Position numbers and translations under genes: made by a program. The notes beneath the pieces are model-generated. The model did no database searches, was not told where the DNA came from, and saw nothing but the letters and a program-made list of their open reading frames with translations. Below are positions 1 to 64,000 of a stretch of DNA of 64,000 nt, in pieces (position 1 is the first letter of the stretch; every line of letters begins with the position of its first letter). The DNA is from Antedon mediterranea (Eukaryota; Animalia; Echinodermata). The stretch is taken from NCBI RefSeq assembly GCF_964355755.1, contig NC_092676.1, forward strand, positions 11,695,888-11,759,887, in the 5' to 3' direction.

Positions 1-1030
1 TTTCCCCGACGCCACAAATATTACAGTATATGAGATAAATGACGTTTTTGGTTAGACAATTAATTGATTGTCTTATCCGAAAAATGCGGCCAGTTTGGTT
101 ACTCTTAAATTTTTTAGTAGAATCAACCAATGAACAAGTTTTTTCAAGATTTGCCGCAAAGGTGACTGCCCAAATTTTGGCTGTCATGAGAGTTAATTTC
201 ACTCTTAAATTTTGATCTGACTAATATATCACGAAGGTCTACGAAATGTAAAACAGTCCTGAGACGTTCTGTGGACTGTAGAATGGGCATATGTTTCTCA
301 ATAATAGCCCGTAATGGAGGCAACCAAGGGTGATAGGTTGTGACCAATGGCACTCTGGTCGAATTTGGCTGACGTGGTTTGTACGTCAGTGTTTGACATC
401 AAGGAATATCTTTTGCTACGCTATATATATATAGCGTATAGCGTATAGTAGCGTTAAATTTTTGGACACTATATTGACCATAGAAAATCAAAACTGACCT
501 ATTCCGTAAACCCACGGATAAAAATATGTACCTGCTCCCTTAGCAGTTGTCATCTCCGATACTGTATTAAAAACTAAGCATTACGAATCAGACGTATCTG
601 TTCTTCAGATTTAGATTTTCAGAATCGTACCGAAGAACTAACCGGACATCTCCGGAATAGAAATTACAAGAAGGAATACATCGAAACTGCTATATAGATA
701 TATAAAATTGTTTATATCTCTACCAAGCTACCTTTTTTGTTTTCTACTCTTATTCAGACTCCACCCTGCCTCCTTTTGTTGTATTTCTTTTATTCCTCCT
801 GTCCACCCAGGCAGCACTTTCCAGCTCTTATACGATGACGTTATCCAAATTCCTTCACTTGCACTGATAAAGGGCTAGTGTTGCCCGAAAGCTGTGCAAA
901 CTTTTCTGGTTGTTTTACTTATCGTTTTGATTTAGCTTTTTTTTTTGTATCTCCATTGAGATCCTGCCACTGATACCCACAGCATTGTCATTTTTTTTCA
1001 GTAATTTGCCTTTGGATTTATATATATATA
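1..1030. mobile_element. Rearranged Penelope-like retroelement remnant
   Basis: Minus 430-1: VPLVTTYHP..LRDILVRS..NVIYLIYCNICG (GIY-YIG). Plus 480-695: TDLFRKPTDKNMYL..ALRIRRICS (RT thumb). pLTR-like tail at 720-1030. Confidence 0.75.
859..899 (+). ncRNA. Degenerate minimal hammerhead-ribozyme-like motif in the Penelope terminal region
   Basis: ttgca-CTGATAA-aGGGC tagtgtt GCCC-GAAA-gc-tg-tgcaa; the core deviates from CUGAUGA and NUH. Confidence 0.45.
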
Positions 1031-1441
1031 TATAATTATAGTGCACTTTTGTTGTGAATACTATTAGCATTTTTCAAAGCACGCTCGTTGAGCTTGTGCA
1101 CTCTTTGTGTTCATAATCAGTGTACCATGTCCCGCATACCTGGCTCAGCCTATATATTGTGCTAGTTCTGCGGTACATTTCATTTCGAAACCTGAGCTGC
1201 ACTGATCTAATAAGATCGAAACAGTACTGTCTGCAGATTGGACATATATATATATATATATATGTATATATGTTGTATGAGAGAATGTATCTGGTGGTTG
1301 AACATGATGGTAGTGTGGCTCAAAAGCTCTGCTAACTTTTCTGGCTGTTTTGATTTAGCTTTTCGCTTTTTTTGTATCTCCATTGAGATCTAGCCACTGA
1401 TACCCACAGCATTGTCACTTTTTTCTGTATTTTGCCTTTGA

Positions 1442-1475
<34 letters not shown>

Positions 1476-2078
1476 ATTATAACTGTTATTACATTTTTAA
1501 CCTTGTAAATAAATTCTTAATCTTGTAAAATAAATCATTTATGTATACGACTAAATAATATATCAAATTATAGCTTCTTTATTAATTATGGGCCTCATCT
1601 ATAAATTGTAGGTCTTCAACACTATTCGGGGAACCCTAAAAGCCATTTTCTTATACTATGTTGTCGTTAGGTCAATCTTCCTAGAATAAAAAGTTAATAT
1701 TCCGCTTTCAAAGTACAATATTAACATGTGATATATCGTGACTGTTGCTAATTGTAATTCTCACATAATTCTAAGTAGCGCTTGTTAATAATATTTTCAG
1801 TGATTAGACATATATACCGAAGCCCAGCCCAAAATTACTCCTATTATATTAAACAGTAAACAGTAAATACGTCCCCTACACTTAATTGATATACCTTAAC
1901 TCGTGGAATTATTTGCTTAGATTTGATTTCTTAGTATTTACAAATTTCTGTTAGTATTCATTTTGCTTGTACAACAAAGTACATTCAATAGGTCTATTTT
2001 CATGGAGAACAAGAATACTCTTGAAATGAATAACATTGCTTTGAGTTACCTCTCTAGTGGTTAATAATATTAAGGGTT

Positions 2079-2873
2079 TTATGCATTTCTGTCATTATCT
2101 CTTTGGAGGTGACGGTGGTGGTAGTATTCGTCATCACCTTGCCTATAATTAACGTCGTTGTCATATGCATAACTCCGATTTGTTTTCTCATATCGTCTTT
2201 CCACATCCATGTCTACATAACTCACAACAACTGTTCCCGACGCCTTCCTTACAGTTGGAACTTCTGGCGTTCTGCTCTCGGTTAATAAATGCTTTTCAAC
2301 AAATCGAGTTGTCTGTGGTCCTTCGAAAATCTTGCGATTGTCATCGTGAGAAATTGCTTCTTTCGGTCTGTATCTATCCGTCTTTGTTCTTGCTGACTCA
2401 ATTACTTCTCTAACAGCAATATCAGATCTTTTGACATCATAATCAGAAATGACTTCACCATATTTTATTACACCTTCCTCTTTAATATTTTGTTGTGACG
2501 TTAATGCTTCAACACCAGAAAGAGCATTTCCCGAATATTTCTTCATCCCACCGACAACATCAGCTGATGACAGTTTCCTTGAGTCATCATTATATTGTTG
2601 CAGAACATCACTTTCCTTTTCTACAAAGCCAGTAATGGACTCTGGACTGAGTCCAACAAGAGAAGAACGTCCAAGAGCTTGGACCGTTTTCGGTCCAGTT
2701 AATGCTGTTTCGATAACATTTCCGGTGGTGTCAGACCTTTGCGAATCGCCGAAAGAATGTAAATTTACACCATCGTTACGCTGAAATCCCGTAATTTTTC
2801 CATATGGCTTTGATTTTAGTGATCCCGACATTTTTCCTTTACCTATCTGTACCGATTGAATGGATTTACCAAC
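2079..2873 (-). CDS. Terminal exon: ~264-aa cytoplasmic tail
   Basis: Acceptor tttttag at 2874; in frame with ORF 2079..2831. Confidence 0.8.
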   Translation of the reverse strand, partial: VGKSIQSVQIGKGKMSGSLKSKPYGKITGFQRNDGVNLHSFGDSQRSDTTGNVIETALTGPKTVQALGRSSLVGLSPESITGFVEKESDVLQQYNDDSRKLSSADVVGGMKKYSGNALSGVEALTSQQNIKEEGVIKYGEVISDYDVKRSDIAVREVIESARTKTDRYRPKEAISHDDNRKIFEGPQTTRFVEKHLLTESRTPEVPTVRKASGTVVVSYVDMDVERRYEKTNRSYAYDNDVNYRQGDDEYYHHRHLQRDNDRNA

Positions 2874-5800
2874 CTAAAAAGAAACGAGTTTTATCTGTAG
2901 TAATTTTAGGCCTACTATTATAACGCATTTAGTTTTCATCATACATTTTACAAGAATTGAAAAACAATACCATAAATAAAATGATTAATTATTAATATTT
3001 ACAATATTTTTTTAATTTATTTATTTATTCAGGTTTATATAGTTAAACACATTCAGCCCGAAGGCTGAAATTGTTAATTTACAAATATATATATATTGAA
3101 ACACAAATATTAAAAAATACAAAATTTATACAAAACATTAAAAAATTTGAAAAAGTCAGTTAAATAATAAAATTGTGTTAAAAAATTCCAAAATTTATAT
3201 ACAAATGCATAGGTCTATATATGTAAATATTTATAACATAGCCATCTTCAGCGTGTGATCATTTTAAGTATTTTTAAAATTAAGGATTCTACTCTATAGT
3301 TAGAGCAGGCGAGGTCTTAAGACGGTTAGTTCTACAAACAGGTATATTAATTAGGGATTTATCTACCGTGGTTGATCTAAGCTCTCTAGTAATAATGCGG
3401 TAGTCGGGAAAAATAGTTCTGTACAACTCCGATTTCAAGAGCCTTTCTCCAAATTAATTTAATTAACGTCTCTCGTCTGTATGCGAGAGTGGTCATATTT
3501 GTAAGCTCAAGAGCTGAATCATACGTAATGAAAGCGGGACCCAGAAAACCACGTAAAACTCTCTTGTGCACTCTTTCAATGGTCGATATTTGGGCCTTAT
3601 TGATGCTTCCATGCCACACATGGCAGGCGTATTATAACATTGGGCGAATAAAACAAATAATAATTGTTCTAGCTTTTTAACAATGACCGTATGCTCAATT
3701 CAGTCGAAGGCCTTTTTAAAATCAACGGCACAAATATCCACAAAAGAACCACCTTTTTCAATGTCACTAATTCCAGACTGAATCATGTCCACAAGATAAT
3801 GGTTAGTAGAGGAGCCTTTACGGCAACCAAATTGTTTAATATCTAAATGTTCATGAATGTCACTAGTCACCCAATCAGTAAGGAAAGACTCAAACAACTT
3901 GGCGAAGATGGGGGTAAGTAAAATTGGCCTGAGGTCTTGGAATGATGTCACATTAGAAACTTTTGGAACAGGAATGGCTGTTGCTAACTTCCATAACTCG
4001 GGAAAGACACCTTCGTTAAGACATCAATTAAAAATATGGGCAAGTGGAGTAGCAATTTCAAAGGTAAATTCTTTTATAAGTTTAATTGGCAAGTCATCAG
4101 GGTGACTAGACTTTTTTGACTTTGTTAATCAATCGTCTGACTTGTCCAGGAAAAATTTGCAGGAAGAGCATTTACATCAATATATAATATTGTAACATGC
4201 ATACTTTCTACAAAAAACACATAATAAAAAATAAAAAGGCATAGGCCTACTTACTATTATATCTAACACAGTAATTCCTTTGAGAATAAGTCCACCAAGC
4301 ATACCATTAAGAACACCGAAGAAGTATTGAACGTTTTCATTCTTGATGGCTATACATCCGATTATCCAATTAAAACCGACAAGTGACACCAGAGCAATGT
4401 ACATCAGTATTTTCAGCCTAAAAAAAGTAACATCTTTATTTATTGTCATTCAGCACAGAGTATTCATTGCCTCACGTGTTTCGTTACATGCGTACAAGTT
4501 TCAGTCACCTGCTGGGACTGACTCACAAACGCATAGGACTAACGCTTTCAATGTCCGTGTGGTTTGTTTTCACGCCGCGCCTTTGGTCAGTTATATTTAA
4601 GAGGACGGAATCATTTAGAAACTGTATCACAGGCGAAAGCTATATTACTACGGTTGGCAATTTTGAGAATTTGTAAACTTGAATAATTTATAGGTCCATG
4701 CTGCTCGGCCCAAAGCACGTCTGGGAAAAGAGAGTCTTTAGGGGCTCACGATTGAACGATTTTGGATTCTCGCCTTTTGATTGGTTGACGCGAATCAAAA
4801 CAGTGTGGAAGAATTTTCTCACGTGTGCCATGGAGTCTCTGAGGACTCTCACAATACACGAGAAAATAATGTATTTTAATTATTTAAATAAAGGTGGTGT
4901 TGGTCTTGTCATGTCCAAATCAATCTACAAGTGTATCAAGAAGATTGAAAGCATCTCAGAAAGAATTCTTTACGTCACCTTCAATGGAAATCCCTAGTTT
5001 TGTATCACTGTTGTGTATGCTTCTACAGAATGTGGCCCTTCATCTACAAAGAAAGACTTCTATGCTTCACTTGCAGAACATCTGGGGCCAGTGAAAAGAC
5101 ATAACACCAACCTTGTTATTGGCGACTTCAACGCCAGAATTGGTGCTGACAGCCATCTTGCACATCCTGAGGTTGTTGGGAGATGCTATTATCATGATGA
5201 GACTAACGATAACGGCGAGAGATTGGTAAACCTGTGTGTAGAACACAAACTTCGTCCTGCACAGTCAAGATTTTCCCATCCACGTGGGAGGCAATGGACT
5301 TGGACGCACCCAGCAGGATCAAAACATCAGCTCGATCACATCCTTATAAACTACAAGTGGGTAAATTCCCTGCGAAATTGTCGAGCCTATAACTCCGTCG
5401 AACTATACTCCGATCATCGTATCGTAAGCATCCACCTTCATACAAGTCTAAGATCAACCAAGAAAAAGGCATGCAAGAGACCTACGTTTGACTGGAGGAA
5501 GCTAGAAGATCCAGATAAGAAGGAGCAGTTCCAACTTGAATTATCAAACCGTTTCCAAACACTGTCTTTAGATGACCAATCCATAGATATATCAGAAAGG
5601 TACGAGTCTTTTGCAACTTCAGTAGGTGATGCAGCTGAGAACGTGCTTGGCAGGCAGGAAAAACATGGACTGCTCAGTTGGGTATCTGAAGAGACATCCG
5701 ACCTCAAGCTTAAAAGAGACGAGGCTAAGAAGAGGTTCTTACTATCAAAATCTCCCCAAGCCAGAGAAAGGTGGAGGAAGCTCAATACTCGACTAAGCGA

Positions 5801-8800
5801 CTCATACAAAGATGATGAGGCTGCAAGACTTCATCAGCAAATGGAAGATCTTCAAATTACATATGAGAGAGGGCATTACTCAACCACCTGGAACATAATA
5901 CACACGTTGTCCGGGAAAAACACAAAGAATGGCGAGCCACCAGAGAACGCAGAACACCTTATTGAAGAGTGGAACAATTACTTTAGCTCCATTCTGAATA
6001 ATGACAGTGGCTTGGCCCCATCAGATCTACCTGCTCCTGCCAGTGACGATCTTCAAATATGCACTGACCCTCCCACACGTGAAGAAACTGCAGAGGCTAT
6101 CACAGTTATGAAAACCAACAAAGCAGCTGGCCTCGATTGTGCTATTACGGCAGAAGCCCTCCAAGGAGGTGGTGATCAGATGATTGATACCATCCATGTC
6201 TTTTGCTCGGAGGTGTACTAAAAAATGTCGCCTCCTAAACAGTGGGTGACAAATTTCATCATCCCACTGCCAAGGAAAGGTGATCTGTCACTTATGACAA
6301 ACTACAGGGGCATCTCTCTCATGTCAATAGCTGCGAAGGTTTAAAACAGAATCCTTCTAAACCGCATTCGGCCTCACATTGATCCGCTGCTCCGGAAGAA
6401 CCAGGCAGGCTTTCGCCCAGGCCGCAGCTGTGCTCAGCAAATACACATCTTGAGAAGAATTATGGAAGGCTTCAGAGACTACCAACTTCCGTTAATAGTC
6501 ACCTTTGTTGATTTCAAGAAGGCCTTCGACTCGATCAATAGGTCAATAAACATCAGTGTGCCAAATGTGAGCACGTACTGTTCAGCGTCTTCGGAGGAAA
6601 AACATTTAGTAGCATTGATATATAGATAATACAATCATTTTTAACCAAGAACAATTCACAACTGATACGTGACCGATTAAAACGTTTCAAAGTCAGTTCT
6701 CTTATGAGTGTAGGCTTATATATGGAATAAAATATGTTAATAAAGTGATTCTTACTGAGGAGGTTTTTGTTGAATATGATCTAAATCACTGCTACTTCTA
6801 GATGACGGAACACTTGATTCATCTTCGGAAGATTTGTCTGCATCCTTTCTAGTTTTCGATAACAATACAAGTAGACCAATCACAGCAGCCTAAATAACCA
6901 TATGAGCATTTTAATATCTCACAACTAAACTCAACAACAGCAATCACCAACGTCGATATTGTCATTAAATTAATAGAATACAGTGTGTCAATATTCAAGA
7001 AAATTAAAGAAATTATTTATGGATTTTGCATTAACCTTAAGCTTCGATCGCATTGGACTTAATTTGGTCAAATTAACCGAGTCATCAGCTAAATTGACTA
7101 AGAAAAGTCCAATCCAAACACTGGCGACAATTCCCTTAGGGTCAAATTAACCAACTCAAATGGTTATTTACCTGTCCAGTAGAATTTACCATGGTCTCAG
7201 TAAAACTAATCAGGTTGGGTAAAAAGTGCAATACGAACATGGTACTCGGGTAAACACATTACCTTGCAGACAATCGTAGTAAAACTAACTGCGTGAAATT
7301 ATTATTATTAAGTACGAACAATTGTTAAATTTGAAGTTACTTTGGTAAAGTTTACTATTTTTCAAGCCCAAACAAAGCTTTAGAAAAGTTCTATTTCTTA
7401 TACATTGCGTTTATATTAGACCTATTTACATTTATTTATTTTAATGTTGATTTGTTAGTTAGTTAGAAAGCTTTCTTATTATTATTATATATTTTTAGGA
7501 AGGGACGGCATTTTTTAAATTGTATTACTGTGCTACTAAAAAGTTAGAAATAAGTTTCGAATCAATTATACCTACCAATGCTAACACCGCCAACGGAACA
7601 ACAAGTCCCCAAATGGCCCCATTGTCTGGATTTGGCCAATTTCTAGAATTAAAGTTTCAATAACAATAACGTTATTTTAATAAAATTTAATCGGAATTAA
7701 ACATACTAAAACATCTTTGGTTGAATAGAAAAGCCTTATTTGAATCTCGACTTCATGAAACTTTTTAAATTCATCATTATCGTTTCGTATCTATTATAAC
7801 AAATCCCATTAATAGTTTTTAAAAAGAGCTTTGGAAATGGTTGGTAGTCGACTGTACTTAAAATATTCATCCTAAATTTGCAATTAACGTAACTATATGA
7901 TTAGATAGAATATAAGGGTTAACATTGAAAACAAACCTGTATTTATCAGATGTATACACACTCCAAAGAACAGCACTTGTTATAGCCACAATAGCCGCTG
8001 GTGTTGTCCATCCGACAGCCTGATATACAAACTTACGTTTTCCACGTGTCATAGATGGACGGAACACATCTAAACATAAGTCTAATACTAGTATAAACAT
8101 CCATAAGAACACTGTCAGGATACTGTAATGTAGAGTCATCGCTAACCCATTTTGTTTATTCTACGAAAAAAAAAACAACAAATCGGACTACAGTAATTAT
8201 AAATTGCAAAGTGCAAATGGTTGGTTAAATTGGTTAAAAAGTATTAAAATATTTTAAGAGCACTATAATATAAAACACTTTACTCTAAATATAAACAACA
8301 TCATAATAGTATACAGATAAAAAAGATAAAGTGACAATATACACCATTTAAAAGTATGATGTAATACGGCACATATGAATTAACATATCTCTCTCGTCCG
8401 GCTATTGCACGATCTCAGTCTTTTTTATCTTTATCATAGTTTTATTTAAAGGATGATTTAAATCGTCACATACTTTCGTAGTCTTAGTAACTATCATTTT
8501 GTTTTATAGGTCAACCAAAATAGTGTTTAATCCTGCGATCCGGCACGCTTTATTTAATATATCTATCTACCCCATAATTGTTCTGAGAAAGAACAGAACA
8601 TTTCCTTTTCCAGATACAACAATAAATACAACAATCACACCTAGATATTTGTAGCTTTCAACTGATTCGATTTCATGATTATTATTTTTTAGGGGTGGGT
8701 TTGGTGGGGTCTATAGTTTACTATGTCGGTCGATTGGTCGGTCTGTCTGTCTGTCTGTCGGTCTGTCTGTCGGTCCGGTATCACTATGCATTGTAGCACG

Positions 8801-11800
8801 CGACTTAATGGCTGTTGGCCTTGTTTTAATTTAGCAGGAGGTAGTTAACCTTACAACAATTGGAAAAGCATCAATTTCATCATGATATTCTGTTTTACTA
8901 ACTCTACTCTTTAACAGGCCAACTATGGCGGTGTCATCAACGTATTTTAAGTAATGTGTCTATATATAAATTATATTCAATTCTGACACAATGGAAAAAC
9001 TTTGGGAAAAATCTCAGCCTTTGATACCTACCTTATCTATCTCAGATGTATCGCGAAACGTAGATTGGATAACATTAGTTTTCAGTATTATGACAAATTT
9101 TAGCCTTTCTTTTTTTCAGGGTTATTTTCACACATTCGCGCTGATCAACTTGCTTCCGGCCGGGTCCCGTTACTTCCCGCAAAATGGCCCAAATCCTTCG
9201 GGTGATCCAATGTTAGTATTGACGTATACCAAAAATACCTTCTGTGTTCGATTACATAAGATACGTTTGATCCATTCAATTATAAACGGATTCACCTCTA
9301 CCTTATTCAACTTATTTATTAAATGGCGGGATTGAGGGTATCCAATGATGAGGAGAAGTCATTAAAGGTTACTTTCGCATAACATTTTAAATTATTTGTA
9401 TTCTGTTTAAAAGTTGGGTGATAGTTAGAATTGCATCATCAACCGATCTGGTTGGTAGACGAACTGATATGGATCAATTAAACAGAGCCCGTTTCTCAAG
9501 AATAAGTCTATGAACCACAGGAGATATCCAGGGTTTGACTTTTTTACGGGAGCGACGAACTGGAATACTATCATTGACACAAGCGAGAAGGAAATCCGAA
9601 AACTGATCCCATGCCACATTGATGTCAGTGAAGTCCCATGGAGTCAACAAAATTAGGCTCTGATAATGTTCAACGTTTGCTTTGTGGTACAGATAACTTT
9701 CACGGAACACGTTGGGTAGTTTTCCAGGAGATCCGCGAATTCTAAACGTTACCATATGATGGTCAGAATTGGCAAGACCTGCATCAATTTTTACTTCACA
9801 CAAACGATCCGGGTGGGAAGTAAATATAAGATCAATTATTGTATTAGAACTAAAATCATTCGATGATATAGTTACGCCAAGAACTAGTTGAACATACTAC
9901 TGTACATAAATGTATAATTACTGAATGTATACTGCATTGTACTATATTATTGTAAAATGAGCAACTTCTTGGAATTCTTTATTATCCAAGTAGTGATTGA
10001 ATAGAAACATTTCTCCAGTACATTTAATAGCATGATTTATATGTATTTCTTACAGTTTATCATCTGAGCCGCTACAGAGTGCAACAATAAAGGTCAATTT
10101 GATGTACCGAATAAGAGCAATATGTACAAATGTATTTTTAGTCGCGTGGAAGCGACTCTATAGTTCACTATGTCGGTCGGTCGGTCTGTCTGTCTGTCTG
10201 TCTGTCGGTCTGTCTGTCGGTCTGTCTGTCGGTCTGTCTGTCGGTCTGTCTGTCTGTCTGTCGGTCCGGTATCACTATGCGTTTTATCGCTTTATGACCT
10301 TATCTTGATATCAGTTTAATCTAGCTAAGTCAATTTTTCACAGAATATTCCTTATGGCCAGGAATCGATGTGGTTATGTTTTCACGGTGCGCAATAAAAA
10401 ATTACGCGGTCTACGCACGATTTAACGAAATCACGTTTGTAATCATATCTTAACAACCATGAATCACAATTAAATAAAATTTGGTACTCATAAATTTCAG
10501 GGCATAAATCATCATATGGCAATACAATTACGTGCGTAGCGCATGTAACGCATGCGTAAGCGCGCTTAAAATTTTCAAAATTTATTTTCGATGAAATAAG
10601 AGTACGTTTCAGGCAATTTTAAGCGTTTACAAAATTGCCATGAGTGCGCAGATTTTTGCGCGCGCACTGCGCGTTAAATGTTATTGCGCACTCTTCTTGC
10701 CCGATTTCTGTTTTCTTGACTTACTTTTCAACTCGAAATTACGTTATACGAGCACGTCAAAAGTGACAGGCTACGCACGTGTAAATTAAAAAAATATAAA
10801 TGTTTTTAAACATTTCAACATTTTTAAACATGTTCAGTAATTTCGGTCAGTATAATTCACTATGTCGGTCGGTCCGTCTGTCTGTCGGTCTGTTTGTCTG
10901 TCGGTCCGGTATCACTATGCATTGTAGCACGCGACTTAATGGCTGTTGGCCTTGTTTCTAGTTTAATCCTCCTTAAGTCCACGGAGAAAGATGTGTCAGA
11001 AATGATAGATTATACAACTTACTTTGTCATGGACCTTGTCAAAACCAGTTTCAGCTAACATGGCAATGTTAGATGCTTGGATAGCAAGAAGAATGCAACG
11101 GATAATTGTAGATTCTGGCATTTTCTTCAAATTACTATAAATAAATTGAAGTCGGAATAAGTTTAATTGTCTGTTAAATGAGGTCATTGAGTTTAAATTA
11201 AAACAAAATCACACCTTAATTTCATTGTAGCAGCAATTGATGCCGAGGCAAATGCGAAAGATACTGCGGAACTGGTCAAACCAATTGCCTTCAGAGAACG
11301 TGTAAGGCCAGCCTAAAACAAAAGAGATCACACACTCTGCTCATTTTGTATACCTAACAATACCTTTATATTTTTTGTCACAAAACCATCTGTATAACGC
11401 AAGTGGCTGCCAAATCGTATCGTAAAAAAATATCAAGATTTCAAGAGGATATAAATGGAGTCGTCAGCTAGCTCCGCGCCCCCATTGTAAAAAAAAGTTG
11501 CTTTAAGCGGTGATATTTATTATTTACACAGTTCGCGGATTTGAATTTGAATGTTCTGAGCATTAATATTAATGGCCACAGCGTTTTACTCACTGAGATC
11601 TACGAAATTTATTATGTTCCATGAGCACGTGTAATTAATTAAAACTCTAACAATGCGATTAGTCGATACGGTTGGCACTACAGATGAGATTGAGTAGTTG
11701 ATACATGACGTAACAACTCGCGAATCGTGGCCGCTCAGACGTCAAAATGCTGTTTTTGCCTTTATATTTTTTGTCACAAAACCATCTGTATAACGCAAGT

Positions 11801-14800
11801 GGCTGCCAAATCGTATCGTAAAAAAATATCAAGATTTCAAGAGGATATAAATAGAGTCGTCAGCTAGCTCCGCGCCCCCATTGTCAAAAAAAGTTGCTTT
11901 AAGCGGTGATATTTATTATTTACACAGTTCGCGGATTTGAATTTGAATGTTCTGAGCATTAATATTAATGGCCACAGCGTTTTACTCACTGAGATCTACG
12001 AAATTTATTATGTTCCATGAGCACGTGTAATTAATTAAAACTCTAACAATGCGATTAGTCGATACGGTTGGCACTACAGATGAGATTGAGTAGTTGATAC
12101 ATGACGTAACAACTCGCGAATCGTGGCCGCTCAGACGTCAAAATTCTGTTTTTTGCCCTTTTTTAATGTTCATCCTTAAAATTCAGGAAAGTGATATAGT
12201 CTATCGTGTGCGGCCCATCAAATAACAGTAATGTGCCAAATGTGAGCACGTACCATTCAGCGGTTTCGGAGGAGATATGTAAAATAACGCGACCAATTTA
12301 GTAACATTAATAATAGATATTTCCATAATAGTCAGGGTCCTCGTGTAATTTCGTAGGATTTTTGTGTCCAAAGTAAATTTTCACTTTATTTTACTTTATT
12401 AGTAACAAGAACAAACCGAAATGTTACATTATTCAGCCACATTTCAAAATGATCAAGATAATATTGGTATCAAAATACTCTGCTATTTTTCTGGACTATT
12501 GACCCTTGACTCGCACTGTGTCTAATAAACGAGTAGTCATAGAAATTTAAATATGGTCTCAAATTGCTCAGACCATACATATTTATATTTATTGTAATGA
12601 AGTAGTTTGTAATCAAGTAAAGTTATTGACCTTTGATCTATTAAACATGAACTTGATGTATAAGCATTTATTTTTAGAGCATATATCGGCAATTAATTTT
12701 GGTAGGGATTAAAAATTGGGTTTATAAATATTATTATCACTTCAGTTTCTTGAATATTGAATTTTCTAATTCACATGTTTGGTTTATATATATTTAAAAA
12801 TATTGTATAATTTCTTATTCTTTATTGCCAATCAACAACAACAATAACACAAATAACTAGAAAGTATGTAGCTGAAAAGTGAACTAAATCCCTATGACAA
12901 GAGCCTGTGAATCCTCTTACCAAGTAGCATTTCAATAAATATATCAGAAAATATCCACACAAGAAATACCAAAAAACCGTTCATAAAAATACAAAAACAA
13001 GCAGAAAAGTAAAAACACTTTCCTCAGAGAAGAAATCCATTTTAAGTTTAAACAAAAATGTAGGAAAATTATCCATTAAAATTGAGTCCTTGACTTCGTC
13101 TTGGATTCCTTCCCACAATCGCGGGAAAATGTGAATTACTGATCAATGCAGGCAGTTAGTCCGTGCATACAAGTGTCTGAAACTTAAGGTTTCTAGACGA
13201 CGTGTATTGACACAAATATTTTTACGGACACTTCCACAGTCTATGTACCCCATTACCGTTTTACAGACAAATGACACATTCAGGTAGGCTCTACGGCTGG
13301 ATAGCCGAGGCCAATTCAGTTGTCCTAATCTAAGATCATAATCCATATTACCCCGTCTCTGTTTCAATGCTAACCTAGTGGCTCTACGTTGAACATATTC
13401 AATCTTATCAATCAACTTAACTGTTTGAGGAAGCCATGCAGGGATTCCATACTCAAGCATGGGAATAGTAAGTGCACGGAACATGGTCATCCCAAGTCAG
13501 ATTATGATCGATAATTACACAAAGATGAGAATGATTAAGAACAGCTTGAATTGGGGAATTATTGAGATAATATATCGGACGGTACATCCTTTTAGTTCTA
13601 GTGAAATGTAGAATACATGTTTTATTTGAATTTAATTCCATTTTGTTTGAGGTACACCATGTGTTTAGGTCCTGTTGAACTAAGAGTTCATCATTATCAC
13701 TATGTATATTTCTAAAACCAATGGTATCATCGGCGAAAAGAGCACAGGACGGCAAGCATGAAAACTGATCGTTGATGAATAAATTAAAGAAAAGAGGCCC
13801 AAAAACACTACCCTGGGATACTCCGGATGTTACAGAACGTGGGCCACTGATTGGAATAAAACATTTTGAATTCCATTGGATAGAAAAGAACGGATCCTTT
13901 TTCATATTTGGCCTCTAATGTTAAATTGTGAAGCGAATTTGTTGAGGACAGTTTGATGGGGTAATTTATCAAAGGCTTTAGAGTAATACAAAAAGATAAC
14001 ATCAATTCTAGGTGGACGTAGTTTGTCTAACGACGATGCCCAATTATGGAGGAGGTTAGTTAACTGCGTAACCCATGCTGAACATCAATGATACGCCCAT
14101 TGGAGGTGATATGTTCAAATATTGCAGATTTAAAAAACTATTTTACAACATATTGGTGGAAGTGACACGGGTCTGTAATTTGATATTTGATAGTTTTGTT
14201 TCCTGATTTGAAATATATATGCGATATCTTCCAGAACAAAGATATCTTTCCAACCTTTAGGGACAATTTGATATATATGGATGTACCGTATTAGGACCAG
14301 GGGCTTTATTAATATATTTATTTATTTAAGCTGGACTTAATATCACCTAAATCAAAACCTACCAGTGAAAGTTCGGGAACCGGAACGTAGGAACAATTGG
14401 AGAGGGGTTATATACAGTAACAAAAATATTTCTTACAAAAAACACTGCTCGACATTTTAAAATTAATCATTGTTCTTTCTTCAGATACCTTTAATTATGT
14501 ATCACATGCCCATTTAAAAATTGTCAATTTTGAACTTTAATTTGCTGTGGGTGCGTGTGTGTGTGTGTGTGACCTCAGCCTGTATGCATGCAACTGTATA
14601 CCCTCTAGAGACAACGTGACTTCACGGCGGTACAAGTGAGAACCCTCTTCCCAGTCTGTTCGCGTCAACCAATCAACGGGCGAGAATCCAAAATCGTTCA
14701 ACCGTGAGCCCTCATAGACTCTCTTTTCTCAGACGTTTTTTGGGTCCAGCAGCTGGGATCTATAAATTATAGTCGAGTTTACAAAGTCGCAAAACTGTCG

Positions 14801-17800
14801 GCCTTAGATACTATAACTGCTGCTTGCTTCTGAATGAGTAGTCCTCATAGGACGTAGCGGGCTAGAGAAGCAGCGTGAAAATTGAAGCAAAGTGATTATT
14901 GAAACTGTCAGCTATGACAGATGGAGCCAAAGTAGGAGATCCGTTGATATCAAATGTGGTTGGAGCCGGTGAACGCTTGCGTTCCCGAACAAAACGTCAA
15001 CATTCTTTCCGTGTCTTATCACTCGTGAACAAACGGTTCACATAATCAAAAATAAGATTTTTTGCACAACTGTTTGACATCATCGGACCACCCTGTACGC
15101 CTCCCATGTAATCGTGGTACCTCGGCTTTGGCCTTCTTAAATAATCTACGTTTCGTAGCTATCACTTTCATAATATCATCGTTAACACAGGGGTGACCTT
15201 TTCTCCTCTTCTTCTTCTCCTTTGCGACGAGGAACACAATCACGCACTAGAGCAAATATCAAGAAATCTTTCCCCTGCATCATCTACATTATTGTCAATG
15301 AATATTCCCCATGGAGCAAGAAGAAAAAACTGTAAGAGGTGATCAACGTCAGTTTTACGATAGGCTAGACAATATTAATCAAGTTTTTAGAATAAAATTT
15401 AGATTTCAAAATGTTAAAATAAATGGCATTATAGTCAATTTCAACAGGATTATCAATGATATTAGGTGATGATATTTGTTCAAGCCTATTAGTAAAAACC
15501 AGATCAATAATGATGCCAGTTTCATGGTTATTCAAACTAGGCCTAATAATACCATTTACTAGTGAATCCACTGCTTCATTAAAAGATGGAGGGATACAGT
15601 TAGGCTGATCCCAGTTTATGTTTAAATCACCAACAATAAATATGCTATCAAACATCGGTAATTCAGATAGAAGTGAGACAAGAAAATCATTGCTGAAGCT
15701 GTTCCAAAATGCAATAGGCATATGTGGAGGACAATAACAAGCAATGAATAACAATTTACATTTACGAACAGTAACAGAAACACAAATAACTTCATATGGA
15801 ATTGCAGAGTTATAATTCATATGAACAGGAACTAGTTCGTTCTTGACCGCAACTAGAACACTACCTCCTTTTTTATTTACTCTATCCTTTCGAAGTATCT
15901 GATACTGCGATAAAATGCCAAGCTTCGATGTAATGTCCCAAGAATGTCGACATCGTATATGGCAAGGTACGCTACCAGTTCGATTAATTTGTTGCGAATA
16001 CTCCTGGCCACTAGCACAGATACAAACATTGTTATCCAACACAATCGCATCTGCATTTTAAAAAAACTAGGCCGAAAGAAGTCGTACGCAAATCAAAAAG
16101 AATGACCAACAAAAATATATTCGTTGTACAGTGATTTATGAATTAAAATAAAAAGGGTTGACATTCCGCCAAAAGGCTTCGTTTCACAGCGTTTAAATGT
16201 AATTAAGAAGTGTTGACATTCCCCCAAAAGGCTTCGTTGTAAAAGGATTGATTTTCCACAAATGGCTTCGTTTGGCTTCGTTGTAATAAAGCATTAAAAT
16301 CGTTTAATTGGTACGTTAAAAACCATAAGCAAAACACAGAGTACCACTTAAAAACGTTAGCAATGTTATAAACCCACAAATGGTTCTGTTTTTATGAACA
16401 TTGCCAAATATGTGGTGGATTGAAGAGTCGTGCAGCTGTTAAATACGATTAAAAAATGCCACCAACTTACATTAAAATCTGTAAGTACTGTAAACACATT
16501 TATCTATAAAAAAAATAGTAAAAGTTACAGTAGAAATACATTGCACTTCATACATTTTCCTCTCTATTCACTTCACTAAAATTACGTAGTCCAATAGATT
16601 CTTCCTGCACTTTTCCTGAAAAGTTAATTGCTATACTTTTCATTTTTTCCTGCTAAGAAATTGGACATGAAGTAAAGTTATTGATCTTTGACCTAAAAAA
16701 CATTAACTTGATGTAAAAGCATTTATTTATTTGAACATGTATCGGCAGTTATTTTAGTAGGGATTAAAAAATGGGTTTTTACATATTATTATCACTTTAG
16801 TTTATTGAATATCGAATTATCTAATTCACATATTTTGTTTTTATATATTTTATAAATATTATATAATTTATAGTGTAAGTAAACACATTTATCTATAAAA
16901 TAGTAAAAGTTACAGTAGAAATTCTTTGCACTGCATTAATTTTCCTCCTATCCACGTCACTAACATTATATAGTCCAATATATTCTTCCTGCACTATTCT
17001 TGGAATGTTAATTGCTATACTTTTTACTTTTTCCTGATAAGAAACTGGAGGTCCAAAACTGGACTATAACATGTTTAATTACATCAATTTTAATATAGAT
17101 ATCAAGCAGCACATAATTAATGTGTCAGCATTCTCGTCGTCAATGACAGTCAAGGAGTGAGAGTGGTTGATACCTTAAACTTTTTTACCTTTTATATTTG
17201 TTTTGCTTTGCTATAAATTCATCATGAATGGAATATTCCGTTTTATTTCCTAATGCTTGTTCTTCTTGAAACATTTTCATAGAGGTTTCTCATACATTGA
17301 ACTACTGCCGGCTATACATGAGTACGTGGTCATAGATGGAAATTTGTTTGCTTGGTTCCTTGGTTTTGCTTCTTCAACATGGATGTTTCGGGATATGAGA
17401 AGCAATCTTCCAATTCTAACATTGACTGCCATCTTGTAGTCATCGACAAGCCAGGGAGTGAGATTGTTAGAAGTGACCAAGAGGTTTTTAATGTTTACAG
17501 CATTTTATGATTTTTTTTCCTTCTAGACGTACATACCTCTTGACTGTCAAACTACTAAATGTTTTTAGTTTCATTTTCTTTTTAGGGTCGAGTACGAAAA
17601 CAGACTTTGCTCACAAACTTCAAAAAGCTTCAGCTCTTTGTTATCATCTCTGTTTAAGATATAATTATTGACTTCTTTTGAGATTATTACCGAGGCAATG
17701 TTTAAAAAAAAATGATTTGTTATGAAAGTTTTTTGATGAAGGATTTGCGCTCAATTCCCCTGAAAAACGAGGAAATACATCTAGTCAGTCGTTATATGTT

Positions 17801-20800
17801 GTGCGGCAGGGTAGTAATCATTTTTTTCAAGGGAAACCTAATCTTAAGTAATAATGCCAACAGGACCACCTACTAATTTTAACTGTTTTTGAGCCTGATT
17901 TTTTCTTAACATTCAGATTACATTCTTTTATTCTCTGTATCTGGTTCATCTACATTGTGCTCGATGGCAATGTATCAGACAACTGAATGCATAACATAAT
18001 TATCCTAGTGAGGCTAATGATTTGGAGGTCGTTCGAGTCCCACCCGAGAATTGCTTGCCATTTTTCGCATGTATTCCTAATGTACTCAGTATAAGTACAA
18101 ATTACGTAAGGGCAGGGAAAAAACATCTGACCAGTATTTATCCTTGTAATGTAAATAGCTATTCTTTATGAAATACTTCCAGTCATTTTAAACAAAATAT
18201 TGCATTGCAATAAATATAAATATGCAAGGTCTTTGCAATGTGAGACCATTTTTACATTTCTATGACGACCAGCCGTTTTTAAGATACAGTACGAGTCAAG
18301 GTCAAGGGCCAATAGTACAAAAAAAAATAGCATTCCGGTTGCATTTTGTAAAAATGTTCTATTACAGAGCATATAAATAATATATATTCCGAGTATTTTG
18401 ATATCAACATCTAGACCAAAGGGTTATGAAGATATGACCATTTGGGCGTCATTTTGAAATGGGGCTGTTACCATGATTACGGGGATCGTAAATATTTGTT
18501 ACCTAGCATTTTTTACCATAATAAAGTGAAATAAAGTGAAATCTCACTTCTTCACATTAAAATCTTACGGAATCGCTTTCTTCATATACGAGGAACCTGA
18601 ATACCGGAACTATTGTAAATCATAAACCTATTAGAGCATTTTGCATACAGTATTTACTTTAACACTTTGACTGCCAGAGGTTTTTCCAGTTAGAAACTGC
18701 CACCGCCAGCGTTTATAGCCCAATTCGATGTTTTTATTAAAGCTGATTGAAACTATGTATGTGATCTGATTTACATGTAATTTAGACTAAAATAATCATA
18801 AAGATTTTAGCTTTACAATGGTACCAAGAACGATTTTCAAATCTCAATATGTAAATCGTAATAGTAAAATGAAAGTAACCCACTTTTTGAGTTTTTCGTA
18901 GTTTCGCGCAAGAAAGTCGAGATATTTGCGATTTTGTGCAAGACATCACAATATGAAAATATCGCCCGGTGAGATCAACAAACAACGAAAAAGTTACTTT
19001 CACGGCACCGGTAGGCCTATAAAAACAAGTTATCACTATCGAAAAATGTATTACATTTTATAAATCATAAATCTTACATCAATGTTTCGCCAAAATCCAC
19101 ATAGTAAAGACACCAGGCCTAGTTAACTAGGCCTAAAGTTGGTCCGGAACCGTTTTACGACTAGGCCTAGGCTATAGCCTAGTACTACTAGCCTAGCTAG
19201 TAAACTGATGATAATATTCATACCATTTCTAAACAAGTTTGTTGCGTGAAACTCGGCCACTTACAGTGAAACACCAAAACAATTAGGGTATACATACAAT
19301 AATAAATTAAAGACTTCATATTGAAAATTCATCCATTATTTTTTATTCAGAACATGCCAATCCACATAAACCTTTGCAATGCTTCGGCGGCATAGCTAGC
19401 GCGCGACCGATACACAATGCGCCAAACCATCGCTGTACGCGCTACTGTGATGCGCAGTGTATGTTATTTCGACAGGTACCATTTTGACAATCGTTCGTAA
19501 CCAGATTAGTTACTTTCAAAAAGTAAAATATTCACAGTCCAGACCGAATATAGTGTCCCTATTTATAGTATATACCAATAATTAACCTATCTACCGGATT
19601 TCGTAAAAAAACGCGAAAAACGAAGATCTTCGTGTTTGGCAGTCAAGCGTTGTGTTTCCAAAAACGAAGATCTTCGTGTTTGGCAGTCAAAGTGTTAATT
19701 AGTAACATGTAATTAAACCAATAGAAATTACGGTAAAAAAATAGAATACTAAATGATGAAGAAATTCAGTCACAGAATCAAGAAAACATCAAGCCTACTT
19801 GTTTTTCAGAAAGCAATACAAATACATTTCCATATTCAAACGAGCAGCGGACGCCGTCTGTTGTATAGTTACTGTTGTTTGTTTCACAGCCTTTGGTCGA
19901 AAAGTCACTGCAAGACCAAAATACACATACAGTACAGTACTTATGACAAGATTGAAGGTGAAATTGTTATTATTTTGTTGTGGTCACTTACTATTTCGAT
20001 TGATCCACGTAAGCACATACAGGATCACCCATTACATATTCTAGTTTCATCTTAGAAAAAAAAAATTCAAATAAGATTGATATCAGTCAATGCATTTACA
20101 ATCTTAGAAATAGACTGACGCTTTGATATTACCTATATGGCGAAACGAATTTTAGTAAAGTAAGAACACGTACTGTATGTATGTATTGTGTCGCCTATGG
20201 AAAACGTGGTAAGCATTTTTAAAACATGACTCACTGATTCTGGCGGAAATTGCAACATAACTTTATCATTTTGTAAAACAAAATTGTTTCGTCCATAACT
20301 TGTGACAGTAATAAAGTCACTGACAACCTTATATTCTGCTAATACAGTGCCGTTGTCACTGAAAATAACAATAAAGTAAGTCGAAACAGGAGAAAAGTTT
20401 GAATATTTTTATACACCTACTTAACAAAACCGATTGAAAACTTGTCTCCAAACCTCTCCCATGTATTTTTGGTGGATGAAGCCCCATGATAGCAAAACAT
20501 TTTTATTGGGATAGTATTAATTTGTTTTATAGGAAGTAGGATGGATGACTAATAGTAGAGAAAGTAATTAATAGAGTAGTCGGTTGGTATTAGAAGATAC
20601 GCCAGACTTAAAATGAGAATATTATAGCGAAAACAATGTTATTTTGACTTACGTTGTAAGTTCTTTAATTGGTTCGCTGTAATCAAAATTCCAAACCATT
20701 GCAGTACTGCATACATCTTTACTATCTGCAACAGTAATATCAATTATTATTGTTATTATTATTGTTGTTGTTATTGTTATTATTATTATTACTATCATCA

Positions 20801-23800
20801 TCATTACTCCTGTTACATTATAGTCAGTAATGAATTGTCCGTAAATAGACAGAATAGACAGACAACATATCACAAAGGTAACTGAATTCAAGAAGTTAAT
20901 GTATCCACAAAAAAGGAATACAAATACTTTTTTTTTAAATGGTACACGAGAATAATCTGTCATACTTGAGACTTTTAGAAAGCAAGTCCTTACCTCTACC
21001 AAACGGAGCGTTAACATTAAAACGAATTAAAGAGTCCCCATGAATTTGTGTTTCTGTCATTGGCATACTTGGCTTCATAACCGTACCAACTACAAATAAA
21101 ACACAGAAAAAATGCAAATTGTATATCATTATTTGAACTTTTCATTAACTGTTACAACATCAATATCTTTTGTAATTAAATGTCTCTATAATTAAACAAA
21201 ATAGATTTACTTGAATCGTTTGAATGTTTAACATGATTAATCTGGCCGGTGTTAAGTGTAAGACATTGAGGTTGGTACTCGTCTTCTGTTATATGTGCGT
21301 GTTGCATAAATTCTTGCAATGTTCTGATTTCAACTCCAGCTAGACAAAAATAATATACCACAAACTAAGTTGTATAATGTTAAACCCCCAAAAATAACAA
21401 AAACAAAAATAAGGAATTGTATACTTTTGATCAACGATAGCAATATCGTCAACTATAGCTATGGTTTTTTAATGTGGTATTTGGCAGATGGTCTCTTTTA
21501 TTAGTACTTCTTCACAACGTCATATATGGCTTGCGTAAAACAAAAAAAAAAAAAAACTCTGTAAAGTGCGCAAATGGAAAATTACCTGGGTAAGATTCGA
21601 TGCTCTCAAAACTCCTACACTGTTTTTCTTCGATTGCATATTTGGCTGTAACAAATATATACATCTTAAATATGATTCAAACGTTTAAATGTGGTATTAA
21701 ATAAGTGTATTAATTTTGTTAATATTAATGTTATTTAAACCACACAGAATATACCTGATATGTTTTTATCCGGTATAAATATGTTTTAAATAACTAAATG
21801 AAGGTTTACCTTTCCACAAAGATAGCATGTTTTGCCTTTCGCTGGGCATTTAGCTTCATGTGGATATAGCAATCCTAAAATCGATGATTTCTTAGACTTT
21901 TCACCACGATACGTTTTGTTCTGTTTGTAAATCGAATTATACTGTATGGGTTTTACTTTGACTGATTCTGAGCATTAAATGATTCTGATTTAATACAGTA
22001 TCATGTTTATGGGTTGAATGAAGCAAGCAATTTTGTAAAAACGTTTAATAAAGGAAGTAAGAAGGATTGCAAAGTCATAAAAACAAACATTTGAGACAAA
22101 ATATATTCTTATTAACGATAATCAACACAGATTTCGTTGAACAGGTTTCTGTTCAACTCAAATTTAAGTATTAATCATGGTTACTTTCTTTGGACGAAAG
22201 CCACAGTATCGATTATGTTTGTCTTCTAAACCAGTTACCAATATCTTAGGTTCGATATTATTTGTTATTTATATCTGCCAGAATAACTAAACTTTGATAC
22301 AAAGTTATTATATGCATTTGACACGAACAAGTATACCGTCGGTAATGAACATAGATTCTACATGATAATTAAGATAGTGCTTGGAGGTGGGCAACTTTAC
22401 TTTAATAAAAAATAAATGCAATATTATGCATTGTGGTCGCAGAGATCTAAGTACAACATAAGGAAGTATACGAACAAAACAGATATCAGTTCTTACGAGA
22501 AAAAGAATCTATGTGCTTTAAGATGCCTCACAATCGTTTACAAAACACATACATTTTTAAAAAGCTAATTTAAAATTGGAAATATATAAGCGGTCATTTA
22601 CCATCGGTACTTTGTTTTCTTTTAATAATCGTATCTTAATGAATTTCCTTTTTACATCTTTAAGTGGGATTGTTTTCGAGTAATTTGTAAGCTTTTTCGT
22701 CGACCAGAATATAATTTACTTTAGAAGTGTAGTATTTCCTTTGGGACAAGTAAAATCATCATATTATGATCCTTCTTCAGCTAGATAGCTAACTTTAATT
22801 GGGGTAACTTCGCTTTACTGATTATCGAAATCATCTTATTCTAAGGGTCATATAGGCTGATATAAGCTGAGGGTAACGGCATCTTTTTAAACTGTTTATA
22901 ATATTTTTCTTGAAAATATACAGTGACTGTTTTGTACTGAGATTAATTATCCACCTCGTTTAAGTTTAAACTCCCTTCAAATCCAAGTTTTGCGTCTGGT
23001 TTTCTTGTAATTTTTGTGGTTTTCTTACTATCCAGTTCTCTGGTTTTGATGTCTGTTTTACTCATGTGTATTACTTTTCTTTTGCTTACATGGTTTGGAT
23101 ATTGTTATGCGCCCTACTGCTGTTCACCATCTAATGTCCAACCATCTTCTTTTCTTTTAAACTGTGTTGAAAGGTGTGTTGACATTTTTTTCATTAAATA
23201 GTTGTATTTCAGCGTTCACTGTGATTTTTTCTCTGTTGTTGATATTAGGGACTCTGACTTTTAAGTTAGGAGGGGCGATGTTAACAGTCGATTGACAGCG
23301 CTTTAACAACAAAGTTTCGGGGATAACCACCATTGCGTTATGTCAAAACTCGTGCATGACTAAGCTGCTTTGCTAATCAGCGAAGGATCGAAAGAGTTAA
23401 TTGTAATGTAAGTTTAACTACGGTATATTCTCAATTTAGTTCATCCAAAAAATTATTTTAAAAAAATCATTCGAGATCTACATTCATTTTCTACGAATAT
23501 CTATAACTTACATATGCCAAATGTGCAGTGTTATTTGGTAATCATCTCTTAAGTTTCTTCTCTACTAATTAAAATGCATTCTGCAAACCAGATTCTATAA
23601 ATTACCAATTGAAATCAAAATTATACAATTTTAAAGAATCCAATATACCTCTTTGCATAGTAAGCTTTCCAGGTTCTCTAAACACAGATTTTCCTACAAG
23701 TTCAATTTGCTTGTCATCTATTGAATATCTGATCAGTTTGTTTTGACTTTGCGATATAAGGAACAAATGATCGTCTGCTGATACAATATCAGTTGGCGCC

Positions 23801-26800
23801 CTGATTCTTGAAAGTTCGGTAATCGTCTTTTTATTAATTCCAGAGAGACTACTAGAAAATACTTGATCATCTATTTCATTAGTCCAAAGCAGCCTACATC
23901 CTAAATAGATGATGACACAGTTAATAACATGAATATGAACTTATCAGAATCGTAGCGAAAATCTATACGTGTAAGCTACGCTATTATTAATTACAATGGC
24001 GATTGTCAGTAAATGCAGATGTTCACTGCGCCCGAAAGAAAGAGCATAAGAATAGTTTTATTGCATCGCCATAGTGATGTCATGTTAAATTGATTGATTT
24101 ACTAACAGTCACGTCAGGAAGTATTAAACATTCCAGTTGTGGCGCCAGTGTATTCCCGACGGGGGGGCTAAAGTCCCCGACAGGAGGCTATGTGAGCATC
24201 ACTTGGCTGGGGCCAGGGAGCGTCAAGGCCACGGAAGCAACGCTTATTCCAAGCGTAATTTGAGGCCGTTTTAATCGACGCTGGGCCAATTTTTTTTATA
24301 GAGTTCCTGTATAAATGTTTCATACAAAAGGACACCAACAGACAAATGCGTCCAAGTAACTTGATTCACATTTTGGTCCATGTAACTTTGATACAGCCCA
24401 GATACCGACGCATGAACCGAAATGAAAATGAATTAGACGTTTTACTATAATAGTGAAAACATTTTCTTCTGGCTTTTAGTATATTGATATGAAGGTTCAT
24501 TGAGTGTAAACGAGTAAACTTTTATTTTACCTTACGTTTCAAGACAGTCTCGTTTAGCTGTCATCTTGACTTCAACATTTACTAGAAATTAGCTGGGATG
24601 TGGGGCGTAATAAATCCATAGGGAACGATCTTATTTTAGTATCCTAGTGTAATATATTTTTCTTTATTACTTGAAGACAAAATGGCATTTAAATCATGTA
24701 CGAAAACCGACTATCAGGGCGAATTACATGTTCTAAAAAAATCGGAAAACACCCACTTGATGTTTTCAAAACACATTGCACGTCGTCGTGGTCAGATGGT
24801 ATGCGTGACTGACGGAACAATGCAACAAAAATCAAGTGTAGACTGACCAATTTGCATTGGGAACATCCGTTTATTACCTCCCAGGTCTTTGTTTACGAAC
24901 ATTTTTCGGGACTACGACAAGAAGTTCATGACATACAGGATATTGAAAATGTAATAACGTAGCAATAATAAGATGTTGGCCTAACGAAAATTAAATGTTT
25001 TTTGTTTAATAATGTAGTCGTCCAATACACCTCTCTGGTACCACCACTGAACGTGCATGACTATTCACAGCAAGCCTACCTGTTTCATCGATGGCGATTC
25101 CATTCACATTTTGCCCGAATATTACTGTTTTTCTTCCTTCACCGTTTCCTTTACGAAATCTCTCAATACGCTTTAGGCCATTGTCAGAAAAGTACACGTA
25201 CCTACAAGAAAGTAAAATTAAAATTTGTAAAGCAGCTTCAAATTGTGATGGTATTTTATCCTTTGAACAAAATTCTTATTATATAATTTTATTAGTATTA
25301 ACATTATATTATTTCTATGCCTCTAAACAACATTGAATTTCAAGTTACCCATTGGCATTGGCCAAAGACATATCTTGGGGATCCTTTAAGCCTCCGACTA
25401 ATCGTTTTCTATTACTTCCACTCAGATCACTAACACTTATTGAATTGTCGACAGATGACATAAAATATACTTTTCTGTCCTGACTATCAATGACAAGAGC
25501 ATTAATTCCTGAAAAAAATATTGATAAATGAAATTTTTGATCCAGTGATAAATTCAGTCCAAATTTGCAATCAAAGTTAAGGCAAAATGTAAAAGAAAAA
25601 CACAGAAATACAATAAAATACAAAGTCCAAATGGCGTAGTCCGAAGAAGTTCAACTAGTATACATTTATATACCCTATACCAATAATTCGTCATTCTATT
25701 TCAGGATAACTCTGGAAAAACATTTCAATTGAATAAATATATATCTTTGGTAGAGGAATTTAAATTTTATTAGTAGCTTACCTTGAGATTGTAGAACAAT
25801 TTTGATGTCAGTACCGTCAATATTGGCACTATTTATTTGCGTGGTATTTGCCCAGTATACCTTCTGTTCTTTAGAATCATACGCTACAGCATTAATCCTA
25901 CCTAAAACCTTAATATTGAATGGTTTTAACACAATATTGTCCTCGTCACCATGTTTCAAGTTTGCATAATAAATTATATTGTGAATTTCATCGGTCGCCA
26001 AAATAATGTAACCTACAAAATAAGTATGTTTAATTAGCATTGTTTACGTTCCAAACAAAATAATCAACTCTACATAACCCTAACCCTAACATAATTCAAT
26101 TTAAAAATCAAAATATCTAAAAGTCTAAATTGTGCAATCAAAACACGTGTTGATAGTGTTTGTAAACATTAAATCACCTCCTTGTTCTCTTTCTGGTATA
26201 CCAAACTTTTGTCCTCCTAGTCTAAATCCAGGTCTTCCACCTCCTTGACCTTCAGGTCTACCACCTGCTTGTCCACCGGGCCTACCACCTCCTTGTGCTC
26301 CGGGCCGATAACCTCCTTGACCTCCAGGTCTACCACCTCCTTGACCTTCAGGTTTACCACCTCCTGGGCCTCCAGGTCTACTACCTCCTTGACCTCCAGG
26401 CCTTCCACCTCCTTGACTCCCAGGTCTTCCACCTACTTCTCCTCCTGGTTTACCACCTCCTTGACCCCCAGGTCTTCTACCTCCTTGACCTCCAGGTCTT
26501 CCACCTCCAGGCTTATCACCTCCTTGAACTCCAGGTTTTTCACCTCCTTGACCCCCAGGTCTTCCACCTCCTTGACCACCAGGTCTTCCACTTCCTTGAC
26601 CTCCAGGTCTTCCACCTCCTTGACCTTCAGGTTTACCACCTCCTGGGTCTCCAGGTCTACTACCTCTTTGACCTCCAGGCCTTCCACCTCCTTGACTCCC
26701 AGGTCTTCCACCTACTTGTCCTCCTGGTTTACCACCTCCTTGACCCCCAGGTCTTCTACCTCCTTGACCTCCAGGTTTACCACCTTCTGGGCCTCCAGGT

Positions 26801-29800
26801 CTACTACCACCTTGACCTCCGGGTTTTCCACCTCCTTGACCTCCAGGTCTTCCACCTGCTTGACCTCCAGGTCTTCCACCTCCTTGACCTCCAGGTTTTC
26901 CATCTCCTTGACCTCCAGGTCTTCCACCTCCTTGACCTCCAGGTCTTCTACCTCCTTGACCTCCAGGTCTACCACCTGCTTGTCCACCGGGCCTAACACC
27001 TCCTTGTGCTCCGGGCCGACCACCTCCTTGACCTTCAGGTCTACCACCTGCTTGACCTTCAGGTCTACCACCTTCTTGACCCCCAGGTCTTCCACCTCCT
27101 TGACCTCCGGGCCTACCACCTCCTTGACTTCCAGGTCTTCCACCTTCTTGACCCCCAGGTCTTCCACTTCCTTGACCTCCAGGTCTTTCACCTCCTTGAC
27201 CTCCAGGCCTTCCACCTCCTTGACCTCCAGGCCTTCCACCTCCTTGACCTCCAGGTCTTCCCTCTACTTGACCTCCAGGTCTTCCACCTCCTTGACCTCC
27301 AGGTCTTTCACCTCCTTGACCTCCAGGTCTTTCACCTCCTTGACCTCCAGGTATACCACCTGCTTGTCCACCGGGCCTAACACCTCCTTGTGCTCCAGGC
27401 CGACCACCTCCTTGACCTCCTGGTCTACCACCTGCTTGACCTCCAGGTTTACTACCTTCTGGGCCTCCAGGTCTACTACCTCCTTGACCTCCGGGCCTAC
27501 CACCTCCTTGAACTCCAGGTCTTCCACCTCCTTGACCTCCAGGTCTTCCACCTCCTTGACCTCCAGGTCTTCCACCTTCTTGTCCACTGGGCCTACCACC
27601 TTCTTGTGCCCCGGGCCGACCACTTCCTTGACCTCCAGGTCTTCCTACTCCTTGACCTCCAGGTCTTCCACTTCCACCTCCTTGACCTCCAGGTCTTCCA
27701 CTTCCTTGTACACTGGGCCTACCACCTCCTTGTCCTCCGGGCTGACTAAGTCCTTGACCTTCAGGTCTACCACCTGCTTGACCTTCAGGTCTACCACCTC
27801 CTTGAACCCCAGGTCTTCCACCTCCTTGACCTCCAGGTCTTCCACCTCCAGGCCTACCACCTCCTTGACCTCCGGGCTTACCACCTCCTTGACTTCCAGG
27901 TCTTCCACCTTCTTGACCTTCAGGTCTTCCACTTCCTTGACCTCCAGGTCTTTCACCTCCCTGACCTCCAGGCCTTCCACCTCCTTGACCTCCAGGCCTT
28001 CCACTTCCTTGACCTCCAGGTCTTCCACCTACTTGACCTCCAGGTCTTCCACCTCCTTGACCTCCAGGTCTTTCACCTCCTTGACCGCCAGGTCTTCCAC
28101 CTCCTTGACCTCCAGGTCCACCACCTGCTTGTCCACCGGGCCTAACACCTCCTTGTGCTCCGGGCCGACCACTTCCTTGACCTCCAGGTCTTCCAACTCC
28201 TTGACCTCCAGGTCTTCCACTTCCACCTCCTTGACCTCCAGGTCTTCCACTTCCTTGTACACTGGGCCTACCACCTCCTTGTCCTCCGGGCTGACTAAGT
28301 CCTTGACCTTCAGGTCTACCACCTGCTTGACCTTCAGGTCTACCACCTCCTTGAACCCCAGGTCTTCCACCTCCTTGACCTCCAGGTCTTCCACCTCCAG
28401 GCCTACCACCTCCTTGACCTCCGGGCCTACCACCTCCTTGACTTCCAGGTCTTCCACCTTCTTGACCTTCAGGTCTTCCACTTCCTTGACCTCCAGGTCT
28501 TTCACCTCCCTGACCTCCAGGCCTTCCACCTCCTTGACCTCCAGGCCTTCCACTTCCTTGACCTCCAGGTCTTCCACCTACTTGACCTCCAGGTCTTCCA
28601 CCTCCTTGACCTCCAGGTCTTTCACCTCCTTGACCGCCAGGTCTTCCACCTCCTTGACCTCCAGGTCTACCACCTGCTTGTCCACCGGGCCTAACACCTC
28701 TTTGTGCTCCGGGCCGACCACCTCCTTGACCGCCAGGTCTTCCACCTCCTTGACCTCCAGGTCTACTACCTTCTGGGCCTCCAGGTCTACTACCTCCTTG
28801 ACCTCCGGGCCTACCACCTCCTTGTGCTCCGGGCCGACCACCTCCTTGACCTCCTGGTTCACCACCTGCTTGACCTCCAGGTCTACTACCTTCTGGGCCT
28901 CCAGGTCTACTACCTCCTTGACCTCCGGGCCTACCACCTCCTTGAACTCCAGGTCTTCCACCTCCTTGACCTCCAGGTCTTCCACCTCCTTGACCTCCAG
29001 GTCTTCCACCTTCTTTTCCACTGGGCCTACCATCTCCTTGTGCCCCGGGCCGACCACTTCCTTGACCTCCAGGTCTTCCAACTCCTCGACCTCCAGGTCT
29101 TCCACTTCCACCTCCTTGACCTCCAGGTCTTCCACTTCCTTGTACACTGGGCCTACCACCTCCTTGTCCTCCGGGCTGACTAAGTCCTTGACCTTCAGGT
29201 CTACCACCTACTTGACCTTCAGGTCTACCACCTGCTTGACCTCCGGGCCTACCACCTCCTTGACTTCCAGGTCTTCCACCTCCTTGACCTTCAGGTCTTC
29301 CACTTCCTTGACCTCCAGGTCTTTCACCTCCTTGACCTCCAGGCCTTCCACCTCCTTGACCTCCAGGCCTTCCACCTCCTTGACCTCCGGGCCTTCCACC
29401 TCCTTGACCTCCAGGTCTACCACCTGCTTGTCCACCGGGCCTAACACCTCCTTGTGCTCCGGGCCGACCACCTCCTTGACCTCCTGGTCTACCACCTGCT
29501 TGACCTTCAGTTTTACCACCTTCTGGGCCTCCAGGTCTACTACCTCCTTGACCTCCAGGCCTTCCACCTCCTTGACCCCCAGGTTTTCCACCTACTTGTC
29601 CTCCGGGTCTACCACCTCCCTGACCTCCAGGTCTTCCACCTCCAGGCCTCCCACCTCCTTGTCCTCCGGGCCTAACACCTCCTTGAACTCCAGGTCTTCC
29701 AACTCCTTGAACTCCAGGTCTTCCACCTCCTTGACCTCCAGGTCTTCCACCTCCTTGACCTCCAGGTCTTCCACCTCCTTGACCTCCAGGTCTTTCACCT

Positions 29801-32274
29801 TCTTGTCCACTGGGCCTACCACCTCCTTGTCCTCCGGGCTGACTAAGTCCTTGACCTTCAGGTCTACCACCTGCTTGACCTTCAGGTCTACCACTTCCTT
29901 GACCCCCAGGTATACCACCTCCTTGACCTCCAGGTCTTCCACCTCCAGGCCTACCACCTCCATGACCTCCGGGCCTACCACCTCCTTGACTTCCAGGTCT
30001 TCCACCTCCTTGACCTTCAAGTCTTCCACTTCCTTGACCTCCAGGTCTTTCACCTCCTAGACCTCCAGGCCTTCCACCTCCTTGACCTCCAGGCCTTCCA
30101 CCTCCTTGACCTCCAGGCCTTCCACCTCCTTGACCTCCAGGTCTACCACCTGCTTGTCCACCGGGCTTAACACCTCCTTGTGCTCCGGGCAGATCACCTC
30201 CTTGACCTCCTGGTCTACCACCTCCTTGACCTCCCGGTCTTCCACCTCCAGGCCTACCACCTCCTTGACCTCCGGGCCTACCACCTCCTTGACTTCCAGG
30301 TCTTCCACCTCCTTGACCTTCAGGTCTTCCACTTCCTTGACCTCCAGGTCTTTCACCTCTTTTACCTCCAGGCCTTCCACCTCCTTGACCTCCAGGCCTT
30401 CCACCTCCTTGACCTCCGGGCCTTCCACCTCCTTGATCTCCAGGTCTACCACCTGCTTGTCCACCGGGCCTAACACCTCCTTGTGCTCCGGGCCGACCAC
30501 CTCCTTGACCTCCTGGTCTATCACCTGCTTGACCTTCAGGTTTACCACCTTCTGGGCCTCCAGGTCTACTACCTTTTTGGCCTCCAGGCCTTCCACCTCC
30601 TTGACCCCCAGGTTTTCCACCTACTTCTCCTCCGGGTCTACCACCTTCCTGACCACCAGGTCTTCCACCTCCAGGCATCCCACCTCCTTGTCCTCCGGGC
30701 CTACCACCTCCTTGAACTCCAGGTCTTCCACCTCCTTGAACTCCAGGTCTTCCACCTCCTTGACCTCCAGGTCTTCCACCTTCTTGTCCACTGGGCCTAC
30801 CACCTCCTTGTGCCCCGGGCCGACCACCTCCTTGACCTCCAGGTCTTCCAACTCCGTGACCTCCAGGTCTTCCACTTCCACCTCCTTGACCTCCAGGTCT
30901 TCCACTTCCTTGTACACTGGGCCTACCACCTCCTTGTCCTCCGGGCTGACTAAGTCCTTGACCTTCAGGTCTACCACCTGCTTGACCTTCAAGTCTACCA
31001 CCTCCTTGACCCCCAGGTCTTCCACCTCCTTGACCTCCAGGTCTTCCACCTCCAGGCCTACCACCTCCTTGACCTCCGGGCCTACCACCTCCTTGACTTC
31101 CAGGTCTTCCACCTCCTTGACCTTCAGGTCTTTCACTTCCTTGACCTCCAGGTCTTTCACCTCCTAGACCTCCAGGCCTTCCACCTCCTTGACCTCCAGG
31201 CCTTCCACCTCCTTGACCTACAGGTCTACCACCTGCTTGTCCACCAGGCCTAACACCTCCTTGTGCTCCGGGCCGATCACCTCCTTGACCTCCTGGTCTA
31301 CCACCTGCTTGACCTTCAGGTTTACCACCTTCTGGGCCTCCAGGTCTACTACCTCCTTGACCTCCAGGCCTTCCACCTCCTTGATCCCCAGGTTTTCCAC
31401 CTACTTGTCCTCCGGGGCTACCACCTCCCTGACCTCCAGGTCTTCCACCTCCAGGCCTCCCACCTCCTTGTCCTCCGGGCCTACCACCTCCTTGAACTCC
31501 AGGTCTTCCACCTCCAGGTCTTCCACCTCTTTGACCTCCAGGTCTTCCACCTCCAGGCCTACCACCTTCTTGTTCTCCGGGCCTACCACCTCCTTGACCT
31601 CCAGGTCTTCCACTTCCTTGTACACTGGGCCTACCACCTCCTTGTCCTCCGTGCTGACCAAGTCCTTGACCTCCAGGTATACCACCAGCTGTTATATCTT
31701 CCCCTGTTTAAAAAATATTTTAAAAGTACAGAACAAACATTTTTTTCGAAGTACTTTCGTAGTCCTTTTCTCTATACATACTTCAGTAAATCTATTTACA
31801 GAAAGATGTTCCTACCTGTATATACTTCAACTTCACAAAGAGTGAGAGGTTCTTTTCCAGGAAGATATACACTGACATACCGTCCTGTGATTGGTTGGTC
31901 ACATACCATTTCGATAGGATTTGAACCAATCTTAGATGATGTTAGAGAAGCCCCACATTGTGCATTTCCAGTAAAAGGTGAAACTTTGTTGTTCCCTGCA
32001 CGAATTTCAGCACCTACTAGCCTGTTATCTAGGTATATTAGGAAAAGTTGTTCTGGAGATTAGATAGTAACCTGATTTCTTTTTGAAAATTACAAAAAAT
32101 TATACACTTTATTATAGTAAAGCTTTACACACATAAGTTATAATATTATTTAGTACTAAATATGTTTTAATTGGTTCTTACCACAACAGTCTTTTCTGTT
32201 GTATATCACAATCTTGTAAATAGTTATGGGTGATCCTAAATCAACATACCACCAAGGATTTTCAGATCCAGTTT
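2079..32274 (-). CDS. Atypical adhesion GPCR: F-type lectin + Gly/Arg/Pro/Gln repeat stalk + YWTD propeller + GAIN/GPS + 7TM (5' partial, 21 exons)
   Basis: Manually spliced exons in 5'->3' order: 32274-32182, 32028-31816, 31703-26178, 26012-25782, 25508-25349, 25201-25080, 23900-23649, 21645-21586, 21339-21211, 21089-20994, 20725-20653, 20358-20235, 20050-19992, 19907-19799, 11312-11215, 11134-11023, 8160-7937, 7642-7576, 6889-6756, 4417-4255, 2873-2079. All are AG/GT bounded with matching phases; no in-frame stop was found (total 8840 nt). Motifs: PWWYVDLG..NRKDCCDNRL, VYWAN/VYFSD, LHYSILTVFLWM, GWTTP, QYFFGVLNG. Confidence 0.85.
3015..4140 (-). mobile_element. Degenerate L2/Crack-like LINE RT fragment
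   Basis: DLRPILLTPIFAKLFESF..QFGCRKGSST..DFKKAFD; (AAAT)n-like tail near 3020. Confidence 0.75.
4255..4417 (-). CDS. Exon: TM6-TM7
   Basis: LVSLVGFNWIIGCIAIKNENVQYFFGVLNGMLGGLI. Confidence 0.85.
4640..4860 (+). repeat. Unclassified interspersed repeat; homologue at 14550-14870 (minus) ends in a (CA)n tail
   Basis: Shared gctcacg.ttgaacgattttggattctcgcc..tgattggttgacgcgaa. Confidence 0.6.
4890..6550 (+). mobile_element. RTE-clade LINE fragment (APE endonuclease + start of RT), disrupted
   Basis: GGVGLVM, IGDFNARIG, QLDHILIN, SDHRIV, KAAGLD, NYRGISL, DFKKAFDS; several stops. Confidence 0.85.
6756..6889 (-). CDS. Exon: TM5 end / Ser-rich ICL3
   Basis: AAVIGLLVLLSKTRKDADKSSEDESSVPSSRSSSDLDHIQQKPP. 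Confidence 0.75.
7576..7642 (-). CDS. Exon: ECL2/TM5 (67 bp)
   Basis: NWPNPDNGAIWGLVVPLAVLAL; a 67-nt phase 2-0 exon at this position is typical of adhesion GPCRs. Confidence 0.85.
7937..8160 (-). CDS. Exon: TM3-TM4
   Basis: LHYSILTVFLWMF...YQAVGWTTPAAIVAI, a class B2 signature. Confidence 0.88.
8959..9100 (+). mobile_element. 5' part of a family-A-related non-autonomous Helitron
   Basis: TCTATATATAAATTAT..TTCTGACA..gatacctaccttatctat..cgcgaaacgtagatt, shared with the 33411 copy. Confidence 0.6.
9425..9890 (-). mobile_element. CR1-like LINE endonuclease/linker fragment
   Basis: IDLIFT, SDHHMVTF, KPWIS motifs. Confidence 0.7.
10135..10957 (+). mobile_element. Helentron-associated non-autonomous element (HINE/DINE-1-like); 3' fragment also at ~8710-8826
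   Basis: 5' TTTTTAGTCGCGT..AGCGACT, (GTCT/GTCG)n microsatellite, 3' ACGCGACT + GGC..GGCCTTGTTT, T-rich flanks. Confidence 0.75.
11023..11134 (-). CDS. Exon: ICL1/TM2
   Basis: SNLKKMPESTIIRCILLAIQASNIAMLAETGFDKVHDK; donor GTAAGT. Confidence 0.78.
11215..11312 (-). CDS. Exon: TM1
   Basis: AGLTRSLKAIGLTSSAVSFAFASASIAATMKL; phase 0-2. Confidence 0.75.
11365..12157. repeat. Near-perfect 396-bp tandem duplication (2 copies)
   Basis: tttatattttttgtcacaaaaccatc starts at both 11365 and 11761. Confidence 0.9.
12830..16100 (-). mobile_element. Degenerate CR1-like LINE (EN + RT), interrupted at ~14550-14870
   Basis: RKDR..GG.VL, VGDLN, SGVSQGSVFGPLFF, FADDT, IEYVQRRATR. Confidence 0.85.
18663..19694. 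mobile_element. piggyBac-type MITE
   Basis: TTAA-CACTTTGACTGCCA ... TGGCAGTCAAAGTG-TTAA; duplicated subterminal aacgaagatcttcgtgtttggcagtcaa at the right end. Confidence 0.9.
19799..19907 (-). CDS. Exon: GPS motif (non-canonical)
   Basis: YDFSTKGCETNNSNYTTDGVRCSFEYGNVFVLLSEKQ aligns to W.t.GC......t.C.C.HLT.FAVLM. Confidence 0.75.
19992..21645 (-). CDS. Six small exons encoding the linker and GAIN-like domain
   Basis: 21645-21586, 21339-21211, 21089-20994, 20725-20653, 20358-20235, 20050-19992. Phases chain correctly; includes VVSDFITVT..VMLQF (GAIN-B-like) and DPVCAY. Confidence 0.7.
21800..21880 (-). mobile_element. Gypsy gag zinc-knuckle remnant
   Basis: YPHEAKCPAKGKTCYLCGKVN. Confidence 0.45.
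23649..23900 (-). CDS. Exon: YWTD propeller, last blades
   Basis: CRLLWTNEIDDQVFSSSLSGINKKTI...PTDIVSADDHLFLIS; not in the ORF track because it has no start codon. Confidence 0.8.
25080..25201 (-). CDS. Exon: YWTD propeller
   Basis: GYVYFSDNGLKRIERFRKGNGEGRKTVIFGQNVNGIAIDET. Confidence 0.85.
25349..25508 (-). CDS. Exon: YWTD propeller
   Basis: INALVIDSQDRKVYFMSSVDNSISVSDLSGSNRKRLVGGLKDPQDM. Confidence 0.85.
25782..26012 (-). CDS. Exon: YWTD/LY propeller, blades 1-2
   Basis: GYIILATD...INAVAYDSKEQKVYWANTTQINSANIDGT. Confidence 0.85.
26178..31703 (-). CDS. Giant 5,526-nt exon encoding ~1,842 aa of GGRPGGQG-type repeats
   Basis: Acceptor taaacag at 31704, donor GTGATT at 26177. In frame with ORF 26125..30678 (first full codon at 31701, 1023 nt upstream of the ORF start). 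Phase 1-1, matching both neighbouring exons. Confidence 0.8.
26220..31690. repeat. Coding minisatellite with a ~24-bp unit (GGAGGTCAAGGAGGTGGAAGACCT on minus) and higher-order block duplications
   Basis: Roughly 230 degenerate octapeptide units; landmark variants recur at 549-bp (28029/28578) and 279-bp (26433/26712) spacing. Confidence 0.95.
31816..32028 (-). CDS. Exon: F-type lectin domain, C-terminal half
   Basis: DNRLVGAEIRAGN...QCG...CDQPITGRYVSVYLPGKEPLTLCEVEVY; phase 1-1. Confidence 0.88.
32182..32274 (-). CDS. Exon: F-type lectin domain, middle part
   Basis: TGSENPWWYVDLGSPITIYKIVIYNRKDCC; donor GTAAGA; acceptor ttttccaaag is less certain. Confidence 0.8.
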
Positions 32275-33410
32275 CTTTGGAAAAATTAAAGAAATAATAT
32301 TTGTTATTTTCTAGTTTAAAAAAATTACTTCTATTTGGATATTTATTATAAATTATTTAGATTTAAAAATGAAATATTTAATTGAAAACAGTAAATAATT
32401 AGGTGACTTTTTTGGAAAATCTTAATGGCTATCCGCTATTAATTAGTATTTACATATCTAACTTCTACATGCCTAAAAAAGTAGGAATTTGTGGCACACA
32501 GTTAATCACATGTCAACGTTTTAAATCAATTTTGAATCAGATTAGAGCATGGTTCAAGACACTTTAAGCCTTTTAACATTTTAAACTCGTTGCCGCCGCG
32601 TGCGCATTTTGTCGCTCGCAACAGTGAATTAGCGGAGAAAGTGGTTAATAAATTTCATTTGCATTATTTGATGTGTCAAAATGTGAAATAACGACATACA
32701 TGTACGTCAAACTATAACATCGTGAACTTTTAAATGCAAATGTACGAAGAATTAATTATGAAAGCCAGTGAGTTGTATATATGAATTCATGTACATTTTT
32801 TATCTATGGCCCCTAATTTTTTTTTTTATGATTTTTCGTTTCGCCATAGATTATCACAGAGCGCATCGCTTTTATCTCAGATTTTAATATAATATTTAAT
32901 GTATTTACTAACAAGACAAATCATAGCTTAAGACAAAAGACGAACAAAACTTGTCGAGTTTTGGAATTTAAAATAATAGAAATTTAACAAGGAATTTTAT
33001 CACAAAGAGAAGAAAAATTACAAACTGACAGAAACTGTTTCTTCCTATATCGTATTCTGTGAAGAACTTACTATTTCATGTAAACATATTAAGATATATT
33101 GTAATGATAAATTCTGGGTTGATTATGGTGATTGGCCTTTAATAGCAATTTATTTTGATAAATACCTCATAAACGTACATATATCTTCCAAAGTGGTGTT
33201 TTTATATCAATGAGGTTTTGTAATTTGAAAGTCAATTCTCAACAATAATAACAAAAACAACTGGGGTAACTTACATAGATATATTTTGTGGTGCCAGGAC
33301 AATACGAAAAATACAAAAAAATAACCACAAACAAAATAACAACAAACAAAACACAAAAAACACAATTTAAATATGGCTAATCTAATAATAACATAATGCA
33401 ACTAGCGTCA

Positions 33411-34719
33411 TCTATATATAAATTATGGTTAATTCTGACATAGGCGAGCACAATGCAAAAACTTCGGTACAAATCTCCGCCTTGGATACCTACCTTATCT
33501 ATCCGAGATGTACCGCGAAACGTAGATTTGATAACATTAGTGTGCATGCCGACGCTATTGTTCCATATTTATATCTTAGGAAGATATTATAAAGAGTTTT
33601 TTAACAACATTTATGATTTCAACATTAGATTTTCCTCTCAATTTCAATTCTTCCCGGTCAAAGTAATTTCCGGGTTTAAGATAAGTTCACCTTGCAACGA
33701 CCTGGTTTTAAATATTTTCTCTCTTTTAAACACAAGGGAGCAGTTAAAATAATAGATTTGACCCTAAAGGTGACTGGAAACAGGCACTTTCCATCAATCA
33801 ATACAGTGTCCCTTTGAAAGACGAAAAAAAAATCAGATAGTAGGAGTCATAGCCATTTCAGTTTTTTGTTTATTTTAAAACATACCACGCGTGTTTGAAG
33901 GTACAGTAGTTAAATTATACTGCAAATTAATAAAGATCAAATTAAATATACGTCATAAAGAATCAGAATATATTGTGGGGAATAGTATTATAAAATTACA
34001 TAGGGAGATTTGATGATAAGACATTTTTCGAGTGAAATCCCGATAGCTGAGTTTTATTGAGTAAGCTTGCAGGAATAACTGTAGGCTATCTTCCTGTGTC
34101 CCGTTAGGACCGAGATGTCTGCCCATGTTGCAAGCCGTAATGTCTTCTTTCTTGGGCCCACTCTGTTACGGCAGTTTCAAAAGATGATTAAATTAAATAA
34201 TGTATTAATAATTATTAGGATGGTATTCATTTGAAATCACTTTGAATAATAACCCCCCCTCCCCCAACCCAACTATCCAATAAACGTCCATCCACATATT
34301 TATAATAACACAATTATACTATTTGTAGTAGAATTCACCGCACTGTTATCTACAAAATTTACCAAGCATTTGTTATTCTTTTTTACCACTTTTCATATCT
34401 ACTGTATTAGAGGATTTCATTTGATTATAAATGTTACCATATTACTAAAACTAAAAAATTTAACATATATCCCTCGAATAAGTACCTCCCTCAAATGACC
34501 TCCGCCTCCCCAAAGGGCCCTACCAAACAATAAAAACTATACTTTAAAATGTTATTAATCATCTAAAACACTGTGAAACAAAGTAGTTTAGTTTTACGAA
34601 TGTCAAGCATTTTCAATAATGGTAACCGACAGAAAATGTATAAGGAGAACATTATCATTCCGAGAACCATCGTCTACACTTCCTAGAGGGGGAGCGAGCG
34701 AAGCGAGCTCACCCTCTAG
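33411..34719 (+). mobile_element. Non-autonomous Helitron, family A, copy 1
   Basis: A|TC start, 3' GAGCGAGCGAAGCGAGCTC hairpin, CTAG|T end, no TSD. Confidence 0.85.
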
Positions 34720-35332
34720 TAGGAATAATTTTGATAAATACGAGAATGAAAAAACTTTATTTTGCATTTAATTGTTTAGTTGATGGAAAACAATTATTTT
34801 TAATTTTGAAATAATTGTGTCCAGGTTTTTATACATTTTGATATCTAATTTAATATAAGAGATAAAGAAAGACTCCGAAAAAAAATCTGACCTTGTAAAC
34901 AGGTCAGTTGAGGTCAAAATTCAGGACAGGTCTCCACTTTACTCCAACTAGTAATGTTTTATCACAATTTACAAGATAGTTCATACACTATCTCCAAAAA
35001 TGTAATTGTTTACCTACAGTGTTACTTTAGCAACTGTTTCTATGTGTAACTAAGGAAAGCAATTTTAAAAATTAAAAATATGGCGGTTTTATGAATACAA
35101 ACAATTGATTAAATTTGCACTTCTACTTTTTTTCAAGTTTACTTCTACTGCATCCTAATAATCACAGATAAAGTGATGACACACTTGACCTTGTAAAAGG
35201 GTCATATGAGGTCAAATGAGGTCAACATTTTGCCATAGTAACTGTTTCTAGTGGGAACTAAGGAAAATATTTAAAAAAATAAGGGTTTTCATCAATACAA
35301 ATAATTTAGTGCTTAGTCACAAAAAAGTCTTT

Positions 35333-35557
35333 GCAAATCTAAATAAAGGTAAAAAATTGAACTTTAGTGCTATTAAACCTGTTTCTATACATAACTAAAA
35401 AAGTTCTTGGCAAATCTGAATAAAGGTAAAAAATTGAACTTTAGTGTTATTAAACCTGTTTCTATATATAACTAAAAAAATATTTTTTGGCAAATCTGAA
35501 TAAAGGTAAAAAATTGAACTTTACTGCTATTAAACCTGTTTCTATACATAACTAAGG
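35333..35557. repeat. Tandem repeat, ~78-bp unit x3
   Basis: gcaaatct.aataaaggtaaaaaattgaacttta.tg.tattaaacctgtttctata.ataactaa occurs three times. Confidence 0.85.
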
Positions 35558-36389
35558 ATAATTTAAAAAAATATAAAGTATGGGATTTTCATGGAAAAAA
35601 ATTATTGATTAAATTTTACATATTGCGGTCAAGTGAAATTTTACCTATAGTGTATTGTAGCAACTGTTTCTATGCGTAACTAAGTACAATTTTTTTTAAA
35701 TACGGGGTTTCAACAAAAAAATTGATTACATAATTTACACATTACTAATATAATAATAATAATTCACACATTTTTTCCCAAATTTACCTTTACTGAATCC
35801 CAATAATCACAAACTATGTCAAAATGTATTATTCTATGCGTAATTAATGATAAAATAAAAATAATCACAGAAGAAAGTCCTTCAGAATATCTCAATTGTA
35901 CCTATTATGTTACCATAGATCTCGTAGAAATAATATAGTGATATGGGAAGTACCCAAAGAAAGTGAAGGAGATGATTGTAAGCAGTTTATTAGCGATTTT
36001 ATTTAAAATGAATTAAGAAAAAAAAGATCGAGACAAATATTAAAATTGAACGGGCACATCGTAGCCCAATGGGTAAGCTCTCAAGGGTGAGCATTGATAG
36101 TGGCAGAAGGCCTAGGCAAGTTCATACAACAGGAAGAGAGTACTGCGCAGTGATCAACTTTGTAAAAATGGAAAATTTGCGACGGGTTTGTGGACAGTCC
36201 CTGTGCGCCTATTAATAGAGAGTTTACGAAACACGACGGGAGCTCAGACAACGAGTGATTGGCAGTGATAGCCACGCCCACTGGCGACACTGCGCCTGCG
36301 TAAGTAATTTCACCAGTTGTCGTCTGGTAAAAGACAACAGCAGAATTGCTGTTTTGCTGTTCACAGTGCACGAATAAAAAACACAAACA

Positions 36390-38242
36390 ATGACTTCTCA
36401 ATTAGCTGCCCAAAGTATGTATATTGGTTATGTTTATATTTAAAATGATCATCAATAAAATAATGGGATCCTAAATAATGTTTGCATCGATTTCTGATTT
36501 ATGACCTAATTTAATAATAGATAAAATTATCACTTAAAATAAAGTGCCATTTGCTGCCTAAAAGTAGGCTAGGCCTAGGCCTATGCCTAAGCCTAGAAAG
36601 AATAGGCCGCAGGTAGGCGCACCTAGGCTAGGCCTAGTAGCTATTACTATCTAGGCCTAGGCTACTAGGCCTAACTAAACTACGGCCTATTCTATGCCTA
36701 GTCCTCCTACATATACTAAGTCACTAACTAGGCCTAGCTAGGCTGGGAAGGCCCTCTATTTTTTAACCTCCTATTCATAATGCCATGCTCGTAGGTAGGC
36801 CTAGGCCCCTAGCTAGTGGGCTAGGCTAGGCCTAATTGTTTTTTTTTAATATAGGTAGGCCTAGCCTAGGCCTATATATTATTGTGGCAATACAAGTTGA
36901 ATATATATGTTTAGCCTGGCAAGCATTAGACTAGCCTCTAAGGGTAGGCTAGGCCACCTAGGTTCTAGGCCTAGTGGCCCTAGCTAGGCTAGGCCTAGGC
37001 CTAGTAGTAGTACTAGCTATATGCTAGTAGGCCCAAGCAAGACACACAAATTTAGCTTTTGGCACAACCCATCCTACTTCTACTCTACTTCTAGAGACTA
37101 GCTAGGTAATACCAGTCAATTTTCATCCAGACCTGTCTACATTGGTTATACCTATACTTGGTTTGAGGCCTAGCCTACTATAATATACTGAGCTATAACA
37201 ACATCAATGACAGAATACTTTTATTCTGTAGTGTTATTGATTGATATTACATACATTTTTTATCCTATTTTAGCAAAAAAAATATCTCCAACTAATAAGT
37301 GGTCTCCAGAAACGGATGACCAGTTAGTGAAGGAAATGATTACATTGGATCCTTTACAGTACAGAGAAAGAACGCAGCAGCAACGCGGAAAAGTATGGAA
37401 AGACATTGCAGGCAATCTTTCACCATCTTTCGACTTTAACTTAGATGGAAGAAATGTAAGGGATAGATGGAATCTATTAAAGGACAAGTTGAAGGCAAAA
37501 TTGAATAATGAGATAAGAGGGTCTGGTATCGCTCCACCAGCATCAGAAACAGAAGCTGCAATAGAAGATTTGCTAAGTCAGGAGAAAGATGCCTTAAACA
37601 TAATAATAATATAAGATCAGAGAGTAGTGATGCAGCCGCAGCACGAGCTGCAGGCGAAGAGGTTCGGAAGCGCTCATTAGAGACATTTCAGACTAAATCA
37701 AGGTAAATTGATCTTGAAGACATATTTAATCCATTTTTGACATGTTTTTACTAAAAGTAAAGCAATACAAAGACAAAAATGTAGACAGAGATGATGTAAC
37801 TTGACTTGTAAACTTGATCTCATACTACAATATGTATGGTAAGCAGTACGTAGACAAAACCATTTCTATCTGTCTATATAATGTACATGATATCATGTTG
37901 TCTATTTTTTCCAAAACTAAGTATACCATTAATTATGAGCAGTCATAGTTTATTGTACATGAAAAAGAATTGCACAATATTATTATTTGGACATATATTT
38001 TTATTTTTATATATTAACAGAGAGGTAAATGCCAAAAAAAGCAGAGGAATAGTACCATGGAATTTTTAAAAGTGAAAATGGAGAGTGATGCTGCTGCTAA
38101 GAAGAAAGCTGAAGAGACGCAATCAAGTATGTTGTTGATGATGAAACAACAAATGGAATTAACTCGTCAACAGATACAAAATCAAAATGTACAAATGAAT
38201 AAACAAATGGAGCTCATGCTCCGTATAATTGAAAAAAAGTAA
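36390..38242 (+). pseudogene. Harbinger accessory Myb/SANT(MADF)-like gene with a premature stop
   Basis: Exons 36390-36414, 37274-~37702, ~38021-38242; KWSPETDDQLVKE..WKDIAGNL..VRDRWNLL; Q/M-rich C-terminal coil. Confidence 0.7.
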
Positions 38243-38940
38243 TGCTCTACCTCTTAAACCTGTTTTTCTGTCAGTTTTTACAATGATTTAGTCTGAAATG
38301 AACCGCTTGTGCTCTATCACTCCATCCATCTTATATTAACTTAGCAAATCTTCTATGGTTGTTTCTGATGCTGGTGGACCAGACCCCCTTATCTCATTAT
38401 TGAATTTTGCCCTCAACTTTCCTTTAATATATTCCACCGATCCCTCACATTTGTTCCATCTAAGTTGATGTCAAAAGATGGTGAATTATTGCTTGCAATG
38501 TCTTTCCATACGTTTCCACGTTGCTGTGTTCTTTCTCTGTACTGGAAAGGATCCAGTATAATCATCTCCTTCACTAGCTGGTCATCCTTTTCTGGAGATT
38601 ACTTTGTACATTTAGTGCTTAGTAATATTTTTATTTACATTTCATCCAAAGACCATGAAGTATGGTCTTATGATATTTCTCATGACTCAATTAACCTTTT
38701 CTGTATCAGACCCTCATAGGTCATGAGGTTTAATAATAAAAGTGTATATATAAAGTAATTATAATTGTGCAATATCAACAACTTTTAAAGTTTTCTGTAG
38801 TAAACATTAATGTGCAATATAAAATGTAAACATTTGAGGTAATTTACAGTACTATAAATGCATTTTGTTATTGTTACAGTATGAAATATTCCTATACTTA
38901 ACTTAAATATATTTTAAACAAATTGCACATACTGTAAAAC

Positions 38941-39641
38941 AATACGACGCACTCTCTCCTATCACAATGTCGGAACCTATTTCCTACCCCAAAATAAAAT
39001 CAAGAATAGCCTCGTCCACCCAAAAGATAAAATCGAGAAGATGGATACATGTGGAGTAATCTACGAAGTCACCTGCCGCAACTGTCCACAAGTTTACATT
39101 GGGGAAACAGGGAGGGCATTACAAACACGAATTAATGATCACAAAAAAGATGTTACAACAAACACGGGGGGAGTAATGACTAGGGCCTCCAGAACATCCA
39201 CATCTTCGATCATACACAAATCTGCCATTACAGAACATGTCATAAAACACAATCATGTACCGAACTGGGAGACTACCATCTTAACCAAAGAGCCTAAACG
39301 CAAAGACAGACAGATTAGAGAATCATTACATATAAGGAGAAATAAAGAGAAGACCATGAACCGGGACACTGGAGCCCACGAACTCTCGCATTTGTACAAT
39401 GATTTGATAGACACATCACCTGGCCGAGCCCCGCACAACCTCCAACCTACAACCGGAGGCGTACAACGTCATCAACAGATGACGTCAAGAATGACCAAGC
39501 TGCATTAACACTCCGCAGTCAGTTGAGAAGGATCTCTGATAGAGATCGAAACGTTCGAGTAAGTACTCCGTTAACTTGTGCTTTTACAAAAACGAAATTT
39601 GTCATCTATACAAAATCGAAGCTAAATGAAATTCTTTCAAG
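38941..39641 (+). mobile_element. 5'-truncated Penelope (Poseidon-like) element with GIY-YIG endonuclease, inserted in the Harbinger
   Basis: LVHPKDK..GVIYEVTCRNCPQVYIGETGRAL..ESLHI..MNRDTG; hammerhead-like TTGAGAA-GATCTC/GAGATC-GAAACG at 39523-39555. Confidence 0.85.
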
Positions 39642-39830
39642 ATGTAATACACTGTAATACACATTGTCAATAAAAGTGTATAAATAAGTAATTAGTAAAT
39701 TAATATGAAATATTAAAAAAAATGCAATAACAACTTTTAAAGTGAACAATATTATACTGTATACAAAACTTACTGAGTAATCTGAATGGATTACTGTATT
39801 AAAATTTAAAACTTATATTGCTTGTGTAAC

Positions 39831-40746
39831 TTATCGGAAATATTCCTCAAGGGCAGGCGGATCGAGTTGAAAGGTTCTTGACGTAATATTGCCATAAAGA
39901 CAAGTGTGGGCATTTGACAACAGACAACAAACTACACAAATTTTCCCAATTGCACTCAGGCCTATTTCCAGTTTTCTACAATGCCATTCAACAGATACTT
40001 TAACCTGGCTCATAGATCTGTTGTAGTCAACTTGACTTGTGTTAAATTTCCTTTAAAAGGAGCCTGTAAATGAACACGAAGGGGTATGCATAGATACAAA
40101 GTGGATCTCCATTTCGACGTACGGCATTGCGTTCTAACTTGTGTAGTAGGTATGATTCCCTCAACATGAAGGCATCATGACGGGACATCCTTCGATGGGT
40201 CCAAACAGATTTTCTATAAGTCCATTGGTGTGACGACTGATTGAAATTTTAATGAGTGAACACGCTTATGACCATTATAAACTATTCTTTGATTTTCTCC
40301 ATTTATCTCTAGACAAGGTAAGTCTAGTTCGCTAGTATAAATGCCTACTTTCTAGCCTAGGCCCTAGGCTTAGGTAGGCCTACAAATAAATAATTAATTT
40401 AATTTTTGTTTTTAATTATCAAATTACACTACTTTTATTAGTAATGAACTTATTGACGTACATTCAATTGAATTTAGACCTACTATCAGCTATTTGCTTT
40501 CATACAATATAGGCTTTACTAGATTAGGCTTTACTTAGGCCCTACTAATGATTGGTTGGTGGTGACTTACCTGAAAAACACGTTGCATTCGTCGTTATTG
40601 TACGATGCAAGATTAAAATTATTGTAATCTTTGTACTGTACACTTATATTATTGCATTTATTAAAATCATACAAAAGTAAATACTCCTCAGGGTCAATTA
40701 TATCATCGTAAAGTGCGATATTTAATGCATCTTGTACGAACGCCAT
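39831..40746 (-). pseudogene. Harbinger/HARBI1-like DDE transposase, internally deleted and frameshifted
   Basis: YNGHKRVHSLKFQSVVTPNGLI, RHDAFML, AYPL, MSQVKVSVEW, LLSNAHTCLYGN. Confidence 0.8.
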
Positions 40747-41329
40747 GATGATTGTTTACAAACATATCAAGCCGAGCGTGACGCGACGACGTCGTCCCAT
40801 CGCGTATCGTAAACGAACTTTTTAAAGTGGACGACAACCAGCTTTTCACGCATCAGCGCGCACTGGTAATCCGTCGTCGTCCCTCTTCGTCGTGTTTCGT
40901 AAACTCTCTAATGAAAACAGACGACGGTAATTTTAAGCGAGTTTCAGCTGATTCGAATAAATTAAATGGTATTGCAAGGCGGTTGAGAAGTTCAGACTTT
41001 CGCGGAAGTTTGTGTAGTTTTTTAATTCTGTGGTATTTGGTGAAGTTACCCTTTGTTATGTTATTTTTTTTTTAAATTATTTTTGTCACAAACTATTTAT
41101 TATGGTATATGATGTAACAGTTTGGTATATGGTCTGTTCTCAGATTCCTTAGGATTTGTCAGGAGTGGTTGATAAAATCTAATGGATGATAACTAAGATT
41201 AGTTTTTCTTTAAATGAACGAGACAGTTGATAGTGTTCTTAACTCTATAATATTTTTAATCAAACGTTATAATTTCTTGCACCAACAATTGACTTGTTTA
41301 GTTGTAAATATATAAGTAATATATAATCA

Positions 41330-44300
41330 AACAAGCAATCGGTATTTGGAAATCTGAAGAAGTACGATTGATTCGTTGCAAAACCAGGCCAAAGGAATAC
41401 GCAAGTACGAGATCAGCATATAGTCAGAAGGGGATCTAATTCAAAACGAGTAAGTGCTTTTGTTTATCTTAACAACAGCCTAAATCACCGTCACATTGTT
41501 TACGCTTCAATTAACATTGGCTCAACTTACCATTGTTCTCAAAACCGCTTGTTGCCATGGTTAAAAACGAAGCCAATAAAAACGTCAAACCCGTGTTCGT
41601 GAAGGATGACGTTATTAGAAAAAAAGGGTGAGGAATATTTAAAAGAAGAGAAAGAAAGATGTAATTAACTGTGATCATTTATCGGAGCTCAAAAAGCTAA
41701 ACATTTATTTTAATGATCGTACTGAACGTGTTAAAGCAATAATTACAAGATTTAGCATCAACGGCAAACACATTAACGTACAAGATATAAATCCATATCT
41801 CAATGAGGAAAACGGTGCTAGAATTCTAGTGAAAGAAAGCACTTTTTCTATTCAAAATTGGGATGTAAGATACTAAGCGACATCTAATTTATACAATTCA
41901 GGATAAAAGGAAAACTTTCCTGTTTTCTTAATGGACCCCGCGTGGTTTTTGTTGAATCTTTTAAAGGAAGCCTTCCACGATTTTCAAAAGTTAACAATTT
42001 TAATGCAAGATCCTTCCACAAATATCAACAGTTTGAACTTAAATGCTTTGAATATGGCCGCCATGATATAATTCACAATATGTCACAAATGCAACAAACT
42101 AGGTCATATTGCTACCAGTCCCAGTCATGCTATTACCGATGAACAAAGTGAAATTGGGATTGAAGATGATGTAGAAAATGTGGTGATTGTAACCAATGAC
42201 CAACCGTCTAAAAAAAAGAAAGCATCCCTGAATCTATTGAATTAGACGAAAGCGTTGCAAAAAAAAATACAGGACGCAATAGAAAGAGTTAAAACCATCC
42301 ATCAACTTGATAATACAATCCCAGGAAAAACAATGGCATACGACCTATAACATACTTCACTGTCACGGTGAATCCTGAAACAATTGTCGACGTAGCTGCC
42401 ACAGCCAAGCTCAATTTCGCTGCCTGGAAGAGAAAGAAGCAAACAGGGACCGGAGAAAAGAGTGTACAGAATTAAGAAAGAAAGGAAATCAGAGTTTGTA
42501 AGGTAAACTTGCTTCACTATTAAGTACAATCAAGTACAATAATCAACAAATGTTAACCTCAACTATTGTTTAATATCAGTTTTAAAAAAATGAATAGAAA
42601 ATCAAAAAATAATTCTCTACATTTACTTTCACTAAATGTTAGAGGTTTAAGAGAAATGTATAAGAAAAGAAAAGTGTTTAGGTGGTTAGAGGAACAAAAG
42701 ACTGATATTGCTTTTGTACAAGAAACATACTTTGTTTACTGTAGGCTAGGCCATAATGACATGCTCTGGAAAGATTGTATGTATCATAGTTTCTGTACCA
42801 CAAGAAGTAGAGGCGTTTCAATACTACTAAGGCCAGGTTTTGCTGCAAAAGATATAAAATGTAAATACATAGACGATGATGGTAGAACACCAATACTTAC
42901 CTTAAAAGTTATTGATAAAATGTTTAACCTAATTAATATTTATGCTTCAAATAACTGTAAAGAAAGAGCATTATTCTTCAAAAAACTTGATAATAAAATT
43001 GATAAAATATGTAACAAAAGAATAAAATATATCTTTATTGGATGTGACATGAACTGCGTGTTAGAAAGAAAATTAGATCCAAGAAACAGTGTCCATCAAT
43101 ATAATAATTCTACAATTACGTTAACAAAATGTATGAATAAACAAAAGCTAATAGATATATAGTATAGAGGCAAGTTAATAACACTAAAACTCAGTTTATG
43201 GAAATCTTTTAAACAAGGAATTCTATTCAGAATGGAATGTGATATAGTGTATAAAAGAGAGGAAAGCATGAAAAAATGGGAAAAAGTAAAAAATAATATT
43301 TTAGCAATGTCAAAATGTATAATTGTTAAACAATAACAGGCTAAAAACACGAGAAAATATTATTATGACACAATACTTAGTATTCTAGTATAGTTTCTAC
43401 CTTACTAGTTTTATTTACTGGTGCTATATGAGTTACAGTATATTTTATTTTGTGATGTTGTAATGGCAATTGTGAAAATATATTATGTGATGTATACTTT
43501 TATATAACTTGTGTCTATTTTTTTAAATGCTTTAACTTTATATATATGTAAAATACTAAAAATAAGAAAAACAAAAAAAACTTTAAGCTGCAGAGATAGT
43601 TTTCTACTGAAACAAAATTGATATAGATTATTGTAACAATTGTAAAGAATGAAATAAAAGTGAGTGAATCTCACAAAAGACAAAAAAAAAACTCAGTTTA
43701 CGTGGATACGTAAAAACACATACAGAAGACTAGACATTTGGGGTGTATCAAAAGCCCTTCATAGAAATGGAGAGGTACTGTCTACCGATATAAGACCTTC
43801 AATTTTCTCTGACCATCAAGCAATCTCTCTTAAATTATTAGATAATCAACCAAAGAGAGGGACAGGTATGTGGAAAATAAACAATAGTGTTCTCGACGAT
43901 AAAGTTTACGCTTTAAACATAAACATAACATAGAAAATACAAAATAAAATGATTAAAATCTTAGCCCAGACTTGTTGGGGTAGTATCTTAAAGTGAAAAT
44001 AAAGGAATAAGAAAAACATGTCAACAAAAGAATTCAATGACCTCACTAACTGTTTAGACATGCAAAGTAGACAAACAATTAAAACAAAAATAAACGACCT
44101 AGATAACATTATGTGCAATAAAAGTGGGCTGCCCCGACAAAAACATCTAAGACTGACATAATTCTACTCCCATAGTTCAAGAATTTGAAAACACATAGTA
44201 ACAGTAATAGCAGAGGGTGGTTTGCAGTCATTTTTTTTTAAAACAGTAACATTGATATTAAGGATGTCGTGTCCTAATCATTAACACTATTAGAAATGAA

Positions 44301-45100
44301 TTAAAAATATATATATTGGTCAAATATTGAGCAATGGACAAATATTTTTGTTAAATTGCGACTACAAAATTGCCTCTAAAGTGTTAGCCTCCAGAGATAG
44401 TAATTATATACCAAGTCTGGTCTAATAGTGACCAAAGTGGTTTTGTGAAGGGAAGAGTTATTGGAAAATCGGTTCGTGCCATATCAGATATAATGGACTA
44501 TACACAAATATTTTTAGACTTTGAAAAAGCCTTCGATTCGTTAGAATGGGAATTTTTCAGAACATTCTGAACATGAATTTTGGTTATATGTTTATTAATT
44601 ATGTCAAGGCTCTATACACAAACATTAGTAGTCAATTACTAACTAATTATTAATGATGGCATAACTTAAAATAATTTTAAAGTCAGCATAGGTGTGAGGC
44701 AAGGGGACTTCTTAAGCCCATATTGATTTATTTTGGAATGCTGGCATGTAAAAGTAGGAGTGATGGAAATATCAAAGGTATATCGGTGAAAGATAAGGAA
44801 GTTAAAATTATCCAATATGCTGATGATACATCATGTATTTTGGAAAAAAAATGGTCCGTGCACAATTTATTTAAACTAATTAATTTTGGTAATGCATCAG
44901 GGCTAGAAATGAATGCAAGTAAATCACAAGCAATGTGGATGGGATCATATAGATTTAGGAAAATAATTTTATTTAGAATGGCCACTTTCAATCAACCAAT
45001 AGCTTTAGGGGTGTTTTCTCATACAATAATTTTGCAGCTGAAAAAAGCAATTTTGAAGCTAAAATTAATCAGTTGAATTCTTAACATTCCAATTTAAAAT
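41330..45100 (+). mobile_element. Degenerate Tx1/L1-clade LINE (ORF1 knuckle, APE, RT)
   Basis: CHKCNKLGH; LNVRGLR..VQETY; SDHQAI; DFEKAFDS; GVRQGD; QYADDT. Confidence 0.8.
43170..43691 (+). mobile_element. 5'-truncated Tx1-like 3' end inserted in the endonuclease region of the larger LINE
   Basis: Ends AATAAAA-GTGAGTGAATCTCAC-A-rich tail; the host EN reading (FTW..RLD) resumes after 43691. Confidence 0.55.
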
Positions 45101-45990
45101 GGAATTAATATGAGTACATTGTCAAAATTCTAAAATGTATATTAATAAAATTATTATTACTAGAGGGTGAGCTCGCTTCGCTCGCTCCCCCTCTAGGAAG
45201 TGTAGACGATGGCTCTCGGAATGATAATGTTCTCCTTGTACGTTTTCTGTCGGTTACCATTATTGAAAATGCTTGGCATTCGTAAAACTAAACTACTTTG
45301 TTTCACAATGTTTTAGATGATTAATAACATTTTAAAGTATAGTTTTTATTATTTGGTAGGGCCCTTTGGGGAGGCGGAGTTCATTTGAGGGAGGTGCTTA
45401 TTCGAGGGATATATGTTAAATGTTTTAGTTTTAATAATATGGTAACATGGTAAAAAAGAATAACAAATGCTTGGTAAATTGTAGATAAAAGTGCGATGAA
45501 TTCTACTACAAATAGTATAATTGTGTTATTATAAATGTGGATGGACGTTTATTAGATAGTTGGGTTGAGTGGGGGGTGGGTGATTATTATTCAATGTTTT
45601 ATTGGAGAGGCGTTTATTCAAATAAATACCATCCTAATAATTATTAATGCATTATTTAATTTAAACATCTTTTGAAACTAACTGCCGTGACAGAGTGGGC
45701 CCAAGAAAGAAGACATTATGGCTTGCAACATGGGCAGACATCTCGGTCCTAATGGGACACAGGAAGATAGCCTACAGTTATTCCTGCCAGCTTACTTAAT
45801 AAAACTCAGCTATCGGGATTTCACTCGATTTTAAACAAAATGTCTTATCATCAAATCTCCCTATGTAATTTTATAATACTATTCCCCACAATATATTCCG
45901 ATTCTTTATGGCGTATATTTAATTTGATCTTTATTAATTTGCAGTATAATTTCTATTTTTTAACTACTGTACCTTCACACACGTGCGGTA

Positions 45991-48048
45991 TCTATATATA
46001 AATTTACGTAAGGGCAAAATTCGATAAATCGCGCGTTATTTCTAGAATGTTTACTCGATGGTATATAAAGTTGGTTCGTACTTTCGGTACTGATTTTAAC
46101 CATCTGATGTAACCCTGTTTACTAATTAAATTGAGTTCGATAATTAGTTATTGACAATTAAAACGAATTTAGGTTCAACGATTTGCCCCAAATAGGGGTG
46201 TATTTCGATCGTGGTATACACTGTCTAATGGATATCCATCTTGAAAAATACCCACAGACAATAATACGAGGATGCTTCGCATTTTCCTATCTCCTCCTAC
46301 GATAATTGTTTTTAATGGCTGAAAACCGGTTGAACAGCTCGAGTACAGCATCATAATGTTGAAGACAGGCCGATTTTCTTAAAAAAATACTATTTTGATA
46401 GATTGAATATACGTTTATACAAATGTATTGATTTCCGATGAATGGAACATTCCAATCTTTGTTTCACAAGTGTCTATTCCATCAGGCGTTGTATAAAGGC
46501 AAGTACTGTATACTCAAAACAGAAATTCGATCCATTTTTTTTTTCAATCTGTGCTGCAGAGGTTGGATATAGATTTTTTTTAAACGGATAATGAGCTAGC
46601 GTTTTCAGTCGCCGCATATTTATGTACAAATCTTTATTATTGCAGTTAAACCACCCACATCATCACCATTCCCTCACTGGCATGAGTAGCGTTGTAAAGC
46701 CAGTAGAGGATAGGCCTTCAGTGCATCACGTGCCCTAACACAGAAAAACTTTGGTGGGTAGGGTAGGAACCAACTTAAGTATGAATTGGGTCTAAGAAAC
46801 AATTGAAAACCATTAGGCCTACTAATTAAGTTGAGTTAGATAATTTAATATTTATTGACGATTAAATCGAATTTATGATTTGCCCCGAATAGAGGTGGTT
46901 TTCACAAATTGTTTTACATTATATAAACATATACACGTCGTAGTGATGTATCGTTACAAGTACTGTACTTTCAATCGACTAGGACGGTGATAGTTTCAAC
47001 AAGTATTACATCGCAATGTTTTACTGTGTTTAGTGGTATATTATTTGTAAAACATGAAAACAATTAATATTTCGTTACTAAATGGATAAAGAATATATTT
47101 AAAAATTGTTCCTCTTTGCACCCATCCTCTTCCCCACCCCTCAACCCTAATGTTACATATGTGGCACATGCAAGCGAAATCGGACATAAGTCGAATTTGT
47201 AGATTTGTAGAAACAGCCAAAAACATTAAAAGGCTGAAAAATTACATTTTTTTATTTTTACAGAAAATGATAGCTGAAACAATATTTATTTACATTACCT
47301 TGGTGTTTTTCTATTTTGAGACAAATAAATAGATACATTTTAACATTTTGTGTAGTATGTTTGTTAAAAAGATGGTGTAAAATGTATGACTTTCATAAAC
47401 CTATCATGTTTTATGCTTAAAATGAAAGTGTTCCATTGAGTTGATTTTAATGAAATTTTGCATAATAAATAGAACAATAGTCAATTAAGGAAGGTGCGAA
47501 GTTTCATTGAAATAAAACAATTAGAATACCCTTTTGCTAAGGCGTAAACTTAGACGCCCTGTTTATTTTGTTGTTGTTGTAATTTCCTGTTACTTAACTT
47601 TAAAAGCATTTTTCTTAAAACACTGATTGTAACAACCAAAACTTTAGACTGAGATATCTCTGGAAGTAGACATGGTATCAAGATACTTTTTTTTAGCATT
47701 TTAAATCTTGGATTATGTAGTTTCAGTATTTGTGGAAATCTCAATTTTGAAAATTCCGACTTATGTCTGGTTTCCCTTGCATATAAAACACAAATTAAGT
47801 TTGTTTAAATTTGACTTAAACAATTGGTCTCATTTTGTGACAAGTTTCTCTTTCGGAAGTAATTCCCAGGGTGCTAATTTTAGTATTGTACATAAATCTC
47901 AGTGTCTATTTATTCGTTCCTGTAAGCAACATGTATTATTGTCCTGCGGTACGTACATTTGAAACCGCCAGTTTTTTAACGCTGAAATTATTATGTATTC
48001 GAGAACCATCTGTGGGCACGACGCGAGCGAAGCGAGCGTACCATCTAC
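45991..48048 (+). mobile_element. Non-autonomous Helitron, family B, copy 1
   Basis: A|TCTATATATAAATTTACGTAAGGGC ... GCGAGCGAAGCGAGCG..CTAC|T; empty site ggta|tgtttt matches copy A1. Confidence 0.85.
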
Positions 48049-48515
48049 TGTTTTAAAATAAACAAAAAACTGAAATGGCTATGACTAATGGCCAACTTAA
48101 GCTCCAGTCCTACTATCTGATTTTTTTTTCGTCTTCCAAAGGGACACTGTATTGATTGATTGAAAGTGCCTGTTTCCAGTCACCTTTAGGGTCAAATCTA
48201 TTATTTTAACTGCTCCCTTGTGTATTAAAGAGAGAAAATAGATGAAACCAGGTTGTTGCAAGATGGACTTTTCGTAAACCCGGAAATTACTTTGACCGCG
48301 AAGAATTGAAATTGAGTTGAAAATCTACTGTTGAAATCATAAATGTTGTTAAAAAACTCTGTATAATATCTTCCTAAGATAGAAATATGGAACAATAGCG
48401 TCGAACACTAATGTTATCAAATCTACGTTTCGCGGTACATCTGAGATAGATAAGGTAGGTATCCAAGGCGGAGATTTGTACCGAAGTTTTTGCATTGTGC
48501 TCGCCTATGTCAGAA

Positions 48516-50105
48516 TCTATATATAAATTTACGTAAGGGCAAAATTCGGTAAATCGCGCCTTACTTCTAGAATTTTTACTCGATGGTATGTAAAGTTGGT
48601 TCGTACTTTCGGTACTGATTTTAACCACCTGATGTAACCCTGTTTACTAATTAAATTAAGTTAGATAATTAGTTATTGACGATTAAAACGAATTTAGGTT
48701 CAACGATTTGCCCCAAATAGGGGTGTTTTCCGATCGTGGTATACACTGTCTAATGGATGTCCATCTTGAAAAATACCCGCCACAAAAATGCGAGGAGGCT
48801 TCGCATTTTCCTATCTCCTCCTACGATAATTGTTTTTAATAGCTGAAAACCGGTTGAACAGTTCGAGTACAGCATCATAATGTTGAAGACAGGCCGATTT
48901 TCTTTAAAAAATACTATTTTGATACATTTAATATACGTTTTTACAAATGTATTGATTTGTGATGAATGGAACATTCCAAATTATTTGGTTTAACCATACA
49001 GGTATAGATTTAGATTTATGGGCCCCCTTGGAGAATAAACATAAATAGTATTGCAATGCTGTACCAGGGAGTTCCCTGGCTGTACAATACTGTTAAGGTA
49101 TTTTAATGGTTAAAACCACTTTTGATCGCAATTTGAATCGCAAATTTCTTACTGTGAGTGTTGGTACTGTTAGATGTAATATAAAAATATATACAAATAA
49201 ACTTTATTACTGTGAGTGTGGGTAGGCCCTACTGTTAGATTATAAACATATAATATACAAATAAACATTCCAAATTATTTGGTTTAACCATAAAGGTATA
49301 GATTTAGATTTATGGGCCCCCTTGGAGAATAAACATAAATAGTATTGCAATGCTGTACAATACTGTTAAGGTATTAACCACTTTTGATCGCAATTTGAAT
49401 CGCAAATTTCTTACTGTGAGTGTTGGTACTGTTAGATGTAATATAAAAATATATACAAATAAACTTTATTACTGTGAGTGTGGGTAGGCCCTACTGTTAG
49501 ATTATAAACATATAATATACAAATAAATAAACGTTATTACTGACAGTTGCTTCTCAACGTTTGTATTAATTAATAATTTAAAAATATATAAACGTCGTAG
49601 TGGTGTATCGTTACATGTACTTTACTATTTCAATCGACTATGACAGTGAGAGTTTTAACAAAGTACCGTATTAAATCGTAAATGTTTTACTGTATTTAGT
49701 GGTATATTATTTATAGGCCTATAAAACATTAAAAACAATATTTCGTTACTGAGTGGATAAGAATATATTTTAAAATGTTTCCTCTTTGTACCTATCTTCT
49801 TCCCCCATCCCTCAACCCTTAATGTTACATACAAAACACAAATTGGGTTTGTTTAAATGAGTCCAAATAAAAAAATTTGACTCATTTTGTTTCTCTCTCG
49901 GAAGTAATTCCCAGGGTGCTAATTTTGGTTGACTACATAAATCATTGTGTATATTTATTCGTTTCTGTAAACGACAATGTATTATAGTCCTGCGGTACGT
50001 ACATTTGAAATCTCCATTTTTTTCTCGCTGGAAATACTGTGTATTCGAGAACCATCTGTGGGCACGACCTAGATGGTACGCGAGCGAAGCGAGCGTGCCA
50101 TCTAG
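48516..50105 (+). mobile_element. Non-autonomous Helitron, family B, copy 2, with an internal ~290-bp tandem duplication
   Basis: A|TC ... hairpin ... CTAG|T; empty site cagaa|ttaacc. Confidence 0.88.
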
Positions 50106-50131
50106 TTAACCATAATTTATATATAGATTAT

Positions 50132-50975
50132 ACAGATATTGCCTGCTTAGAGGTTAAATATAAGATTTGATTCCCTCGAATAAAATAGGGAATGTCAAAT
50201 CTTATATTTTACCGATATAAAAGGCGATATCTGTTATATTATATAGCCAACAACAAGTCGGGTTGGGTGTAGCTCTCCTTTATGTAATAATAATCATCCT
50301 GCCTAGGCCTAGTTAGGCGTTGCATTCACCTTACCTTGCGAAGAATAAAATATAGATAATTACCAATTAATGATTCCATGGCAATAAAATATTCACTTGT
50401 ACCTAGCTCGTTTAAATTAACAGAAGAATTTCCATCAATAAGCCTACATTAATAATAATAATATTATTATTATCAGGTAGGCCGAAAAAATAATAATTCA
50501 TCTTCTTCGAGCCGATTCACCGGATGTTCAGGTTACTACCGTGAGTATTGACCAATCACAAACATTCTTTCATCACATCTATAGAGGACGAATAACGAAT
50601 GAGGGCGCTATGTATGCATAGTAGAAATAGTTTAGTTGATTAATTTATTCAAGCAAGTTGCGTGGCGCAGCAGGTAAAACGTTGTATCGTGAGGATGTGG
50701 ACTAATCTTCGCGAGTTCAGTCTCAGTAGATGACTTTTGTTTATTTATCGCCAAACGCGAGTGTTGTCACACGAAAATTGCACAGTCAATATCATCGTAC
50801 TCGAGAATATACTGGATTTTATATGTTTATTGACAGGGACACGATAATCACGCGAAAATTACGTAGTCAATATCCTCGTACTTAAGGAAACACGATTTAC
50901 GATCATCGCAGCAGTAGTCATGTGATGCAGTTTCAACCAATCACGTTCACGTATTTACATAGGCTATGTAATATA
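50132..50975. mobile_element. Unclassified hairpin-bearing MITE-like element
   Basis: ~100-bp hairpin at 50132-50234; inverted TATATTATATAGCC / GGCTATGTAATATA at 50235 and 50975. Confidence 0.4.
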
Positions 50976-51029
50976 TAAAAATATTTAAGCATACTTAAAG
51001 AGATGTATTATTATTATTATTATATTATA

Positions 51030-53155
51030 ATATCCCTGTATAAACTATTTAAGAGACTATCAAACCTTGAAACAATACCTGATGAATGGAACATTGGGAA
51101 AATCATACCAATATATAAAAAAGGTGACTGTAGAGAGTTAAGCAACTACAGAGGTATAACTTTAAACTCCACTGTATCAAAGGTTTACAATAGGCTTATC
51201 TCTCAAACGGTGTCGAACTTCCTTGAAGAAAATAATTTATTAGGTAGGCTTCCGTAAAGACAGAAGATGTGAAGATCACATTTTTATACTGAAGAGTATT
51301 ATTGCTTGTCGGCAAGCTGAAGGCAAGAAAACTTACCTCGACTTCATGGATTTCAGTAAGGCATTCGACACCGTTTGGAGAGAAGGTTTATTTTACGCAG
51401 TTGCAAATATAGGTATCAAAGGTCAAGTATTAAATATTATAAAGAACTTGTAAAAAGATGTAAAAGGTAAAGTTTCATTTGGAGATTTAGAAACTGATGT
51501 TTTTAGTATTGATGAAGGTTGCCCACTATCTCCAATTCTATTCACTATTTATATAAATGAACTTAATAAGATAATTAAAGAGAGATAATTAGGAATTAAT
51601 ATTTTTGACATAAATATTGGCAGTCTATTCTGGGCTGATGATATAATTCTGATTGGAGACAGTGAGCAAGATTTAGAATTACTTGCATGCAGCAAATGAC
51701 TTTGCAGAAAAATGGAGAATGGTGTTTAATTTTAATAAATATAATGTTACTGTAGCTGGGCAACGCCTTAATGAATATAGAAAATGGCTAATTGGTAATA
51801 ATTTTATTAATGAAACTAATAATTATAAATATTTGGGGATGTTCGTATCGAGGAAAATAAAAGATACCTACCATATTGATGAAGTAGTTAAAAAGGGGAA
51901 TAGAGTAATATCATATATAAAATCTATAATAAATGGGCAGGAAGACTTCAATAGAATATTCTATAGTGATATTCTTTGGAAATCAATTGGTATACCAACC
52001 ATAAATTATGCAAGCAGTATATGGTTATGTGATAATAAGAACTCTATAGACAAAATTGAAAATATACAATACCAAATGGCCAGATATCTATTAAAGGCAC
52101 CCAGAAATGTCGCAAAGGAAGCTCTATATGGTGAACTTGGCTGGCAATCAGTTGAATCAATACAGTTAGATAGATTCTTAACATACTTTTATAGGCTAAA
52201 AAATATGGAAGAACACCGCTGGCCAAGATTACTATTTAGAGCTCTCTTTGTACTTAAAGATACACTTAGTTGGAAATGGCTCCAAAAGATTGAATCCATT
52301 TTAAACAAATTTTAATTTGCAAATGTTTTTCAATATTGATTATTGTAGTAAATGGTATAATGGTTTCAAAGAGAAAAATATTATAGAAGATAACATAACA
52401 TGGTTTAACAAGGCTCAAACAAAATCATCCTTAACAAATTACTTAAGATATAAGATAAATAAAAACATAATAAAAATGAACCTAAAATGGAAAAATACTT
52501 ATTGGAAAAACGTAGCTACCATGCAACAAGTCTAAAATTCAAAGCTCGTTCTAACTCATTACCACTCAAAGGAAAAAAGGAAGCTTGGTCACCACAACAT
52601 TTAGGATCATGTTTGTTATGTAATTGTGGTGAAAAAGAAACAATTTATCATTTTGTATTCAATTGTACTGATTAATTAATATTAGACACTCAATATTTAA
52701 ACAACTTAAAGAAGATCTATATCACAATGATTTGCATAAAATATGGGACTTATTCATGTCAAGCTCACCTGAACTTAAATATCACCTTTTTTTTGATTAC
52801 CTAGAAATTCATGAAGAATATCAAATCCAATTTATAACCAATATCAACTATGTAATAGCAAGTAACATCTTTGACAAATATTGTAAATTATTTTTAACAA
52901 CTGCATGGAAAGAACGCAACGAAATTTATAATATCCTTCCATAACACAATCTTTTACTTTTCTCTCAAATGTATTGAATGTATTTTTATAATCTAATGTT
53001 TATATACTTTTTAATGTAATAATATTTTACAAATGTTTGTATTTGATTGTGTCTTAAGATAAGGCCTTTTTTATGTTATTTTGTTGCACATCTCTTGAGA
53101 TTTGTGCCTCTGATATAAAAGAGAAACAATAAAGTTATTATTATTATTATTATTA
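51030..53155 (+). mobile_element. 5'-truncated LINE (RTEX-like) with RT, C-terminal CCHC and (TTA)n tail
   Basis: NYRGITL, DFSKAFDTV, GCPLSP, WADDI, GELG, CLLCNC..ETIYHFVFNC; (TTA)n at both ends. Confidence 0.8.
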
Positions 53156-53759
53156 CAATCAATATTTAAAAACAGACATGAAGACATGAATACCACAGGG
53201 AAACAATATTTTAAAAGCAACATGTAAGAACATCAAACAAACTATAAACATTACTTATGGAGAACTAGACAGTTGAGCGTCTCGGGTAAAATTCTTCTGT
53301 TATTTATAACCCCATCAGAATAATTAATCAGATTGAGAGAATGTTGGTGGTATGCTTTTTTATGGAATGGTGGTAAGGTTTTGTTAAAAGAAAGGTGATT
53401 ATTGGGAGTATTGAAAATTGGGGTTTGAAAATGATGAAATTAAATCTATTTTTAAAGCACTTAAAATTAGATGGACTCAACGATATAAAAACGATAATGT
53501 TTGTAATATCAGAACAGAAAAATTGCAAGCATGGACAAATTGGCATCATAGTTTGAACGTATTAGAACAAATGAAGTGGATGTCAACACTTGGAATAATT
53601 AGAATATTGGAGTGAATGGTAAACCCTGTCTTTGCATTCCTCTTCTTTAGGTGGGATTGGAATTGGTTAGTAACTTTTACAGTGAGGATGAAGAAATATT
53701 GTCTTTTAATACTAATTTCATACTAATTAAGGTTCATAGAATCCCCTACATCTCAATTT

Positions 53760-56700
53760 TTTATTTTTTTTTTTATTTTATTCAATTTCCAGGTAACATA
53801 CAAAAATCATAAACAAGGTACGGCATCATTCAACAAAACAGAACAAAAGTACTATCAGCACCTGCGGGTAACCAAAAGTGGATCAGTTCAAAAGAACTGC
53901 ACTGTCGAGTGGCTTTCCCAACTAATAGTACGAAAAACGCAATAGACATAAAACCCAGTGATAGTCTAGATGAATTCGATATCAGTAATACATTTTTTCA
54001 AATCCCTTCTAAACCCCCCAAAGTTAAACAGGACTTTGTTACGAACTTCATGCGGGATACATTCCCATATTCGAGGGAAATTAACAAACAGGGAGTATTT
54101 AAATGCATTAGTTCTAGCATACATGTGTTTAAAGGTGAGGGACTCTGGATACCGAGAATTAATTGTAAGGTATTCAAATATATCAAAATCAATTAAATTA
54201 TGCAAACACTTAACTACAAAAATTATACTATGAAATTTCATTCTTTGAACCATATCTGGTAAATTTAGTATCTTAAGCCTGTCAGTGAAATCGCCTTCAA
54301 CACACAATTTAGTAACCCGTCTTAATGACTTGTTAATAGCTATATTATGTTGTTTTTGATGTGGATCCCACACAGGAGCACCATATTTAATAACAGGTCG
54401 ACATAGTGCATTAAAAAGTCGTAGTAAAACTTCGGTGTCATTGAAACCTACAAACCGTTTGATAAACCCAAGCATTCTCATAGATTTCATCGATACATCA
54501 TTAACGTGAGCAGACCATGTTAAATCACGTGAGAAGTTAATACCAAGATATTTATGTGAATTAACAGCTTCAAGGGGATTGGATTCGATTGTATAAATAA
54601 AATGAGGGATATAATTACGTTTCCTAGTTATGTGCATGACTTTACACTTCTTTGCATTTAATTTCATTTTATTATCCTCACACCATTTGGAAATTTTACA
54701 AAGATCCTGTTGTAAGGTAAGTGCATCATGACGACTGAATACAGGTTTATAAATTACTGTATCGTCTGCATACTGCTTCATAACAGAAGAGGTATTTAGA
54801 GGTAGGTCATAAACAAAGAGATTAAATAGAAGCGGACCTAACACTGATCCCTGAGGAACACCCGAGCCCACTCTATCCCAATCAGAATGCTCCTTATTAA
54901 GAACAACACGTTGGAATCTGTCACTGAGAAAGGAGTGAAGACACTTTAGGAGAGATCCACATACTCCCATGTTGTGCAGTTTCTTGATTACTAAATCATG
55001 GGGAACACGGTCAAAGGCCTTCTCCCAATCAAGGAATATTGCATCAATTACAGGAGGTTGTCTAACATCCATTGTTTGTGACCAATCATGATATAACGCT
55101 GAGGCCTGTGTAATACACGATCTACCTGGATAAAACCCGTGTTGCGTGGGACTTATAAATCCAAAAAATTGAAGATGAAAAAGAATGTTATCTGCTATAA
55201 TACGTTCAAAAACCTTACCTATAATAGAACATAGCGATATGGGTCGATAATTATTAACATCGTTCCGATTACCTGACTTAAAAATAGAAGTGACATTCGC
55301 GAGTTTCCAATCTTTTGGTACAAAGCCATCCGTTAAGAACTTGTTAAACATTTTGCACAACACTGGGGCAATAATTGGAGCTGACATGGATAACATTTTA
55401 GGTGTAATCCCGTCTGGTCCAGGGGATTTGTTGGGTTTCAATGACAATAGAGCCACGAAAATAGTTTTTTCAGTAATATTAATGTTATTAAGAGGAACAA
55501 TATCTGGGTGAACACAATTACAGATCTCATGGTTAACATTGAAATTACGATTAGGTTCGTTAAAGTTTGACGCAAAGAATGTGGAAAATGCATTTACCGC
55601 ATCAATATCGGAAACCAAGGGTATACCGTTAAAAACAAAGTTTTTGACTTGTCCAGTCTTACGCCTAGTCTTAACATAACTAAAAAAACGTTTGGAGTCA
55701 CCATTTACACAGGCGACGCTTAATTTCCTAATATATTGTAAATGAGCTTTTTTGTTAGGTTTCTTAATTTATTACTAAACTTTCTATATTTGTCCATCTT
55801 ATATAAGCCTCTTTTAGCATTCGTTTCTTTTTACGAGCCATGATAACCATTTCTTGAGTTATCCAAGCTGGCCTGTTTCTTTTTTTACTTTTGACTTTAG
55901 GGATACAATCGTTGATAGTGGCGAGAAAGAGGTCTTTAAAATTTTCCCACATTTCCTCACAGTCTGATTGTTCCAGGCACAGTCCCCAAGGAACCGCCCC
56001 CAACGTTGTAAAAAGATCGTCATGGTCACATTTACTATATTGATAATAATATCTATCTACAGGTTTAACTTTACTGCATCTAGCGTTAATATTAAAATAA
56101 ACCCCAAGGTGGTCACTTGTACTGAGACCGGGATGACTTCTGAAATTACATACAATGTCAGGGTTATTGCACAAGACCAGATCAATAATGCTACTTTTGG
56201 TGTTAGATACACGAGTAAAAAAATCAACAAATTGTATAGTATCAAGTGGAGCAATAATTTCTTTAAATTTCTTATAAACTAAGAGACTATCAACACCGTA
56301 ATCATAATTAAAATCACCAGTTAAAATTATACCACAGTACTTATGTAAAATAGATAGGATAAAATCAACGACATCGTGGAATTGATTGAGCCAATCGTCA
56401 TTTGAACTCGGTGGCCTATAAACAGCACATATTAAAACGTTAAAATTGTTATTTACAGTTATTTCAATAATTTTGACCTCAATGTTAGTAGGAAAGTCAA
56501 CAATAGAGGATTTAAATGCGTTCTTCAAAGCTAACAGAACACCACCACCGTGTCTTGAACGGTCTTTTCTGTACACAACGAATGAGTCTGGAAACAGTTC
56601 CGTACTATCAATAGAGGAGTCCAGCCACGTTTCTGTGACAATCAAGATGTCCAATTCATCAATTGCGATACGCGCATGGAATTCTTCGATCTTATTCACC

Positions 56701-57710
56701 ACACTTCTGGCGTTAAATAAAGCAACTTGAATAAGGTTAGTTTCAAAGATGGAAGAATCAGTTGATGTATTGCTGGATGCAAGTGACAATATACTGTTGT
56801 TGTTCAATGAGTTGTAAAAAAATGAGTCCGATAGTTGTGGTAGGGAGCAGATGTTACACGCACATGGATTATCTGGATAAAACACATAACTATCGCTGCT
56901 CATAGGTATGCACTTGATATGAAATATGTGATGACATTCACAGCAAATCAGACATTTTTGATTGCGTCTCGTCGTTTTAGCGCAAGATTCACATGTAGGC
57001 CTATTCTTTGTACTATTACCGTTTCCAATATGCTGGCTCTTGTTCCTATGCATCAGCTCTGGGCCTGGGTGAGGATGAATCTCGCCACTAACCAACAAAC
57101 ATAGGTTAAAAGTCGAATAATGATTGGCGTAATATCTCACAGGCCTACTTATATATCGTTTTCTTGTGGTGTTATTAATGCTAGCACATGTTTGCAAAAA
57201 AAGAGAACATGACTCACCGACACGGATGTTATAGTGAAAATTTTCGTTATGATAGCTGAGTTGACGAACCAGACAATCAAATGAACCTGGTTGAAATATG
57301 ATTGATCTCAGAAATAATGTGCAGAGTAATGTCATCAACTAAATAGAGCCATTATGTTGTTAAATAAGGCAATTCAAATAGGTCCAGATATGTGTTTGTT
57401 GTACCGGTACAGCTAATCAACTAGCGAGCCAGTGTACTACACCGTACTACGGCAGCTGGTTTGGCGCGAAATGCAAATCACGGCGTGATCCGGAATTCCT
57501 TAGTTCCGATGGCACAAATACATCAAAAAAACATCTAAAATTCACGAAATTGGACCACAGATCAAACATAAATACCATCAAGAATGTTCACAAGTGAAAT
57601 AATAACGACTGGAAACATCCAAAACACCAAAGCAAAGTCAAATTCACTAGGAAAAACTGAGTTCCAAACACACTGAGGAGCACGATTAAAAACACGTCCG
57701 TGTCGTTCGA
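53760..57710 (-). mobile_element. Near full-length CR1-clade LINE: PHD-like finger + APE + RT, one frameshift
   Basis: ORFs 55764..57338 and 53966..55618: NARS, ETWL, GDFN, SDH, GVPQGSVLGP, YADDT; A-rich tail at ~53760. Confidence 0.92.
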
Positions 57711-57799
57711 GTGGTATTTACATCAATTAAAATATAGGGATAATTTTATTATTATGAAAAATGAATGGAATAATTTATTATTTATATTTTAACTTTTAA

Positions 57800-59147
57800 A
57801 TGTAGTCAAGATGTTAAAACACAGATTTCTCAATACAAAATTAACATAAATTGCATTATGCCCAATTCAAGAATTTATCGAATTAGGATTGCGAATGATG
57901 ATCTTTGTTCATTATGTAAATCTGTGAAACAATGAAGCATCTCTTAAAAAACTAAATAAAAAAAACTAATATGGTCATATTTCAGACATGGTGGAATGAT
58001 TCAATGCAATATGAACTTTTATTAGATTTTAAAATCAATATTTTTTGTCATGGCGTTTGTGGCGTCGGACATGGTGGATGGTCATGTGTGATCTGCTTAA
58101 ATTAGCAAATAGAAGAATTAAAAACATTAAGGAGGAGCTTCAAAATAAGTGGAAACGTATTATTAAGAATGCAGATATTTTCGAATGTGATGATAATAAT
58201 GAGTTAGTTAAGAACAAATAGGAGATTAATACTACCAAATTAATATACTCATGGTTTTTGAAAGAATATTTCATTATTCCAATGTCACAATTATAATGGG
58301 ATGAGTACTTCAATGATAACAACATAGATTGGAAAAAATCTTGGTTACGGAAAGTATGTAAAATGAAGGATAAGAAATTAGCACAATTCAATTATAAGAT
58401 GTTACATATAATACTGCCTACCAACAAACGGTTTTATCAGTGGAAAGTTAAAGAAACACAAACGTGTGACAAATGTGGAGAAATTGAAAATGAAAATCAT
58501 TTGTTTTTTAGTTGTAGATTTATTCAGAAATTTTGGAGGAAAACGCTAAGTATCTTTTTAAGTTTACATCACAATAATACTGTATATCATTTAAGAAATT
58601 AATACTAGGAACGGGAGATAAGCTAGTAGATTTTATTCTACTATTTATAGAATAAAAATATTATCAGCATTAAATAAGCCAGTGGGTAAATCTTTATGGA
58701 GATCATTTAAAAGCAATATGCTATAATAACATTGAATGTGAAAAATATAACAACAAAGAAACAAGTATAGAAAAATGGGTAACTTTAAGACATACTATTA
58801 TGCTAATATAATTTATAATTTGATACGATTTATCAGAAAAAGAATTACTGTGATACGAGTTATTATTTTTATTCGTTTTATCTTACATATATAATGTATA
58901 TAAATAAATTGTATAATCCGGGTTCTAAAATGAATACAAAAATGAAAATGAAAGTGTATAGGAAAATATAAGAAAATTTATGAAAAAGGGGGTAATACGC
59001 AATTAAAAAATGTAAGAATTTTACTGATGAATGGTAACATTTGGAATTAACAAATATGTGTTAGAGAATATGATTTCATGTAATGACATGAGATAATATG
59101 AATGTGAATAAAAGTGGTGTTTGCGCCACAAAAGAGACAACAAAAAC
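57800..59147 (+). mobile_element. Tx1/L1-like 3' fragment(s)
   Basis: FNYKMLH.ILPTN..CDKCGEIENENHLFFSC; ends AATAAAA-GTGGTG..CGCCAC-A tail. Confidence 0.75.
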
Positions 59148-60239
59148 TAGAATTATTATAAAACATTAAACATTGTTCTGACCAATGAGTTTATAATCAG
59201 ATAATCAAAGAAATTAATATGGTTTTACTAATATACATACCTTGGTTGTTTTTGGTATTAAAATGTTTCTGGTAACACTGCTTGTAGATTTTTTTAATTA
59301 CCCCAGTATTTTATTTTAGAAATCACTTATTAAACATTAGAACTACCTATTTGTAATAAATCAGCTTAAAAATACACCACTTTGGGCGTTATGGTGAAGT
59401 AAAACACTCCTTTTAAATAAATGGTATCTCCCAAAGTATGAAAAAAATGAAATAGGTACATAATGCATTGTTATTATGCAAATACTAATCATTTTTTTAT
59501 AATTAAATATACAAAACAAAAATATCATTTATGAACAAAATTTGTCAGAAACACAAATGTACCCAATGCCATGGAAATATATGTGTGAAATAAAAAAAAT
59601 TCATATTTGATTTCTCTCAAAACATGTATATAGCCATGTGCAAAATTTGAAAGAAATTAATTTGTTGAGTCTGCCACTATTTTTTATATCTCTTTAATTC
59701 TTACAAACAATGGCTCTTAAGGTCTATTTTATGTGATGAAAATAAGTGAAATAAGTTGTGGTCATGGGCAAGTAAATGAATCTGTTAAAGTAGACTTTTA
59801 TTATAAATTAAAAAATTAAACAAGTAGCCGCAAGTCATGTGTGGAATGCCTATTATGAAATGATACATATTGAGATTTATTATTCAAATAATCTGTTATC
59901 CAAAACAATAGTTTTCCTCGAATACCATAATTAAATAATTTTGAAATTAAAATTGTGTGATTAATAGTATCAAACTGAAAAGACAAAAACACCAAGCAGT
60001 CTTCAACAGTATGTGCCTACACCCATACATCGACATGATTACTCATTATAATTATTTACTGATATGTTCGCAATTGGATGACAAAAACATGGCGTTAGTT
60101 ACCAAATTAAATGCTGACATTACTTCAGTTTTGATAATTTTCGTACAAACTGAAACTGTTTTAAAGTATTAGCAGTGTTCCTGCATACTTATAATAACTA
60201 TAACCTAACCGTTAACCTAACATTATTTATTTATTCAAC

Positions 60240-60553
60240 TTCTCACTGGACACGGGACCAACAGGTAGTAAACACCTCTAAAAACGGTCCAGTCCCAAAT
60301 GCACAGTGGCTGTGTGTAACAGTGGCTGTGTTTGTGTGGACTAGTACACCGGGATAACCCCCTACTCGTCTCGAAAGATATACTAGGTTTTTTAAAGTGC
60401 ACATGAGCTATGTGTACACTGGACCTACGATTTATAGTCCTTATCCGAGAAGACTCGTTCTACCACCAGAACCATGGAGCGAGTGAGCCTCGAACCCCTG
60501 CCGATGTTATGGCTAGGTAATTACGGTTCCACTGTCGCTTGGCCACTCACTCT
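60240..60553 (-). mobile_element. tRNA-derived SINE with a V-domain-like core
   Basis: A box GTGGCCAAGCG, B box GGTTCGAGGC, then TCGGATAAGGACTATAAATCGTAGGTCC..GAGTAGGGG..CCCGGTGT. Confidence 0.7.
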
Positions 60554-61199
60554 TATGATACGGGCATCACATGTCATATAACTACAATGCTATAACTACC
60601 AAATATTCATATTATACTGGGCAAATTGTGTAGTATGTGGAGTTACAGTGCCCATTTTCACACAACCTGCTTTAAGATAAAATATAATTGCATTGATAGT
60701 TGATTACTATTGTAACATTAGTTAGTAAATACAAAAATAAGGTGTCAAATAATGTTTTTGGATTGAAAAGGTGTATATGTCAATGTTGTAATGTAATTTT
60801 TGAATAAATAAATAATTGTTACTGACGGCCATGACAAATTACTTTTATTAGGAAATTTCTAAATAGTTTGCACGTGGTTAAAAAATGTGATATTGAGAAC
60901 TATTTTAAATTATGTAGGTATATAATATAATAATTGCATTGTTTAGTTAATTACTTCAGTTTTTTCAGTCATGCAACTGCTGCACATTCTAGCATACCTT
61001 TCTTTTCTTTTTGACGTATCTGCTTGTTTGTATTACCTCTCGCAACGGTCTATTTATTTAAATGTTTTATATGATATATGCTTGTAGTTTAAGGTCGGTC
61101 TTTTATTGTTTTTTTTTTCATTATTTATTATTACCAGGTATTTTAATTACATTTTCAATTAGGCTTATCTTACACTTTACAGCGTATTACACACCTGTT

Positions 61200-64000
61200 C
61201 ATGCTAAACTACTCTATGATTTGTATTGCATGTGAATCAAACTCTAGTAGCTGGTTATGCTCAAACTGTACTGGTTTTATTTTTCCTCTTAATCATCCTG
61301 AAGATGATGACGAATTTCTTTATGTACTTAAGTATTTATTTTTGATCATGATGTTGGTTTTGAAATGCTAAACTCGCTTGTATTAAACCCTTTTGGTATT
61401 GATCTACATCTAAGTTCAACCAACTCTACTAACGATTCTGCATTTTCAGATAAAAATGACATATGCCATTATGAGATAATTTAACTGGTTTTTTAATTGT
61501 TTTTAACTCCAAATTAGATTTAAAGTCACATTCCTTTAGTGTTTTTCATCATAATTCCAGAAGTCTAGTCAAGCATTTCAACAAAATAACGGATTATTTA
61601 AGCTTGCTTAACCATATTTTTCAGCTTTATGCTTTACTGAAACTTTCTTCAACACAATGAAAACCGTTTTTTCTTTCTACAACCCTGGCTACACTCTCTT
61701 ACATTCATCTAAAACCGAGAGGGCTGGAGGAGGTGCTGCATTATACATTGACCAGAGATTTCAATACACCATGCGTAATGACCTTTCTTCTCTTATTTCA
61801 GATAATTCTGAATGTATTTTTATTGAGATTAATGCACAACCAAAACAGCAAACCTAATTAGGTGATCATTTAGAATAAAATGATCACCTATTGTTATTGT
61901 ATGAAATCTTTGTTATTATTTATTACTTTCTGTACAGATTTTGTGTAACAGATATCTCAAAAAGTTTAATGTCATTGATTACCAAAAGTTCACAATGTCT
62001 TTCAAATACTTTAACTTAGGTCTAATAAGCTTTTCAGCGTGATCACTCAACCGTGACGTAATTTATACGCCATTTTGTGAAATCACATTATCAATCATAT
62101 CTCCATAATTAATTATCACATATTAATGTAATTCACTAAACGTAAACTTCATGTCAAAGGTAAAAATATTAGCAAAAAAAAAACGCACACACACGTAGGG
62201 TCATGCGCGTGAAATCGCGCTTTAAAAATTAAAAAACCTCAAAATTAAGTTTTGATCAATTTAGAGCATGAATTAGGCCATTTGCGTGTTTCAAAAAATT
62301 ACTGCGCAAAAAAAAAATTTTGAGCGCGCGATACTTAAAAAGCGTAAAAAAAACGATTTTTTTTTACAAAACGCATTCTACTCACCATCTTTAGTACATT
62401 CACCAAATTTGAGTCAGTTCCGATATAAAATAACGCTATACGAGCAGGTTCAAAATGACAAAATGCGCAAATTAATTGCATCAAAGTGTTGAAAATGGTG
62501 AAAAATGAGGCATTTTTAAAATGAAAATAATTCTTCAGAATGCACGATGACCCCCAATTATTTTAACTTTTTCTGGAAGCCGTTGAGTTGTAGATATGAA
62601 TTCATGTACACATTTTACGTACAAACTGTTTTTACGTCATCAAATGGCCACTTGAATTTAAAATTAATTATTTTTCTCTTTTGTCATTTTTTTCACATTG
62701 AATAGAACGCATCTCTGTTACTTTGTGCCCGGTTTTCACTCAATTTTCAGTATGTGATTGCTCAATTAATTGACTTTCTTATGACTTGCCACCACTTTTA
62801 TTTTGATGACGTCATCACGCATAAAAAATTGATTAACATAGGTCGTGTAATTTCACCTTCACCGTAAATTTGAATATCTTACAGCTCTTCAGAATTAAAG
62901 ATTACCTTGATGATTATAATTTATTATGAAAGCTGATGAAATGTAGATATGAATTCATATAAAAATCAAGCCTATCGGATGTTGTGACGTTAACATATGG
63001 CCAGTTGAAGTTAAAAAGTAGTATTTTCATCTTTTTCGTAAAAGTTATACAAATTTCAAAGAGCGCGTACAGCGCTTCTACGTGCCAAATTTTCTTCCAA
63101 TTCTTATATTTATTTGCTCAATTCATTATCTTTCAAAATTGTCATCTTTGAGTTTATTTTGATAATTCCATCATACCAAAAAATTGGAACATGATGTGTG
63201 TCCCGTAATTTCACCTATGCTACACTGTATATAGATATACAGTATATACTATATATAATAGGCACAACTCAGCACTATAAGCGTATGCATCATGTCATAG
63301 GATGGCGTACATCAACTTTTAACGATCGTATGTTAACGTACATGATGCATGTTTAAAAAGTTTTAATTTCATTAAAATGATAAAAATGATCACCTATAAT
63401 TCGTCAAAGTGACGAATTAAATTCTAGTTGACACTATTTTTTGTAATAATATCCATGACAAAATTTTACCAGGCATTTTTTATGCCGATTTTACTGATCA
63501 TTTTCCTGGTTTTTTTTATTAAGCCGCAGTCTTTTCCAATGAATTTTGCAAATATGTCTACAGTTAACGAATAAATAACAGATCCATAAATTCAATGAAA
63601 GATGAGCTTCTTCTGGTTAACTGTGATAATGTGTGTAATACCGTCGACCCAACACTAGCTTATTATGTCTTCCAAACTAAATTCAATTTTATCTACAATA
63701 ACCATATTAAAACAATTCGTAATAAAAGAAATTTCAGATGTGAACGTAAACCTTGGATTTCAAATGGCCTACTTAAGTCGATAGATGTTAGAAACAAACT
63801 CTATAAAACCTTTCTTAGGACTACGAAAATATCTGATAAAACAAGGTACATTAAATACCGTAATACATTAACACGATTACTTAAACTTGCAAAAAAAAAT
63901 TACTACACAAATAAATGTAACAACATAAAAAGTGACATCCATAAAACGTGGCAAACAATTAATACTGTTCTTGGTAAAATGAATGAATTACCCTCTTATA
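61200..64000 (+). mobile_element. Degenerate L2/Crack-like LINE (EN and linker), interrupted by a HINE and running off the window
   Basis: HNSRSL, TETF, RAGGGAALY, ADFTDHFP, KPWISNGLLKSI, AKKNYY. Confidence 0.7.
61858..63429 (+). mobile_element. Helentron-type non-autonomous element (HINE)
   Basis: TAGGTGATCATT (61859) with inverted copies at 61879 and 63385; 3' hairpin AATTCGTCA-AAG-TGACGAATT; TT flanks. Confidence 0.75.

What the first reader, a model, noticed from the sequence alone, without database searches (positions are those of the whole stretch)
2079..32274. Adhesion GPCR with an unfamiliar architecture: fucolectin - 1,840-aa elastomer-like stalk - YWTD propeller - GAIN - 7TM
Seen in sequence: ORF fragments scattered over 30 kb splice into one frame-consistent protein of at least ~2,946 aa. 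Established: adhesion GPCRs join adhesive N-terminal modules to a GAIN-7TM unit. I know of no described family combining an F-type lectin, an LRP-type propeller and a giant Gly-rich repeat. Inference: a glycan-anchored receptor on a long extensible tether, acting for example in mechanosensing, gamete or microbe recognition, or adhesion.
Basis: partly seen in the sequence, partly recalled or inferred. Interest (0 to 1): 0.92.

Follow-up and report, generated by a model that had tools for sequence, protein, structure and literature searches.

The report
Feather-star receptor on a giant leash
A spliced gene, likely from a feather star, is predicted to encode one cell-surface adhesion receptor whose likely sugar-gripping tip sits at the end of a floppy 1,820-residue glycine-rich chain, a combination of parts not found in the papers searched, which would let a cell hold a sugar-coated target up to half a micrometre away without shedding its outer part.

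Summary
Twenty-one minus-strand exons with GT-AG introns give one 2,946-aa frame. Spliced contigs from one public run show 14 of 20 junctions, including lectin-to-repeat, repeat-to-propeller and GPS-to-TM1. No contig spans the repeat, and the 5' end (signal peptide, first half of the lectin) was not found in the window. Nearest relatives are feather-star proteins. The propeller-GAIN-7TM core has an Antedon paralog, and the 7TM groups with two Anneissia proteins; the four form a clade (100/99). All four lack the TM3-ECL2 cysteine pair. This copy has also lost the GPS His, Thr and fourth Cys, so it is predicted not to self-cleave. The overall plan (folded tip, huge disordered spacer, GAIN, 7TM) is that of human ADGRG4; the parts are different. 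Most likely it is an uncleaved, glycan-gripping tether receptor with a very soft spring. Ligand, tissue and signalling are untested, as is conservation of the lectin and repeat in other species. The scan earlier noted a propeller receptor with a 5,400-aa inner tail elsewhere in this genome (e1-10592684). Verdict: new variant of a known kind, interest 0.62.

The parts
32182..32274 (-). Exon 1 of the model (not the first exon of the gene): middle of the F-type lectin domain, with the first Arg and the Asp of the R-x-D-x4-R fucose motif
   Evidence: Pfam F5_F8_type_C_2 E 3.8e-8; motif; joint 32028/32182
31816..32028 (-). Exon 2: C-terminal half of the F-type lectin domain, with the last Arg of the motif
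   Evidence: PDB fucolectins; 77% and 65% to Antedon mediterranea proteins; joints on both sides
26178..31703 (-). Exon 3, 5,526 nt, phase 1-1, no stop: about 1,822 residues of RPGGQGGG-type repeats (Gly 50.9%, Pro 13.0%, Arg 11.4%, Gln 11.4%, net charge +159, no Cys, 1 Tyr)
   Evidence: both ends spliced in run X1; interior not bridged
23649..26012 (-). Exons 4-7 (26012-25782, 25508-25349, 25201-25080, 23900-23649): one LRP-type beta-propeller, six YWTD-like blades inferred, no EGF module after it
   Evidence: aligns to paralog XP_071964025, whose stretch hits LRP2/4/6 and nidogen; joints
19799..21645 (-). Exons 8-14 (21645-21586, 21339-21211, 21089-20994, 20725-20653, 20358-20235, 20050-19992, 19907-19799): short GAIN-like domain, about 217 aa, with a degenerate GPS at 19846-19808
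   Evidence: joints; GPS alignment; the matching part of paralog XP_033118479 matches GAIN/GPS models at TM 0.59-0.68
4255..11312 (-). Exons 15-20 (11312-11215, 11134-11023, 8160-7937, 7642-7576, 6889-6756, 4417-4255): class B2 seven-helix domain lacking the TM3 and ECL2 cysteines
   Evidence: Pfam 7tm_2; best PDB hits ADGRL3, L2, D1; continuous alignment to XP_033107992; paralog model has 7 helices and matches adhesion GPCR structures first
2079..2873 (-). Exon 21: 264-aa cytoplasmic tail (27 Ser, 17 Thr, 13 Tyr) and stop; short blocks shared with the Anneissia ortholog
1462..2078 (-). Inferred 3' UTR, at least to the (TA)n microsatellite at 1445-1473

Best explanation
The locus is one spliced adhesion-GPCR gene, likely of a feather star, whose product is predicted to stay in one uncleaved piece and likely works as a sugar-gripping anchor on a very long, soft leash that would signal only when a bound target is captured or pulled far away. 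Steps: (1) shown: exon chain, domain order, splicing at 14 of 20 junctions, loss of the GPS His/Thr/Cys and of the TM3-ECL2 cysteines. (2) Inferred: the F-type lectin at the tip binds fucosylated glycans; two Arg and the Asp of the motif are present, the His and the calcium motif lie in the missing exon. (3) Inferred: the Gly/Pro chain is a hydrated random coil, about 25-35 nm at rest and 665 nm fully stretched, and its +159 charge would add weak binding to polyanions such as sulfated glycans. (4) Inferred: the propeller is a second, membrane-near protein-binding surface, as in LRPs. (5) Inferred: because the chain cannot be shed at the GPS and the spring is soft, load reaches the GAIN-7TM unit only after some 300-420 nm of stretch; output would be by a non-dissociating route through the 7TM (W6.53, G6.50 and G7.50 kept) and the conserved tail.
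For: Single frame, 20 of 20 GT-AG introns. One 3,704-nt contig of run X1 joins the repeat tail to exons 4-14 across 11 introns with CT..AC ends, and its loose end is exon 15; runs X2 and X5 cover intron sequence and show none of these joints. Its length equals the model plus a UTR ending inside the (TA)n repeat. A second contig joins exons 1, 2 and the repeat head. Paralog XP_071964025 aligns over residues 1945-2673 (27% identity, E 7e-91), and its two annotated isoforms differ by a 150-aa spacer that ends exactly where this gene's repeat exon meets the propeller. GPS: His at -2 in 0 of 3 subfamily rows that have a GPS against 9 of 9 other rows; Thr at +1 missing only here; the review gives His-Leu/Ile-Ser/Thr as the usual cleavage site (section read). 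High Pro+Gly prevents folding and amyloid (PMC5703643, passages). Uncleaved adhesion GPCRs can still sense force, and GAIN B unfolds or parts at 10-20 pN (PMC13197933, passages). Lengthening CIRL's ectodomain by about 20 nm flattened its response (PMC5548486, passages). Same plan in ADGRG4, proposed as a shear or distance sensor (PMC10687090, passages).
Against: The spliced evidence is one run whose kind is a guess, assembled from short pieces; no contig crosses the 5.5-kb repeat, so a single full-length transcript is inferred. Introns 15-20 rest on length and homology only. The 5' exons were not found in 31.7 kb upstream, so secretion and a working fucose site are unproven. The tethered-agonist strand is degraded (Thr+1 and Met+7 changed), and in CIRL the Thr+1 change gave a null, which counts against Stachel-driven signalling. 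The TM2 His and TM3 Glu seen in 6 of 10 other rows are absent in 4 of 4 subfamily rows, though other crinoid receptors lack them too. No relative with the repeat was found (1 unrelated hit among 7,938 candidates scored), and the Anneissia ortholog record begins at TM1, so the lectin and repeat may be young or species-limited. The stretch figures are a worm-like-chain calculation with assumed persistence lengths of 0.4-0.9 nm. No tissue, ligand or signalling data.
Confidence: 0.45

Rival explanations
1. It is mainly a structural anchor: a weakly signalling or non-signalling 7TM that holds a lectin-tipped, positively charged polymer brush in the cuticle, mucus, adhesive layer or connective tissue.
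For: GPS, agonist strand, TM3-ECL2 disulfide and the TM2/TM3 polar pair are all degraded. The Antedon paralog carries a repetitive tail of about 5,400 aa inside the cell, so this subfamily has twice been joined to a giant repeat. Lectin plus glycine-rich domains recur in structural proteins such as sea-urchin spicule-matrix proteins and nematogalectin (PMC4944945, passages), and LRP-like proteins occur in echinoderm skeletal proteomes (PMC5460417, passages).
Against: W6.53, G6.50 and G7.50 are kept and short tail blocks are shared with the Anneissia ortholog. The repeat has no Cys and 1 Tyr, so resilin-type or disulfide cross-links are unavailable. The feather-star skeletal proteome's C-type lectins were reported to lack repeats (PMC7351957, passages).
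Confidence: 0.27
2. It is a ligand-capture receptor: the lectin on its long leash fishes for fucosylated microbes, food particles or gamete coats, and binding, not force, is the signal.
For: F-type lectins act in immunity, fertilisation (oyster bindins) and adhesion (PMC12221842, passages). Sea-urchin egg-jelly receptors also have GAIN domains. A soft leash widens reach and damps force. Close lectin paralogs exist in other crinoid proteins, one with four tandem copies.
Against: No route is evident by which binding at the tip of a disordered chain would reach the 7TM except by tension or clustering. No expression data. The repeat's role is not explained beyond reach.
Confidence: 0.2
3. The full-length protein is not the main product: two shorter transcripts each use one end of the repeat exon, or the repeat is shorter than assembled.
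For: No contig bridges exon 3. Exons 1-3 are all phase 1-1 and can be skipped in frame, as the paralog's spacer is. Reading past the exon 3 donor gives a stop at 26125-26127, i.e. a possible secreted lectin-repeat form. A 549-nt near-exact internal duplication (240 + 231 nt exact) could be recent or an assembly effect. The exon holds 182 AGGTG words like its real donor.
Against: Exon 3 is stop-free over 5,526 nt in this frame only, both ends are spliced in run X1, all 38 internal exact repeats of 60 nt or more are offset by a multiple of three, and a receptor starting inside the repeat would have no signal peptide.
Confidence: 0.08

Closest known systems
Human ADGRG4 (GPR112) (PMC10687090, passages read)
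   Same: [quoted passage not shown]
   Different: Its tip is a pentraxin-like domain and its spacer a stiff O-glycosylated mucin; here the tip is an F-type lectin, the spacer a soft cationic Gly/Pro chain with 3% Ser/Thr, and a propeller replaces the SEA/HRM region. No sign of orthology was sought or seen.
Latrophilin/CIRL (ADGRL) (PMC5548486, passages read)
   Same: Lectin-type tip on an adhesion GPCR; best PDB match of exon 17 is ADGRL3; works without cleavage and depends on ectodomain length.
   Different: Rhamnose-binding lectin fold, short ectodomain, intact GPS and agonist strand, intact 7TM disulfide.
Crinoid propeller-GAIN-7TM subfamily: Anneissia japonica XP_033107992 (likely ortholog) and XP_033118479, Antedon mediterranea XP_071964025/6
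   Same: One clade (100/99); TM3 and ECL2 Cys absent in 4 of 4; His-2 absent in 3 of 3 with a GPS; the Antedon paralog has the propeller starting at the same point.
   Different: Database entries are automatic names only. The paralog has a 150-aa optional spacer and a giant inner tail; both Anneissia records are partial and show no propeller, lectin or repeat.
F-type lectins (eel AAA, striped bass FBP32, oyster bindin) (PMC12221842, passages read)
   Same: Sequence match to both solved fucolectins; R-x-D-x4-R present.
   Different: The passages list C-type lectin, pentraxin, CCP, FA58C and transmembrane partners; 'GPCR' occurs 0 times in that review.
Lectin plus Gly/Pro-repeat structural proteins (sea-urchin SM family, nematogalectin) and elastomeric proteins (PMC4944945, PMC5703643, passages read)
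   Same: Lectin joined to a glycine-rich repeat; Pro+Gly 63%.
   Different: Those are secreted and use other lectin folds; elastin is hydrophobic and cross-linked, this chain is charged and membrane-bound.

Membership tests
Adhesion GPCR (class B2) | 7tm_2 seven-helix domain closest to adhesion receptors | tested here: met
   Pfam 7tm_2 E 1.8e-8 above cut-off; top 14 PDB hits are adhesion GPCRs; paralog model 7 helices, top Foldseek hits adhesion GPCRs
Adhesion GPCR (class B2) | GAIN domain with GPS motif directly before TM1 | tested here: met
   3 of 4 GPS Cys, Phe+3 and Leu+6 align; paralogs give Pfam GPS below cut-off (E 3.6e-4, 3.8e-3) and GAIN-model matches at TM 0.59-0.68. This protein's own GAIN was not folded.
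Adhesion GPCR (class B2) | Long N-terminal ectodomain with adhesion modules | tested here: met
Adhesion GPCR (class B2) | Self-cleavage site His-Leu/Ile-Ser/Thr (usual, not universal) | tested here: not met
   Tyr-Gly-Asn at -2, -1, +1 and Phe for the fourth Cys; uncleaved members are known
Adhesion GPCR (class B2) | Tethered agonist consensus TxFxxLM | tested here: inconclusive
   Phe and Leu kept, Thr and Met changed
Adhesion GPCR (class B2) | TM3-ECL2 disulfide cysteines | tested here: not met
   0 of 4 subfamily rows have either Cys; other rows 9 of 10 (one gap) and 10 of 10
Adhesion GPCR (class B2) | Signal peptide and G-protein coupling | not testable with these tools
   5' exons not in the window; the paralog begins with a hydrophobic leader
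F-type lectin domain | Sequence match to the F-type fold | tested here: met
F-type lectin domain | Fucose motif H...R-x-D-x4-R/K | tested here: inconclusive
   R-x-D-x4-R present; the His falls in the missing exon (spacing 26-27 in single-domain relatives; the review prints 24)
F-type lectin domain | Calcium motif h2DGx | not testable with these tools
   lies in the missing 5' half
LDL-receptor class B (YWTD) propeller | Six repeats matching LRP propellers | tested here: met
   six YWTD-like positions read by eye; LRP hits; Pfam on exon 5 only E 0.067; fold not confirmed, pLDDT under 50 for most of the paralog's propeller
LDL-receptor class B (YWTD) propeller | EGF module following the propeller, as in LRPs | tested here: not met
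   only 3 Cys between residues 2200 and 2300; the EGF pairing is recalled, not from a call
Elastomeric proteins | High Pro+Gly, disorder-promoting composition | tested here: met
   63%; PMC5703643 passages
Elastomeric proteins | Cross-linking into a network and measured recoil | not testable with these tools
   no Cys, 1 Tyr, 21 Lys, 207 Gln

The most novel reading that the evidence does not exclude
Feather stars have a receptor subfamily that gave up self-cleavage and the GPCR disulfide and became mounts for giant disordered polymers, one paralog outside the cell and one inside. This one is a long-stroke strain gauge: a fucose clamp on a 0.6-micrometre entropic spring that stays silent until tissue is stretched by hundreds of nanometres, a candidate sensor for the large length changes of crinoid ligaments or tube feet and a natural test of how spacer length and stiffness set adhesion-GPCR thresholds.
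Probability: 0.15. Interest if true: 0.88.

Novelty: new variant of a known kind. Interest (0 to 1): 0.62.

Why it matters
How force reaches an adhesion GPCR that cannot cleave, and how ectodomain length tunes it, are open questions (PMC13197933 sections read; PMC5548486 passages). This gene is a natural extreme: a spacer about 30 times longer than the insert that silenced CIRL, soft instead of mucin-stiff, on a receptor that lacks the cleavage site and the near-universal extracellular disulfide. A paralog with the same core and a short optional spacer gives a ready comparison. The 230-unit cationic Gly/Pro repeat is also a new natural sequence for disordered-polymer work. The ceiling is set by the fact that invertebrate adhesion GPCRs are known to shuffle domains freely (PMC2246102, PMC4302439, passages) and that ADGRG4 already has the same plan.

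Tried and rejected
No whole genome is held, so nothing beyond the window could be read. Search for the 5' exons: pattern scans and tblastn with three crinoid lectin proteins found no first half of the lectin in 32275-64000; the contig stops at 32254 and no joint from exon 1 upstream is among the 15 of 38 joints shown. No listed holder is on record as RNA; X1 is taken as RNA because of its joints. Depth in X1 over intron 3 looks near zero and the repeat end is about equally over-represented in X1 and X5, but contig depth cannot rank parts of a gene, so neither is used. Word-index search with exon 17 found nothing (13 candidates); the HMMER search found 17 proteins. Search with the repeat exon gave only an unrelated IF-2; that search covered 1,012-3,222 aa and the other two stopped at 2,000 aa, so a full-length ortholog could have been missed. 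Folding: single-sequence model of XP_033118479 failed (pLDDT 42.5); the paralog model is reliable only for the 7TM (mean 51.4); alignment A1 stacked the exons wrongly and was dropped. Selection on the repeat: pN 0.054 against pS 0.178 over 197 units, but units were picked by a pattern that fixes two residues, copies are not independent, and distinct variants (13 of 21 synonymous, 25 of 46 non-synonymous) show no difference, so it is not used. The long plus-strand Ser/Thr frame over the repeat (26221-30057) was rejected as a shadow: all joints are minus-strand. Three columns were mis-indexed (E3.50, G6.50, W6.53) and redone; generic residue labels other than W6.53, G6.50, G7.50 and C45.50 are recalled. 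Five terms searched in 4 supplementary files of PMC7351957 gave no hit; the skeletal proteome table may not be among them. No complex was predicted.

Full report
Observation. The window is AT-rich animal DNA full of retroelement remains. Reading the minus strand, I built a 21-exon model from 32274 to 2079. All 20 introns are GT-AG, and the joined frame is 2,946 codons with one stop (one search had one boundary off by a base). Exon 3 is a single 5,526-nt frame without a stop; the other two minus frames have 151 and 13 stops.

Splicing. Five runs hold the region, from two studies; none is on record as RNA. I laid three of the five on 19600-26300. Run X1 has one 3,704-nt contig that joins the last 79-81 bases of exon 3 to exon 4 and continues across 11 introns with CT..AC ends to exon 14; its loose end is the start of exon 15. 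X2 and X5 cover intron sequence and show none of these joints. The contig's length equals 79 + 3,008 (exons 4-21) + 617, which puts its end at 1462, inside the (TA)n repeat at 1445-1473. On 31600-51500 (X1 only) a 329-nt contig joins exon 1, exon 2 and the head of exon 3. So 13 of 20 junctions are listed joints, 1 is a matching loose end, and 6 rest on length and on continuous alignment to an ortholog. Limits: one run, assembled contigs, several joints marked 'between: not known', and nothing crosses the repeat.

Missing 5' end. Exon 1 starts in the middle of the lectin domain. The first half, with the calcium motif and the fucose-binding His, and the signal peptide were not found in the 31.7 kb upstream. 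They lie beyond the window, across an intron packed with mobile elements, or the assembly is broken here. More domains may sit there.

Domains. Lectin: Pfam and two solved fish fucolectins; nearest proteins are from Antedon mediterranea (77%, 65%) and Anneissia japonica (57%), 3 hits among 36 candidates, which places the window among feather stars by inference. Repeat: 1,822 residues, 188 of 217 segments are octamers, the commonest RPGGQGGG; Gly 50.9%, Pro 13.0%, net +159, no Cys, 1 Tyr. Propeller: LRP4/6/2 hits for exon 4, Ldl_recept_b clusters for exon 7, six YWTD-like positions, none exact. GAIN: about 217 residues, short; supported by the GPS alignment and by the paralog's match to GAIN models. 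7TM: Pfam 7tm_2, nearest solved relatives ADGRL3, L2 and D1.

Relatives. HMMER with exon 17 found 17 proteins. XP_033107992 (A. japonica, 55% on that exon) aligns from TM1 through the tail but its record starts at TM1. XP_071964025/6 (A. mediterranea, 6,356 and 6,206 aa) aligns over propeller, GAIN and 7TM (27%, E 7e-91); its isoforms differ by a 150-aa spacer that ends where the propeller begins, the slot that the lectin and repeat exons fill here, all in phase 1. XP_033118479 is a partial A. japonica copy of that paralog. In a tree of 15 GPS-7TM rows these four form one clade, 100/99 (left out: P0021-P0025 as near copies of P0012, and fragments P0010, P0016, P0019). The scan had noted, unreviewed, a propeller receptor with a 5,400-aa inner tail on another piece of this genome (e1-10592684); I had found the matching database protein before that look-up.

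Degenerate features (14-row alignment; P0012 and P0021 are near-identical). TM3 Cys: 0 of 4 subfamily rows, 9 of 10 others. ECL2 Cys: 0 of 4, 10 of 10. GPS His-2: 0 of 3, 9 of 9. Thr+1 and the fourth GPS Cys are lost only in this gene. Phe+3 and Leu+6 of the agonist strand stay, Met+7 is Ser. W6.53 and G7.50 are kept in the 3 subfamily rows that reach them, G6.50 in 2 of 3. The TM2 His and TM3 Glu are lost in 4 of 4, but also in other crinoid receptors, so that loss is not specific.

How it likely works. The receptor is predicted to reach the surface uncleaved. The lectin would grip fucosylated glycans. The repeat should be a hydrated coil (PMC5703643, passages); a worm-like-chain estimate gives 23-35 nm at rest, 665 nm contour, 0.01-0.02 pN/nm, and 296-423 nm of stretch to reach 10 pN, the range at which GAIN domains start to yield (PMC13197933, passage). 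In CIRL, 20 nm of extra length flattened the response, cleavage was dispensable, and the Thr+1 change was null (PMC5548486, passages). So this protein is better read as a long-reach tether that reports capture or large displacement than as a sensitive force sensor, and classical Stachel activation is doubtful. I put 0.45 on that, 0.27 on a mainly structural anchor, 0.20 on ligand capture without a force step and 0.08 on the full-length form not being the main product. Confidence in the gene structure alone is about 0.9.

Comparison with print. Searches of the held library: 'adhesion GPCR' with 'F-type lectin', 0 papers; with 'YWTD' and 'GAIN', 0; with 'crinoid', 2 listings on other subjects; three wider searches listed nothing on this gene by title or abstract start. 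The 2026 review has 0 occurrences of 'propeller' or 'echinoderm' in the 300,000 of 412,554 characters held. The library lacks most subscription papers, including any domain-architecture survey of F-type lectins published there. Against full novelty: ADGRG4 has the same plan; amphioxus adhesion GPCRs carry many unusual domains, a discoidin domain among them by the figure legend (figure not seen); sponge ones are likewise varied. Papers: PMC13197933, passages and sections 7, 9, 10; PMC12221842, PMC2246102, PMC4302439, PMC5460417, PMC4944945, PMC5548486, PMC5703643, PMC10687090, PMC13729602, passages; PMC7351957, passages and a term search of 4 supplements.

Verdict. Real, spliced, a divergent adhesion GPCR of a small crinoid subfamily with a combination of parts not found described. 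New variant of a known kind; interest 0.62.

Noticed in passing
P0026/P0014 (XP_071964025/6, Antedon mediterranea): Paralog with the same propeller-GAIN-7TM core and a repetitive cytoplasmic tail of about 5,400 aa rich in Arg, Thr, Glu; its 150-aa N-terminal spacer is optional between isoforms.
   Followed up: partly
window 36000-38250 (+): A Myb/SANT-like ORF (37192-37611, Pfam E 1.1e-4) is spliced in run X1 at 36414/37274, GT..AG, in frame; a second decayed copy lies at about 38370-38720 (-). With a transposase-like fragment at 39834-40052 (no Pfam hit; likeness recalled) this looks like a Harbinger-type element, possibly nested in the receptor's upstream intron.
   Followed up: partly
window 53969-57338 (-): Nearly whole non-LTR retrotransposon: endonuclease ORF (524 aa) abutting a reverse-transcriptase ORF (600 aa) in another frame.
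   Followed up: no
window 38918-39505 (+); 147-398 (-): GIY-YIG ORF (E 3.7e-5), Penelope-like by recall; a similar-looking fragment at the window start had no Pfam hit.
   Followed up: no
window 4683-6626 (+), 3389-4100 (-), 13146-16057 (-), 42557-45073 (+): Decayed endonuclease or reverse-transcriptase frames inside and upstream of the gene; they account for the long introns 14 and 19.
   Followed up: no
window 11363-12153; 35321-35555; 8736-8775, 10171-10266, 10863-10908: A 396-bp tandem duplication at 99% just before exon 15, an 80-bp three-copy array, and three copies of a small element with a (TGTC)n core.
   Followed up: no
window 20684, 23695, 23803, 31887; 22517-22608: Run X1 differs from the window at single bases in exons 11, 7, 7 and 2; run X5 lacks about 37 bases in intron 7. 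Probably alleles.
   Followed up: no
P0001 (XP_071941033): Antedon protein with four tandem F-type lectin domains whose His-to-Arg spacing is lengthened to 31-35 residues.
   Followed up: no
P0006, P0007, P0013, P0015, P0020: A second crinoid adhesion-GPCR clade (100/99) that keeps the GPS and disulfide but has lost the TM2 His and TM3 Glu.
   Followed up: no
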